Source: Ginglymostoma cirratum (lineage: Eukaryota). From it: a DNA stretch of 64,000 bases. The translations under genes and the position numbers were made by a program. The notes beneath the pieces were generated by a model. It was not told where the DNA came from. It saw only the letters and a program-made list of their open reading frames with translations, and did no database searches. How positions within the stretch are numbered: the first letter of the stretch is position 1; each line of letters opens with the position of its first letter. The stretch covers positions 591,940 to 655,939 of the forward strand of contig JAHRHZ010000055.1 of the NCBI GenBank assembly GCA_024137785.1, given 5' to 3'. Below are positions 1 to 64,000 of the stretch, one piece after another.

Positions 1-1489
1 GGCACCACTACTCGGGAACGGACTGAGTTTGAAATAAGATCAAAAAGCAAGCATTGCAAGAAATCTGTAAGTGTATTGATTGAACAGCAGGACGGCAGAG
101 GACCACAAGGCAAAAAGTCACTAGCACATGGGTGAGTATTTCTGCTGGACAGTCTTTAAAGTAAAAATTGGTCTATCGTTTAGAATAAGTCATGCTTAAG
201 TTATGAGAAATACCTTAAGATCCCTGGTATATTTTGAGGCTTCTTTAAATTTCAGGAAATAAATGTCAAAGCAGAAATTTAGGGGTAAGTCCTGGCAGGG
301 CAGCTAGGCCAGGTGAAATGCACTTTCTGTGCAATGTGGGAAATCAGGGACACTCCCAGTGTCCAGGGTCATTACATGTTCAGGAAGGGTCTCCAGCTGC
401 AACTATCTGAAATCCACATTTTGGATCTGGAACAACGGCTGGCGTCACTATGAAACATCCACAAAGCTGAGATATTTGTGGCTAGAATGTACTGTAAGGT
501 AGTCACGCTGTAGGTAAAGAGTGCACAGGCATAAAGGGAATAGGTAGCTTCCAGACAGAGTTAAAACATGAAGCAGATAGACCCAATGGTTTCCTGCAAT
601 CCCTCCATCTCTGGCAGATCTTCCATTTTAGAGCATAGAATCCCTACAGTGTAGAAACAGGCCACTCAGCCCAACAAGACCACAATGACCCTCCAAAGTA
701 CATTCTACACAGACCCATCCCCCTACACTTTCCCTGTAACCCCACATTTCCCATGGCAAACAAGCCTAGCCTGCACACCATGGGGCAATTTAGCATGGCT
801 AATTCACCCTAACCTGCACATCTTTGGACTGTGGGAGGAAACCGGAGCACCCGGTGGAAACCCACACAGACACGGGGAGAACGTGCAAACTCCACATAGA
901 CAGTCGCCCAAGGGTGGAATTGAGCCTGGACCCCTGGTGCTGTGAGGCAGCAGTGCTAACTGCTGAGCCACCATGCCACCACTGGGGGAGATGATTTCTA
1001 TGGGAAAGATAGCAAGAGCCCTTCCATGACACTACAAGTGGATTGGCAGCATGGGTGGGAAAGGGAGAAAAAGGAGTGGCAGAGCAATATTGACAGTGAT
1101 TCAACCATAAATGGATCTTTAGATATTTCTGCAGGTGTAACACCAAGATGATAGTCTGCATCACTGCTACCAGGGTCAGAATGTCTCTGAGATGCTGCTG
1201 GATATTCAGAAAGGGGTTAGTGAACAGCCAGAGGTCATTGTTCATGTCAGATCCAACAACACAGCTAAAATGATGGGTGAGGTCCTGCAATTAGAATATG
1301 GGAAGATAGGAAATAAATTAAAAAGCAGGTCATCAAAGGTTGTAATCTCAATATTACTTTCAGTGTCATGTGCAGGTGAGATCAGGAATAGGAGAATAGA
1401 CTAGATCAATGTGTTGATGGAGACATTATACACGAGAGAGAGATTTAGACTCTTGAGGCAATGGGACAGACGCTGAGGAAGATGGAACC
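1..1489 (+). mobile_element. CR1 LINE 5'UTR/ORF1 (zinc-finger/zipper plus esterase), degenerate, interrupted by a SINE
   Basis: ~295-450 reads AGQLGQVKCTFCAMWEIRD...RKGLQLQL..HILDLEQRLASL; 1192-1404 is esterase-like (QPEVIVHVRSNN..KLKSRSSKVVIS), typical of CR1 ORF1. Confidence 0.8.
632..982 (-). mobile_element. HE1-like V-SINE (tRNA head, CR1-type tail)
   Basis: Minus strand ggcatggtggctcagcagttagcactgctgcctcacag head, V-domain gtggagtttgcacgttctccccgtgtctg, tail cactgtagggattctatg. Confidence 0.9.
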
Positions 1490-1648
1490 TGTTTTCAGTG
1501 TATAACACTGCAATGTGTTCAGCACAAGAACATCATTGCAGTGAAGCTTAATATACCCGCCTACAGGGCATATATCTCATGGTAAAGGTCAAATGACTAT
1601 GGCAGACTAGGACAAATGTTTGCACATGATTGCATTTCAGACCAAACA
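1490..1648 (-). repeat. Putative 3' LTR of the Gypsy element
   Basis: TG...CA ends, preceded on the minus strand by purine tract aaatagggga; 1490-1517 matches 7390-7417 at 18/28, next to PBS-like TGGGATCAGTGAGTG. Confidence 0.55.
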
Positions 1649-2812
1649 TCCCCTATTTGATACAAAAGAAAAGAAAATTAAAATTTATACTTTCAGGTAC
1701 CCAAATTACCATTATATATTCAACTGTTCTCATGCCAGAGCAGTTCATCATTTCCATCAGTCTCTGCAAATGCATTGCACACACAATCCTTAAATCATGC
1801 AGGTAGGTTAATAGTGTGTGTACGCGTTGTTGGTGACTATTCTTCTGGCTGATGTTGTTTCAACAGGGAATGTTGTTCCTGTGTCATTTGATTTTGCTGA
1901 GTTATCTGTTTTTGTTCTGGTTCTATTGTTGGATTGCTGTGGAACTCTGGGTCTGATGGTTAATGTGCATTCTGTGTAGGTGGTACATTTACCTCTTTCT
2001 GCTCAGCTACCTGTAGTTGAGGAATACTACTCCGTAGTTGGGTGTATGTGCCCATAGTTGTGATGGTATATCTAGTTGTTCACTTCCACCACATACAATT
2101 GAGGTGACAATTGATTCACCAAGGTCCCAAGTTGCCAGCTAGGCTTACCTTTATGAAGATAGTTGAATGTTTGTACCTTGACTGGCTCTCCAATCCTCAA
2201 CTCTGGCAATAGTTTAGTAGGCTTTGTCAAAATGAAATTTGCCTTTTTGCAGTTTCATCTTGATTTTTGTTTAATCCCATCTTTTACTACTTCTGCCTTC
2301 AGTAGCTTTTCTTTGCTGTTGGAAATGTAGTTTGCATGAGGTTAGTCTTCATACTGGTTTACTTTCCATGCCCTGAACGGGTGTGTTTCTCCAGTCAAGG
2401 GTTGCCTTATCTAAATCTGAGTTGGATTTGGACGATTCCTTTGGTGATTTTCACCATCGCCTCAGCCTTTCAATTTAACTGGGGTTAGTGTGGAAATGAT
2501 GAGCAGTGTAGAATTTATCAGGAAACAATTGAATTCTTTATTTATGAACTGAGGGCCATTGTTGCTTATGACAACGTCGGGATTGCCATATGCTGAAATG
2601 TGCTTTTAGGCATTTGCAATAGCAGTAGTCATTGAAGTCAATTGGTCTACATCCCAGCAGTCAGAGTAGTAGTCCAATGTGACTAGATAATCAGTTCCTA
2701 AAAGTGTTAAAAGATCTACTCCCAGCTTCATCTATGGTCTCTCTGAGATGTCATGCATCATCAATGGCTCTCAACTTTTCTAAGTTTGGTACTCATTACA
2801 AGCACTGTATTG

Positions 2813-3075
2813 AATCATAGAATCAGACCATTTGACTCATCAAGTCCACACTGACCCTTCAAGTAGCATCCCAACCAGACCCACCCGGCTGCCCTATCCC
2901 TCTAACCCTCCATTTACCATGGCTAATCCACCTAACCTACACATCTTTGGACTGTGGGAGGAAACTGGACCATCCAGAGGAAACACACGCATACATAGGG
3001 AGAATGTGAAAGGTGGAATCGAACCTACGTCTCTGGCACTGAGAGGCAGCAGTGGTGCCAGTACAGCACAACAGG
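2813..3075 (-). mobile_element. HE1-like V-SINE inserted in Gypsy pol
   Basis: Similar to 632-982 (catggctaatccacctaacctacacatctttggactgtgggaggaaac). Confidence 0.85.
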
Positions 3076-4214
3076 CTTAATTGAATTATTTGATGGCTTC
3101 CCAGGATGTGCTTTAGTGTCACTCCCCTCAACTCTTTCAGAATAATGACTCTATTTCCTTTGAATGACATGCAATCTGGGCCTAATTTGGTTTGGGATCA
3201 TGTCAGCATGGGCTGGTTGGACCGAAGGGTTTATTTCCATTCTGTATCACTCTATGACTATGTTTATATGCCCAATATTCTCTTAAACCAAACAGATGTG
3301 TCCTTGATGCTCACTTGATACTTTACTTGATTTAAACAAAGCACTATCTTCTTCATTCAGCGTCTCTGCTGAATGGATAACTTCCACAGCAAGATGACCT
3401 CTGCCTTGTGTTGAATCTGGAAGACTTCACATGCTGTTGTACATCCTTTTAAACTGGAGTGCTCCCCTTAACAGAGTGCCACAATATGCTTCTGCTTCCC
3501 TGTTTATATATCTCATCCAGATGATATCACTGTAACAAGAGTTTCTTTGCAGATGCTTTGGAGCAGATAGTTTAAGGAGAATGCTTTGAAGTGGCTTGTG
3601 GTTGGACTTGACTGTCACTTTGTCTCTTCTGAGAAGGTATTGATGAAAATGTGCACAAGCAAAGACAATGACTCAGCACTCTTTCCTGTACAGGGCATAA
3701 CATCCTTCTGTTTGTATTACCACCCTGCATACAAATGCAACAGGTTGTCCTTGCTGCATTAGTGTTGCTCCAAGTCCTGTCTCTCTGGTGTCAAATTGCA
3801 GGGTGACTTCATCATTTATTGCACTGTATTTCAGCACTGGTGTTGCTGTCACTAGTTGCTGGATGTTCACAAATCCTGATTCTTGTTCTGTGTCCCAAAA
3901 TCGCCTCCCATCCTTGGCTATGAGTTGGCAAAATGGTCCACACCATGACAACAGCTTGAACAAGAATGTTGCCAAATGGTTGATTAATCCAACAAATTGT
4001 TGCACTGCTCACACTTTTCGTGATCCAGGCGAAGACCTTTTGCAGTCAGTACACAGCCATTGTTCTTGACCTTGGGTAATGTTAATTATATTCTTCCTCA
4101 ACTTCAAATTCACCTGGCAAGCTATGTCAAGCGCTCACATTGTCTATGATCAAAAATGGCTGCTTCCATTGTATCTGAACCTCCATAAACTAGCAGATAA
4201 TCCATGATGACTTT

Positions 4215-4895
4215 GATTAATTCATGGGATGTGGGTATTGCTGGCCGGGCCAGCATTTAATTCTCATTCCTAATTGTTCAGAGACCAATTTAAATAATCA
4301 ACCATGTTGCAGAGGGCCTGGAATCACATGTATATTTATTTAACATGTTGTCACTTGTACCTGGGTACAGTGAAAAGTTGATAATGTCACCACTTTCTGG
4401 CACCCTCTTGGATTACAGAATAAATTACTGAACAAATTTTATAAATGGTGAGATACTGAATAAATTAATGTTAAATTGATATTACTAAAAAACTTTAAAA
4501 AGTTCATCTTTCACTCTCTGCATACTTTGACCTCTCTGCCCCAGCGTCCTGGTTTCCACCACCACCAGCGTCATCGATTCCACGTCCGTTGCCTCCAAGC
4601 TGGAGATTGTCACGCTGCATGGGTCCCGCACCTCTTCAGACACTGGACATCCACTGACAGGTCCTGGCTCATCTTCCAATGCTGCCACCCGCCATGCAAA
4701 GGGGATGGAGACATAGCCCAGATCAGGTAAGGTCACCGGATATCCTTCCCAAAGGGCATTAGCAAACCAGATAGTTACATGGACATCTCTCCAGATTTTC
4801 ATTGACTTTAAATTTCACCACCTGCCATGGGGATTTAAGGCTGGAATGTCGGTTTGGGCTTCTGCGTTACTAATCCCAGTTATTATCGCTACACC
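4215..4895 (-). mobile_element. tRNA-headed bipartite SINE split by a GC-rich element (4330-4725)
   Basis: Tail half 4215-4330 and head half 4725-4895 are colinear with the intact copy at 33430-33760. Confidence 0.7.
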
Positions 4896-5354
4896 CCTGC
4901 CAACTTCCACACTACGGTGATCATTCACTGTCTCGCATTGTCTGCATTGGTACTTTCCTGGCGCAGTGAAATGCCAAAAGGCATGTGCTACCAAACATAT
5001 CCCCCAAAGGATGCCCAGAAAGGAGTTAAGAAGTTTCTGTTTTTATCAAGTTTCACTTGTTATTAACCATCGATCTGGACTGGTGAAGGTTTTATCTCTT
5101 ACAAGTTGTGGCAAAAATTCCTTCAGCAGTTGGCATGGGATAGTGAGATCTGTTCAGGGATTTATGTAGATTCTTTGTGCCAATGCATGCTCTCAGCTTT
5201 CTAAGTAGTTGCACTGCTACCATGCTGCTCATCCATTCTGGAGGAGTTGTCACTTTCTTGAATGCAGCTGCATTTCCAGCTGATTTATCTTGTTGCCTTG
5301 CGAGCAGCCGGAACTTAACCTCAGCAGACATTGAATTGGTCTTACACGCTGGAA

Positions 5355-5695
5355 AAGTGGAAAGTAGAAGCTGGAGTAGGCCATTCAGTCCTTCAAATCC
5401 CCTCTGCCTTTCATTATCTCATTGGATGATCAGACAACGCAACAGCGTGTTCCACTTTTTTCCCATGTCTTTTGATCCCTTTAGCTCCAAGTGCTGTATC
5501 CAATTCTTCTTGAAATCATACAGTGTTTTGGCTCAACTCTTTTCTGTGGTAATGAATTCCATAGGCTCACCACTCTGTGAAGAAAATTCTCTGCATCTCA
5601 GTCGCTAATGGTTTACCCCATCTCCTTAGACCGTAACCCCTGGCTCTAGACTTCCCAACCATTTGGAACATCCTTCCTGCATCTACCATGTCTAG
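5355..5695 (-). mobile_element. CR1 3' fragment in Gypsy pol
   Basis: Similar to other CR1 3' ends (gtaggccattcagtccttc...gaattccataggctcaccactctg). Confidence 0.75.
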
Positions 5696-6685
5696 TCCAG
5701 TCTACTTCAAGCTTATATTTTCCTGGAATACTTCCTAACTGTGTGAACACGTCTTTGTACTCCTCTAAGATGTGTTCCAAAGTCAACGATTCAGTGCATT
5801 GCAACACATTATAAATCCCTTTTAGTACATTGAAGGTTACTAGTCCAAGCTTTAGACTTGCTCCAGATACGTAGTATTTGCTTGCCATCTCTGAACTGGA
5901 ACTTCAGATCCTCGTTCATGTTAGAGATTGGGCTCGAAAAGTTATCTGACCTCCTGTCATGAGGGCAGTGCCCTCATATAGCTGTACCCTTACTTTTGAG
6001 GGCTTCATTTTTGGATTGCAATGTTGAGCCACCTTGCACAGGTCTTTGAAGGTCATGATGTTGCATTATTCACCCGTATCAATGTGATATCTTGTCGATC
6101 TGATGTTCACCATCTGCAATCCTCATTTCAACAGTCACAAACCATGTCTTGCCTATTAACTTGACCGAACCAACCTGTTGCGCAATGTATTTGTCAGAGC
6201 CTTCAGCCGCTACTCTCTACTGGCCATCTGCACTTGCTTCTTGTTCTTCTTTTTTGCCCCTTGTGCGCAAAATGGTTCAGCTTTTTCCCATGAGAACATC
6301 TGTCTCTCCACGCTGGATACACTTACTTCTTTTTTGCATTCTGAAGTATTTTCATCCTGCCCTCTGTGATTGATCTGCTCTGTGTGCCTGGGATATCTGT
6401 CAATATAGTACAAGACCTGCTCTGTTCTGCTATGAATACCCCTACCTGTTGATTCACAGCCTCAGCTTTTTTTCACAAAGTCAGTTGCTCTCCTGAATGT
6501 AAGGTTGTCATCTCTCTGTAGGTGTTCTTTCACTTTTGGATCCCTTATTCCTTATACAATCCTTTCTCTAATTAGGTCCTTCCTTAAATGTGCAAATTCT
6601 GCAAGCTGCTGATTAGTGAGATTTAGCGTGGAATATACCTTAAAACAGCTCTTCCCAAGCGTGATAAAAGTCTAGTTTTACTCAG

Positions 6686-7141
6686 ATGTTGCTGCAAATG
6701 AAGAGTTTGCGTTATAGGGAGAGGCTTAGACTTTTTTCACTGGAGCATAGGAGGTTGAAGGGTGACCTAGTTGAGGTTTCTAACATCGAGACAGGTATAG
6801 ATAAGATGAATTGCAGGTGTCTTTTCCCTATTGGGTGGGGTACGGATTTCAAGACTAGGGGGCATATGTTTAAGGTGAGAGGAGAAAGATTGAAAAAGGA
6901 CGAGGGAGACAACTTTTTCACACGCAGTGGTTCATGTGTGGAATGAACCCCCAGAGGAAGTGTTGGATGCTGGTTCAGTTACAACATTTAAAAGACATTT
7001 GGACAAGTACATGAGCAAGAAAGGTTTGGAGGGATATAGGCCAAGCACAAGCAGACGGGACTAGTTTAGTTTGGGATTATGGTTAGCATGGACAGGTTGG
7101 ACCGAAGAGTCTGTTTCCGTGCTGCATGACTGTATGACTCT
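6686..7141 (+). mobile_element. CR1 3' end in Gypsy gag
   Basis: YRERLRLFSLEHRRLKGDLVEV...KTRGH; tail catgactgtatgactcta. Confidence 0.9.
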
Positions 7142-7429
7142 AGTGATGTGTACTTGTTCTAGTTTACTCAACAATTCTTTAATTATTGCACAAATCTGCC
7201 ATTGTTCACAGAAGAACTTCCAGTTTTGCTGCATATCCCCAGGAGCTAATAGAGGAAAAGATGCAGACATTTTCTCTTAAGCAGCTTTTTCCCTGCAATT
7301 TTCATTTCTCTTTTTCTTTTTCAGTGGCAGCTCACAGCTCTGCAATTGTGCCTTTTATTTCAGCCCTGGAAACTCACTCACTGATCCCATGGTTTGAAAG
7401 TACGAAACAGCAGAGTGATTAACTGTCAG

Positions 7430-7676
7430 CGTTGGCTATATACTCCACCCAGTAGTGGTCAAGTAGGAAATAACATTATTCAGGAAATTAAAGATGCACG
7501 TATCAAGGGTGCTATAATAATCATGGGAAAATTTAATCTACTTATAGACTGGGCAAACCACGTATGCAATTATGTGGTAACGGCTGAATTCCTGAAGTGT
7601 GCACAAGAATTTTTATTTTATTAGACCAGTACATTCATAAATGAGCTAGACAACAGGCTGTCCCGAATTTAGTACA
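7430..7676 (+). mobile_element. CR1 ORF2 endonuclease fragment (continues at ~9482-9650)
   Basis: LYTPPSSG...IIIMGKFNLLIDW; after the insertion continues with NEKG..NNLV...PLGKSD. Confidence 0.75.
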
Positions 7677-9481
7677 GACACCCCTTGAAGAATACACAGA
7701 TAGCAGGAAAGAACTCAAACAAGGAACTAGGAGGGTTAAAAGGGGCCATGAAATGTCTTTGGAAAACAGGATTAAGGAAAACATTCCATACATATATAAG
7801 GTGCAAGAGAGTAGCTAGGGAAAGGATAGGTCCACTCAAGACAAAGGAGGGAATTTATGTGTAGATGGAGGAAGTGGGTAAGGTCCTTAACAAATAATTT
7901 GCATTGGTATTCACAAAGGAGAAGGACATTGTGGATGGTGAGTCTTGGTAGGGGTTGTAACGATATTCTGGAGCATGTCAATATTAAAAAAGAGGAGCTG
8001 TTGGGTGTTTTAAAAAGCATTAAGGTAGACAAGTCCCTAGGACCTGATGAGATCTATCCCAGAATACTGAGGGATGCAGATGAGAAAATTTCTTGGGCCC
8101 TTGGTATGAAATCCTTGTATCCTCTTTAGTCACAGGAGAGGAACTAGAGGACTAGAGAATAGACAACATTGTTCCTTCGTTTAAGAAGAAGAACAGGTAT
8201 AATCCAGGAAATTACAGACGGTGAGCCTTATGTCAGTGGTAGGGAAATTACTGGAGAAGGTTATTAGGAACGGTATTTATTTACATTTATAAAAATATGG
8301 ACTTATTAGTGATAGGCAAAAAGGCTTTGTGCGGAGAAGGTCGTGTCTCACAAACTTGATGAAATCTTTTGAGGAAGTGATAAAGATGATTGATGAGGGC
8401 TGGGCAGTAGATGTTGTCTACATGGAGTTCAGTAAGGCCTTTGACAAGGTCTGAAAGTGAAATCACGTGGAGCTCTGCAGTGAGCTGGTAAGATGTGTAC
8501 AGAGCTAACTTAGTCATAGAAGACAGAGACTAGTGATGGAAGAGTGTTTTTCTGACTGAACATTTGTAACCAGTGGTGCACCGGAAGGATCAGTGCTAGG
8601 ACACCTGTTGTTTGTAATTTATATATGTAAATAATTTTGAGGAGAGTGTAGGTATTCTGATTAGTAAATCTGCAGAAGTCACAAAGATTAGGGGAGCTGT
8701 GGATTGAGGAGGATTGCCAGACGATATAGCAAGATATAGATAAGCTAGAGACTTGGGCAGAGACATGGCAGATGGAGGTTAATCTGGACATATACAAGAA
8801 GATGCATTTTGGAAAATCTAATGCAGGAGGGAAATATAGAGTTAAATGGCAGAACCCATGGTAGTATCAACATACAGAGGGATCTAGGCATATAGGTCCA
8901 CAATTCCCTGGACGTGGCAACATAAGTGGAATTGGTGGTCAAGAAGGCATATGGCATGCTTGGCTTCATTGGCCAGGGTATAGAGTATAAAAATTGGCAA
9001 GTCATGTTGGAGGTGAGTGGGACTTCAGATAGGCCACATTTGGAATATTGTGTACAGTTCTAGTCGTCACACTACCAGCAAGATGTGGAGGCTTCAGAGA
9101 TAGTTTAGAAGTTTTCAGGGTGTTTCCTGGTTTGTAGAGTATTAGCTTTGAGGAGAGGTTAGACAAATTTGGTTTGTTTTTATTTGAAATTGAAGGACGA
9201 CAGGCAACCTAAGAGAACTGTACGGAATTATAAGAGGCGTGGATAGAATGGATTTTCAGAGTCACTTTTTCCCCAGGGTAGAAATACAATATTGTACAAT
9301 GCAGGATATAATAGCAATGTTTAAAAGATATCTTGACAGAAACATGAATAGGCAGGGAATAAAGGGATATAGACCATGTAGGGGCAAAAGTGTTTAGTTT
9401 AGAAAGGTATTATGTGTTGGTGCAGACTTGGTGGGCCGAATGGCCTGTTCCTGTGCAGTGCTGTTCTTTGTTTTTGTTCTG
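7677..9481 (+). mobile_element. 5'-truncated CR1 LINE (RT plus 3'UTR)
   Basis: KVDKSLGPDEIYPRIL, GNYR.VSL, DVVYMEFSKAFDKV, QGSVLG-like motifs; tail (tgttctt)n. Confidence 0.92.
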
Positions 9482-9999
9482 TTCTCCAATGAGAAGGGTT
9501 TATTAATAATCTTGTCACACAAAGTCCTTTAGGAAAGAGTGATTATAACAGGTGTAGATTTTCACTGGGATTGAAAGTGAAGTGGTCCAATCAGAAGCTA
9601 AAGTCTTAAATGTAAACAAAGGAAGCCATGTAGGCATGAGGCATGAGCCTAGAGTAAGGAGTCACAGTCTCAGGATGTAGGGAAGACCAGTTAGGACTGA
9701 GATGAGGAAGAAGTTCTTCACTCAGAGGGTGGATTTCTCTGCCACACACACAGACCAAGCCACTGAGTATATTTAAGAAAGAATTATATAGATTTCTGGA
9801 CGCTAAAAATACGAACAGGTATGGAGTGTGGCATTACTATAAGAGATTAGCCGGTATCCTATTGAACAGAGCAGGCTTGTTGGGCCAAATGTCTTACTCT
9901 GCCCTATTTTCTGTATTTTGAAGTTTCCACAGCCTTGAGTACATAATTTACATTGTTGTCACACTGCTGTACTGATGGAATGGTTTAACTGTTGAAAAT

Positions 10000-10270
10000 G
10001 GATCTTTGAGATCAAATGTTAAACTGAGGTCTTGTTTGTCGCTGCACGATTTGAAAATGACGAGTTCCTCACAGTCTCCTTGGGCCAGTGATACCAAAAG
10101 CTAGAACAACTGTTATTCAAATTCATTTACAACTGTTGTGACCTCGCTGTGCGCACATTGGCTGGTTGCAAACTGCCACATAACCACAGTGAGTACACTT
10201 CGTAAGTGGTTCATTGCCTGCAAACTATTGGAACTTCTTGAGCTTGTGAAATGCATTTCATACACAAAAG
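10000..10270 (+). mobile_element. Deu-domain SINE remnant (SacSINE1/AmnSINE1-like)
   Basis: gttaaactgagg...ctgtgcgcacattggctg...gtacactt..gtggttcattgcctgcaaa, shared with 46495-46860. Confidence 0.65.
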
Positions 10271-10946
10271 CTTCATTTGTAATTACAGCAAACTTATTAC
10301 TGTTGACACAGGGCTATCTAGTGCAATAGACCAAATAACATCCCAGCTTGAGTCTCCACTTTCCACTAATCATCATTGGAAAATTGATTGTCCAAACTCA
10401 TAAGCTTTTTACGCAGCCTAATCAGCTTTTATTTCTGCTGAATTCAAGAATGCATACAAACTTATAGTGGTAGAAACCAGGAAATAATATGCTTGCTCCT
10501 CTTGATTACTACAAATTTTGTTAAGGGTATCAGCCAGTTGCATTCTCAATTCTCGGGAGACCTGTCTTTTTGAGTAAGAAATAGATCTGCAGCACTTTAT
10601 CTGTTTCACTTTGAAATATGTGGCCAGATTTGGCAACAGCTATGAAGAACTGCACTGCAACAGAATAAACTATATTTCCACTGAGACCAATTGTAAATTG
10701 CATTACTGTAGTAGAGGAAAGAACCCGACAAATTCTTCCCTCGATGGTGTTGGTTTATTGCAAAGAACTGTTTCGAAGAGAGCCATCTGGTTCTAATTTG
10801 TTCAGTGATCAGTATTCTGTTGCCAGTGAGGTGGAACCTAATTGTGTCCATGCTTATTGCCTATAAAAAGGATCATTTTAAAGATAATTTTAGATTTACA
10901 TTCTGTTTGATTGAACCTTGCGGATCATTCAAATGAATTGCAGATC

Positions 10947-11317
10947 TTGTGGTTGGTTGGCTCGCCGAGCTGGTTCATTGTTTTTCCACAGACATTTCAT
11001 TACCCTGCTGGGTAACATCATCAGTGCAGGAAGCGCCGTTGTGTTTTCCCACCTGTTATTTGAACTCTGGGGTCCGTTGAGCTGGATTACCTCACTTCCA
11101 GCTTTCCTTCGCAGTGGAGTGTGTATGGGGTCGAGCTCTATGTGTTTGTTGATGGCTTTCTTCGTGGAGTACCAGGCTTCTAGGAATTCCTGTCCTTGTC
11201 TCTGTTTTGCTTGTCCCAGGATCTGGGAAACGTCTGCAGAAAAATAACGAACCAGCTCAGTGAGCCAACCAACCACAACATCCACAACCTGAACTACAAA
11301 TCTACTCCAAAACCTTA
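10947..11317 (-). mobile_element. Penelope-like element fragment (GIY-YIG C-terminus plus pseudo-LTR, inverted partial pLTR)
   Basis: QILGQAKQRQGQEFLEAWYSTKKAINKHIELDPIHTPLR; inverted copy of gaaa(c/t)gtctg...gagccaaccaaccacaa; 12-bp TSD GAATTGCAGATC at 10935-10946 and 11318-11329. Confidence 0.88.
10986..11030 (-). ncRNA. Minimal type I hammerhead ribozyme
   Basis: cctgca CTGATGA t GTTACCC agca GGGTAAT GAAA tg TC tgtgg: intact core, 7-bp stem II, 5-bp stem I (with G-U pairs). Confidence 0.8.
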
Positions 11318-13999
11318 GAATTGCAGATCATAAGATCAGAATCTCTGGTTTACCAATGGCCATGAATTGTGGCTTAACCTTGATCACTCAACCCAAGAAG
11401 ACAGAAGAAGTTCAATTTAATCTGCGTCCAACATTTACAGAACCTATTCCTATTGTTTGACACATGCACTACTCAAGAAACACATTATTTTGGTATCTAC
11501 ATCAGATAAAGCAGAATTATTCATATATACCTAAAACATATGAAGAGATGTCATTATACACCTCTGGTGGGCAGGTGGGACCTATATCCTTGATCAGAGC
11601 TGGGGACACGACCACTGTGCCACGAGCCTTTGCTAACATGGAAATGTATTATGCGGAGTGAACAAATTCACACATTGCACAGAATCTATGTTCAGGTCAC
11701 TGTTGCTGTGTTATTTATATCAGGCCTAACAGTGGTGGTAGTGTCCCTACCTCTAGGCCAGAAGGTGCCTGCCACGGAGGTATGATTTCTCATTATGAGT
11801 TTAAACAAATGATTTCAAATAATTAGAAAGGAGGATTGGTTGCACCACCTTACACTGAAGCCAAGTGTTGGCTGGTAGCACATGATATGACCTGTGCCCT
11901 TGTCTTGATGATGCTCTGAAGAGGTTTGAATTTTTAATCAATTACCTCAGCTGGTCCCACCCAAACCACTCCCCACCATGTAGGGGAACAAGCCCCTGGC
12001 TTCCCTGCCAACGCCTGCACCAAACAACATCTGACTAGCTGCCAACAAGCAAGGTCCAGGTAACTGCCATGTTTTGTCAAGGGTGCAGGTGGGGAGGAGG
12101 GGGCATGCACTCTGTGAGGATCCCAGTAGAGTTGCCAAACAGCCCTCAAACGGGCAGCTACCTATTGAAATGAACTACTTGCTGCTGCTATCGCCAATGG
12201 TGCCCCACATGGTGCTGAAGGAGGTGACAACATGCTAGCATGATGACCCAATGTCCTGGTGTACAAATTTCCTCCTGGTCCCAGCTTTGAGCCTCAGCCT
12301 TGCGTGATAGGCCAGATTTCATCTGCTATCTCTCTTGCTGCAGGACATTTCTAGAATTTCCTATTTTTATTCTGTTTGGATCCTTTGAACTTTAGCATGA
12401 TCTTAATAGACTTGAAAAAGATCCCTTCTGTTCTGTACGTTTGAATCAAATCCTTTCTTATTGAATTCTGCTACTCTCAAAATCACAGAATTGTTACAGT
12501 ACAGACAGATATCATTCAATGCATTTTGTCTGCACTGACTCTATCAAATCAGAATGCAATCAGTGCCATTCTCCTGCCCGTCCCCATAACCCTGCACATT
12601 GTTCCTTTTCAAATAGTGGCTCACTTCTCCTGAATGCATGAATTGAACCTGCCTTTATCACACTCTCAGGCAGTGCACTCTCGATCCTAACTACTCGCAG
12701 TGTGAATAACACTTTTGCTTCTTTCACTCATTACTTTAATTTTACACTTTAATTTTATATGACATCCTGAATACTGGTCTGGGCCTCAGACAGAAATGGT
12801 TCCATTTAAATATAGCTTGCTTTGGGAAAGAAATGTAGGGAATGAATCAATCGCATGCAAGACGTTGCAATTGTTTTCTTAAGGATCCTTGTTATTTCTA
12901 TATTTGGGAGAATTTGTAAACGTTATTTATTCAGAATCCATTTTACTCTAACATGTACCATATATTGGTCAATTCACAAGCTGGTAGGTTAGTTCTCAGG
13001 CAGCAATTATACCTGCAGGTGATATGGATACTATTAGGCTGACAAAGCATTAGTTTGGACTGTTCGAGGAATTGTTCTCTTCAAGAGTCTCCAAGCGGAG
13101 TATAATGAGCTTCCATCAGCAAAAAAAGGGGAGAGAAAGAAATAAATTAAAGAATAGCTCACATTGCAGTTATTATCTCTATCCACATCCTGTGGCTGAT
13201 GCATCATAAACTGCAGGTATCTTTTACACTTGCTCTTCCGGCTTCATGAGAGAGATGATTAAAAAGAAAGGTCCCAAATGCGCTTTGAAATTACATTTGT
13301 TTCTGTTAGATATAAACTCTAAATAGGTCTCAATATCTCATACCATCCAGCTATTTGCAACAGGAGCAGATTTGCAAAGTGTGAGCATAATTATTTTTTG
13401 TATTTCCAATTAAACTGTCACATAGAAACCTTTTTGATACAAACTTTTCCTTTCACTGGCAGTAGTAGACGTTTTGTACAGTGGGTGATCTCTCATCTTC
13501 TCCTGAAATTTTGGCTTATATTGGAACACGGATGTGACCTCATGGCTTCCCTACAGTATGCCACCAAAGGACTATAACTAATCTGTAATTATTTGACAGT
13601 GAATGACAACAGACTGCTTGAGCATGGAGGTTGCATTGGACCAGAGGTACAGGCACACTCTCTTGTGGTCTGAACAGGCCAAAAAAGAGCAGGAATCTTG
13701 AGCCTTCCTGACTAACCAGAAGATGCTGAGTCTAGATGTTATACTCCACCTATTGGCCTACCTCAAAAGAACTTACTCAATGCTTGCGTAGAACATATAC
13801 ACAGAAGAGCGCAACAGAAGTTAGAAGCAGAGACAGCAATTATGGTAAGAAGTCAAAACTTGAGGATCTTTATCTGAATGCACCCAGCTTGAATCAGTTT
13901 GACTGGGAATAAAGAATAACAAGGGAAAGAAGTCATAGGTGGGAGTTGTCTTTAGGTCTAAAAGATTTGCCTCGGTGTAGGATAAGGTATAAACTGGGA

Positions 14000-15065
14000 A
14001 ATAACAGAGGCATATAACAATTGTTATGATTTTAATCTGCATATTGATTGGACAAACAAGCTGGGCAAGGACTCTACAAAGAGTGCATCAAGGATTGTTT
14101 CTTATAGCAGGGCATTGCACAACCTACTGGGGAACATCAGAGATAGTAGGAACTGCCAAAGCTGGAGAATCTGAGATAATAAGGTGTAGAGCTGGATAAA
14201 CACAGCAGGCCAAGCAGCTTCAGGGAAGCAGGAAGGCTGACATTTCGGGTCTGGACCCTTTTTCAGAAAGAAGGGGACTGTACTGTTTTCAAACCATTTC
14301 AATTTGAGTTTGAGGGAAAACTACTCTGGTCTCAAATCAGTGTTGCCAACTTAAATAACAGTATTTACAGAGGCATGAGAAGAGACTTGTCTAAAGCATG
14401 CTGGGAAAGTAGACTGAATGGCAGATATTTAAGATGATATTTCATCAAGTTCATCAAAAATGTATTCTGTTCAAAAGGAAGGACTCAGTGGAGAGGTTGA
14501 ACTGTCTTGTGGTTTCCGAGGCTATCAAGGAGAGTTTTCATTCCAGGATGAAGTCACACAAAGCAGCAAAGATGATGGTATAAGTTAAAGGATTGGGAAT
14601 TGTTTTAGGAAGCAGCAGCAGTTGACTAAAAAGAAAACAAAGAGAGAGAAAATTAATGATAAAATCAGCAAGAAATACAAAAACAAACAGAGCTTTTACA
14701 TGAGTGTGGGTCACTTGGAGGATGTAACTGCTGAGCTCAACAGCTGAAACAAACAACAGGGAAATTGAAGATCATTCAAACCAATACTTTGCATTGGCCT
14801 TCATGATGGAGGACACTACGAACATCCCAAAGATAACGGATAAACCTGTTGTTAACGGGAGGAGAGATCTTCTAGCGATCTCCATTGTAAGGGACAAAGT
14901 ATTTGACAAACTGACGGGACTAAGGCAGAAAAATTGCCAGGATCTATTGGCCTGCATCCAACCTCTTCAAAGGAAGTAGCTGCAGAGATAGTGGAGGAAT
15001 TAGGCAAAATTTTCCACAACACATTGGATTCCGGGAAGGCTCCAGCAGATTGGAAAAACTCCATT
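14000..15065 (+). mobile_element. Degenerate CR1 ORF2 fragment with Penelope pLTR insert (~14139-14270)
   Basis: PGSIGLHPTSSKEVAAEIVEELGKIFHNTLDSGKAPADWK; pLTR matches 17918-18013. Confidence 0.75.
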
Positions 15066-15459
15066 TTGATTATACCCGACCTTTGGCTGCACCCTTTGAA
15101 TTATTTGCTCCCAACAAAGCTGACCTAGTTTCTACTATTTACTCCTATCATTAACACCTATTTTTTACCCTATCAGTCCAGTACTGCCTTTAGCACTCCC
15201 TGCATCTTTGAAAAATGTTCCCCATATCACCTCTGTTTCTTTTGCCAGTCACCTCTAATGACCTTGGTTACTGACCCCCTCTGCTGCTGCAAACTATTTC
15301 TTCTTAGTTACTTTTGTCAAGACCATTAGTGATTCTGAACACCTTGAACAAATACCCTCTTCAGTTCTTCCATGTAAATTGTACTCGAAATCTGGAACAC
15401 ACTTCATCAAAAAGCAATGGAGGCTGGGTCAACTAAAAGTTCAACAATTAAAAATGTTA

Positions 15460-15630
15460 AATAAAAACCGAGAGAACTGCGGATGCTGTAAATCAGGAAC
15501 AAAAACAGACGATGCTGGAAAAGCTCAGCAGGTCTGGCAGCATCTGTGAAGGAGAAAACAGAGTTAATGTTTCGGGTCCAGTGACCCTTCCTCAGTTCTG
15601 AGGAAGGATCACCGGACCCGAAACATTAAC
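15460..15630. mobile_element. Penelope-derived palindromic insert with two opposed hammerhead cores
   Basis: agttaatgtttcgggtccagtgacccttcctcag / ctgaggaaggatcaccggacccgaaacattaact; 11-bp TSD TAAAAATGTTA at 15449-15459 and 15631-15641. Confidence 0.82.
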
Positions 15631-15925
15631 TAAAAATGTTAGATTGTTGTTATTGAAGGTCAATATGGAAAATGGAACCAATGTCAGGAAATGGAGCTGA
15701 GAAGCAGTTCAGCTTTGATTTAATTGAAAGTGGACCAGGATGATGTGACTAAACAGCTTCCACTACTTCCTGTTTCCTTTTGAGAAGACTGCGGTAGATT
15801 TCGAAAAGATCCATGAGGATCCCGCTAAGCTATTTGCAAGGCAAGTCAAACGATTCCAGGAAATAGCACATTTGTTGGGCAGATTCCTGGGGCATGCCTG
15901 ATTTTGGGTAGTGTTACACATTAAA

Positions 15926-16770
15926 GGGAGGTGATGCCCCAGCGGTATTATTGTTAGACTATTTATCCAGGGAACCTAGCTAGTGTGCTGGGGATCCAGG
16001 TTCAAATCCTGCCATAGCAGATGGTAGAACTGGATTTCAATTTTTAAAAATCTGGAATTAAGAATCTACTGATGCCAATTGTTGGGAAAAAAATTCCCAT
16101 CTGGGAAAAAAAAATCCCATCTGCGTTCACTAATGCCTTTCAGGAAAGGAAATCTGCCACACTTACCCGGTCTAGCCTATATGTGACTCCAGACCCACAG
16201 CAATGTGGTTAACTCTCAGATGCCCTCTGAAGCGCCCTAGTAAGCCATTCAGGTGCATCCATCACTACAAAGTCTCAAAGAAATGAAACCAGACAGACCA
16301 TCTGGCATCGAACTTGGGACTGGAGAAGATAACGGCAGGAATAACCCTGTCAACCTTGTAAATGTCCTCCTTACTAACATGTGGGGGCTAGTGCCAAAAT
16401 TGGGAAAGCTATCTCACAGACTAGTCAAACAACAGAATAATGTAGTCTTGTTCAAGAATCATGCCATACGGGCAATGTCCCAGACACCACCATGACCATC
16501 CCTGGGTATGTCCTGTCCCACCAGGAGGACAGACGCAGCAGAGGTGGCAGCACACTGGGATACAGTCAGGAGGGAATTGCTCTGGGAGTTGTCAACATTG
16601 ACTCTGGATCCCATGAAGCCTCGTGGCTTCAGGTTAAACATGGGCAAGGAAACCTCCTGCTGATTACCACATACTGTCCTCCTTCGGCTGATGAATCAGT
16701 ACCCCTCCGTGCTGAACAACAATTAGATGAAGCACTGAGCATGAACGCTGAGCAAACAGTCCAGACATTG
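15926..16770 (+). mobile_element. 5' end of a LINE with tRNA-like head followed directly by AP-endonuclease
   Basis: A-box-like and B-box (ggttcaaatcc, 15999-16009) head, then VLLTNMWGLVPKLGKLSHRL...IPGYVLSHQEDR.SRGG...LLITTYCPPS. Confidence 0.82.
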
Positions 16771-17917
16771 TGGGGTGAACATGTTCTCTGTCTCTCTCAC
16801 TCACTCACTCTCTTACGCTTTCACATTCTNNNNNNNNNNNNNNNNNNNNNNNNNNNNNNNNNNNNNNNNNNNNNNNNNNNNNNNNNNNNNNNNNNNNNNN
16901 NNNNNNNNNNNNNNNNNNNNNNNNNNNNNNNNNNNNNNNNNNNNNNNNNNNNNNNNNNNNNNNNNNNNNNNNNNNNNNNNNNNNNNNNNNNNNNNNNNNN
17001 NNNNNNNNNNNNNNNNNNNNNNNNNNNNNNNNNNNNNNNNNNNNNNNNNNNNNNNNNNNNNNNNNNNNNNNNNNNNNNNNNNNNNNNNNNNNNNNNNNNN
17101 NNNNNNNNNNNNNNNNNNNNNNNNNNNNNNNNNNNNNNNNNNNNNNNNNNNNNNNNNNNNNNNNNNNNNNNNNNNNNNNNNNNNNNNNNNNNNNNNNNNN
17201 NNNNNNNNNNNNNNNNNNNNNNNNNNNNNNNNNNNNNNNNNNNNNNNNNTACAAACGCACATGCACACGTACGCGCACACACATCTTAGTCTCAAAAGCT
17301 TACTCATTATGGACAGTAAGGAAGGGAACTGGGATTTGACCCTGTCTGAAATATGAAAATACTGGCATGGACCAGTTGTATCAAGTGATCTGTTTCTGTG
17401 CTGTATATATTATGTCATTCTATATAATCGTATGATTCTTTTGTTCTAAATTGGATTTGATCAATAAATGTCAATGACTCATCACTTAATAACAACCTTA
17501 TGGTGTTTGCTTTCTTTCTTCAAAAGTCTTGGTCGACCATGACTGGATTCAGACTGGATCATATTATCTTAACCATCGCCATGAGCCTGACTGTCTCCTC
17601 TAAAAGGCAAATAAAGGCAACACGTTACATTGTGGCAGGCTCAGTAACAAGAGAACTGGAGATTTTCTTTTACACACAATAACATACCTTCTGTTCTTTG
17701 AGAAGGACATAAAAAGACACAGAGAAGGATCCCATGGCATTGTTCAAAGGAGAGCAGAGAGGTTCTTTGCAGTGTCCTAGCCACCAGCTCTCACTCAGCC
17801 TACATCTGTCTGTCTGGCAGTCATTCCGTCCTTTCTCTGGACCTTGTTTCCAGGGGTTGGGCAATGGACATCCATTCGATTGGACCATATTTATAGACAA
17901 ACAACAGCTGTAGTTTG

Positions 17918-18012
17918 AGGTAACAAGGTGTAGAGCTGGATGAACACAGCAGGCCAAGCAGCATCAGAGGAGCAGGAAAGCTGACGTTTCGGGCCTAGAC
18001 CCTTCTTCAGAA
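17918..18012 (-). mobile_element. Solo Penelope pLTR with hammerhead core (17980-18013)
   Basis: Minus strand tttCTGAAGAagggtctaggcccGAAAcgTCagc; TSD AGCT(G/A)TAGTTTG at 17906-17917 and 18013-18024. Confidence 0.85.
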
Positions 18013-19649
18013 AGCTATAGTTTGTCTGGCTTTTCTGCAGGGTTGCTGATTCACCCATTCTCACTAGCTGCCTTTAGGTATATCGGAAGGATTTATAGGC
18101 TGACAATCAGCCTGCTCAGCCACATGCTGAGCACATTTTCCAGACCCAATAGGTCCTGGTATAAGGCCTGAAACATGGAGCTTCTGGTCAACAGATAGGG
18201 ATGCTATCACAGAACCACAAGATCTCCTCAACCAACATCAACAAAGCAGATTATCTGCTTCAGAAACAGAAATTGTTGGGGAAATGCAGTAGGCCTAGCA
18301 GCATCTGTGGAGAGAAAGCAGAGTTAACATTTCAGGTCAGTAAACATTCTGTTTTTTGTTTCAGATTCCCAGCATCTGCACTTCTTTGGTTTGTTTCCGT
18401 TTGTCTGGTTATCTGTTCCATTGCTCTTTCTTGGAGCTGAGCGTGCATGAATTAGATGATGCATTTCTTACAAGATGGCAATGACTAAACTTTCAAAAGA
18501 CCATAAGAAATAGGAACAGGAGTAGGCCATTAGGCCCCTTGAGCCTGCTTTGCCATTCAATAGAATCATGGCTGACCTGACGCTCCTCATGTCCACTTTT
18601 GTGCCCTTTGTCTGGTACTGTATTTACAATAAAACACTTCGGAACATCTCAAAGTCCTGAAGAAGCTCTACAGAAAATGCAAGTTCCTTCTGTGTTTTTC
18701 ATACTTAGGGTGTGATTGATTTCCTACAGCCTGATGCTTTAGTGTAACCTCGACTTTATTTAGAATGAAGCCATTTTGTATTTAAATTCTGCGACAGCTT
18801 GAAGAGCTTAACACATTATATTTCCACTGGCTGAACGCCAAGAGATAAACAAAAAGATCAGAGCTTGTAATGGCGAAGAAAAGTGAGTGAGATGGAAAAC
18901 ATTAGCTTTAAATGCCCCAGCAATTATAACTCTAATGCAATCAGAACTTTCTTGTAAACAAAAGGGAAATAAAGAAAATGTACAAGGAGGTGGAATGGAG
19001 ACGTTAATAAGGATAACGAAGGTAGAAGTTAATAAGATTCTAGAGGTTAATGGAGGGGTGAATGTTCTGTCAACTTTGCTGATCCCAAGCTCAAAGAGAC
19101 TGTAAATTGAAATCACCTATCAGCAGAGATTAAATTTAAGGCCAGGATTTATTGCTGTGTGTGCACCTAATACTGGGGCATGTGACTTTTGGGACAATTA
19201 TCTTCCACGCCAGTGAGAAAGCTGGGCAGATCCAGCACCAATTAGCTGGTCATGTGCAGCTTAGAGAACTACCTGTCCAATCAGGAGCCTGGCCACTACA
19301 GTCCCACCTCCCCTGAGGCCTCCAGCCAATCAGAGGGCAGCCTCATGGAGCTGGAAGCCCAGGCTCTGCAACCATGAAGAGTTGCCTTGGTGAGAGGCTA
19401 AGTGTTTTGCTGCAATGGGAGAGTGGAGGGACAGATGTGTCAGGGCATTTGGAGACATGAGCAATAGGGTGGCTGTCTAAATCCCTGTTTTGATTTTCTC
19501 CAGACTGGGGCAAATGGATACTCTTCCCATCCTTTAGGCAGCCCTCCCTGTTTGTCTATTAGGAATTTACCACGTTCCTCATGTGCTGGGAAGCCAGTTA
19601 AATTGGGCCGAGGCAGTCTGAGGCTCTTAATTGGCTGTTATATTTTGTT

Positions 19650-20210
19650 TGATTTACTCATGGGACATGGATATCGATGGCTAGCCAGCAATTTATTGCC
19701 TGTCCTTAGCTGCCCTTCAGAAAGTGGTGGGGAGCTGCCTTCCTGAACTGCTGCAGTTCACCTGAGGGTTGACCCACAATGCCATTAGGGATGGAATTCC
19801 AGGATTTTGACCCAGCGACTGTGAAGTAATGCTGATGTCATCTCCAAGTCACTCACCATCCTGACTTGGAAATATCTTTAACGTGGTGGTGTTCCCATAT
19901 GTCGTCTGCCTCCATCCTTCGAGATGGAAGTGGTTGTGGGTTTGGATGTTGCTGTCTGAGGATCTTTGGTGAATTTCTGTTGTGCATCTTGTAGATAGTA
20001 CATAATTCTGCTACAGAGCATCAGTGGGAGAGGAAATGAATGCTTGTGGGTGTGGCGCCAATCAAGCAGCTACTTTGTCCTGGATGGTGTCAAGCTTCTT
20101 GAGAGTTGTTGGAACTGCACTCATCCAGGCAAGTGGGGAGTATTCCATCACACTCCTAAGCTTTGCCTTGTAGATGTTGGATAGGCTCTGGGAAGTCAGG
20201 AGGTGAGATA
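19650..20210 (-). mobile_element. LINE ORF C-terminus and 3' tail (same tail as the bipartite SINE)
   Basis: HLLTSQSLSNIYKAKLRSVMEYSPLAWMSAVPTTLKKLDTIQDK; tail gaagggcagctaaggacaggcaataaattgctggctagcc. Confidence 0.85.
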
Positions 20211-21679
20211 GGCTAGGAGCACTGCAGCACTTTTCTGACCTGTTAATGGACCACTTAAGGGCCTTAATTGGTGATGGGTTGAGAAGGCAGCCCCTGACCA
20301 CCAACATACAGAACGTAATGCCTGAGATGGTGAGAAAGGGGCTGAGTATCTCCCTGAGGCCATCCTAAGTATTTGCTCTTCCCACTACATTCCTTGCTAC
20401 ATCCAGAGAGGGGAAAACAGTGTTCAGAGAATGGCTTGAGCTGCACTTTTCATTGCCACAGCATCCACATTATCTAGTTAAGATGCAAAGGCTTTGGGGG
20501 AACTGAAGTAATCTTTGTTCTTCCAAGTTGTCACTCAAAAAAAAAGCAGAAGTCTTTGACCACACATCTCTTTGAAATGTGAAGAACGAGTTCATGAATT
20601 CACTTTACGTTGAATTTACGGCACAGAGGAATTCTTCCTGAAGGTTAACTCCTAACCTGTATGAAGATTAGCATTAACCATTATTAATGTACTGCCATCT
20701 GTAGATGCCCTCATTATCACCTGATTTATTCCCTGTCCTATAATATAGCTTCTGTTCAGGGCCTGAAGTTACTCCCACCTGCATCTTCATTTCTTACCTT
20801 CACCATATGGATTCTACATCTTCCAGTTCTAGATAATTCTTTGCCATCATACCTATTCCATCTTGTACTGTCATAGCTACGCCATCACTGTTTCCTTCCC
20901 TCGTTTCAAGAAGTCCCATACCCTGAATATTTAACTCCCACCTTTGAACTCCTTATCTCTGTAATGACAATAAGATGATACCCATGAACTTGTAGTTGTG
21001 CCGTTAATTCATATACATTTCTGCAATTAGTCACGATCGATAGCTGATCGTCATCACTGGGACCATCATTTGTGTGTGATGTGAATGCTCGCTACTCAGG
21101 TTATTAAGAACCTGTTCTGTTTCTGATATTCCTTCCACGGGTTCAATAAATGTGACCAATGGATCCAGCTGCCACAGTGGTCATTGGTGCTGTGACCATG
21201 GCCCTACAGAGGTGCAGGACAACTGAGAAGAAGCAGAAGTACAGTGAACCCAAGACCTGTGCCAATGTGCAGTGGCTGCTAGACAGCCTCCACATGAAGA
21301 AATTGCAGCTGAGAGTACCATCAAGATTCGGAGTAGTTACAGGAGGCCCAGTGTCTATCATCCTTAACGCCATTTCCTCCAGATGAGCAGTACACATTGC
21401 CAATGCAGCCCTGGCATGACCCAGGACTTTGCCTCAGATCAGCGCCGATGACTGGAGTGGGATTAGTAGCCTGAAGGGGTGAGTGGTCACCTTATCCCAA
21501 TGTCCACCAAGTTGGCCACTGAGACAAATTTCTACGCAACTGGCTGCTTCCAAGGATCTATGAGGGCCTTCTGATCCTCAATCCACACTAATAGCAAGTT
21601 TGTTACTGATCCAATTAGGGCCACTTTGTCTGGTATTCCCCATGACAAGGTCAGTGCTGCAGCCCAAGCAAGATTCACA

Positions 21680-22260
21680 ACCCTCTGATAAAAAAGAGAA
21701 ATTCTGTTCATCTGAGTCCTAAGTGGCACCCCTTTAATTTTAAATTGCACTCCCTGGTTCTAGATTCCCCAACTAGGGGAAACATCTTATTTGTATCTAC
21801 CCTGTCAATGGCTTTAAGTATTTTGTAGGTTTTAAAGAGATCAACTTGCATTCTTTGGAACTCTAGAGATTACAGACCCAGTTTTCCAAATCTCTCTTCA
21901 TTGGACAGTCCCGTCATCCCGGGAACAAGTCTGGTGAGCCTTTGTTATAATTTCTCTGTGCCAATGATATCCTTCCTCAGAAGAAAACCGAAACTACACA
22001 TAGGTGCTTCAGGTGTGGTCTAATCAAGCTGCCATACAATTGTAGCAAGACTTCATTATTCCTGTATTCAAACTCTCTTGCAATAAAGACTAACATTCCA
22101 TTAGCTTTCCAACAGCTTGTTTAACCTGCTTGTTAGCCTTTGTGACTTATAGACAAAGACGCCTGGATTCCCTTGCACGTCTATGCTTTCTAACTTCATA
22201 CTAGTTAAGAAATACCCTGCATATCTGTTTCTCATAGCAAAGTGGACTATCTCATAGGAT
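21680..22260 (-). mobile_element. CR1 ORF2 C-terminal fragment
   Basis: Minus strand YQRVVNL, FKIKGVPLRTQM; similar to other CR1 3' ends. Confidence 0.75.
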
Positions 22261-22309
22261 CGGAAAGTACAAAAAATTCAGTACCACCAAAACTATACGA
22301 CTGCTTACA

Positions 22310-24520
22310 CTAATCCAAATTTCTCATGCTAGGCTCATTGCCTTGAATGTTATGACACTCCAAGTGCTCACCAAGTATGTTTTTAAAAAGGTGCGAGCTT
22401 TCCTGCTCAACTACCCTCCCAAGCAGTACATTCCAGACTCCCATCACCCACTGGGTGAAAAAAATCTAAACATCCTGCCTTCCATGTTAAAATTGTGCCC
22501 CTGTTATTGACCCTTCAACTGAGGGGAATATCTGCTTCCTATCCACCCTGTCCATGCCCCTCATAATCTTACACACCTCAATCAGGTGCCCCTCAGCCTT
22601 CTCTGCTCTGAAGAAAACAACCCAACAGCCTCTCTTTAACGCTGAAACGCTCCATTGCAGGCTACATCCTGGTGAAGAGATAGTAGGAACTGCAGATGCT
22701 GGAGAATCTGAGATAACAAGGTGTGGAGCTGGATGAACACAGCAGGCCAAGCAGCATCAGAGGAGCAGGAAAGCTGACATTTCTGAATCATCAGCCTTCC
22801 CGCTCCTCTGATGCTGCTAGGCCTGCTGTGTTCATCCAGCTCTACACCTTGTTATCTAACATCCTGGTGAATCTCCTTTGCACCCCCTCCAGGCGTAAAC
22901 ACATCCCTCTTATAATGTGGTGACCAGATCTGCACACGGTCCTCCAGCTGTGGCATAACCAAAGTTCTGTATAGCTGCAACATAATCTTCCTGCTCTTAT
23001 AACCAAAGACCCAACTGGTGAAGGCAAGTGTCCCATATGCCTTCTTAACTACCCTATTATCCTGTCCTGCCACCTTCAGGATCTGTGGATAAGAACCCCA
23101 AGATCCCTCTGAGCTTTCTAGTGTCCTACCATTCATTGAGTGCTCCCTTGTCTTGTTCCTTCTTCCAAAGTACATCACCTCACATTTATCAGGGTTAAAT
23201 TCCATCTGCCACAGATCTGTGCATCTGACCAATCTGTCTATACCCTCCTGTAACCTGATATATTCCTCCTCCCTGCTGACCACCTGGCCAATGTTTGTCA
23301 TCCACAAATGTACCTACTATCCCCAATGTTCTCCTCTACATCATTTATGAATATCACAAACAGTACAGGACCCTGCACTGATCCCTGTGGTACACTACTG
23401 CGTCTCGGGCTCCAATCATTCAGCCTTCTACCACTACCCTCTGTCTGCTGTCTCACAGCTAATTTTGAATACGACTTGCCAAGTTACCCTTGATCCCACG
23501 AGCTTTTGCCTTCTTTATCAGTTTCCTATTTGGGACCTTGTCAAAGGCTTTGCTGAAATCCATAAAAACTACATCAATTGCCCTACTCTCATCCAAACTA
23601 TAACTCATCTCCTTAAAATATTTCACAACGTTTGTTAGGCATGACCTCCCTCTAACCAAGCCATGCTGACTATCCCTGACCAAACCTTGCCTACCTCAAT
23701 GGAGATTAGTTTTCTTCTTTATTATTTTCTCCAATAGTTTCCCTACCACTGATCTTAGACTCACTGATCTATAGTTCCCTGGTCTATCTCTACCACCCTT
23801 CTGTTAAAGTGGAACCACATTGTCTGCCCTCCAGTACTTTGGCACATCCCCTGTAAAGATGAAAGTGAATTGAAAAAGTGGGTCAGTGCCACTGTAACTT
23901 TCTCCCTTGTCTCTCCCACAGCATCCTGGGATACAACTCATCAGGACCTGGGGATTTGTCCAGTTTTAAATCTGTTGAAACCTCCAATATCTTCTCATTT
24001 CTAATAACAATCTGATGAAGAACTTCACAGTGTGTCTTCTTGAATTCTGTACTTGCATGGTCCTTCTCCCAAATAAAGACAGATGTGAAATACTCATTTT
24101 ACGCTGTAACAATGTCCTCCAGCTTCATGCATGGATTTCCCCCTTTGTCCCTAATAGGGTCTACCCTTTCCCTGGTTATTCTCTTCCTTTTTACATACTT
24201 GCAGAATATTTTAGGATTCTCCCTAACTTTGCCCGGCAATGTGTTCTCACACCGTCTCTTTGCTCTCCTTATTGCTTTTTTGAATTACCCACTGCGTGTT
24301 CCATACTCCTCTAGGGCCTCTGTTGTTTCGCTCCCTGAATATGCTGAGACATCCTTGGTTCTCTGGGCTTGTAGTTCCTACATTTCATCCTAAAGGGAAC
24401 ATGTTGGGCCTGTTATCCCCCAGTACCTTTTTGAACACTTCCCACTGTTCAACTGTAGATTTACCCTTGAGTAGCTGTTCCCAGTCTACTATGGCCAGAT
24501 CCTGCCTTAGTTTAAATGAT
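22310..24520 (-). mobile_element. CR1 LINE ORF2 (RT), degenerate
   Basis: SQHGLVRGRSCLTN..IDVVFMDFSKAFDKVP; WQMEFNPDKCEVMYFG; LYRTLVMPQLE..VQIWSPHYKRD. Confidence 0.93.
22677..22858. mobile_element. Penelope inverted-pLTR insert inside CR1
   Basis: Inverted arms gataacaaggtgtggagctggatgaacacagcaggcc; 13-bp TSD ACATCCTGGTGAA at 22664-22676 and 22859-22871. Confidence 0.88.
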
Positions 24521-26099
24521 ACAGTGTCAAATTTTGTATATCGTTTCTTTAACCTCATTATTGACAACCGTACCTTTGGTTTCCCAAGGCCTAAGCTCTG
24601 GAATTCCCTTCTAAACCCCTTCCGCCTCTCTGCTGTGCCTGACGATCCCTCAAGTCTATTTTTTCCGTGACTATATCTGAGTTTACTATGTCAATTTTTG
24701 TTTGAGGTTCCTGTGGAGGGCATTGGGATGATTTACTACAAAATTAAGATGTTACATAAATGCAATTTTCTTTTTTTTAAAAAAAAAACCTTTGTTCAGG
24801 TACATTAATAAAAGCATGCTGGTCCCTTTTGAGTCAGCTTTCTCTTTCAATTCAGCCAAGGCTATGGATCATCCAACTCCAAGAGCTGTCAGGTCTGCAA
24901 AAAGGTTTATCTCTGTGTTTTAGAGCTGCAGAACATCACAGCCAGCGAGCAAGCGAAAACCAAAAAGTTGCAGAAGTGGACAGTAATTTGCTCAGATCGT
25001 TATTGTTAGACGAGAGTTCAGTGGTATCATTCTTTAGTGTCATTAGTGAGAAGAAATTTTAAAATATCAACAGGCTGGGTGTAGTGGCCAAACCCTCCCT
25101 GTTGCTCATACATGGTGAGTGTATTATTCTATTAGAACTTTAAGGCTGCATTTTTTTTAAGATATGCCTCACATTATTTATCGTCAGGTATATCTAATTG
25201 TATTTCTCTTTTAATGAGAAAGGTGATGTAGAGATTCAGTGATAATTGCAGCTATCTCAAGTAAAAGATCAATGCTGGGAGTGAATGATCAATTACTACA
25301 AACGCTCAGACAAACTTTTTCTTTTGGTTCTAATGAGATTGTAATGAAATTAGAATTTTATTCCTGCTTGGCAGGCATATTGGACAAAAGGTTCTTTTAA
25401 GATATATTTCAAATGAAGTCAATCACATTACCGTGGGTCTGGAGTCACACATGTAGACCAGACCACATAAGGATGGCAGATTTCCTTCTCTTAGTGAACC
25501 AGATGTGTTTTTACAACAATCGACAATGGTTGTGTGTTCAACATTCGACTAGCATTTTATTCCAGATTTTTACTGAATTCAAATATCACCATCAACTGCA
25601 TTTCCTCAGAACGTTCATCCTGTCAAATGATTCCAAAATTTAATTGGAGCAAATATGGTAAGGCAAGGGACATGCAGTTTCTGAACATTGTGTTACTCAC
25701 ACATACAAAGTATATGATCTCAATGGATCGTGATCCTGCTCAACACTAACATTTAAATAACACTACATTTTTAATACATTTGAAGGATGCCATAAAATGG
25801 ACTAAAATAATTGTTATATCCAATTACAACAACTATTTCTACGCCACCCTCCTTTTTCTTTGCATTTCTTACTTATGTTTGATCATTGGTTTTAACCACA
25901 AAGAAAATAAACTATTCTACTATGCATACATATTCTTGTATGTATTTTGATTCTGGCACGGTGATTTTGAAATGAAGACAGTTTATTTCTTCCTCCTGTT
26001 CCTTCCTTCTTGCTGACTTGTCTTTCTGGGACGGCTGGGCGGTCTTGATTCTGGGATCACTTTAGTTGTCACTTCCACTTCCCTGTGCTGTTGGAAACA

Positions 26100-27165
26100 T
26101 TGAATCATAGAAAAAGACTCTGACTATCCACCCTATCCATGCCTCTATTATTCTAAAAATCAGGTTGCCCCTCAGCCTCCATCGCTCTCATGAAAACCAT
26201 CCAAGTTTGTCCAAACTCTCGTGAAAACTACTACACTTCAATCCAGACAACGTTCTAGTAAACCACTTTTGTACCCTCTTCAAATCCTCCACATCCTTCC
26301 TATAGTGTGGTGATCAGAAATGCCGAACTAAAGCCTTATCGAGTTGCAATATGACCTGCCAGCTTTTATACGCAATGCACCAACCACTAAAGGCAAGCAT
26401 ATTGTATGCCTTATTTATCACATTATCCAGTTGTTACCACTTTCAGGGAGCTATGGATTTGCACCCCAAGGTCCCTCTGTATGTCAACACTCCAAAGGGT
26501 CCTGCCATTTACTGTATACTTTCTTTTTGCATTTGACCTCTCAAGATGCATCAGCTCTGATTTGTTCATATTTGACTCCATCTGCCATTCCTCCACCCAA
26601 CTTTCTGATTGATCTATATTCTGCTGTATCCTTTGATAATCTTCCTAATAATCCACAAATTCACCAATTTTTTTCTTTGTCATCTGCAAACTTACTAAAC
26701 AGTCTACATTTTCATCCAAAGCATATATTATATATATATTACAAACAGAGGTCCCATCACTGATCCTTGTGGAACACCACTGGGCAGACATCTCCAGTCT
26801 CAAAAACACCCTTCCATAAATTAAACTTTCAATTTTGTATCCAACTTGCCAATTAACTATGGATCCCAGGTGACTTAATCTTCTGGACTCACCTCTCATG
26901 AGGGATCTTCTCAAATGCTTTAATAAAATCGATTACAGGCACCGTTCACTGCCCTACCTTCTTCATTCATGTTTGTTACCGCCTTAAAAAAAACTCAATC
27001 AAGTTTGCGAGACAAGGCCCACATAGAGCCATCCCTAATAAGTCCATTCTTTTCCAAATGTGAGTAAATCCCGTCTCTTGGAATCTTCTCCGGTAATTTC
27101 CTTACCACTGATGTAAAGTTCATGGGCCTATAATTTCCTGGATTATCCTTGTTGTCTTTCTTAAC
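26100..27165 (-). mobile_element. CR1 ORF2 fragment, degenerate
   Basis: KDNPGNYRPMNFTSVVRKLPEKIPRD; minus-strand gtggtgttccacaaggatcagtgatggg (GVPQGSV). Confidence 0.88.
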
Positions 27166-28361
27166 AGTTAAACGAATTGCAAGCTGCACAGATCTGCTAT
27201 GTGGGTTCTCACTAATTTGCCCAGGGTCACTTTCTCCACCCTTACTATTCCCTATAACATTTTCTACTAATTCTTAAAAGACTTTCAGCTTCCGAGGTGA
27301 AACTTCGACATTTGATCAGATTCTCACTTCCCATCCCCGCCAATTATTACCCTTCTTCCCTCCCTCCCCAAATCAATTGCGCATCCTTGGAGTTTAGGTA
27401 CAAATCCCAATCATCTGGATGTTTCTGCAGAGTCTAGTCAACATGTTATCATGTTTCAAATCCTTTGCGGCAGCTGAGTGTAGACATTTCTTCTTACCCC
27501 ACCTTCTCCTTGCCTGGCATTTGGTCAATGCTTGGAAAAACCATATTCAATCTTCTAATGCAAGCAGAGATAGAGAGGGTATCCAGAAGTGAGCTCTCAG
27601 GGCTAACAGAGAAGATTATTACAGAAAACAGCAAGACACCAATATTAACGATTTTTCTAAAAAGCATAACATTGAGAGGGCAACAGGCAAATTTATTTTT
27701 ACAAACAACTCTACGATGGGAACAATTAACCTCCATTCTGATGAAGAATGAATGGAAAAGCGATAAAATGCTGGGTAACATTTGTTTACGTTCAATATAA
27801 ACTGTTACATTGAACCATTAAACTTAGGTCAGCCAAACAGATTATGAGGTAATTCAGTAATTGCCTGTTTATATTTATTTTTTGTTTAAATGCTTGCATG
27901 TATGAGACCATGTCACAGTGTCAATTATTGTGGCTTTGAAATGATCAGAACCTGTTTCAGTCACTTAAGGATTTAGGCCAACGAGTAGCAGAGTCTAAAC
28001 AGAAATGAGGAGGAATTACTTCTCTGAAAGGATTGTGAATCTGTGGAATTCTTTACCTCACGATGCATTGGGTGCCAGGAACCAGAGTAAATTTAAGGAG
28101 GAGATAGACAAGATTTTAATTCGTAACAGATTAAACAGGTATTGAAAGCAGGCAGCAAAGTGGAATTGTAACTGAGATGAGATCAACCGTGATCGTATTA
28201 GATATTGAAGCAGGTTTAAGGGGCTGAATGGCCTACTCTTACTCATAGATCAAGGTTCAATTATTTTCATGACTTTTTACGGTCTGTACTTGCTGATGCT
28301 GAACAGATGCAGTCCACAGACTCTGGATCTCCTTCCTTAAATCCCAACTCTTTCCAAATTC

Positions 28362-28592
28362 TGAAATTGCTGAAAAAGATCAGCTGGTTTGGCAGCATTT
28401 GTAGATAGAAATCAAAGTTAATGTTTCGAGTCCAATGACCCTTTCTCAAAATCTGGAGTTCTGAAGAAGGGTTACCGAACCCGAAAGGTTAGCTCTGATT
28501 TCTCTCCACAGATATTGCCAGACCTGCTGAGCTTTATCCAGTGACTTCTGATTTTGTTTCTGATATACAGCATCTGCAGTTCTTTTGGTTTC
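28362..28592. mobile_element. Penelope-derived palindromic insert; hammerhead at 28456-28495 (+)
   Basis: Inverted arms of ~85 bp; gagtt CTGAAGA a gggtt accg aaccc GAAA gg TT agctc. Confidence 0.8.
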
Positions 28593-29759
28593 TTTTCAAA
28601 TCTCCCCCTTCCTTCAAGACAATCCACGACTAAGCTTTTGGTCATGTCTGCTAACAGCTAGCTTTGGCACTCAGAATTTTTCCCTCTCTCTCCAGGTGGA
28701 GCCTTAGGATGTTGTTGATCACTAAAATCATGATATCAATGCAAACCTGTTAAATTAACTCAAATTTCCACATACCGTCCAACACAGTTTTTTGCGATCT
28801 TCTGACTTTTTGCAATTGACCTTAAATTGGGTAACATTAACCATGAACATTAGATTATTCAGGCCACAATCATAACAGTTTATTTTGATGCCCTTATCGG
28901 GACAGCAGCCTGGAGATTTTCATACGAATACATGAGGGTTTTTAAGACTGAGATGAGGCGAAATTTCTTCACTCAGTGTTGAGCCTGTGGAATTGTCTGC
29001 TACAGAAAGCGACTGAGGTGAAGACACTGAATGTTTCTAAGGAGGAATTAGATACATTTCTTAGGACTAAAGGAGATGGGATCAAAGGGTATGAGAAGAA
29101 AGTGGGAAAAGGGTTTGAGTTGGATGATTATTTACAAGTGTATTAAATGGTAGAGCAGCCTCGAAGGGGTGGTAGCAGGCCAGTCAGTCTTATTTTCTAT
29201 GTTTCATTACCAATATTCAAGCAAAATTTCAAGCCTCTCATCAAAGTATGACTGAAATTTGAAGCCTATTGATATACATTTGAAAGCTTCCAGGTAGCAA
29301 AGTCTAATTGATGCAATCTGAACACCGTCCATCTCCAAGACAGTGAGTCAATGATTACCTATTGTCCATATTCCTGTAATCTGAACAAAGGATGCCGAAA
29401 TAAAGCATTCTCATTTCATAATAATTACTGAAGTTCAGTGATTTCAGTTTAGTTCAAGACTAGAGGTTGTGGGCGAGATTTGATTGTTCAATCTTTAAAC
29501 ATCAACTTAGTTTTTAGGATGCGGACCTGGTTTTGCTGTTGGAATGAAAGAAGTTTGTTCCCCCTGCCACTCCAAAACAATTAATACTGACTTAATGCCA
29601 GCATATTTATACAACTGAACATTACAGCTTTCTATTTTCATAGTTGAGCTTATAGAAACTGCCTGATGGTAACTGTTTCATTTCTACAACAACTGCACAG
29701 AAACTAGTGTAAGTTTTTTTCTTAATATAACATGTAAAGATGAACTGTTCAAGATTCTC

Positions 29760-29905
29760 TGATGTGGCGATGCCAGAGATGGACTGGGGTGGACAAAGTC
29801 AGGTGAAGTCCACTTTACCTGACAAAGGAGCAGCGCTCCGAAAGCTCGTGATTTCAAATCAACCGGTTTTACTATAACCTGGCGTCAAGTGACTTCTGAT
29901 TTTGA
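29760..29905 (+). mobile_element. Third Penelope pLTR family fragment with hammerhead-like core (29815-29851)
   Basis: ttac CTGACAA a GGAGC agc GCTCC GAAA gc TC gtga; G8 mutated in this copy. Confidence 0.62.
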
Positions 29906-31074
29906 GATTCTTTTGGAAGGAGCAAGTCAGATGAAAATTGATTTCAGGGTTTGGCATTAACTGCTAACTATATAAACTCCCAGCTAAATATCAAGTATTA
30001 CAGAAGCAGAGGAGTTTAAAAGCACCAATCATAAAAACAAAAATATTAACTTGAGAAAAACCAATGATACTTTCGATCTTCGGATTTAAATTGTTGAAAC
30101 TGTTTTCCAATGCTCAATGAAATTTTCTACATTTCAAAGAGCAGGTCATTTTCTTCCTCTGTTGATATCTCTCTCATTACGTTTAGTGTCTGAAGTCTGC
30201 AAGTTATTGTGAGCAGTGCTGGTGTATTGATGTTTAACGAGATTGCAACAAATTCTTCCTTTCCATACTGGCAGCAAGCTTTCCTTTGAAAATTTCCACC
30301 GTTAATGCAACTGAGAAGTGTGCCTGTGAAGTGTTCAAACTAAATCCCAGGCTTGAAAGATCCATTAACTGTAATGTTGCCCTCAAGTGAACAGCATCAA
30401 TTTGAACCTTGGTACCTGGATTAAACATAAAGGAAAATCATGGCCTTGTAAGGTTCAGCAGGGAAGGAATTTTAAGATTCTAAATTAGCCTTGGTGATGT
30501 TTTTTGTATTAGATTAAAAGATTAAGCATTTCAGGGAGGAAAGCAGTAAATGTCTGTGTCAGCAACAATGCTGTTATTTCAAAGCTGGGATTCAGATGTG
30601 AATGTACTCCAGCTTGCACACATCAGGACTGAAACACAAGGACACCAACTTTAGAAAGAGAACAGTATACAGCGTGAGGAGACAGAGCTGTGGTTGGACT
30701 ATGGCAGGAACGATGACAGAACACACTGGTTAACTGATTAAGTTCAAACCAGGCATGCTTCTACTTTGTCACTGTTTTTAGCAAACGTTTAAGTTCTGTA
30801 CTACCAAGTAATTATTTGTGTATAGGATTTGGGAGGGGAAGGAGGTGTGTGGCATCACCTTCTACCCCATGTAGATCCCAGCAGATACTCATGGCCCTCA
30901 GCAGAGTTGCGGGATGAACAAGTTGCGAACTCTGAGGAAGCATTGGTGGCTGGGAAGCAGAGCATCAAATGTGAAAGTCCTAGGAATGTGTCACAGGCCC
31001 CATGATGTGTATGCATACACAATCGTTTTGCTTGCAGTAATGGCTTGATGAAATGAACTACACAGCCTGGTTTA

Positions 31075-31812
31075 GGATCCGTTAGCTCAATTGGCTGGAT
31101 GGCTGGTTTGCAATGGATCAATACCAATAGCATAGGTTCAATTCCCATACCCACTGAGGTTACCAATGATGACTATTCCTCTCAACTTTGCCCCTCACCT
31201 GGAGCAGATACTTATGCCCCTCAGGTCAAACACATCACCAGTCTGAGATAAAAGGTACTACAGATGCTGGAGAATCCGAGATAACAAGCATGGGGCTGGG
31301 TGAACACAGCAGGTCAAGCAGCATCATAGGAGCAGGAAAACTTGCACAAGCTTCAAAATCTCCCCTCCCCCAACCGCATCCCAAAACCAGCCCAGCTCAT
31401 CTCCACCTCCCTAACCTGTTTTTCCTCTCACCTCAAGCCACACCCCCATCTCCTATCTACGAACATCATCCCGCCCCCTTGACGTGTCCATCCTCCCTGG
31501 ACTGACCTATCTCCTCCCTACCCCACTACCTACACTCACCTTTACTGGCTCCATCCCCGCCTCTTCGACTTGTCTGCCTCCTCTCCTCTATGCATCCTCT
31601 ATCCACCTCCCCCTCTCTCCCTATTTATTTCAGAACCCTCTTCCCCTCCCCCATTTCTGATGAAGGGTTTAGGCCCGAAACGTCAAGTTTTCCGGCTCCT
31701 ATGATGCTGCTTGACCTGCTGTGTTCATCCAGCCCCATGCTTGTTATATCACCAGTCTGCTCCTGTTATGAGTGAGCAGCCCTATGGTCTGGTAAGTCTA
31801 TGACATGTTTAC
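31075..31812 (+). mobile_element. tRNA-headed SINE (family also at 38495-38690 minus and 59545-59735 plus), split by a Penelope insert
   Basis: tagctcaattgg...ggttcaattccc boxes; shared body cctcaggtcaaac..accagtc and tail gcagccctatggtctgg. Confidence 0.7.
31246..31747 (+). mobile_element. Penelope 3' fragment with inverted pLTR; hammerhead at 31654-31687
   Basis: C/T-rich spacer, then CTGATGAagggtttaggcccGAAAcgTC; 12-bp TSD ATCACCAGTCTG at 31234-31245 and 31748-31759. Confidence 0.88.
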
Positions 31813-32744
31813 CAATACCTCCAACAGACCCAGCACGACGGTACATTGCCAAGATACTTTCTGTGTTTGTACTGCTGTCATGTTAACACTTATCCCTTCC
31901 ACAGCACCACCATCCCACACACCCCCCAATGTCAGTTTGAACCACTTATCAAGCTTTCCAATGGGGCAACTGCAGGCAAAGGTTTGCTGCTCTATCAGTT
32001 TGCTGTTAATTGTTCTGATTTGCCAGTCTTTCATGATGAGGCTACAAGTTATTGGAGAAAGCTATTGCAGTGGTGTAACAGTGAATTCTAAACTTGGAAC
32101 ACTCGGCATGATATTATCCCAATGCTGGACCTGAACAGTTAGAACAGTAAGATAATAATGATGACGAGATAGTAATGTACATATGGAGTGTGGTTTCCAG
32201 CAACACCGCAGAAGGACTGTGTCTCATCCAACCTGACTACTCTAAGCAGCTATCCGATGCCATCTCTGTTACTTATCAGCTGCTATATTGATGCTGATTC
32301 ATGAAAACCTTTGAATAAGAATGGGGCTCAGTTTCCACAAGTGATTCTGTGTTGGAACTCTTCCACAATTTGGGAAGAAACCTTCTGACAGCTACCCGGT
32401 GACAGTCCCTAACAGCATGTTTGATGTTAACTCTACATGTCTAGTGGAAAGCAGGCAGTTGGACAATTAAACGTGTAGTTTATTTATCTGCTTGTATCCA
32501 CTCTATTTCTAATTTTAACCTGCAGGTGGAAGACACGCCAGCTTAAAGAAAAAAAGGGGGGGCCTGATAACTTTGTTAAACTCATGTCAACAGAGCCTCT
32601 GTGCAATTTTAACAGGGGCCCTAACTGAGGGGAGATCACCAATGGACTACTACATGATGTAGAAGCAGGTCCCTCAGGATAAGGCACAGACATCCCACCT
32701 CCGCCCCCGCCACACTTTCTGTGGAAGAAAACCCTGAAAGTTAG

Positions 32745-33110
32745 AAAACATTGCTCTTACCTAGTGCCTTTCATAACCACCAGATGTCCCAAAACACTTT
32801 GCTGTCAAGGAGATACTCCTGAAGTGTTAAAAGCTAGAAGATCCAGCTGCTAATTTATGTACAGCAGCCTCCTACAAACAGCAATGATGTAACATCCAGA
32901 TAATCATTCAGCACAACACCAGGGATAACTCCAGTGACTGTGTAAATGATGCCACAGGGTCTTTTGGATCATATGAGACAGGAATAGAAGCCTGTCTGGC
33001 CTGATTTTAATCAGTGAACTAGACCATCACCAGTTCCTGCTGCAATTTCAGACAGAACATAGGTTCTTGGTTTAGCATCCATTTGAAAAATGACACCTCA
33101 ACATGTAACA
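32745..33110 (-). mobile_element. Deu-domain SINE remnant
   Basis: Reverse complement of the Deu-SINE tail (gtgcctttcata..ccagatgtcccaaaacacttt; cagataatc). Confidence 0.6.
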
Positions 33111-33429
33111 CTCGATAATAATGGAACATCAATCTTTATTTGTTCATCCGAGTCCTGGTGTGAGGCTTGGTCAGACTCCTCCTCTTCCCATTGCAAATGT
33201 TACATTCAAAAAAAAATGCGTAGAGGGACTTAAAAGTAAGCATGTTACCAATTGAACCACAGCTAACACATAGACCCCTGTTTACCCTAAAACCTGGGAC
33301 ACAGAAGGTCCCTGTTCCATTCACTCATTACAGCTGTCCTGTAGGCCAAGTGGACCAGTAGCATTTAAATTTAGCCAGTGTCAATATGCTCACTGGAAGC
33401 TGCGAAATCATCACAAACTACATTTTTTA

Positions 33430-33760
33430 AAAATTCATTGACGGAATGAAGGCATCACTAGCTAGGCAGCATTTATTGCCCCTCCCTAATTGCCCAGAGG
33501 GCAGTTCAGAGTCAAACACATTGCTGTGGCTCTGGAGTCACATGTAGGTCAGGATGGCAGTTCCCTTCCCTAAAGGACATTAGTGAACCAGATGGTTTTT
33601 TTTCCTGACAATCAACAATGGATTCATGGTCATTATTAGATTCTTAATTCCAGATATTTTACTGAACTCAAATTCCACCACCATCTGGGTCCCCAGAACA
33701 TTATCTAGGTCTCTGGATTAACAGTCCAGCAATAATACCACTAGGTCATCGATTCCTCAC
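33430..33760 (-). mobile_element. tRNA-headed bipartite SINE, near full length
   Basis: Head matches 15926-16228; tail gggcaattagggaggggcaataaatgctgcc matches LINE 3' ends at 58120-58190. Confidence 0.88.
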
Positions 33761-34774
33761 TCGGGTAACCTGAAACACTGGTTATGGTGATATTGTCTGC
33801 CACCTCCACCAGATGCCCACAATAAGACAAAGATCTGGATTAGTAACTCTGGATTAGCCAAACCCAAAGATGCATGGTGTATAACTGCACTGACCAGAGC
33901 AGAGTTAGGCCATGCTAGAGAGTGGAATCATGCGCAAATCTACAGTGATTGCTGTAAAATAGTCTTGCCCATGTCCTGACTGAGCACTAAGAGACATTCT
34001 AACACTGTTGAAACTGGACTGTGTTACCAAATCGCTCTTTAATGTTTAAAGATGAAATGTGTCATGATGCAAGGTTTGGAGAAAGAACGTCACTTGCTCA
34101 GTGTCTTTGCCAATACAGATGGCACTGTGCTTGGAAAGACCAAGAAACCACATTGCTTTGTGAATGCCAATACGCTGCCCACTCCATGTGAAGTGATTAA
34201 AACCACCCAGAGGGCCTCTGGCTATTCCAAGGCACGGGTCAGGAAAGTAGACACAACGGATTAGAGGAAAAGGAAAGGAAGATGGTCACCCACTGACCCT
34301 GAAGCATCTGATGAATGGGCAGCATCCTCACCTGCCTGCTTCCCCAGCTGAGGCCACAGAGGCGGTAGGGAGTCTCCAGGATGTTACACAGCAGCAAGTA
34401 GGTGACTGCACTGACCATACAGTGTACACGGACAAAGACAACACCCTCACCAGAAGAAGATTATTGAAATTTTCCAGAGTTAACACCCAATGTTCTTCAA
34501 TACCTTTTTACTTCCAAGGTCAGGCTATTGTATGGTGTGAACAAATTGATAAATAAGGCCATTTTATACATATCCTGCATCGCCTTGTTTCTATTTTTTT
34601 TTGACAGTGTGTTTGATGAAAAAACAGATGACACATGGACATCCACGGCTATCCTAAAGTTCCAATTAAGACAAATTTGCAGCCAGGCTGCCCACAATTA
34701 GACTTATGACTTTCCTGTACGTGTGATTATGTAAAATAGATAATGTTAGAAACAACATTACCAATTCCTTATCA

Positions 34775-34950
34775 GAAACAAAAACAGATATTGTTAGAAA
34801 AGCTCAGGTCGAATGACCCTTCCTCATAATGACCCGAAATGTTAACTCTGATTTCTCTCCACAGATGTTACCAGATCTGCTGAGCTTTTACAGCAATTTC
34901 TGTCTTTTGTTTCTGATTCATTGCATCTACAGTTCTTTCAGTTTTTATTG
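34775..34950. mobile_element. Penelope-derived inverted-pLTR insert
   Basis: Same family as 15460 and 28362; 15-bp TSD AC(C/T)AATTCCTTATCA at 34760-34774 and 34951-34965. Confidence 0.8.
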
Positions 34951-35502
34951 ACTAATTCCTTATCACCCATTTTTCATCATTAGGCAAGGTCAGCATAACT
35001 TCTTGCTTGTTCAACAGTGTTGCAAAAATAGTGCCTCATTAAATCAACTAAATGGTTGTTACCCAAGGTAAGAAGAAATATTTCCATTTTCTCTAGCTCT
35101 GTATTAACAATACATCGTAGTCATACAGCAATTGGAATTGGGGTCAATGTTTGTGCTTTAAAAATACATGGACAGGATGGACAACACAGTGAAAGCTGGT
35201 GCAAAATGTCTTCAGATCGTTGCTTGAACATACACCAAGGAGCATATTCAGCTCCACTCTACAGGTTTGTCAATGTGATGACAAGAAGTGGAGTGAGGGA
35301 GATATGGACAGGGTGTCATTTTGTATTATTTCTGGACCCTATCAACCTCCGTCATTCCAATATGGTGTGGTAGCAAAGAGACAGCACAGAACATGGACCT
35401 ACAGCTGATAAGTGTTCAGTACATAACCATCCGTGATAATTCTGTTTAAAAGAGGTGATCGTGGCTATCCTTAGGCTTGAAATTTTTTTTTAAAAAAGTC
35501 AG

Positions 35503-35601
35503 TCAAATTTCCTTGAGAACATCCACGGGCACAATTCCTCTCTTTTTCCCACTGGAAACCTTGACAAAGCCATTAGTTTCCTCTCCTCGTCCGACACAGA
35601 C
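35503..35601 (-). CDS. STAC2: STAC2-like terminal coding exon (end of SH3-2, stop)
   Basis: gcatttttcag|GTC...ATT TGA; translates [32 protein letters not shown], resembling the STAC C-terminus (SGKKRG..P.D.L.EI). Confidence 0.94.
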
Positions 35602-36011
35602 CTGAAAAATGCGAAAAGCAACGTCAATTTGTGTGACTAAATATCCCCGAAACGCGGAATTGGATGGTATTCAAAAGACTAAGTGGGCGAAACCAGTCAG
35701 TGAACATTGGGAAACCTTGTAAGAGTTGAGGCTTCAGATCAGCCACATAAGGATGAAGAAAGATTTTAGGATGAAAATTAAAGGGCCTCACCTTTAAGGT
35801 CTTGCATTGTCCTTAGCAGGCTTTGTACATAAATGAATTAATTGGAAAACACAGATGATTTACTGGGTGGTGGTTAAGGGAGGGGAAAGAAAACACAGAT
35901 GATATGGTAATGGGGAGAAAACAACCTTTCAGTCGTGTGTAAGAACACTTCTGGATATAAACGAGCAAAAAAGAAAGTTAAAAGGAGTGGCCACGTTGGC
36001 TGGACTACGAG

Positions 36012-36660
36012 TGGGTAGGCGATGGCCAAGTGCTATTATTGCTTGATTATTAATCCAGAAACTCAGCAAATGTTCTGAGGAACCAGGTTCAAATCCCACT
36101 AAATAAATCTGCAATTAAGAATGACGATAAAACATAGAACATTACAGCGCAGTACAGGCCCTTCGGCCCTCGATGTTGCGCCGACCTGTGAAACCAATCT
36201 GAAGCCCATCTAACCTACATTATTCCATTATCATCCATTTGTTTATCCAACAACCATTTAAATGCCCTTAAAGTTGGCGAGTCTACTACTGCTGCAGGCA
36301 AGGAATTCCATGCCCTTACTATTCTCTGAGTAAAGAATCTACCTCTGACATCTGTCCTATATCTATCACCCCTCAATTTAAAGCTATGTCCTAGCTAGCC
36401 GTCACCATCTGAGGAAAAAGGCTCTCACAGTCCACCCTATCTAATCCTCTGATCATCTTGTCAACTGTCAAAAAAAAAACCATCTGGTTCACTAATGTCT
36501 TTCAGGGAAGGAAATCTGCCCTCGGGAAGTGGTCTGGGCTCCATATGACTTTAGGACCACAGCAATGTTTTCGACTCTTAACTGCCCTCTGGGTAATTAA
36601 GGATGGACAATAATTGCTGCCTAGTCAGCAATGCCCTTGTCTCATGAATGAATTAAAAAA
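36012..36660 (+). mobile_element. Bipartite SINE split by a young CR1 3' end (36130-36460, minus)
   Basis: Head ggcgatggccaagtg..ggttcaaatccc; CR1 tail aacatagaacattacagcgcagtacaggcccttcggccc; SINE resumes at catctggttcactaatg. Confidence 0.85.
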
Positions 36661-39600
36661 AAACTCACCACCTCACTACAAGTTCAATCAGGGGCTAACC
36701 AGCAAAGAACAGGCAATAACATACTGTGGATGGCACTAACAGATTGAAAGTGTGACTTCATTCCACTTCTCACTGGAGAGGAAGGCCCATCCTCTGGAAC
36801 TGTTGGCCGATCTGATAGACTGGCAGCTCCAACAGTCCCAAAAGCACCAGGCATCAGACATGGTCCCATGCCAAGACTTTGAAAATAAAAGGGCTGCCCA
36901 TTCCTGCCCACAACAATGGTGTTATGACGACCAGGGTGAGATTAGTGTCGTCTGAACTTTCAACAAGCTCATTTGACCCTTAATTGATTTTATTAGGCAG
37001 ACAGGCTGATGATAATGGAGAGGTGAGCTCAGTGGTAGGAGGTGAGTTAGTAGGCTGTGCACCCACCTTGTTTTACATGGCCCCACTCCAACAATATATG
37101 TGGCAGGGGCATGTAGTCTCCAGCCCCCTGTTGAAGGGATAGGCAGACCCACAGAGAGTCATGGATCCTGTAGTGTGGTCAACCACAGTGGCATATTGGG
37201 CAAAAGAGGTATGGGTGTGTCTGTGTGAGTGCGAGAGTGAGGTCAACCACAGTGGCATACTGGGCAAGGTGTGCGCGCGTGGTGGAGAATAGATTCTGAT
37301 GGCTGGCAAGAAGGAAGGGGGAGGTGCCATCTTGTCGGTACACTCCACTTCCTTTTCCCAGTTTTAAAAACTTTAAAAAATAAGGGAGCTGCCCACTTTT
37401 AAGGCTTAGGCAGATAGTTTCTGTTCAAAGATTTTATTGCACATTTCTGGGACAGGTGGACTTTGAACCCAGGCCTCCTGGCTCAGATGTAGGGACACAT
37501 CAACTTTGCCACAAGAGCTGCGTAAACATGGGAAGGTTAATATTAGTGTCAACTAACTTCAACAAGCTTAATTAACCCTTATTCAATTATTTATATGGTG
37601 GATGAACTGACAATAATAGGTGTGAGCTTAATGGTGAGAGTTGGTGCTCTGAGCACCCAGCCTGCTTTACTCGCCCTTCATGACAAAAATATACCCGGCA
37701 GGGGCACGTGCTATCCAGCCCCTTTTTGAGGCACGAGGCATTTTGCTCTGTCTTTACTTCAATGACAGTTCCCCTTCCATCTTCTCTGCCTGCAAAACCT
37801 ATTCCCTTACTCCTCAAGACAATGATGCTAATTTTTGCAGTAAAGGAGGAGAGAGCTGTGATATTGGATTGTAGACAAATGGATAGTGTACTGGGAATGG
37901 CAGAATCAGGACCATCCCTATTTTTGATATGCATAAATGACCTGTACTTACAAATAAGTTTGCAAAATGGTACAGAGCACGGAAAAGTACTCAGCAATGA
38001 GGACAGTAAGAAGACATTTCATGAGGATGTAGGCTGTTGGTGTAATGGGCAGACCAATGACACAACAGAGGAAACACAAGGTTATACCTTTCAGTAGGAA
38101 GAACAAGGAGCAGCAAAATAAACAAAAGGATTCCAAGTTTAGAGAGCCCCAAATTTTTAAAGGGATCAGTTGTTAAAAAATGTTACAGAAGCACCTGTGA
38201 CTTGCTTTTGCATTCTATGCCTCTAATATAGCCTAAAAAAAGAGATCTTTGTTGACCAGTGGTTACATCTAAGCTGGAGTATTACAGCCAATTCGGGAAG
38301 GACAAAAGCCTTTGCAGAGTTTGCAGAAGATATCAACAAGAATGGAACTGGAGGGGAGTGATGTGTGGAGACTAGACAAATGCAGGTTGTTCCCTTTAGA
38401 AGGGGTTAAAAGGAGATGTGATAGAGATGTTAAAAATCATGAACTGTTTTGGTAGCATAGATAATGAGAAACCGTTTTCAGTGCAGAAATGGTAAAGTCT
38501 CTGTAGTCCTTCCAGGATGTCATGAGAGAGAGAGAAAGTTGGCGGTAGTTTAATCTGAGGGTCACCACATCTCAGGCAAAGGGGAGAGGAGAGAAGCCAA
38601 GTCCTTCATGGTAAACTCAAGCAGTGATGGGAATTAAACCCACACTTCCCCTCACAGCATTGCAAATCAGCCATTTTACATAATGGACTAGGTTGTGACC
38701 AAAGAATACATATTTATGATCACTGGAAAAGAACACAGACAACAGAAGTTGTTGTGATTTGGAATTTGCTGCCTGAAAGGACAGTGAAACCAGATTCAGA
38801 AGTAGTATTTAGTACTTGAAGGGAAAATGGGAAAAAAGGGAACTGAGATTAATGGAATAGCTATAAAAAGAAAGGCAGTACAAAGCACAATGGGCCAAAT
38901 GGCCTCTTTCTATTCTGGATCATTCTACATCTGAAAGCCAGAATGAAAAGTTGCTAAGTAGCTCAAAATACATGCCCATAAAATACAGAAATAAGGAACA
39001 ACTGAGAGGGACCAGCGAGTGGAGAGATTTAAGAAGCAAAATTTTAGATTAGAGAATCATCTAACGTTAAATTTGGCATTTCAGCTCATCACGCCTGTTC
39101 TGGCTCTTTGGAAAATCTATCCGGTTAGTGCAATTTTTTCCTCTTTCATACATTTATCCAAAATCCTCTGAACATCACGGTCTAAATTCAATTTTGTCAC
39201 ACTTTCATGCAGCCTAATTAGCATACATTGCTGTGTTTTTTCTTAAAAAAAGTACCATCATTCTCTGTTTTGCTAATTGCCTCAAATCCATGTCCTCTAG
39301 TTTCTGACCCTCTTGCTAGTGGAAATAGATCCTCCCCATTTACTTTTCTTCAAATCCTTCATTATTTTGAACACTGTACTAAATCTCTCACCACTGTGCG
39401 TTTCTCTGCTTTACTGGGAGTAGACCTCTTGTCTTTCAAAATCCACAACTGAAAACCCAAATATTAAATTGTGTCAGTACAGGGCGTATGGATTTTGCCA
39501 CCTTTACAGGTTCTGTACATGGAGTTTATGGATGAAATAAGCATTAGTGTACAGATTTGTAATATACGCCTCTTCAGGCTCTTCTCCTGTGGTTTTACAT

Positions 39601-40084
39601 CTGTTTTGCTGCTTTTGTTCTGCCCAAACAAGTCAAGCAGATACTGCTGAAATTGTAGGTTTCATCTCTCTAGGGAGGCAGATCATCTTTTACATCAAGT
39701 GATTTCTTCCTTAGCCAGCAATTGTTTATATGATGGTGTTATTCGTCACCCCAGGGACGTGTATCATTCCAAACACGGAAATAAAGGCGTGCAGTACGGA
39801 ACACGGGATCAGTACAGAAATCAGGTTGGAAATCTCAGCTCTGGGGTTCCAGGAGATCTAATTACCAAGGCTTCCATCCTCGCCCCCAACTTACCAAACT
39901 CCATGCTTTTGCCATTGATCGACTGGTTTCCCAACTCATCCTGCACTGCGACCAATTCCTATCTTAGACAAATTAGGAATCATTCGAGCAGCTTGCGCCT
40001 CCATATCATCACCAAAAACTAATGATCATTTTTGAAGGAAACAAAATGATGTTTTTTTTAATCACCTTAGTTTTCCTGCATCTG

Positions 40085-40370
40085 TGTGGAGCTGGAGGAA
40101 CACAGCAGGCCAGGCAGCAACAGAGGAGCAGGAAAGCCGACGGTTCAGGTCAGGACCCTTCTTCAGAAATGGGGGAGGGGAAAGGGGGCTCTGAAATAAA
40201 TAGGGAGAGGGGTAGGGCTGGGGAAGGTATCTCTCTATTTATTTCAGAGCCCCCTTCCCCCTCCCCCATTTCTGAAAAAGGGTCCCAACCCGAAACGTCA
40301 GCTTTCCTACTCCTGCACATATCCACACTGTGTTATCTCAGACTCCAGCATCGGCAGTTCATACTATCTC
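40085..40370. mobile_element. Penelope inverted-pLTR insert
   Basis: Inverted arms cagaaatgggggaggggaagggggctctgaaataaatag; 13-bp TSD TTTCCTGCATCTG at 40072-40084 and 40371-40383. Confidence 0.88.
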
Positions 40371-40389
40371 TTTCCTGCATCTGGAGAAG

Positions 40390-40912
40390 TCAGAGGTTAA
40401 CAGCACAGAAACAGGCCCTTCAGTCCAACTCATCCAGGTCGTCCAGGTTTCCTAAATTTAACTCCTCCCATTTGCCTGTATCCCTCTAAACTTTTCCTAT
40501 CCATGTACCTGTCCAAATGTCTTTTAAATGTTGTAATTGTACCCACCTCCACCAGCTCATTCCATACATGCACCACCCTCTGTGTGAAAACGTTGCTCCT
40601 CAGGTCCCCCAAAAATCCCTGCCCACCCACCCCAAACCCACTCCCCCCATCCAGTTTTGAAGCCAAAGTGGGGAAAAGCCCCCAGCAATTCACCCTATCC
40701 ATGCCCCTCATGATTTTATAAAACAGGACATGGCAGAAACAGATTCAGTAGTATCTTTTAATAGGCATCTTGACAGATACATGAGTTGGTAGCGAATAGA
40801 GGGGTATGGACCACATGGAAGCAAAAGGTTTTAAGTTTAGAAGGGGGTTATTTGTTGGTGCTGTCTTGTTGGGCCAAAGAGCCTTTTCGTGCGCTGTACT
40901 GTTCTTTGTTCT
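40390..40912. mobile_element. Two CR1 3' ends in opposite orientation
   Basis: 40390-40720 minus (MRGMDRVN..FTQRVVHVWNEL); 40750-40912 plus with tgttctttgttct tail. Confidence 0.8.
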
Positions 40913-41009
40913 TATTCCAGGTGTGGCCTCACCAATGCTTTGTATAACTGCAGCAAGACATGCCAATTCTTCCTCTTGAATGCTCTTCACTGCCTGCTTC
41001 ACTGTTTTA

Positions 41010-41320
41010 ATTATTCATGGGATGAGGGTGTCACTGGCTAGGCCAACATTCATTACCCATTCTAATTGCCCATAGGGCAGTCAAGAGTCAACCACATTGC
41101 TGTGGGTCTGGAGTCACATTTAGGCTGGACCAGGTAAGGACAGCAAATGTCCTTTAGGTAAGGAAACTGTAAACCAGAGTGTTTTTTAATCACAATTGAC
41201 AGTGGATTCATGGTCATGTTTAGACACTTAATTCCAGACTTTTTTTTCCCGTTATTGAATTCAAATTCCACCATCTGCCGTGGTGGGATTTGAACACAGG
41301 TCCCCAGAATATCACCCGAG
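41010..41320 (-). mobile_element. Bipartite SINE
   Basis: Colinear with 33430-33760. Confidence 0.85.
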
Positions 41321-44207
41321 TGGCAACCCTCCATGTGAACTGTTGCAACCGGTATCCCTGTAGAGAAAGTTTACCAGTCAAGAAATGGTGCCAAGTGGGA
41401 GCTGACAGGAGAAAGCAAGAGTTCAATATGTGCATCGGTCCCGACATTGTATCCCGTTACATTCAGCAAGCTACATATTTAAAACCAGTGAACATCTGTG
41501 ATCTTTCTGCCCTAGCTCCATTGGGACTGAAATGTGAGTGCAGGAAATTGTGCCCTAAACTCCTACACAATTCCAGTTGTATTCAGAGCAGAACCTGGGG
41601 TTTGTATCACCGTTTGACTCTGATAGCACCATGTAGGTTAAAGTGGCAGAGACCCAGAACTATTTACATAAAACAGCAATGGACCATCTGCTGCAGAATC
41701 CTGTAAGACACACAGTGCCTTGTCCAAAGTCACTGGTTAGGTATTTAAATTACAAATGTAATCGGAGTGTTGCAGTGATGACCTTACAGTATGGCTCAAC
41801 CTCAGTCTGCTAATTAATAGAATATGAATTGTGACATCCCCTTTCCTCTGATTCACCATCACTCAGTATATAAATTACAAAATGAATTCAGTCAAATACC
41901 TATTCTTGCCATTTTCTTGAAGCAAATGCAATGAAAATACTGGATCATTTTCCTCTACTTGACCTTGAAGGTACGGTTGAACTTTACACAAGAAATTTTC
42001 ACTAGATGATAATTCCAATTTTTGCTTTGGGAGCTTAAAGCAAGCCTTAGTCTTCAGAAACAGTGTTGCGTCCTTTCTACGAGTACTTATCGAAAATCAA
42101 GTTGAACTTAAATAGGTAAACTTCCTATTTAATAAATTATACTTAATGCAACAATTGAGGGGCCATTCTCTCTGCTGTTCAAGTTGGCTTAACAGTGCTA
42201 CAGGATGTTTTTGTTTTTAACTGCCCATAATCTTGACACAATGAGGTTTAGATGAAATGGATAAAGTAAGTTATTCCCATTAGCAGATGGTAGAAGGACA
42301 CAGATTTATGGTGTGGGGAAAGAGGTACAGAGAGGATGTGAGAAAGAATCTGTTCATGCAGTGAGTGGTATGGCCTGGAATGCATTCTTTTAGGAAAGTG
42401 GGAGCAGAGAGAATAAATGATTTTAAATGGAAGGACAGCATCTTTTCATTTTCTGGATGTTTGATTGTGGACTGAAATGAGCCAAGAACTGTTTTCAAGG
42501 CTAAAGATCGTTGAAGGATTGCTCGATGTTTAAAAGCAAGTTACCCAACAGCTGCTGAAAGTGATACTTACACAGTCATTTGTTCAAATGATGAGGGAAA
42601 TCGAGTTACATTTGAGCAGGAGCCAGGGGGCTGCATATGAAGAGATCTGGCAGGCAACAAGCAGCTGATTGGTCTGTGAAATGGTGACAAGTTATTGATG
42701 GCAAAGGCCTTCTGCCTGCCAACAACTATGTGATTGGCTCCCAAATAACTGTGGGTGTGAATGGGAAAGGAGAAGCCATCAGATCTCAGAGGGAAGGAAC
42801 TGTCCCCCTTTTCTCTGCAGTAAAAACCACCGGAAGGAAATTAATTTATCCTCCATTGGCAGTTGTGCAAGCTGTGTTTTGTTCAACCAGTAAGTCAGAA
42901 CCTTCATAATTGTGAACCTCACCCAGTGCCTTCTGCGAGCAACTGAAAGTTAATGGAGAAGGAAGATCGAGGAGTAGCCAGTCCCGACAAGACAAAAGGA
43001 TCATCTCATTGAACCTGGTGAGCAGGTGTCACTGAACTGCCTTCCCAGTCTTTCTCTTCTCCCATAACACCCATTTCTTTTCTCCTGTATGTGTGTCTGT
43101 ACATGTGGGTGTCTCTCCAGGTGTGGGGTTGAAGTTATATGTCAATGGTTCATAATTGTTTACCTGTGGTTACAATCTACTTGTTTGTAATAAATAGTAA
43201 CTTGTGTTAAGTACAAAGATCTGGTCTGAGCTTTCTGTCATCATGGCTCGAAAGGACAGGTAAGAGACATAAAAAGAAAACTGGATGGACACTAGAGAGA
43301 AACAAAGTGGTGGGGCAATGGGGATAAAGCAGGGCAGTGAGGCCTACTGGATTACTCAAAAGGGAGTCAGCATAGACTCAATGGGATAAATGACCTCCTT
43401 CTGTGCCATAATGATGCTAGTAACAGCACTAGAAAGATGTCAGGAGAAGCCAAGTAGTCAGTCAATGGTAAGTTTTCTACATAGATGGGACTGATGGCCT
43501 CTTTCTGTGCTACACTATTTGATGAATAACAGCTTGCATTAATGTGTACCTTTAATGTAATAAAATGCCCCAACCACCCACATTAGAATGAGAGCCATAT
43601 ATAAAAAAAAAAATCAATGGCTAGATGAGACTCTCAGGAATATACAAAGTGGCTTCAGTGAATTTAGGCTCTACACTCTTAGGAAATAATTTACATACTT
43701 TGGTTCGTCAGTGGATAGTCAACAAACAGTTGACTGCAGGCAATTAGCCCTCATCCGCCTGTTCAATATTACTCATCACCCTAAATTTGTTACTTGTACC
43801 CATTTCTGGTTTTCCAAAACTTGGGATGATTGTTCTTTTGATGGGATCCTCCATAAGGATGACTTACTGTGAATTATTAATGTGAGAATAGCCTAAAAGA
43901 AAATATACTTTCTACCTAGTGATTTTTTTGTAAAGATGTGAGCACTGTTGAGAGAAGACGCATTGTTTTGTGATATTTGTCTGCTACAGGTTTAATATCA
44001 TTAACTCCAAAGGGGCTGCTTCTAATTCGATGTATATGTGTCTGACCTAGTAGCTACACCTCACTATCTGTTTTTGAAAGGGAAAGACTCCATAAGGAAA
44101 GAGATTCATACCTTATGATGCATTCGACCATTTCATCAGTTCACGGAGGGAAGTTATAAAATTCAGTTTTTCTATAAAAATAATTGACTATTATGGGACT
44201 GTTATTT

Positions 44208-44550
44208 AGGCAGAGGCATAATGGTAAGGACACTGGGCTGGTAAACCAGAACACCAGTTGAATGTTCTGGGACATGGGATTCCAATCCTATTACGGCACA
44301 TGGTGAAATCTGAATTGATCAAAAATCTAAAATAAAAAACTAGTCTAATGGTGACCATGCATCAGCTCTCAAAACCAAGCCATGTGGTTCACTGATATCC
44401 TGTAGGGAAGGAAATCCACCAACCTGGTCTGACCTATATGTGACTCCAGACCCACAGCAGTGTAGTTACCTCAACCCTCCCTTTGGGCAATTAGGAATGG
44501 GCAATGAATGCTGGCCTTGCCACTGATGCCCTCATCCCTCGCACAACTAT
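44208..44550 (+). mobile_element. Bipartite SINE
   Basis: tggcataatgg-like head, gtgactccagacccacagca body, gggcaattaggaatgggcaatgaatgctggcc tail. Confidence 0.82.
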
Positions 44551-44994
44551 ATTTTAAAAATAAGCAGCATAATACTATGCTTACATCTTCCCCATTACAC
44601 TTGTAAATAAATTTGATCTACGATTCTAGCCCAGAAGCAGAAGTCCTGCAGCATTTTATTTCAATCATTAGTACGAGTCGGTGCGTTTTGGAGTTGGAGG
44701 TGGGATGTGGGATGTGGGATGCAATATGAACTACTGTACTGTTAGTCATCAGAAGCTTGCTTCTATTGCGAATAGCGACTTCATTAATCACAATTTCATC
44801 AGAACGGGATCAGGAACTGGAGACAAAGAAGATTTCAGAAGTGAATAACTGGACAGTTTTGCAGCTGTATTACTCTGTTAGTCCAGTTTTCAGTTAATAA
44901 CCAAGATGCACTTCACAGATGCTGAATAATGCAGCCCACAGTAGGGGGATCAAAACCTATAAATGGAGTACTAGCATCATCTATCCCTCATTAT

Positions 44995-45678
44995 TCTTTT
45001 GTGGGATGTGGGCATCACTGGCGAGGCCAGTATGTATTGCTCATCCCCAACTGCGGACGAGCTGAAAGACCTGTTCGCTAGACTGTTTCAGAGGGCAGTT
45101 AAGAGTCACTGAAATTGCTGTGGGTCTGGAGTCACATATAGGCCAGACCGGGTAAGGATGAAAGATTTCCTTCCCTAAAGGACACTGGTGAATTTAATGA
45201 GTGTTTGTTTAAAATTATTGACGACTTAGGTCTAGCTTTAGTATTATTCAAACACAGGACGTTGGTGGTCAGCATTTATTGTCCCTCCCTAATTGTCCAG
45301 AGAGCAACTAAGAGTCAACCACATTGCTAAAGGTCTGGAGTCACATGTAAGCCAGGCCAGACAAGGATGACAAATTTTTTTTCCTAAAAGAACATGAATG
45401 GATTTTTTACAACGAAATGACAGTGATAACCCTTAGACTAGCTTTCAATCCAGAATTTATTGAATTCAGATTTCTCCATCTGCCAAGGTGGGTTTCGAGC
45501 CCATGCCAATGGTCTGGGGCCTGGATTACTAATTATTACCATTACACCACCTAATCTTCCAGATTGACTAACTGAATTTGAATTCTGCCAGCTACTGTGG
45601 TGGGATTTGAACCCATGGCCAACAGCGCATTAACCTGGACTGCTAGACCAGCGATAACATCATGCACCACCACCTCCT
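44995..45678 (-). mobile_element. Bipartite SINE nested in another copy of the same family
   Basis: Outer copy 44995-45250 plus 45557-45678; inner copy ~45255-45555. Confidence 0.75.
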
Positions 45679-45877
45679 TCAGCAGTTGTCCTTAGGCAGG
45701 GCATCTGAAAGACATGGGGTCCTGATTCCAGGGTAAGCTTTGTCACTGCCTGAATGGTGTTTAGTTTTGTCAGACCTTCCAACAAATGAGGGGGTCTTAA
45801 GGGCTCTGCAACCAGCAAATAGGACCCCAGCAGCAACACAAGGTTCCACCTATGACCTTCCTGAGGCTTCTACTGAC

Positions 45878-46015
45878 CTGTAATTCTTTCAGCGGCAACT
45901 GTCCCTGTTCTTTGCTGCCCTGGAATGTTCTGTTGCATTGCCAAACTCTGTCTCCCGGTCGGATGCGTTGAACAAAATTGGCAGGGAAGAATCCAACTCT
46001 ATCACCAATTTTACC
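45878..46015 (-). CDS. STAC2: STAC2-like coding exon, end of SH3-1 and start of SH3-2
   Basis: 138 nt, ttgttccag|GGT...CAG|gtcagt; translates [46 protein letters not shown]. Confidence 0.95.
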
Positions 46016-46494
46016 CTGGAACAAAGCAGAAGGCAGCTGCATAAGAACTCTGATTCTCTGCCAAAAAGTGTTGATCATATTTCTCCAAACTGTTGTTCAG
46101 GTACCAGGTGAAAATGAAGCATTAAAACAGCAGGAAGCATATTACAGACTGTGTGCTACATGTTGTTTCTCCTTTAATGAATAACATAACATCAGAGCGA
46201 GAGATAATCCAATTACAAAGCTTCCGCATGACATGTTCACTGCATCATCTCAAATGTAGGCAATTAGGTGCCACTGTGAAAAATTCCTTTGCAGTAGCAA
46301 ATGTCCAAAGCTTTCTGCTATTTCTTTTCAATTATAAAACTGTTTGGGTTTGGAGCTGTTCTTCATCACCTCAGGTTCCTTTGCCACAGAATTCAGCCCA
46401 TTTATTCTGTGGGATAGATTGTGCAGGTACCATGACAACAGAAGAACAAACTTCAATTGTTTTAAGAAATGTGGCCTGCACTTTTTATTCAGTC

Positions 46495-46860
46495 GGAGCT
46501 CAGTGGTGAGCATACATTCACATCCAATTCTAAATGTCAGGGGGTGAAGTCTCGAGCACAGCATTTAGGTGGACAGTCAAATGCAGTACAGAGGGAATGC
46601 TGTATGGGCAGAAATGCCGTCTTTCAAGTGAGGTTTTAAACTAAGCCCACATCAGTCCTGCCCAGATCCTTTCACACTACTTCAAGAAACAGCAGGGTAG
46701 TTCTTCCCAGTATTTATCCTTCAGCGAGCAATTGCTAAAACAGATTATCTGGTGATTATCTCATTGTTGTTTGTGGGAGCTTGCTGTGCAGAAAACGGGC
46801 TGCTCCATTTCCTACAACATAATCGAGACTGCTCTTCAAAACTGTACTTCAAGTAATTTT
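46495..46860 (+). mobile_element. Deu-domain SINE (SacSINE1/AmnSINE1-like)
   Basis: gagctcagtggtg head; aaaacagattatctggtgattatctcattgttgtttgtgggagcttgctgtgc core. Confidence 0.8.
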
Positions 46861-49800
46861 ATATAGTGCCTTTCACAAGTTCAAAGAGATTCTATTTTAT
46901 CACTTACCAAGCATCCGGGCGGTGATTTTGAACAGGCAAATATAGATTATTAAAACAGTTATTTCCATCAATATAATATGGAGCTAAACGTGGTTAAATT
47001 AAAACATCCAAAAAAGGTTCATCCTCACAGCAGGGAGAAAGTACCGTAAAATGGAGAAGAGAATCCATTTCTTTACTGCTGATATTTTAACAGAAAAGAC
47101 ATGGAAGGCCTGTACAATAAAGGCTGGAATATCAGAACAGCAAAGATAGGCAGCAAAACTGTAATATAACGAGACAAAGGATCACCCCATTACTGCCCAA
47201 TTTATTCAAAAATTTGAAGATCATAAAACATCAGTAAAAATTTGAACTCTATGTAAAATTCGACAATGAAACAAAACGGCATTAGAAAGAGAAAAAAGCT
47301 TCACTCTGTGAGAACTGTGACTGTGACAGTCTTCATCGTGAACCAGTGCTGGCATGATGGGCCAACTGGCCTCTTTCTGCACCAGAACAGCTCAGTGTTT
47401 CTGTGAACAGACCACAGATACGAAGCCATCTTGACTCTAGGGAGGTTCTCCTTGTGTGGGTCGTAGGTTTACGAGCTGTGAGCTTTGTCTGTGTAGGGGT
47501 CAGAATAACAAGTTAATTGCTGGTTACGTTACCATTTCTAACTTTTCAAATCCATCTTTAATCAGAGATAATGAAGGAACTGTTCGGATGCTGAAGACCA
47601 ACTTTGTGACTCGGTTCCCTCTGGAAATGCCAGGTTTTCAGGTGAATCACAACAGCACTGCTAGCCCTGGAATGATTCTAATTCATGGCGGGAGTTCTGA
47701 AATAGGCACTTCAGCTAGAATTTTTAAACGTCAAGGACGATTTTAAAATAGAGTCAGAGTTTTACAGCATGGACAGCTGCCCTTCAGTCCATCGTGTCTG
47801 GACTGGTCAAATGTAGGAATCTCATCCCAGAGCCATGGCTGTTTGTCCAGGCCTAAATGTACTGGGAATGCTTCCAAGGAATAATGAACTTCTTTTTAAA
47901 ATTTACATAACCAGCTAATGGACGTTGTGAGATAGCGATTAGAATACATGAGAAGTTTGAGAGACTCTTCTCGCAAATTCAGTCAACATTTGATAAAGTA
48001 ACTGGTTAGAGGATTTCAGACATGTTTCCATGAGTTGAGTCCTTCTAGTTCAGAGGTAGGGATAATGCCACTGCACCACAAGGCCTTCTTAGGTAACACA
48101 GCAAGATGTAGACAAGAGCAGTGACAGCATGCCATAGAATGAAGTTTATGCAACCAACTGCAGTGACGTTGCAGCATGCAAACCTGTTGTGAATGGTGAT
48201 AAATGAAGCAACACTGGAGGAACCAAAGCAGTATAACACAGGCACAGCGAAGGACAAGAGCAGATTAAAAAGTCCTGCCTGTTTTTTGTATTGTCATCTG
48301 CACTAATGGGCTCTCGTAAATCAGAGCGGTGCATGTCTCAACCTGTCTGTACATCTCCCTCTGTGAATAATTTGAAATAAATGTCAAGCCACCTTTACAC
48401 AGCGTCTCGGCTCCTGGAGGATTAATTAGGCGATCAGACTCAAATAATCAGTCACTGTTATCATCCCATCTAATAGCTCCCTGGAATTCTAAAAGAATAA
48501 CATGCTAAATAACAAGTTGGAAGGTGGGGAGGCTAAAAGTAGAGGAGGGGGATGTGGCACTAGTGGCTTGGGTCATCAACCAATTGTTTGGATAGACATT
48601 CTGGCGGATTCCTTACGTGACTTCGTACCTGCCTCAGTTTGTCCTCAAATCTTCGTGAGGGGTTGTCTCAAAGACCACCCACATGACTTAACCCTTTTCC
48701 CACCACCGAGAAACAGACAGACAGTTTGTTGACCGATTAGATGCTTCTTGACTGTCTCGATTAAAACACCGTATCTTCCCCAATTTCCTGTCATTTTTTT
48801 AACTAACAAATTAAAGTGTTCAGAGAAGACAAAAGAAAGAAAGCAGCCCTATGGTTTGTCCACTGGGTTGCTTGTGGCTGTGACCAGGATTAATCATTCA
48901 TTCTCGGAGGGCTGTCTGGGAAAGGATGAAACTTGTCAAGGCAGATGATGCTCCCTCAGAAATTCAGGATGTGGAGGATCTGGCGATCCCTATCAATGGG
49001 AAATGGAGCGCGGGGAGAGTGCTGAGGGGAGCAGTCCTTGTTTCTCTACTCAGGCCTCCACCTAAAATGGCACATTGATCGTGGAGCCAATCATTCTAGA
49101 GGTGGCTTTATCAAACATGCTGGTCAAACATGATCTGCCCGCTTGAAGCAATACTTCGCTGCCTTGGTCTGTAACCTACTCGCAGACTGAAACCAAACGG
49201 TTTAGTCAGGACATGGCAGCAAAAAGCCGCCTCAAACTGACTATTAAAGAGGTGTTTATATAGTGGGAAGACAGCCTTGGTGTCAAAACAACCAACAAGT
49301 GTAGGCCACTCAGCCCTCCAAGCCTGCTCCAGCATTCAATAAGATCGCAGCTCATCTGATTTTAACCACAACTCTATATTCCTGCATATTCCTGATAATC
49401 TTTCAACCCCTCAGTAATCAATAATCTATCAATTTCTACCTTGAAAATTGTTAAATGATTCTGCATCCAAACTCCTTTTGTCTTTATATGGTACTTTCCG
49501 TGACCACTGAATGTCTCAAACCTACTTTCAAGCCACTGAACTACCTTTTTCATGTCGTGGCGAAATGCTGTAGATGCTGGAGATCTGAAATATGAATGAA
49601 GTGCTGGAGAAACTCAGCAGGTCTGGCAGCATCTTTGGAGAGAGAAACAGAGTTAGTATTTCAAGTCTGAAGTACTGGGCTCAAAACCTTAACTGTTTCT
49701 CTCTCTGCTGAGGCCTGCTGAGTTTCTCCAGCACTTTCTGTTTGTATCTTTGTTGTGTAGTCACTGTTATGATGTAGGGTACACGGTAGCCCATGTGCAT

Positions 49801-50539
49801 TCAGCAAAATCATACAAACTGTGAATGATCAGATAATCTGCTTTGTTGATTGAAGGCTGAATGTTGGCCAAGCAATGCTCTTCCTCAGATTAGTGCCATA
49901 GGATCCTTTATCTTCAAACAGGAGGGCAGAAGTGACCTGGGTTAATGTACCATCCAAAAGACAGCGCCTCCTGTATTAAATACTGCACTTTCTCCATATT
50001 GAACTGGAGTGCTTTGCAAAAGCTAACGGCACCATGAGGACTTTAATGCAATGACTGTTTATACTTATAGTCCCATATCAGGACTGTCCACTTGATTTTA
50101 CTTGCCTCGGATTTCCAATTGTAAATCAGCTGCTAAACATGAGGGCATTAGACTCATGCACAAAGTGACAGACCCAGGAAGGATTGCGTGGCAAGTGTGA
50201 GATGAAGAGAACTTTCTCCAGCCAGACAGCAGTGAGCCTGTGGAATTCCCTGCCACAGAAAACAGTCGAAGCCAAAATATTGAATGCTTTCAAGGAGACA
50301 TTTGATATGGGGCTGAAGAGATTTGAAGGATAAGGGGAGAAAGCAGAAACAGGGGACTGAGTGGGTGATGCTGATATTGAGCAGCGGAATAGGCTTGAAG
50401 GGCCAAAAACCCACGCCAGCTCCTATTTTCTCAGCTTGTTTCTATGTAAGTGAAGTATGAAGGATTTCTGGCTCAGGCAGGTTCAGAGGCTTCACAGAAC
50501 TGGATACGGAGATGTGTCACTATGATAAACAAAGATGAT

Positions 50540-50674
50540 GTTCTGAGGAAGGGTCACCGGACCCGAAACGTTAATTCTTTTTTCCTTCACAGATGCTGCC
50601 AGACCTGCTGAGCTTTTCCAGCAACTTCTGTTTTTGTTCCTGATCTACAACATCTGCAGTTCTTTCAGTTTTTA
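50540..50674 (+). mobile_element. Solo Penelope pLTR with intact hammerhead (50540-50575)
   Basis: gtt CTGAGGA a GGGTC accg GACCC GAAA cg TT aat. Confidence 0.82.
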
Positions 50675-52254
50675 CGTTGTTCTGAATGTTTGCTTCCAGC
50701 ACAAAGCTTCACTGGGAGCACATAATAGATTAAAATTGTGACGAGCACACCCAAAATGTTTGGAAAAATGCTGCATAAGTATTATGTACTGGAAAATCAG
50801 GAGATAACACTGTACTGATTCACAGGAGGAACTACATTTTGTTTTAGATCCCCTGAAACTGCATTAGACTTTGAACAAGAAAGATTTCGGAGAAACTTAA
50901 TTGTCATACAAGCAGAGGATCTTAATCACAGGAGGCCATTTAACCCACCTTATGTGTTCCACTGCTTTGGAGTAACAGCAGTTCCACAACTCTGCATTCT
51001 CCTGAAACCCTGTTAGTTCCTCATTCTCTCGTACTTGCCCAACTCTCTTTTAACATGACTTTCAAAAGCAGGTGAATGAAATTTTCAGGCTATTTTAAAG
51101 TCGTACACAATAATTCACAGGTTCCGTGAAAAAAGGAGGGATGACATTTGTTCATCAAAAGTGGTAAAAATATTCAAATCCCGTGAAGTCAAAATAGAAT
51201 GCCACACTCAGCCAGTACAAACCCAACCGTAAGCAAATAGAATCAGGGGCCATTAAGCTGGAGTCACTGAGGAAATTCTAGAGAGCCCCATTAATGAAAT
51301 ATGGGTTTGGTTTTTGCATTCTCTGCATATAAAAAAGGGCCTGATTACAGAATTGGGTTTTCCAAATGTGATTGTGTTGGGAGAGGAGCAAAATTTCTGG
51401 TGGTTGGAGGTCTGTGATTGACGGTTACAGCAGTGGGAGCCATTTGAGGGACTGAGTTAAGCATCACACTATTTTATGTGTAAGTATCACTGTCATTGGC
51501 ACAACTACAAAATCAGAGACCCCAGCAAGAGCACTGCAAACACTGGGGTATCCAGTATTGGAAAAAAGTTAATCAGAAGACAGAACAGGCCATTCTGCCC
51601 CTCACAGTGGCTCTGCCATTCAATAACGTCATGGCTGATCCAGTCGTGATTCAACTCTGTTTTCCTGCCTGGCTCTCTATAACTCTTGACTCTTTCACCA
51701 GTCAAAAACCTGTCAAATTCAGCCTTATTTATATTCAATGACCCAACCTTTACTGCTTTTGGTAAAATGAATTGCAAAGACCAAGTCTCATGAATTGAAG
51801 AAATTCATTTTCATCCAAAGGATTCACTCTAATCTCTGACTTTCTTATTGTGTGAGCCTGCCTGACATGTGTGTGTGTGTAAAGCCCAATGCATTTAGTA
51901 GTGCCTATGGTCCCATATAGAGGTTGGAGAGCTTTGAAGACAACCAAATGTGTTTTTCTTTTTAAATCTAAAGACCTCTATAACATACTGAGGATAATGG
52001 ACTTATATAGAAGGCTAGAAAAACTGGGTACATTCTCAAGCAAACAGGGAAGGTGAAGGGAAGTTTTAATTGCAGTATTTAAAATGAGTAGGGAGTTGCA
52101 GCACAGTACATGGAGACAACCTGGTTAACCTGACAGAAGGGTCTGCAAACATAAAGCATGCAAATTTCAAGGTGATTACAAAGAAAGCCAGAGGAGTGGT
52201 GATGAAATTTTTTTAATATAATTACACAAAGCAAAACTTCTTTCTTTCGCCTTG

Positions 52255-52677
52255 TACTTCTGGCAGGCCGGTGAGGTGGCAGCAGGCGACAAAGAGGGGC
52301 CCGACGAGGGGGCGATGGTGACGGTAACCGTGACGGTGGAGAGGGTTGGCGGTGGAGACGGTCGGTGACGGTGAAGGGGGCCCGGCAAGGCGGTGACAGC
52401 AGAGAGGGGGCGGCCTTTCCCATGGTGGCAGCGTTGACCTCCTGGGTGTCCTAGTGATGGGAGCGGTGCTTGCACTGTTGTGGAGATGGGACATGGGACT
52501 CTGAGATCTGGACTTTTCTTTGTTTTTCTTCCCTACCTTTTGGCTTTGTTAAATCTTTTAATTGTAGTTTTTGTAACTAAGTGGGTGCCAGTGAATGGCA
52601 ACTTTGCGCACTTTTCACTGTACTTATCTATTCCTATACTTAGTACATGTGACAAATAAATAAATCTAAATAAATCA
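52255..52677 (+). mobile_element. Short element with GC-rich head and AATAAA-repeat tail
   Basis: gacggt-rich head, then gggtgccag...cttttcactgtac...catgtgacaaataaataaatctaaataaatc; tail shared with 4330-4410 (minus). Confidence 0.6.
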
Positions 52678-52719
52678 GTGCTTGACAATACATATTGAAC
52701 ACTTCTTTATATAAAAGAT

Positions 52720-53626
52720 TTGGAAGAGAAAATAGGAGGCATGGCTAGGGAGTCTGCAGATGACCAAAATTCGTGGCATAGTCGACAGTGAAGAAGGCCA
52801 AGATTACAAAGAGATCCTGATAAATTGGGTCAATGGGCTGAGGAGTGGCAGCTAATTTGGAAAAAGCAAGATATTACATTTTGGTAAAACAAACAAGGGC
52901 AGGACTTATACAATTAATGGTAGAGCCCTGGGTAGTGTTGTAGAACAGAGAGATCTAGGGGTTCAGGTACATAATTCTTGAAAGTTTGCATTATAGTAGA
53001 CAGGCTGGTTAAAGAAGGCATTTAGCACACTTGCCTTCATTGCTCAGACTTTTGAGTGTGGGAGTTGGGAAATCATGGTAAGGTTGTACAGGACACTGGT
53101 GAGACTCTTTCTGGAGTAATGTGTGCATTCCTGGTCGCCCTGTCGTAGAAACTATATTATTAAGCTGCAGAGGGTTCAGAAAAGATTTACCAGGGTGTTG
53201 CCAGGAACAGACGGTTTGAGATAGAAAAACAGACTGGGACTTTTTTCACTGGAGCATAGGAGGTTGAGAGGTGACTTTTATAGAGGTCTATAAATTCATG
53301 AGGAGCTCAGATAAGGTGAATAGCAAGGGATTTTTCCCTCGGGAGTTCAAAACAAGGGGACATAAAGTTAAGGTGTGAGGAGAAAGATTTGAAAAGGACA
53401 TGAGGGGCAAACAGAGTGGTTCGTGTGTGGAATGAACTGCCAGAGGAAGTGGTGGATGTGGATTCAATTACAATGTTTAAAAGACATTTGGATAAGTATG
53501 TGAATAGGAAAGGTTTGGAGGGATATGGGCCAAACGCAGGCGGGTGGGATTAGTTTAATTTGGGAACATGGTTGGCATGGACTGGTTGGATCAAAGGGTC
53601 TGTTTCCATGTTGTATGACTCGATGA
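52720..53626 (+). mobile_element. CR1 ORF2 C-terminus and 3'UTR
   Basis: ADD motif (gcagatgaccaaaatt), LFSLEHRRLRGD, tail tatgactcgatgac. Confidence 0.9.
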
Positions 53627-54160
53627 CAAATGGTGATCAGGAAAGCACTTCCTGTAAAAGGTTTTTGGAAGCAGATTTAGTGGTAACTTTCAAAAAAGGA
53701 ATTGGACGTACAGTGTATTTAAAACGGACAAAAGGTTTGCAGAGTTACTGTGAAAACACATGGGAATAGGAAGAATTGTAGATCTTTCTAAAGAACCAGC
53801 ACAGCTATGATAGGCCAAATGGTCTCTCTCTGCACAATTGAAATCGCCTTCTAGGATTTAAATCCATGGTGCATAATTCTGTCCTGCGATTAGCATATAG
53901 ACAGTTCTATTGATTTTGGAATTTTTATACTCTACAGACACGTTCAGTGGACTATGGGTTAAGGTAGAGCCTTTCTATTTTTATTCACCATGATGTAAAT
54001 TCTACATCAGAAAAGTTAATACTTGTGCCTCGGCATTAGGCACACAAATCAATGAAGTCAATATGGTCCCACCTCATTTTCCCACTGAGATCATTTGCAA
54101 ACACGTTTCGTTATGAGCTGCTGACACTTTAACAATATGATTGACAAGGCTGGTATTTAC

Positions 54161-54212
54161 CTTCCACCAATCCTCATTGGAGTCGTCTGTGACCACAATT
54201 CTGTCTCCTTGC
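54161..54212 (-). CDS. STAC2: STAC2-like 52-nt coding exon (SH3-1), probable functional copy
   Basis: T-rich acceptor ttattattttactag|G CAA GGA...TGG AAG|gtaaat; translates (Q)QGDRIVVTDDSNEDWWK; phase 2 to phase 0 fits both neighbouring exons. Confidence 0.92.
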
Positions 54213-54818
54213 CTAGTAAAATAATAATGAGATTATTAAAAGACTCTCGCAGCGTGCAGCTTGGGTTTATTTCAAACTTGTCTCGAGAAATGATTCACTC
54301 CGCGGGCCGGTTAAAATAATTGAGCAATGCATCGCAGCATACATTTGTAATTTAGGTGTTATAACGTCAGTGGTTTCAAACGCAGAACATCTTCATGAAA
54401 AGGTAGATTAAAAGCAATTGAGACGGACAGGAAAGTCTATGACGACAGTGGGCTGTGACAGCCATGGTGCAGTCACCAAAACTGACAGCTCATTAGTGGA
54501 GAAGGTCCTATTGCTCACTGTCTCTCATTGTTATAACTCTGTTTGTGGTTGGTAACCATTTGAGAAGATTTTCTGAGCAGATCCACTCCTTCTTATTTAA
54601 TGAGCTATAGTTGCCAAGCTACAGTTACCACCCTCCTAGCTTTGCAGCAGACTGCCTGGTCAGTGAACCTAATAGTAGTCGAGGGATACAGGAACTTACT
54701 GTGTGGTGGGAGACACATGAGCCGCAATCAGGTCACTGCACTGTATTCTGAGAGCCCTACCATTTATTTGGGCATGAGGCAATTGTGAACTTCATACAAA
54801 AGCAATGAGCTTTACATT

Positions 54819-55160
54819 GAGATAACAAGGTGTGGGGCTGGATGAACGCAGCAGGCCAAGCAGCATCATAGGAGCAGGAAAGCTTGACGTTTCGGGCCTA
54901 GACCCTTCATCAGAAATGGGGGAGGGGAAGAGGGTTCTGAAATAAATAGGGAGAGAGGGGGAGGCGGATAGAGGATGGATAGAGGAGAGGATAGGTGGAG
55001 AGGAGGCAGACAAGTCGAAGAGGCGGGGATGGAGCCAGTAAAGGTGAGTGTAGGTGGGGGCGGTAGGGAGGAGATAGGTCAGTCCAGGGAGGACGGACAG
55101 GTCAAGGAGGCAGGATGAGGTTAGTAGATAGGAGATGGGGGTGTGGCTTGAGGTGGGAGG
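54819..55160 (-). mobile_element. Penelope pLTR plus spacer; hammerhead at 54883-54916
   Basis: Reverse complement of 31420-31747; CTGATGAagggtctaggcccGAAAcgTC. Confidence 0.88.
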
Positions 55161-55197
55161 ACTACTGAGTGAAATTATCTACAGTGTCATTAGATTA

Positions 55198-55540
55198 GGG
55201 AGGCATGGTGGCTCAGTGTTTAGTACTGCTATCTCACAGTGCCAGGGACCTGGGTTTGATTCTAACCTTGGGCAACTGTCTGTGGAAACTCCACACATTG
55301 TCCCTGTGTCTGCGCAGGTTTCCTCCCACAGTCCAAAGGTGTGCAGATTAGGTGGATTGGCCATGCTAAATTGCTCATATTGTCCAGGAATGTGCAGGCT
55401 AGGTGGATTAGCCATGAGAAATGCAGAGTTATAAGAACGCACTACAGGACGGAGGTGGATCTGATGGGACGCTTTTTGGAGGGTCAGTGTGACATGATAG
55501 GCCAAATGGCCTGTTTCCACACTGTAGGGATTCTATGATC
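55198..55540 (+). mobile_element. HE1-like V-SINE
   Basis: ggcatggtggctcagtgtttagtactgct head; tail ccacactgtagggattctatgat. Confidence 0.9.
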
Positions 55541-55765
55541 TGAAAACATTCCACTCCTCTAACAGCAGATTGTCCTCAGTACCGGCTCCCTCCACTCCAC
55601 TAGTAATAGTTTCTTATTCAGTTAAGTTAGTACTTGTGCCTCAGCATCAGGCACCCAATCAAAGTCAATATGTTCACCTCATTTTCCCACTGAGCTCATT
55701 TGCAAGCATGTTTCGTTATGAGCTGCTGACGTTTTAATAATATGATTGACAAGGCTGGTATTTAC

Positions 55766-55817
55766 CTTCCACCAATCCTCATTGGAGTCATCGGTGACCA
55801 CAATTCTGTCTCCTTGC
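55766..55817 (-). other. Duplicate copy of the 52-nt STAC exon (pseudo-exon or mutually exclusive exon)
   Basis: Same peptide QGDRIVVTDDSNEDWWK with two synonymous changes; AG/GT intact, but purine-rich acceptor context (gaaggggcacaactag). Confidence 0.85.
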
Positions 55818-57052
55818 CTAGTTGTGCCCCTTCAGAATGCAAACCTAACCTGTTTCTCTCTCCATCCCCTTCCTTCTTGCTGACAATAGGTGCTAAATGA
55901 ATGCAAGTTTGTTTTCTACACTTAGGCCTGAGAATACTGGGGTTTAAACCACTTTATAAATCGATCTTTGCAATGTAATGTATTATTGATAAACATATAA
56001 AATAGTGCACATCAGAGATGTAAGACATTACAACTGTCTCTATTGAGAAATGGCTCTGTATTCAGCCTGTGGCTAAGTCTTACCCTGTAAATTGGCCGAG
56101 GAATGTTTAATAAAAGATCCGCTTCCCAACGTGCTAGTACGCAGCAGTCTCTACTGATCCTCACCAAAACAGAAACCACAATCTCCCTCAAGACCCAGTA
56201 CAAAGGCCACAGAATGTTAACACAGCCATTGTAGCTCCACATGTTCCACAATTATTGTGGAGATATTGCTAACCTTGCAGTCACAGTTGAACACCATTCT
56301 CAGAATTTCCAGACTACAGGTATTCAACAAAGTTGAACAGGAAATTCATTTTATGGTCATGCTGACCTTACCAATAAAAAACCTGATTGGGAGTTAGCCA
56401 AAATGATACTGATCATGACCAATGCATTACAGTGTGCTGAATCCCAGAGTGGTTTGGAATATGCCAATACTATGCCCCTCATTTCTTCTATGCTGCTGCA
56501 AAGAATCATGATTGGAGATCACTCAGAGTCTTGACTGGCAGCCCATCCACCGCATGAAAAATCAGCACCATACATCTTGGCTGCACTGTGTCCTATCTAT
56601 AGGATAGATCTCATCAAATTGCCAGGACTTCCTTGACAGAATTTCCCAAGTTTGTAATCTTCGCCATCTAGAACAACAACAGAGCTGGGTGCATGGGATC
56701 ACCCACTGCTTCCAACCTCCCCTTCAAGCCACACCTAATCCTGTCTGTTCCATCACATTTAACATCATTCGATCAAAATTTTAGCCACGCCCCATCAGCT
56801 AGACCTTATGGGACTACTTTCACCATATCGATTAGTTGTTCAAGACGTGCGCACACCACCAACTCAGGCCCAACTTGTACCGAGTCATAAACTTCAATCT
56901 TTCCAATGATTCTCACATCTTGAGAATGTGAGAAAAACATTGCAACATGGATATTCTCCTTTGAATAAAATGCCTCAAAGTGCTCCACATGATGGGAATG
57001 GATGAAACCATTAAGAGTCAAGGAGATATTTGGACAGTTGCCCCCAAACGGT

Positions 57053-57357
57053 TAACAAAGAACAAAGAACAAAGAAAATTACAGCACAGGAACAGGCCCT
57101 TCGGCCCTCCAAGCCTGCGCCGATCGAGATCCTCTGTCTAAACCTGTCATCTATTTTCTAAGGGTCTGTATCCCTTTGCTCCCTGTCCATCCATGTACCT
57201 GTCCGGATACATCTTAAGACACTAACGTGTCTGCGTCTACCACCTCCACAGGCAACGTGTTCCAGGCACCCACCACCCGCTGCGTAAAGAACTTTCCACG
57301 CATATCTCCCGTAAACTTTCCTCCTCTCACTTTGAACTCATGACCCCTAGTAATTGA
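57053..57357 (-). mobile_element. Young CR1 3' end
   Basis: (aacaaag)3 tail; TRGHEFKVRGGKFTGDMRGKFFTQRVVGAWNTLP. Confidence 0.9.
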
Positions 57358-57904
57358 AGAGGAGGGAAAAATGAAATTCCAGCACTTTGGATCCAAGCAA
57401 CTAAAGGCATGGTGACATAAGATGAAAATAAAGGATGTACGAGAGGTCAGAATTGGAGGAATACAGAGATATGAGGAATGCCTCCAGATAAGCCTTGGGA
57501 TAATGCTGGTGGAGCTGAACATGCAAACCAATGAACTCTCTGCCAGATTTCCAGTGGAGCGGGGGTAGCTACAAATAACTTCCAGGCCAGTCAGTTTACT
57601 AACAAATTATTTCAGTGCATGGTACGGTCTGAAGGGATGATACAGATACACAAACATATTTGTGTCCTGAACACAGTTCTCCTCTGTCACAATCAAGATG
57701 TTGCCTTGTGATCTGACAGCCTTTTCTACAAATGCCAAATAACCGTCAAAGACAAGGAGATCATGTGCAAGGGGCTCACATTTTGTGACGGATTATTGCT
57801 GACCTGGATTCCAAAACCAACAAATTACTCACTGCCCTCTTCCATTTATGAGCAGTTATGTTTATACTGACTTGTACACTTTTCTTCCCTCCACAGCAGA
57901 GACG

Positions 57905-58190
57905 CACCATCTGGAAGGAAAAGGACAGCAGAAATATGGGAACACCACCACCTGCAATTTCCCTTCAAAATCACTCTCCATCCTGACTTAGAAAAATAAC
58001 AACATTCCCCTCCTGTGTGTCTGGGTCAAAACCCTGCAATTCCCTCCTTAACAATATTGTGAGCCTCCCACAGCACATTGACTGCAGCAGTTCAAGGCGG
58101 CAGCTCACCACCACCTTCTCAAGGGCAACTAGTGACGGGCAATAAATACTGAGCCAGCCAATGACACTCATATCCTGTGAGTTAATAAAG
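57905..58190 (+). mobile_element. LINE 3' end (same family as 19650-20210)
   Basis: gcagttcaaggcggcagctcaccaccaccttctcaagggcaactagtgacgggcaataaa. Confidence 0.85.
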
Positions 58191-58290
58191 CAAAGAACTT
58201 GTTTCCTTGGTGGGGCAGCCCTGCTTTGTATAAACATCAGAAATATGCTCCCAAATGTTTGTAAAGTAGAGCAAAAGAGCAGACAGTACT

Positions 58291-59416
58291 TTGTATGTGG
58301 AACAATCCCTCTTCCAGACCTACACTGGCCCTAAACCCCACCTCTTCCTCCGTTACATTGATGACTGCATCGGCACCGCCTCGTGCTCCCACGAGGAGCT
58401 CGAACAGTTCATCCAATTCACCAACACTTTCCACCCCAACCTGAAGTTCACCTGGACCATCTCCAACACTTCTCTCTCCTTCCTGGACCTCTCTGTCTCC
58501 ATCTCGGGCAACCACCTAGAAACAGATGTCCATTTCAAGCCCACTGACTCCCACAGCTACCTGGAATACACCTCCTCCCACCCACCTTCCTGCAAAAATG
58601 CCATCCCCTATTCCCAATTCCTTCGCCTCCGCCGCATCTGCTCCCAGGATGAGACATTCCAATCCCGCACATCTCAAATGTCCTCATTCTTCAAGGACCG
58701 CAACTTCCCCCCCACAGTGGTCGAGAACGCCCTCGACCGTGTCTCCCGCATTTCCCGGAACACATCCCTCACGCCCCGTCCCCGCAACAATAACCAAAAA
58801 AGAATCCCCCTCGTCCTCACATACCACCCCACCAACCTCCGGATCCAACGCATCATCCTCCGACACTTCCGCCATCTNNNNNNNNNNNNNNNNNNNNNNN
58901 NNNNNNNNNNNNNNNNNNNNNNNNNNNNNNNNNNNNNNNNNNNNNNNNNNNNNNNNNNNNNNNNNNNNNNNNNNNNNNNNNNNNNNNNNNNNNNNNNNNN
59001 NNNNNNNNNNNNNNNNNNNNNNNNNNNNNNNNNNNNNNNNNNNNNNNNNNNNNNNNNNNNNNNNNNNNNNNNNNNNNNNNNNNNNNNNNNNNNNNNNNNN
59101 NNNNNNNNNNNNNNNNNNNNNNNNNNNNNNNNNNNNNNNNNNNNNNNNNNNNNNNNNNNNNNNNNNNNNNNNNNNNNNNNNNNNNNNNNNNNNNNNNNNN
59201 NNNNNNNNNNNNNNNNNNNNNNNNNNNNNNNNNNNNNNNNNNNNNNNNNNNNNNNNNNNNNNNNNNNNNNNNNNNNNCTCTCTCCCTATTTATTTCAGAA
59301 CCCTCTTCCCCTCCCCCATTTCTGATGAAGGGTTTAGGCCCGAAACGTCGAGTTTTCCTGCTCCTATGATGCTGCTTGACCTGCTGTGTTCATCCAGCCC
59401 CATGCTTGTTATCTCG
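58291..59416 (+). mobile_element. Young 5'-truncated Penelope-like element: RT ORF, gap, pLTR with hammerhead (59319-59352)
   Basis: Uninterrupted ORF FLRYIDDCIG...HPNLKFT..LSFLDL..TDVHFKPTDSHSYLEYTSSHP..IPYSQFLRLRRICS; pLTR beyond the gap. Confidence 0.93.
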
Positions 59417-60346
59417 AGTATTTGCTAGGAAGTTTGTTTATTATTTTGTTGGATTGCTGACAGGGTCAGCATTTGTTGTCTACCCCTAACTGCCTTTAAA
59501 CTAAGTGGGTTGTTACAGGTCATTTCAGAGTTAACCATGGTCAGTATACCTCAGTTGGCTGAACGATTAGTTGGCGAAGCAGTGTGACGCTAACAGTGTA
59601 GGTTCAAATCCCATCACCGGCTAAGTTGCCATGAAGGACTTTCCTTTTCAATATTTCACCTTGCCTGAGGAATGGATAAATTACCACCAGTCATCTATCG
59701 CTAATGAAAAAGCAGTCCGCTGAGACTATGACAACACAACATTGCTGTGGGTTTGGAGTCAAATGTAGACCGGACCAGGTAAGAATGGAAGATTTTCCTC
59801 CCTAAAGGGCATTAGTGAACCAAATCATAATTTTAATGGTTGCCATTACTAAGACAAGCATTAGTAATTATATTTAAATTCATGGCCTCAGAGGACTGGC
59901 CTGGCCCTCTGGATTATTGGAATCTAGTGATTTTACCATGACACTGCTGTCTCTCTCGGGGAAATAGATACGACAGAGACATAAATTGGGGAATAAATAC
60001 AGCCATCAACCATGTCATCTCCATGCAGCTGAAAACCGAAATGAATCAGGAAAGGCTATATGGGAGGTGTGATGTTGCCAAAGAAGCGAAAATGAAAAAA
60101 AACAACTTATTTTGCAAGTCACAGTCCTTTAGAAATTTTCCACCAAGCTACCACACACTATTCCAGAACACACAAAACAATCATTTACAATCCTACTGCA
60201 AACAAAATGAAATGAGAATTAAAACGACGCTGTTCAGAGTAAAGTTGCTCCCTGAATTAACAGAGAATGGAAGACATTCTGACTGTATGGAGGTTGCTGA
60301 AATCAATGCAGGCAACAGTAAATCTTTACTTTGGCCTCATTTCCTT

Positions 60347-60373
60347 GAGAGAGAGAGAGAGAGAGAGCGCGCG
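60347..60373. repeat. (GA)n(GC)n microsatellite
   Basis: gagagagagagagagagagagcgcgcg. Confidence 0.9.
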
Positions 60374-60845
60374 TGGTAATATTCTATCCTTCCCCATTGC
60401 TGGCAATGTGCACTTTGGCATGAAGAATGAACTCTGGAGTTCCCTTTAAGATACTCTTCAAAACGTTTCTACATGAGCAAGTTTTTGCTCAGTGATACTA
60501 ATATCTTCTTATACAGCAGTGTCAAATATTCCTTGGTAGTTACTTGTTGGAGTACCTTAGCCTCTGTTATTGTGTAAAAGGTACTGAGGAAATCAAAGTT
60601 ACCAAGTACAGGGTTGTCCATGGTTGAAGGCTTTGATTGTCGTTTAAGCACAGTCGTGGGGAAGAGCCATTTGAATGGAGGAGTGTTGACGATGGTGCCT
60701 GTACTACAGTGCAACAAAACAGAATTAGAGCCTTCCCGAGCCTGGGGAAAATGAGAAAACTTAGCGAGTGACTCAAAGTCACTGCCTTTTCTTGCTGGGC
60801 TTTATTGAATGGGATTTCACACAATACAGGTAACAATGTACTTAC

Positions 60846-60943
60846 TGCAGCTCCAGGTCATTCTGCTCTTGAGGGATGAACTTGTAGAGAGCCACGTACG
60901 TGTGCATCTGTAGCATATCCTTGCGCATCGAGGGCTTCCTAAC
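60846..60943 (-). CDS. STAC2: STAC-family (STAC2-like) coding exon, start of SH3-1
   Basis: 98 nt, cctgcag|GTT...CTG CA|gtaagt; translates VRKPSMRKDMLQMHTYVALYKFIPQEQNDLEL(Q), with the YVALYKF.PQE..DL motif of STAC SH3-1; phase 0 to phase 2. Confidence 0.93.
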
Positions 60944-61486
60944 CTGCAGGACGGGTAGGAATTCAGAAAGTGAGCTTTAAGCCAGATGAGGGAAGATCAA
61001 AACGCTTAGCTCTCTGTTACAGCAAAGAATCAAGAGATGAAAAGTTAGATACCAATCTTGTGCAGGGAAGGATACCGTGCTCAACATTTAGGTCAAATGA
61101 CTTCAATGGAGCAGCTTCTTTTCTAGTTCATTCTCAATCCTGTGCAATACCACTAACAATCTCAAATAAAATTTACCAATGCTGACATCCATTTCCAAAT
61201 CAACGGGTGCATCAAAAAATATATGAAACAACTCTGATGAACACAGCAGGTCACATGTACTCACATCACTTAGGACATGTGTATTTAAAATTTTGTTGCT
61301 TATTTACATACCATTGTTAAAAGAAGATTTGATAGAGATGTTCAAAATCATGAAGGGTCAAGACAGATTAGATAGAGACACAAACTGTTTCCATTGTTAT
61401 AAAAGGTCGATAAACGGGGTCACCGACTTAAGGTGCTAATTGGCAAAGGAAGCACATGAGGAATATTTTTTTTTTAAAAAAATCAT

Positions 61487-61585
61487 TTTTCTGAAGGAGG
61501 GTCCAGGCCCAAAACGTCAGCTTTCCTGCTCCTCTGATGCTGCTTGGCCTGCTGTGTTCATCCAGCTCTACACCTTGTTATCTCG
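61487..61585 (+). mobile_element. Solo Penelope pLTR in a CR1 remnant (61310-61780)
   Basis: Reverse complement of 17918-18013; hammerhead core degenerate (cccAAAAc). Confidence 0.8.
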
Positions 61586-62194
61586 CTGGACTATATAGAG
61601 TGTGTGGTGGAAGTAGATTCAATTGTGAATTTCAGAAGGGAATCAGATGCACACCGAAGAGAAAGTAATTGCAACGCCAGGGCGGGAGAGAGGAAATGGC
61701 AACATCGTACTTGCAAAGTACCAGCACAGATTGAAAGGGTTGAATGGTCTTCTCCTGTGCTGCAGCTATTCTATGATTCTTTGATGCCTGAAGGATCACA
61801 CAAACTTGAAACGCAAAATGCTTGTAAATTAGAATAGATCTCAAAAGTGCTGCTACTAACTCAAGATATTCCAATTTGAGATTTATCCACTCATGATGTC
61901 AACGAAAACCTTTTACCAGTCTCTGTAAAGCCCTCAAAGTTCAGGCAAGACAAATAAACCAATAAATGGAAAGCACACATTACGGCCAAATTTCTTGGCC
62001 AGATCTCAAGTGTGATTTGATTGGATGATGATGAATACCGAGAATCAACTCCTCCTTATCACTCAGTACAAAGGATGAAGCACAACAGGTTTGAACAACA
62101 ATCACTCATGCTGCTCCCATGTCCAAAGTCATCCAAAGCTCAGAGTGGTGATTTGGTTATCTACCATTTTGTCAAGTTCAAATCATTTCTATTT

Positions 62195-62930
62195 GCCATG
62201 CTTCAAATGGGTACCACTTGCACCTCTGAGTCATGAGGTTGGGAGTTCAAGTCGATTCCAAGACATTTTTAAAAAAAAACTTCATTCACAGGACATGGGC
62301 ATTGCTGTCTAGGGCAGCATTTATTACCTATCACCAATTGCCCCAGAGGGCAGTTAAGAATCAGCCACATTGCTGTGGGTCTGGAGACACATATAGGCCA
62401 GACCAGATAAAGATGCAGATTTCCTTCTTTAAAGGCATTTCCCTCCAATCCAATTGGCAATAGTGTCACAGTTATTAAATTTTTAATTTCAGTTTTTTAG
62501 TGAATTCAAATTCCACCAGCTGCCATAGCGGGATGTGAACCCAGGTCCCCAAAACATTACCTTTGTCTCAAGTTTAATAGCCTAGCGATAATATAACTAG
62601 GCCTTTGCATTCCCTGAGGCAGCAATCGTGGTTGACGCACCTGTGAGTCGGCAGTGCCATCTTTTATCTGAGACATTAAACATGACCCCCAGCGACCCTC
62701 TCAGGGAGATTTAAAGGGGCCCACAGCACTGCAGGAGAAGTATCCCTAAGTGCCCTTGCCACTATGTACCCCTCAAATCAGCAGCATCTCTTTCCCCTCT
62801 CGACACAAGTTGGTTGTCACATTTCCTAGGTTACAGCAGCAACCACGCTTCAAAATAGTAATTAATTAGCAGTAAAACGCTTTGGAATATCTGATGGTCA
62901 TGAAAGATACTGTACAATTAAGACCTTTTC
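62195..62930 (+). mobile_element. Deu-SINE split by a bipartite SINE (62275-62615, minus)
   Basis: Head ctctgagtcatgaggttgggagttcaagtc; body tgagacattaaac..ccctctcagg; insert colinear with 33430-33760. Confidence 0.72.
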
Positions 62931-64000
62931 CTTCCATGTTGTGTCCTAATGTGGATGTGGGGAATTAATAGCATGCATCCTGATAGTGTTCTCCGCACTG
63001 GAGCTAATGGGAATGTATGTAGAGGTTTGCTCGTTCTGACACCTCTTCCATCACTGAAAGGTATTGTTGTCTCATGGGGCACACTGGTTTCCTTAACTTT
63101 GACATTTCATTCAAAATGTTTCATCTCCAATATTCTGATTACTAATGCCTAAGAATGTGACCTCCTCCCCTTCTAGGATTATAAAATTTGTTTGATTACA
63201 ACATCGGAAGATGCCTTTAGATAAAACAAGCTACACTGGCATTTCGTTAGTCACAGTAGGTGTTACAATCCCGAATTGCTGTTCTTTCTCCATATATCCT
63301 TTTACTTTCCAAATAAACATCTACAGGCAAATGGCGGAGTCAAGCTGCATTACTGCAAATAAGCTGCTGCAGAGTTGGCACACAGTTTAATCACATTATT
63401 TTTCTTTAAAAAAAAGCTTTTGAAACAAAACGCATCATATCCTTTACTCTCCTGTGTCTCAGTGACACTGTTTCAGTAAGTACTTTTCCTGGAATAGGTT
63501 ATGAGGCAGAGTTTCCAGTTTAAGGGAAACCACCCCTATGTCAAGACTAACTGACAAGGAGATTAGCCTACCTCTACCACAGGAATACTGGCAGGTTTTA
63601 CAGATTAATATGCAAATTGACGATTTCCCACCCGTCCCCCCAACCGCTAATTATGAATCCATCTACTATTGCTTTCAAAATACTCAAGAACTGTTTCCAC
63701 TGTCTCTTGAGAAAGAAAGTTCCAAAGACTCACTAGCCTCTGTCAGCAAAATGTCATCAACTCGGACTTAAAGGAATGACCCTTGATTCTAGATTTTGCC
63801 AAACAGGAAACATTCTTTCCACATCCACCTTGTCAAGACTCCCTGAGGATCTTGTATGTTTCAATTGCCATCATTCATTCTTCCAAATTCCAGCAAACAC
63901 ACACCAAGCCTGTCCAACCTTCCTTCATACTGCAACCTGTCCATTCTAGGTATTCGTGAAATCACTGTGAATGCCACAGGCAAAGTTAATGTTTACTGTC

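Follow-up and report, generated by a model that had tools for sequence, protein, structure and literature searches.

Hammerhead cores in the window

The window is a 64,000-nt stretch of Ginglymostoma cirratum DNA (contig JAHRHZ010000055.1), in which we annotated copies of four families of Penelope-like elements (PLEs), designated A to D. They are listed by position; no strand is given where arms of both orientations are included.

10944..11281, minus strand: truncated insertion of family C (putatively Poseidon-type), with GIY-YIG C-terminus 10985-11225, core 10995-11024 and a short inverted arm 11227-11281
14136..14269, minus strand: family A solo stub, hammerhead plus tail, core 14243-14266 broken (CTGAAAA)
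15462..15631: family B head-to-head pair, cores 15570-15595 (minus) and 15598-15623 (plus), both stem III palindromes decayed
17917..18013, minus strand: family A solo stub, strict core 17987-18010, stem I of 2 bp only
18261..18338, minus strand: family B tail without core; the same type occurs at 34831-34947 and 49568-49743
22676..22857: family A head-to-head tails without any whole core
28355..28585: family B head-to-head pair, core 28461-28486 (plus) with a compensatory stem II change and GG at 15.2-16.2
29811..29904, plus strand: family D stub, core 29819-29843 broken (CTGACAA), AGCT palindrome, inverted tail remnant immediately upstream
31242..31750: family A insertion with both arms, bounded by a duplication of about 12 bp
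31342-31750, plus strand: long arm of that insertion, with 3' UTR, TATA-like box and intact core 31657-31680
31242-31344, minus strand: inverted arm of that insertion, beginning at the predicted cut or one base earlier
40087..40371: family A head-to-head pair, decayed cores 40143-40166 (minus) and 40272-40295 (plus)
50540..50675, plus strand: family B solo stub, beginning 3 nt ahead of intact core 50543-50568
54819..55161, minus strand: family A 3' UTR, intact core 54890-54913 and tail
58298..59416, plus strand: young family A copy, with RT region, N stretch, 3' UTR, intact core 59322-59345 and tail
61488..61585, plus strand: family A solo stub, core at 61491 doubly broken

A strict core descriptor (CTGANGA-N-stem-GAAA) found 9 cores in the window, whereas 30 second-order Markov controls averaged 0.5 and never exceeded 3, and in these nine copies the catalytic boxes CUGANGA, GAAA and UH are present in type I order. 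Each of the ten sites at which a sequence-only reading had placed a core holds one at or within a few bases (10995, 15570, 17987 and 54890 on the minus strand; 15598, 28461, 29819, 31657, 50543 and 59322 on the plus strand), although the box of the core at 29819 is broken. When one mismatch was allowed, the search returned 32 rows in the window compared with a control mean of 12.6 distinct starts (maximum 20), which is not above chance, so that family homology is the basis for the decayed copies at 14243, 29819, 40143, 40272 and 61491. With Rfam covariance models, none of the 27 matches up to E=1 was a hammerhead and the miRNA matches were spurious, being produced by head-to-head hairpins (e.g. 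40087..40371). Core scoring of the window gave 15 rows, of which 28440 was dropped as mis-registered. Among the 14 scored copies, five (10995, 31657, 50543, 54890 and 59322) are fully intact, i.e., they have the core, stem II, the stem III pair and at least 3 bp of stem I.

The minimal type I architecture that had been read from the letters was found in all four families, with the catalytic boxes in order, no helix III and one extra nucleotide after A9, between positions 9 and 10.1; G10.1 is also present in all four, but the filter itself demanded it. Stems I and II pair in every family despite different sequences, and stem I spans the cut site (helix I pairs U-A, U-A, U-G in A; U-A, U-A, G-C in B; A-U, C-G, G-C in C; C-G, A-U, C-G in D). 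The claimed covariation holds between families, but inside single families stem changes are mostly one-sided. Stem II is not identical in family B copies, which have a mismatch at 15598 and a compensatory change at 28461. The ACGT or AGCT palindrome in place of stem III predominates in A, B and D (15.2-16.2 is CG in 80/101 A, 21/33 B and 12/37 C copies, and GC in 37/38 D copies), but is decayed to CA at 15570 and 15598, GG at 28461 and a TG wobble at 10995. Exceptions are mostly CA or TG, the pattern expected of CpG decay.

Every structural feature is already in Cervera 2014, and the motif is of a known kind: the hammerheads described there share the type I topology, the lack of helix III, the extra nucleotide 9/10.1, G10.1, palindromic 15.2-16.2, a short helix I and the presence of several families per genome, mostly as single copies with some opposite-strand pairs. 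Unlike those motifs, helix II has just 4-5 bp in A, B and D. In the portions of that paper covered here, no chondrichthyan name was found. Published minimal hammerheads are weak or protein-assisted (Cervera 2014; Frangieh 2024, PMC11167929): monomers showed no activity and dimers low activity in the former, and the anole Poseidon motif is protein-assisted and dispensable for in vitro insertion in the latter. Cleavage as dimers, which the sequence-only reading gave as known, is a proposal only; ViennaRNA cofolding of three copies returned other dimers instead of a hammerhead dimer in all three, which with stems this short does not settle the question.

The motif could also be no ribozyme but a look-alike, conserved as a promoter or as a binding site for protein; this would fit the 2-3 bp stem I of family A, which overlaps the inferred initiator, as well as the lack of an Rfam match and an activity that is so far predicted only. 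We consider it highly improbable, since four different stem I sequences pair across the cut site and the homologous anole motif cleaves with added protein and shows C3/G8 rescue (PMC11167929). The window motifs are confirmed as genuine: they are copies of a tiny, previously described RNA motif for which self-cleavage is predicted.

Element families and genome-wide load

Protein-coding PLE sequence adjoins the hammerheads of all four families, which bears out their earlier assignment to PLE pLTRs; this location was seen in several loci for A, B and C and in one locus for D. The element order is hammerhead, tail, ORF (RT, Cys linker, GIY-YIG), 3' UTR, hammerhead and tail. Family A has RVT_1 and GIY-YIG Pfam matches, with RT upstream of the hammerhead within the window too, and locus L274 carries a complete ORF of 1037 aa. 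Taking C3 as +1, the main ORF of family A begins at +167, after short upstream ORFs. The RT catalytic and thumb region of the young window copy (58298-58877) is 98% identical to L274. Broken copies have linker and GIY-YIG upstream of the hammerhead in family B (L027 and L030) and in family D (L213, the sole locus tying D to protein). In family C, GIY-YIG lies directly upstream without a linker (L018, L228); it was identified by eye, and Pfam found none in three of three fragments, while the RVT_1 match (28.0 bits) is under the Pfam cut-off of 29.6. Pfam gave no match for 16 window ORFs, and a PDB sequence search with the RT fragment gave none.

Judged by the order of their domains and by the linker, A, B and D are probably related Neptune-type EN+ PLEs (RT, CX2-5CxxC linker, C-terminal GIY-YIG), and C is probably a Penelope/Poseidon-type EN+ PLE (RT and C-terminal GIY-YIG without Cys linker). 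Of the four unrelated contexts that had been described, four families remain, but three of them are related to each other. As in Neptune and Penelope/Poseidon EN+ PLEs (Craig et al. 2021, PMC8557442; Arkhipova et al. 2013, PMC3846280), we find RT with C-terminal GIY-YIG, pLTRs, the Neptune Cys linker, an inverted arm, an optional 30-40 bp tail and solo pLTRs.

The very large ribozyme load that had been proposed was confirmed genome-wide, with 140,807 strict cores compared with 474 in the control. The suggested density of one core per 5 kb applies if all recognisable cores are counted (96 over 515,636 readable bases, or 1 per 5.4 kb) but not if strict ones are (29). Cervera 2014 gives about 4,000 for coelacanth and about 9,000 for Xenopus tropicalis; the strict count is more than 10x the published figures for other vertebrates, although the descriptors differ and the comparison is not like for like. 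The majority of copies are decayed stubs without promoter, inert within host transcripts.

Fixed starts, chimeras and a proposed 5' RNA end

Within the tail, copies stop at either of two fixed points (about +93 and about +127), which stubs and long copies share. Copy starts in A, B and D are mostly 0-7 nt ahead of CUGANGA: arms start at -7..+1 in 18/66 A and 36/69 B cases (unbiased set) and in 24/53 D cases (core-anchored loci), while 16 A, 7 B and 14 D arms start within 292 nt upstream. In the unbiased set of family D, just 2/12 arms start at -7..+1. Non-inverted flanks are unique (alike in 0/30 A and 2/39 B). A TATA-like box is found at -34 in 42/45 long A copies, at -32 in 2/4 B and at -35..-39 in 7/10 D, counts that inside one family are shared by descent, and starts in these families lie about 30 nt after it. 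Family C shows no start pile-up at the ribozyme edge (2/58 arms at -9..+1) and a small start cluster at -53..-45. A TATA-to-start rule was rejected for C, which has a TATA-like box at -47 but no pile-up 30 nt downstream.

A G stands right before the start in 15/21 A, 7/10 B and 9/13 D cases, compared with an expected fraction of about 0.27, in a test whose registers were picked after seeing the data and in which one row is repeated. About 8 of the 15 family A Gs could derive from the adjoining arm or target, leaving 7. An extra G is a cap mark at L1 5' junctions (PMC11702581). Among the best 15 joints in RNA reads, 9 have an end at -6..+2; the unstranded poly(A) library shows no pile of molecule ends and no read ends at the cut site. 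For family A we discarded a splice acceptor as the source of the fixed start, since AG is absent there.

Chimeras, in which an internal ORF break is joined to the fixed hammerhead start, were found in 9 of 20 A loci; these loci were selected for N-terminal ORF DNA, so that this share is not a genome rate. The ORF side of the joint is variable (about 757-2162) and the hammerhead side fixed. Runs of at least five A lie at the joint in 4/9 chimeras, and a 12-17 nt target duplication encloses the chimera in 8/8 tested. Three copies read as full-length and starting at -4 proved to be two 5'-complete, 3'-incomplete chimeras and one partial tandem. Exact duplications of at least 10 nt flank few short arms (4/31 A, 3/16 B, 0/14 D; controls 2/930, 0/240 and 0/182).

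Could the short stubs be non-autonomous elements that propagate themselves from an internal promoter of their own, in the manner of SINEs or retrozymes? Fixed ends, very high numbers and some flanking duplications would agree with this, Drosophila Penelope has internal promoters (PMC2377424), and animal retrozymes are pLTR-derived (bioRxiv 10.64898/2026.07.22.740005). We judge it quite unlikely, since window stubs match the pLTR of the coding element closely (98-99% in young copies), end at the same tail points as long copies and leave the TATA-like box outside. The copies resemble non-LTR retrozymes (bioRxiv 10.64898/2026.07.22.740005; PMC7229834) in being non-coding and pLTR-derived with a type I hammerhead; retrozymes, however, are tandem arrays, whereas these copies are dispersed singles or head-to-head pairs, and the window contains no head-to-tail tandem units each with a hammerhead.

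Alternatively, the fixed start could be a structural stop or fold-back and no RNA end, the RT from the 3' tail stalling or self-priming at the ribozyme edge. About half of the short arms lie in head-to-head junctions (16/30 A, 17/39 B, 21/27 D), for which Arkhipova 2013 proposed self-priming on antisense RNA (PMC3846280). This explanation is unlikely in our view: RT would be expected to halt on entering the structure (about +24..+35) and not past its exit, the ORF-bearing copies L255, L257 and L263 start at -3 as well, and the extra G and TATA spacing are left unexplained.

Ribozyme cleavage, with or without circularisation, might instead set template ends and drive amplification, as in Cervera 2014. 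Catalytic boxes and covarying stems are kept in four families, and 966 A1 tails start exactly at the predicted cut, compared with 323 at +31 and 237 at +27. However, once A-rich microhomology is roughly corrected for, this excess comes to about 2.5-6-fold, and among 12 cut-site loci one is an internal deletion and at least three have folded back at the palindrome that immediately follows the cut. Most copies contain an uncut core, just 6/66 A arms start at +27..+36, a circle would leave no break at -4, and PAc (Poseidon, Anolis carolinensis) insertion in vitro was unaffected by catalytic mutants (Frangieh 2024, PMC11167929), which together make this reading very unlikely. A 1-nt indel between A subfamilies accounts in part for an apparent start cluster at +33/+34.

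Proposed mechanism and significance

We favour, with reasonable though not strong confidence, that minimal type I hammerheads sit in the pLTRs of four PLE families and that the Neptune-type motif is abundant probably because it is the capped 5' RNA end, likely copied alone by RT. Pol II would start at about -4/-3 (A), -3 (B) and -6 (D), about 30 nt past the TATA-like box; with this box in the upstream 3' UTR, only partial tandems would carry the promoter. The RT-endonuclease may bind within the tail and prime there, as its counterpart from the anole Poseidon element does in vitro. Priming in the 3' tail would give ordinary 5'-truncated copies, and priming in the 5' tail would run through the uncut ribozyme to the cap, often copied as an extra G. 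The resulting 95-130 nt cDNA could be inserted alone, joined head-to-head to a second cDNA or transferred to the 3' end of A-tailed element RNA. Promoter-less stubs would then accumulate mutations, chiefly at CpG. We expect self-cleavage to occur rarely and to need either protein or a dimer; a cut in family A RNA would take away the first upstream AUG as well as the cap and about 32 nt.

More tentatively, and as a possibility that we would not yet call probable, the hammerhead of vertebrate Neptune may be the cap-proximal mRNA end, with the pLTR rebuilt by a retrovirus-like strong-stop transfer: RT would prime in the 5' tail, copy ribozyme and cap and jump to the element RNA 3' end. Failed jumps would yield several hundred thousand stubs, and rare cleavage would act as a self-decapping switch removing the upstream AUG.

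PAc likewise has a hammerhead followed by a tail with two fixed ends and uses uncut RNA as template, and the head-to-head products fit its extension of both DNA strands; its ORF starts in stem II (PMC11167929), whereas the family A main ORF starts at +167. The parts of that paper covered here describe no mapped transcription start, run-off stubs or template-jump chimeras. For a rotifer element pLTR, a putative TATA and initiator were noted (PMC8557442, PMC3846280); compared with that remark, the start proposed here is backed by junction statistics and the extra G. The motif itself was already described, and the new point is that many copies start a few bases ahead of it, probably through run-off of the RT at the capped RNA start.

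Both PMC8557442 and PMC11167929 describe PLE pLTR assembly and the role of the hammerhead as open questions. Here, the near-identical copies of a young family number in the tens of thousands and its 1037-aa ORF is complete, so that exact positions can be put to the test: the start at -4/-3, priming at about +93 and about +127, the cut at +28/+29 and the jump junctions.

Hammerhead cores and their genome-wide load

Nine strict cores (exact CTGANGA-N-stem II-GAAA boxes) with a paired stem II were found in the window, compared with a mean of 0.5 in 30 Markov controls, showing that the hammerhead motifs noted in the sequence-only reading are real. Self-BLAST and alignments assigned the window copies to four families, A, B, C and D, of Penelope-like elements (PLEs). 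Helices I and II carry different letters in each family and are still paired, bearing out the proposed covariation of the stems between families; decay inside families is mostly at CpG. Descriptor scoring comprised 15 rows, of which one mis-registered row was removed; five of the remaining 14 copies satisfy the whole hammerhead descriptor. The Rfam scan of the window gave no model matching these hammerheads, and no hammerhead tandem array was found in the window. Two loose cores at 8044 and 23899, which come from LINE-like fragments and have no stem II, are false.

Repeats and a protein-coding copy in the window
58298-59416: family A copy, RT active-site region present
7982-9271, 23534-24006, 26110-27164: fragments of old LINE-like sequence with about 66% similarity to one another
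15926-16231, 25417-25615, 33420-33763, 36459-36663, 41005-41316: dispersed, abundant repeat that is probably a SINE or the tail of a LINE
44301-44538, 45087-45480, 59736-59825, 62263-62601: the same dispersed repeat, continued

Exact family patterns matched the 4.36 Gb genome 32,469 (A), 6,699 (B), 1,951 (C) and 182 or 1,015 times (D, two patterns), with 0 matches for the reversed controls, and the generic strict pattern matched 140,807 times versus 474 in its control. One hundred 10-kb stretches were sampled; 45 were wholly N, and the 515,636 readable bases contained 29 strict cores (1 per 17.8 kb) and 96 core-spanning copies (1 per 5.4 kb; A 49, B 37, C 5, D 5). The earlier estimate of one core per 5 kb thus applies to recognisable cores, decayed copies included, and not to strict ones. 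Since the 29 strict cores per fetched Mb agree with 32 per Mb in the genome-wide count, that count probably misses unreadable DNA, and the sample, extrapolated to the whole genome, would correspond to about 245,000 cores by the strict pattern and 800,000 recognisable ones. Hammerhead-bearing variants beyond A-D also occur (genome-wide listing and loci L065 and L134): some combine the AGCT palindrome with a different stem II, and one family is related to C.

Protein-coding carriers

The identification as PLE hammerheads proved correct. In family A the coding sequence comprises reverse transcriptase (RT), a C-x4-C-x2-C linker and GIY-YIG, with a 1037-aa ORF starting at +167 in one copy (L274; C3 of CUGANGA is +1, the preceding base 0). 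The family is young: many of its RT copies have the same score, and its long copies match one another at about 99%. The same linker and GIY-YIG lie upstream of the hammerhead in B (L027 and L030) and D (L213 only); in C, GIY-YIG lies directly upstream without linker, also in the window. A family A insertion apparently lies inside a family B tail at L272 (G000:C86), and A and B copies are adjacent at other loci as well.

The Cys linker is associated with Neptune in the part of Craig 2021 (PMC8557442) consulted, and the search of its supplement returned no shark names. Neither hammerheads of shark PLEs nor cap run-off in PLEs appeared in the titles or abstracts searched, subscription journals and Repbase being outside the scope. 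Shark motifs could be present in figures or a supplement of PMC4209133 beyond the searched text. In the portions seen, bioRxiv 10.64898/2026.07.22.740005 covers one chondrichthyan and 10.1101/443036 describes PLE expansion in whale-shark introns; PMC3846280, PMC2377424, PMC6155905 and PMC11702581 were also drawn on in part. The window motifs are further members of an already known kind.

Copy ends, predicted cleavage and expression

Family A copies end 3' at about +93 and +127, separated by a 34-nt tail, and these points resemble the two RT starts described for PAc, the Poseidon element of Anolis carolinensis (PMC11167929, seen in part). The same 7-nt motif stands at both end points, at about +87..+93 and again at +121..+127 (31245-31281 in the window is an example), and may act as a priming signal for RT.

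At the 5' side, starts fall at -7..+1 in 18/66 (A), 36/69 (B) and 2/12 (D) arms of the unbiased set and in 13/20 (B) and 24/53 (D) core-anchored loci. Family C showed no pile-up near the ribozyme edge (2/58 arms); a small start cluster at -53..-45 was seen in its arms (L219-L242). Around half of the short arms border directly on an inverted arm. The TATA-like boxes of A and B lie at -34 and -32, respectively, and those of D at -35..-39. TATA-box promoters have a TATA-to-start spacing of roughly 30 nt, and transcription starts an initiator consensus. A G directly precedes the start in 15/21 (A, p 2e-5), 7/10 (B, p 0.008) and 9/13 (D, p 0.002), with registers picked after data inspection; about 7 of the 15 family A Gs are not derivable from neighbouring sequence.

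A1 tails start at the predicted cut 966 times, versus 323 starts two bases downstream of it and 237 two bases upstream, and microhomology and fold-back account for part of this excess. Short upstream ORFs of family A start at +4, inside the catalytic box of the core, and at +45, +48 and +81 (L255, +4 to +167); the longer ones end at +164, 2 nt before the main AUG. Predicted self-cleavage would remove the cap together with the first upstream AUG.

Altogether, 49,683 poly(A) RNA reads lie on a family A end; they cover the tail at a depth of about 11,000 in each direction, and the sequence upstream of the core at about 1,200-1,500. Of these reads, 78% continue into unrelated sequence, and no pile of molecule ends was detected; the copies are thus mainly passengers in host transcripts.

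Chimeric copies

Among 20 loci selected for N-terminal ORF DNA, nine show the 5' part of an element breaking off within the ORF, with a same-direction stub (short hammerhead plus tail copy) behind it that starts at about -4/-3. An A-run is present at the joint in four of the nine, and a single 12-17 nt duplication encloses all eight chimeras tested (duplication search without control). Two further loci, L256 and L273, are partial tandems in which the 3' UTR precedes the ORF, and three ORF-bearing copies start at -3. RT running off the capped RNA 5' end at the ribozyme and then jumping template would give one fixed end and one variable, A-tailed end, and the end pattern of the chimeras fits this reading. 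The copy ends supply a specific, testable model of PLE replication.

Follow-up and report, generated by a model that had tools for sequence, protein, structure and literature searches.

How a LINE that opens with a Pol III-type promoter might be transcribed and translated is the question raised by the locus that begins at position 15926, forward strand, in the 64,000-nucleotide stretch of Ginglymostoma cirratum DNA analysed here (the window). The working division treats LINEs as mRNAs of Pol II and leaves to Pol III only the short, non-coding RNAs of SINEs. The original prediction proposed that this locus belongs to an autonomous, single-ORF LINE family whose 5' region is tRNA-derived. SINE-like 5' ends are described for some Ingi/Vingi elements, and the locus had been compared with these. 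Our analysis suggests instead a Zenon LINE with a tRNA-like head and one AUG-less frame, likely transcribed by Pol III and equipped with a candidate mimic start. Judged from the sequences, we regard this reading as a whole as fairly probable. The features of the locus, numbered also by the family majority sequence described below, are as follows.

15926-16009, forward strand: tRNA-like, Pol III-type head (family nt 2-84); copies agree from 15926 on and not upstream, which marks the true 5' end of the family
15935-15945, forward strand: A box, decayed in the window copy (family TGGCCTAGTGG), retained in published shark and ray consensuses
15999-16009, forward strand: B box GGTTCAAATCC, a good match in the window copy
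16010-16229, forward strand: conserved body that the short SINE also contains, as far as family nt 293
16041-16045, forward strand: TTTTT in the window copy, at an A-run of the family; absent from the family majority, and would stop Pol III here
16227-16252, forward strand: predicted hairpin (family nt 291-316) with a 7-nt anticodon-like loop at 16237-16243 (family CTAGCAA, decayed here)
16264-16266, forward strand: family Ala codon GCT (nt 328), decayed here; in the ORF frame, complementary to the hairpin loop, and the putative coding start
16264-16743, forward strand: basic N-terminal stretch and first part of an AP-type endonuclease, with stops and frameshifts; ends at family nt 807
16283-16285, forward strand: conserved AUG (family nt 347), out of the ORF frame; opens a 35-codon overlapping frame in the family

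The window locus is a dead, 3'-cut Zenon LINE copy that retains the 5' 807 nt of a ~3.29-kb family. Positions 15926-16743 align with nt 2-807 of the family majority at 83% identity across 820 alignment columns, and unrelated sequence and a masked stretch follow beyond 16743, where the copy stops at family nt 807. This alignment moves the end of the copy from 16770, as previously given, to 16743. The head and body are indeed common to the SINE in the window, with 15926-16229 matching window repeats at 33750-33495 (E 1e-27), 41307-41071 and 62439-62344, but the boundary proposed at 16250 does not hold, as homology to the short SINE stops at 16229 and that to a longer form at 16254. The head does run without a tail into the N-terminus of an AP endonuclease, in a frame that is broken by frameshifts and stops. 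The endonuclease motif LLTNMWGL is present as described, but its M is a change in the window copy, the family having LLTNIW. The endonuclease piece in the window receives no Pfam score, and the same region in other copies scores with PF14529/PF03372. At family nt 394 (window 16330), 12 of 84 copies, including the one in the window, carry a non-CpG C-to-T change that creates a stop in the N-terminal frame and may reflect a hot spot or a non-autonomous subfamily.

The head-endonuclease junction (16150-16480) is not unique to this locus: all 40 scored candidates match it, of 4213 in the 4.36-Gb genome. Thirty-nine loci were fetched with 6.5 kb of downstream sequence, and a column majority was built from 22 near-full copies. 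The sequence common to the 39 loci begins at the head and stops ~3.2 kb further on. The resulting majority comprises 3294 nt, to which the copies are 87-94% identical, and carries one 977-codon endonuclease-RT frame (nt 295-3225). On actual family copies, PF14529, PF03372 and PF00078 all score, and full copies have A-rich ends (poly-A tails). Because only unrelated flanks are found upstream of the head, this is a LINE family lacking ORF1, as proposed. Likewise, the colinear recurrence of the junction bears out the proposal of an autonomous single-ORF family with an A/B-box 5' head. The junction is also bridged by contigs from three organisms; all sequence runs examined, those recorded or taken as RNA among them, are contigs, which carry no start, strand or polymerase information, and one run with a small share (X20) was left out as evidence of habitat or expression.

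The 5' end of the family was also approached from its coding region. A query made up of the endonuclease alone retrieved 29 other copies, of which 19 extend to nt 10 or less; the remainder begin inside the head (7), begin inside the ORF (2) or are interrupted (1), with no alternative common 5' end among these 29 endonuclease-selected copies. Of the top 30 PF14529 loci, 29 belong to the Zenon family, and 17 extend to nt 7 or less (3 overlap the endonuclease-query set). The sharp common 5' end fits a fixed internal start site. Matches of TSD type, of at least 5 nt, were present for 8 of 12 LINE copies and 15 of 21 SINE copies, against a chance level of 52%, which does not place TSDs above chance. 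As a separate observation, ~60-65% of endonuclease-bearing copies (L074-L098, L255-L284) are complete to the first 10 nt. Two further pieces of the Zenon LINE lie in the window.

19643-20210, reverse strand: LINE 3' end with tail (family nt 2720-3290), in the opposite orientation and probably a separate insertion
57907-58175, forward strand: LINE 3' end (family nt 3004-3270), a further copy of the Zenon LINE

A 34-nt perfect local inversion lies at 19842-19875, inside the first of these two pieces.

Published Zenon consensuses were located via two short motifs from the window, and their first 400 nt were compared by eye. Over this stretch, RhiTyp_Zenon-1 (3293 nt) is nearly letter-for-letter the same as the 3294-nt family majority. 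By these first 400 nt and by length, the family is assigned to elasmobranch Zenon (CR1-Zenon). From five elasmobranchs, Stuart et al. 2026 (PMC13343379) describe Zenon elements that lack ORF1 and end in poly-A tails, and the accessible parts of that paper concern the same family, given the near-identical first 400 nt, the length, the missing ORF1 and the poly-A tail. In contrast, its accessible passages do not include the head, the purge of T-runs, the AUG-less start or the linked SINEs, all of which are seen here, and the terms 'tRNA' and 'Pol III' have no occurrences in the available text and supplement. An A/B-box head opens seven of the seven elasmobranch consensuses, from sharks and a ray (RhiTyp_Zenon-1, CarCar_Zenon-1, ScyCan_Zenon-1, SquAca_Zenon-1 to -3 and HypSab_Zenon-1; available first 400 nt, by eye). 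The three hagfish and coelacanth Zenon consensuses, viewed in the same way over the same available stretch, lack such a head and contain T-runs. Ingi/Vingi elements, as far as the available sources describe them, are likewise compact single-ORF APE-type LINEs, but they form a different clade; membership in Ingi/Vingi was rejected, and the earlier comparison with them was misplaced, since the identity with published Zenon consensuses speaks, indirectly, for Zenon.

The best long protein relatives are 42-46% identical over 900-1050 aa and lie mostly on 3-4 kb contigs, compared with 26-28% identity for co-resident CR1s; named Zenon proteins are absent from the protein matches. Viral contigs yielded no relative. 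In the available part of a whale shark preprint, CR1-Zenon-like LINEs are named as a class only (10.1101/443036). No account of a Pol III-headed autonomous LINE was found in the accessible parts of the literature covered, which includes PMC5786205, PMC5499810, PMC4824008, PMC7245038, PMC11481361, PMC4494074, PMC3747384, PMC13708176 and PMC10886601 and has Repbase, Dfam and subscription papers outside its scope. The locus thus represents a real family that is a member of the described elasmobranch Zenon, with an architecture that is absent from the literature covered.

Neither ARAGORN nor Rfam identifies a tRNA in the window, and the same is true of 9 family or SINE loci and of 41 relatives; the label 'tRNA-like' therefore refers to the A and B boxes of the head. 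The B-box pattern was found in 27 of 39 LINE heads, and in the published consensuses, as far as available and by eye, both boxes persist from sharks to the ray as the intervening spacer changes. The heads of the LINE and of the short SINE differ at 25 of 293 columns and fall into separate clusters (2 label changes compared with 21.7 in shuffled data, with rough supports). This separation indicates that the LINE head was inherited, not repeatedly acquired from SINEs of the type in the window, although the tree of heads is unrooted and poorly supported and gives no direction between a SINE derived from the LINE and a head derived from a SINE. No A-B box pair occurs upstream of the ORF in 43 metagenome relatives, which are mostly distant LINEs.

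Other structures were considered for the element and rejected. A Hammerhead_3 match in one family locus (L082; 16 bits against a cut-off of 48.5, E 1.3) was dismissed, as the CUGAnGA core is present in only 4 of 39 LINE heads and in 0 of 28 SINE heads. Rfam ribozymes were likewise absent from 18 metagenome relatives, again mostly distant LINEs. Pairing of the element end to end is not special, given that 65 of 139 and 19 of 139 internal windows of the majority pair equally well.

Runs of four or more T residues (T4) stop vertebrate Pol III, and the original prediction had suggested a search for internal TTTT terminators. That search finds none in the family majority, and it finds TTTTT at 16041-16045 in the window copy. 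The sense strand of the majority has no T4, compared with 13 A4, 11 C4 and 8 G4, and only four TTT in 3.3 kb. A null that retains the protein and draws codons from base use predicts 20.6 +/- 3.6 TTT runs and 4.3 T4 in the ORF, which has 2 (0 of 2000 draws) and 0 (P 0.009), respectively. Phe is encoded by TTT once and by TTC 16 times (Fisher P 0.013). Among trinucleotides, TTT shows the strongest depletion, and one 5-nt window has at least four T residues, against 23 expected. The lack of T4 is also significant against a mononucleotide shuffle (P 0.010). It loses significance when the null retains the dinucleotide use (P 0.146) or the codon use (P 0.172) of the element itself, because such a null already contains the T deficit.

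Other elements do not share this pattern. Three CR1 majorities from the same genome, treated alike, have 12, 15 and 5 T4 and no TTT deficit. The three closest relatives for which DNA was available have 2-4 T4 and 13-16 T3 in 1.3-2.0 kb, and 40 metagenome ORFs of at least 750 aa (80 loci) all have 5-41 T4, these being T-richer, mostly distant and at most 35% identical. In raw family copies, T4 occurs at 0.45 per kb in the sense strand, at 4.5 in the antisense strand and at 5.5 in the flanks. The seven elasmobranch Zenon consensuses all lack TTTT over their available first 400 nt, by eye. Eleven of 39 LINE heads do contain T4, and the window copy has its T5 directly behind the head; in inspected copies these runs lie at the A-run behind the B box, and we read them as decay after insertion. 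The family thus has the makings of a type 2 Pol III unit (A and B boxes and no sense-strand T4), whereas the window copy, with T5 at 16041, does not. A piece at 22852-23313 on the reverse strand, the 3' part of what we take, from its motifs, to be a canonical CR1-like LINE, served as a T-run control.

Oligo-T is given as the Pol III terminator in the accessible part of PMC4494074, and a sense strand poor in T-runs is what read-through by Pol III would need. The Zenon family is probably transcribed by Pol III from its tRNA-like head. The A and B boxes would be bound by TFIIIC, and Pol III would read through 3.3 kb because terminators have been purged. The template-encoded A-tail would be copied, and transcription would stop at the next flanking T-run, in the manner of a SINE. 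If this holds, a vertebrate LINE that combines a Pol III head with a 2.9-kb ORF devoid of terminators would constitute a natural Pol III mRNA in sharks and rays, and Zenon would make the reading distance of Pol III and the translation of uncapped RNA testable.

RNA made by Pol III carries no cap and is difficult to translate, which favours the first alternative. According to this, the head was captured from a SINE or a tRNA and travels with the element as a passenger, Pol II makes the coding RNA, from an internal promoter or by host read-through, and the poverty in T results from other selection, for instance against signals for splicing, polyadenylation or U-rich decay, or from codon bias. 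T-runs in the heads of some copies agree with it, as does the rule, stated in the available part of Kojima 2024, that non-LTR elements, LINEs among them, are Pol II transcripts and that Pol III elements stay short. However, neither co-resident CR1s nor the closest relatives without a head are short of T-runs, the deficit in the Zenon family is strand-specific, and the A and B boxes are kept from sharks to the ray despite the changing spacer. We consider transcription of the coding RNA by Pol II rather unlikely.

A division of labour, in which Pol III makes the template RNA and the protein is translated from transcripts that the same copies yield through Pol II or host read-through, would explain both the head and the purge of T-runs with no need to translate an uncapped RNA. 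The protein, moreover, evidently acts in trans on SINE RNA, with which the LINE has only the tail in common. This scheme nevertheless leaves the missing AUG and the conserved hairpin and codon at the start of the ORF unexplained, and we judge it improbable.

Transcription by Pol III, the preferred reading, brings the start of translation into question. The first in-frame Met is codon 171, past the first endonuclease motif at codon 46. By eye, in the available sequences of five species, the frame continues upstream without a stop as far as the Ala codon at nt 328, and four of the five carry a triplet indel. Just ahead of this codon is the predicted hairpin, whose loop CUAGCAA is shaped like an anticodon loop and contains UAGC, complementary to GCUA at nt 328 (4 base pairs). 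The hairpin and GCUA are conserved across the same five species, as available and by eye, with a variable spacer between them and one stem change that still pairs. From these features, the RNA is likely translated from a non-AUG start at or adjoining the Ala codon at nt 328.

Whether the loop takes part is less certain. Pairing of CUAGCAA with the GCU codon as an anticodon-codon mimic, which would provide a candidate IRES-like start, is a tentative proposal that draws on predicted pairing. Outside the family, 5' DNA was available for a single close relative, the metagenome sequence L132. Its stem of 11 bp is unrelated to that of the family and bears the loop CUAGCGA, which is followed 31 nt on by an in-frame GCUA and then by a homologous basic N-terminus. 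In three relatives represented by protein only (P0016, P0042 and P0043), G-[AV]-D-[NDS]-P lies 9-10 codons before the Val that opens the basic N-terminus, which, read from amino acids only, would suit a GAC loop that pairs with a Val codon. Compared with shuffles, the hairpin of L132 shows no added stability (z -0.5). A pseudoknot descriptor, made post hoc after the sequence had been viewed, is matched by 0.35-1.45% of shuffles and by 1 of 27 other loci, the latter a chance-like match.

The arrangement resembles pseudoknot I of the dicistrovirus IGR IRES, in which, as set out in the available part of PMC3517527, a loop resembling an anticodon pairs with a codon-like element of the same RNA and so fixes a reading frame that does not begin with AUG; three pairs are enough for weak activity there. 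The shark pseudoknot differs from it in being only predicted, in having 4 pairs and in sitting in a retrotransposon. Such a loop-codon pseudoknot would permit cap-independent initiation. Should the mimic start hold, the mechanism of dicistrovirus IRESs would exist in a cellular retrotransposon clade, with a bearing on the origin of dicistrovirus-type IRESs and on tools for cap-independent expression. In its most extended form, the proposal would make autonomous Zenon a Pol III-made, uncapped 3.3-kb mRNA whose pseudoknot start, free of initiator tRNA and inherited from Zenon relatives, was a pre-adaptation for a swap to a tRNA promoter, with SINEs arising by loss of the ORF; this chain, built up from sequence comparison, is possible though on balance unlikely.

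The AUG at nt 347 offers a different start. It is the only conserved AUG ahead of the endonuclease, present in 71 of 84 copies and in all five species, and the endonuclease frame would be reached from it either through a -1 shift or through reinitiation downstream of the 35-codon mini-ORF. The change shared by 12 of 84 copies fits such a start, being silent in the AUG frame and a stop in the endonuclease frame. Non-CpG differences between species (n=10, by eye) point the other way, with 5 silent in the endonuclease frame versus 2 in the AUG frame, and the basic HRPRHRKRQ stretch is largely conserved. A frame that stays open back to the Ala codon, with its triplet indel in four of five species, also counts against the AUG, and no canonical slippery heptamer was seen by eye. 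Because the five-species comparison favours the endonuclease frame, the -1 shift from this AUG was demoted, and a start there is quite improbable. Chance nesting of a SINE ahead of a 5'-truncated LINE, conceivable given how plentiful SINEs and LINEs are in the window, is refuted by the same junction in dozens of loci and in other organisms, by LINE-specific head variants and by the headed published consensuses, and is practically excluded.

The SINE of the window consists of family nt 1-293 joined to nt 3219 through the end and is the LINE minus almost exactly its ORF. At ~365 nt, non-coding, with A and B boxes in its majority and a tail shared with the LINE, this short form has the hallmarks of a tRNA-derived SINE. 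Two copies are found in the window.

33433-33751, reverse strand: short SINE (family nt 8-293 and 3219-3281)
41005-41314, reverse strand: short SINE, second copy (family nt 56-293 and 3219-3285)

A second form, in which ~nt 315-319 is joined to 3213-3226, was present in 8 of 20 loci of a further search. Both forms comprise the head of the LINE and its last 70-75 nt, and their two junctions fall at the two ends of the predicted hairpin (nt 291-316). The junction of the short form was also seen as a loose end in sequence runs of three other organisms. Mobilisation of the SINEs in trans would depend on the tail that they share with the LINE, and, if the proposal is true, loss of the ORF would be a direct route from LINE to SINE. 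The reverse strand at 44992-45503 holds a tandem pair of head and body pieces, of which the downstream piece reaches nt 305 and is followed by an odd spacer before the tail. Assignment of the body to the Meta-, UCON3- or Deu-domain SINEs was rejected, as no likeness to their consensuses was seen by eye in the available part of the supplement of Kojima 2020 (PMC7245038).

Comparable partnerships are known. The lepidopteran Zenon and Persaeus (Wang et al. 2019, PMC6740152), according to the accessible part of the paper, likewise pair a single-ORF 3.3-kb LINE of the CR1 group with a short partner made of its 5' and 3' ends. For Persaeus, however, the authors state in that part that there is no tRNA homology and no Pol III promoter, whereas the shared 5' end in the shark has A and B boxes. 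Bov-tA, and SINE2-1_ACar with Vingi-2_ACar, likewise have a tRNA head, a middle shared with a LINE and a LINE tail in the available parts of the descriptions (Kojima 2018, PMC5786205; Kojima 2015, PMC4494074). In those cases the head is on the non-autonomous element only, whereas here the autonomous LINE carries it.

Several observations concern other elements. The ORFs of a number of distant LINE relatives (L305-L315, L328, L135, L137, L139, L142, L144 and L162) start with a hydrophobic stretch and a motif ending in NPGP, which we take to be 2A-like. Where such relatives come from a collection of prokaryote genomes, their DNA is presumably that of a host, binned with its symbiont. Within the window, other repeats reach 6-10 copies. 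A fragment of an RT-associated RNase H (PF17919, E 4e-11) at 3673-4008, reverse strand, is likely the remnant of an LTR retroelement. At 58270-59325, forward strand, a long, partly masked open frame gives no Pfam match over its unmasked 202 aa; we assume that it belongs to a Penelope-type RT element. Pieces related to this frame, 93-98% alike, lie at 31288-31750 and 54785-55161. Short repeats are paired head to head at 22694-22874 and 40124-40314, forming inverted repeats of 84-85 nt with gaps of 13-21 nt.
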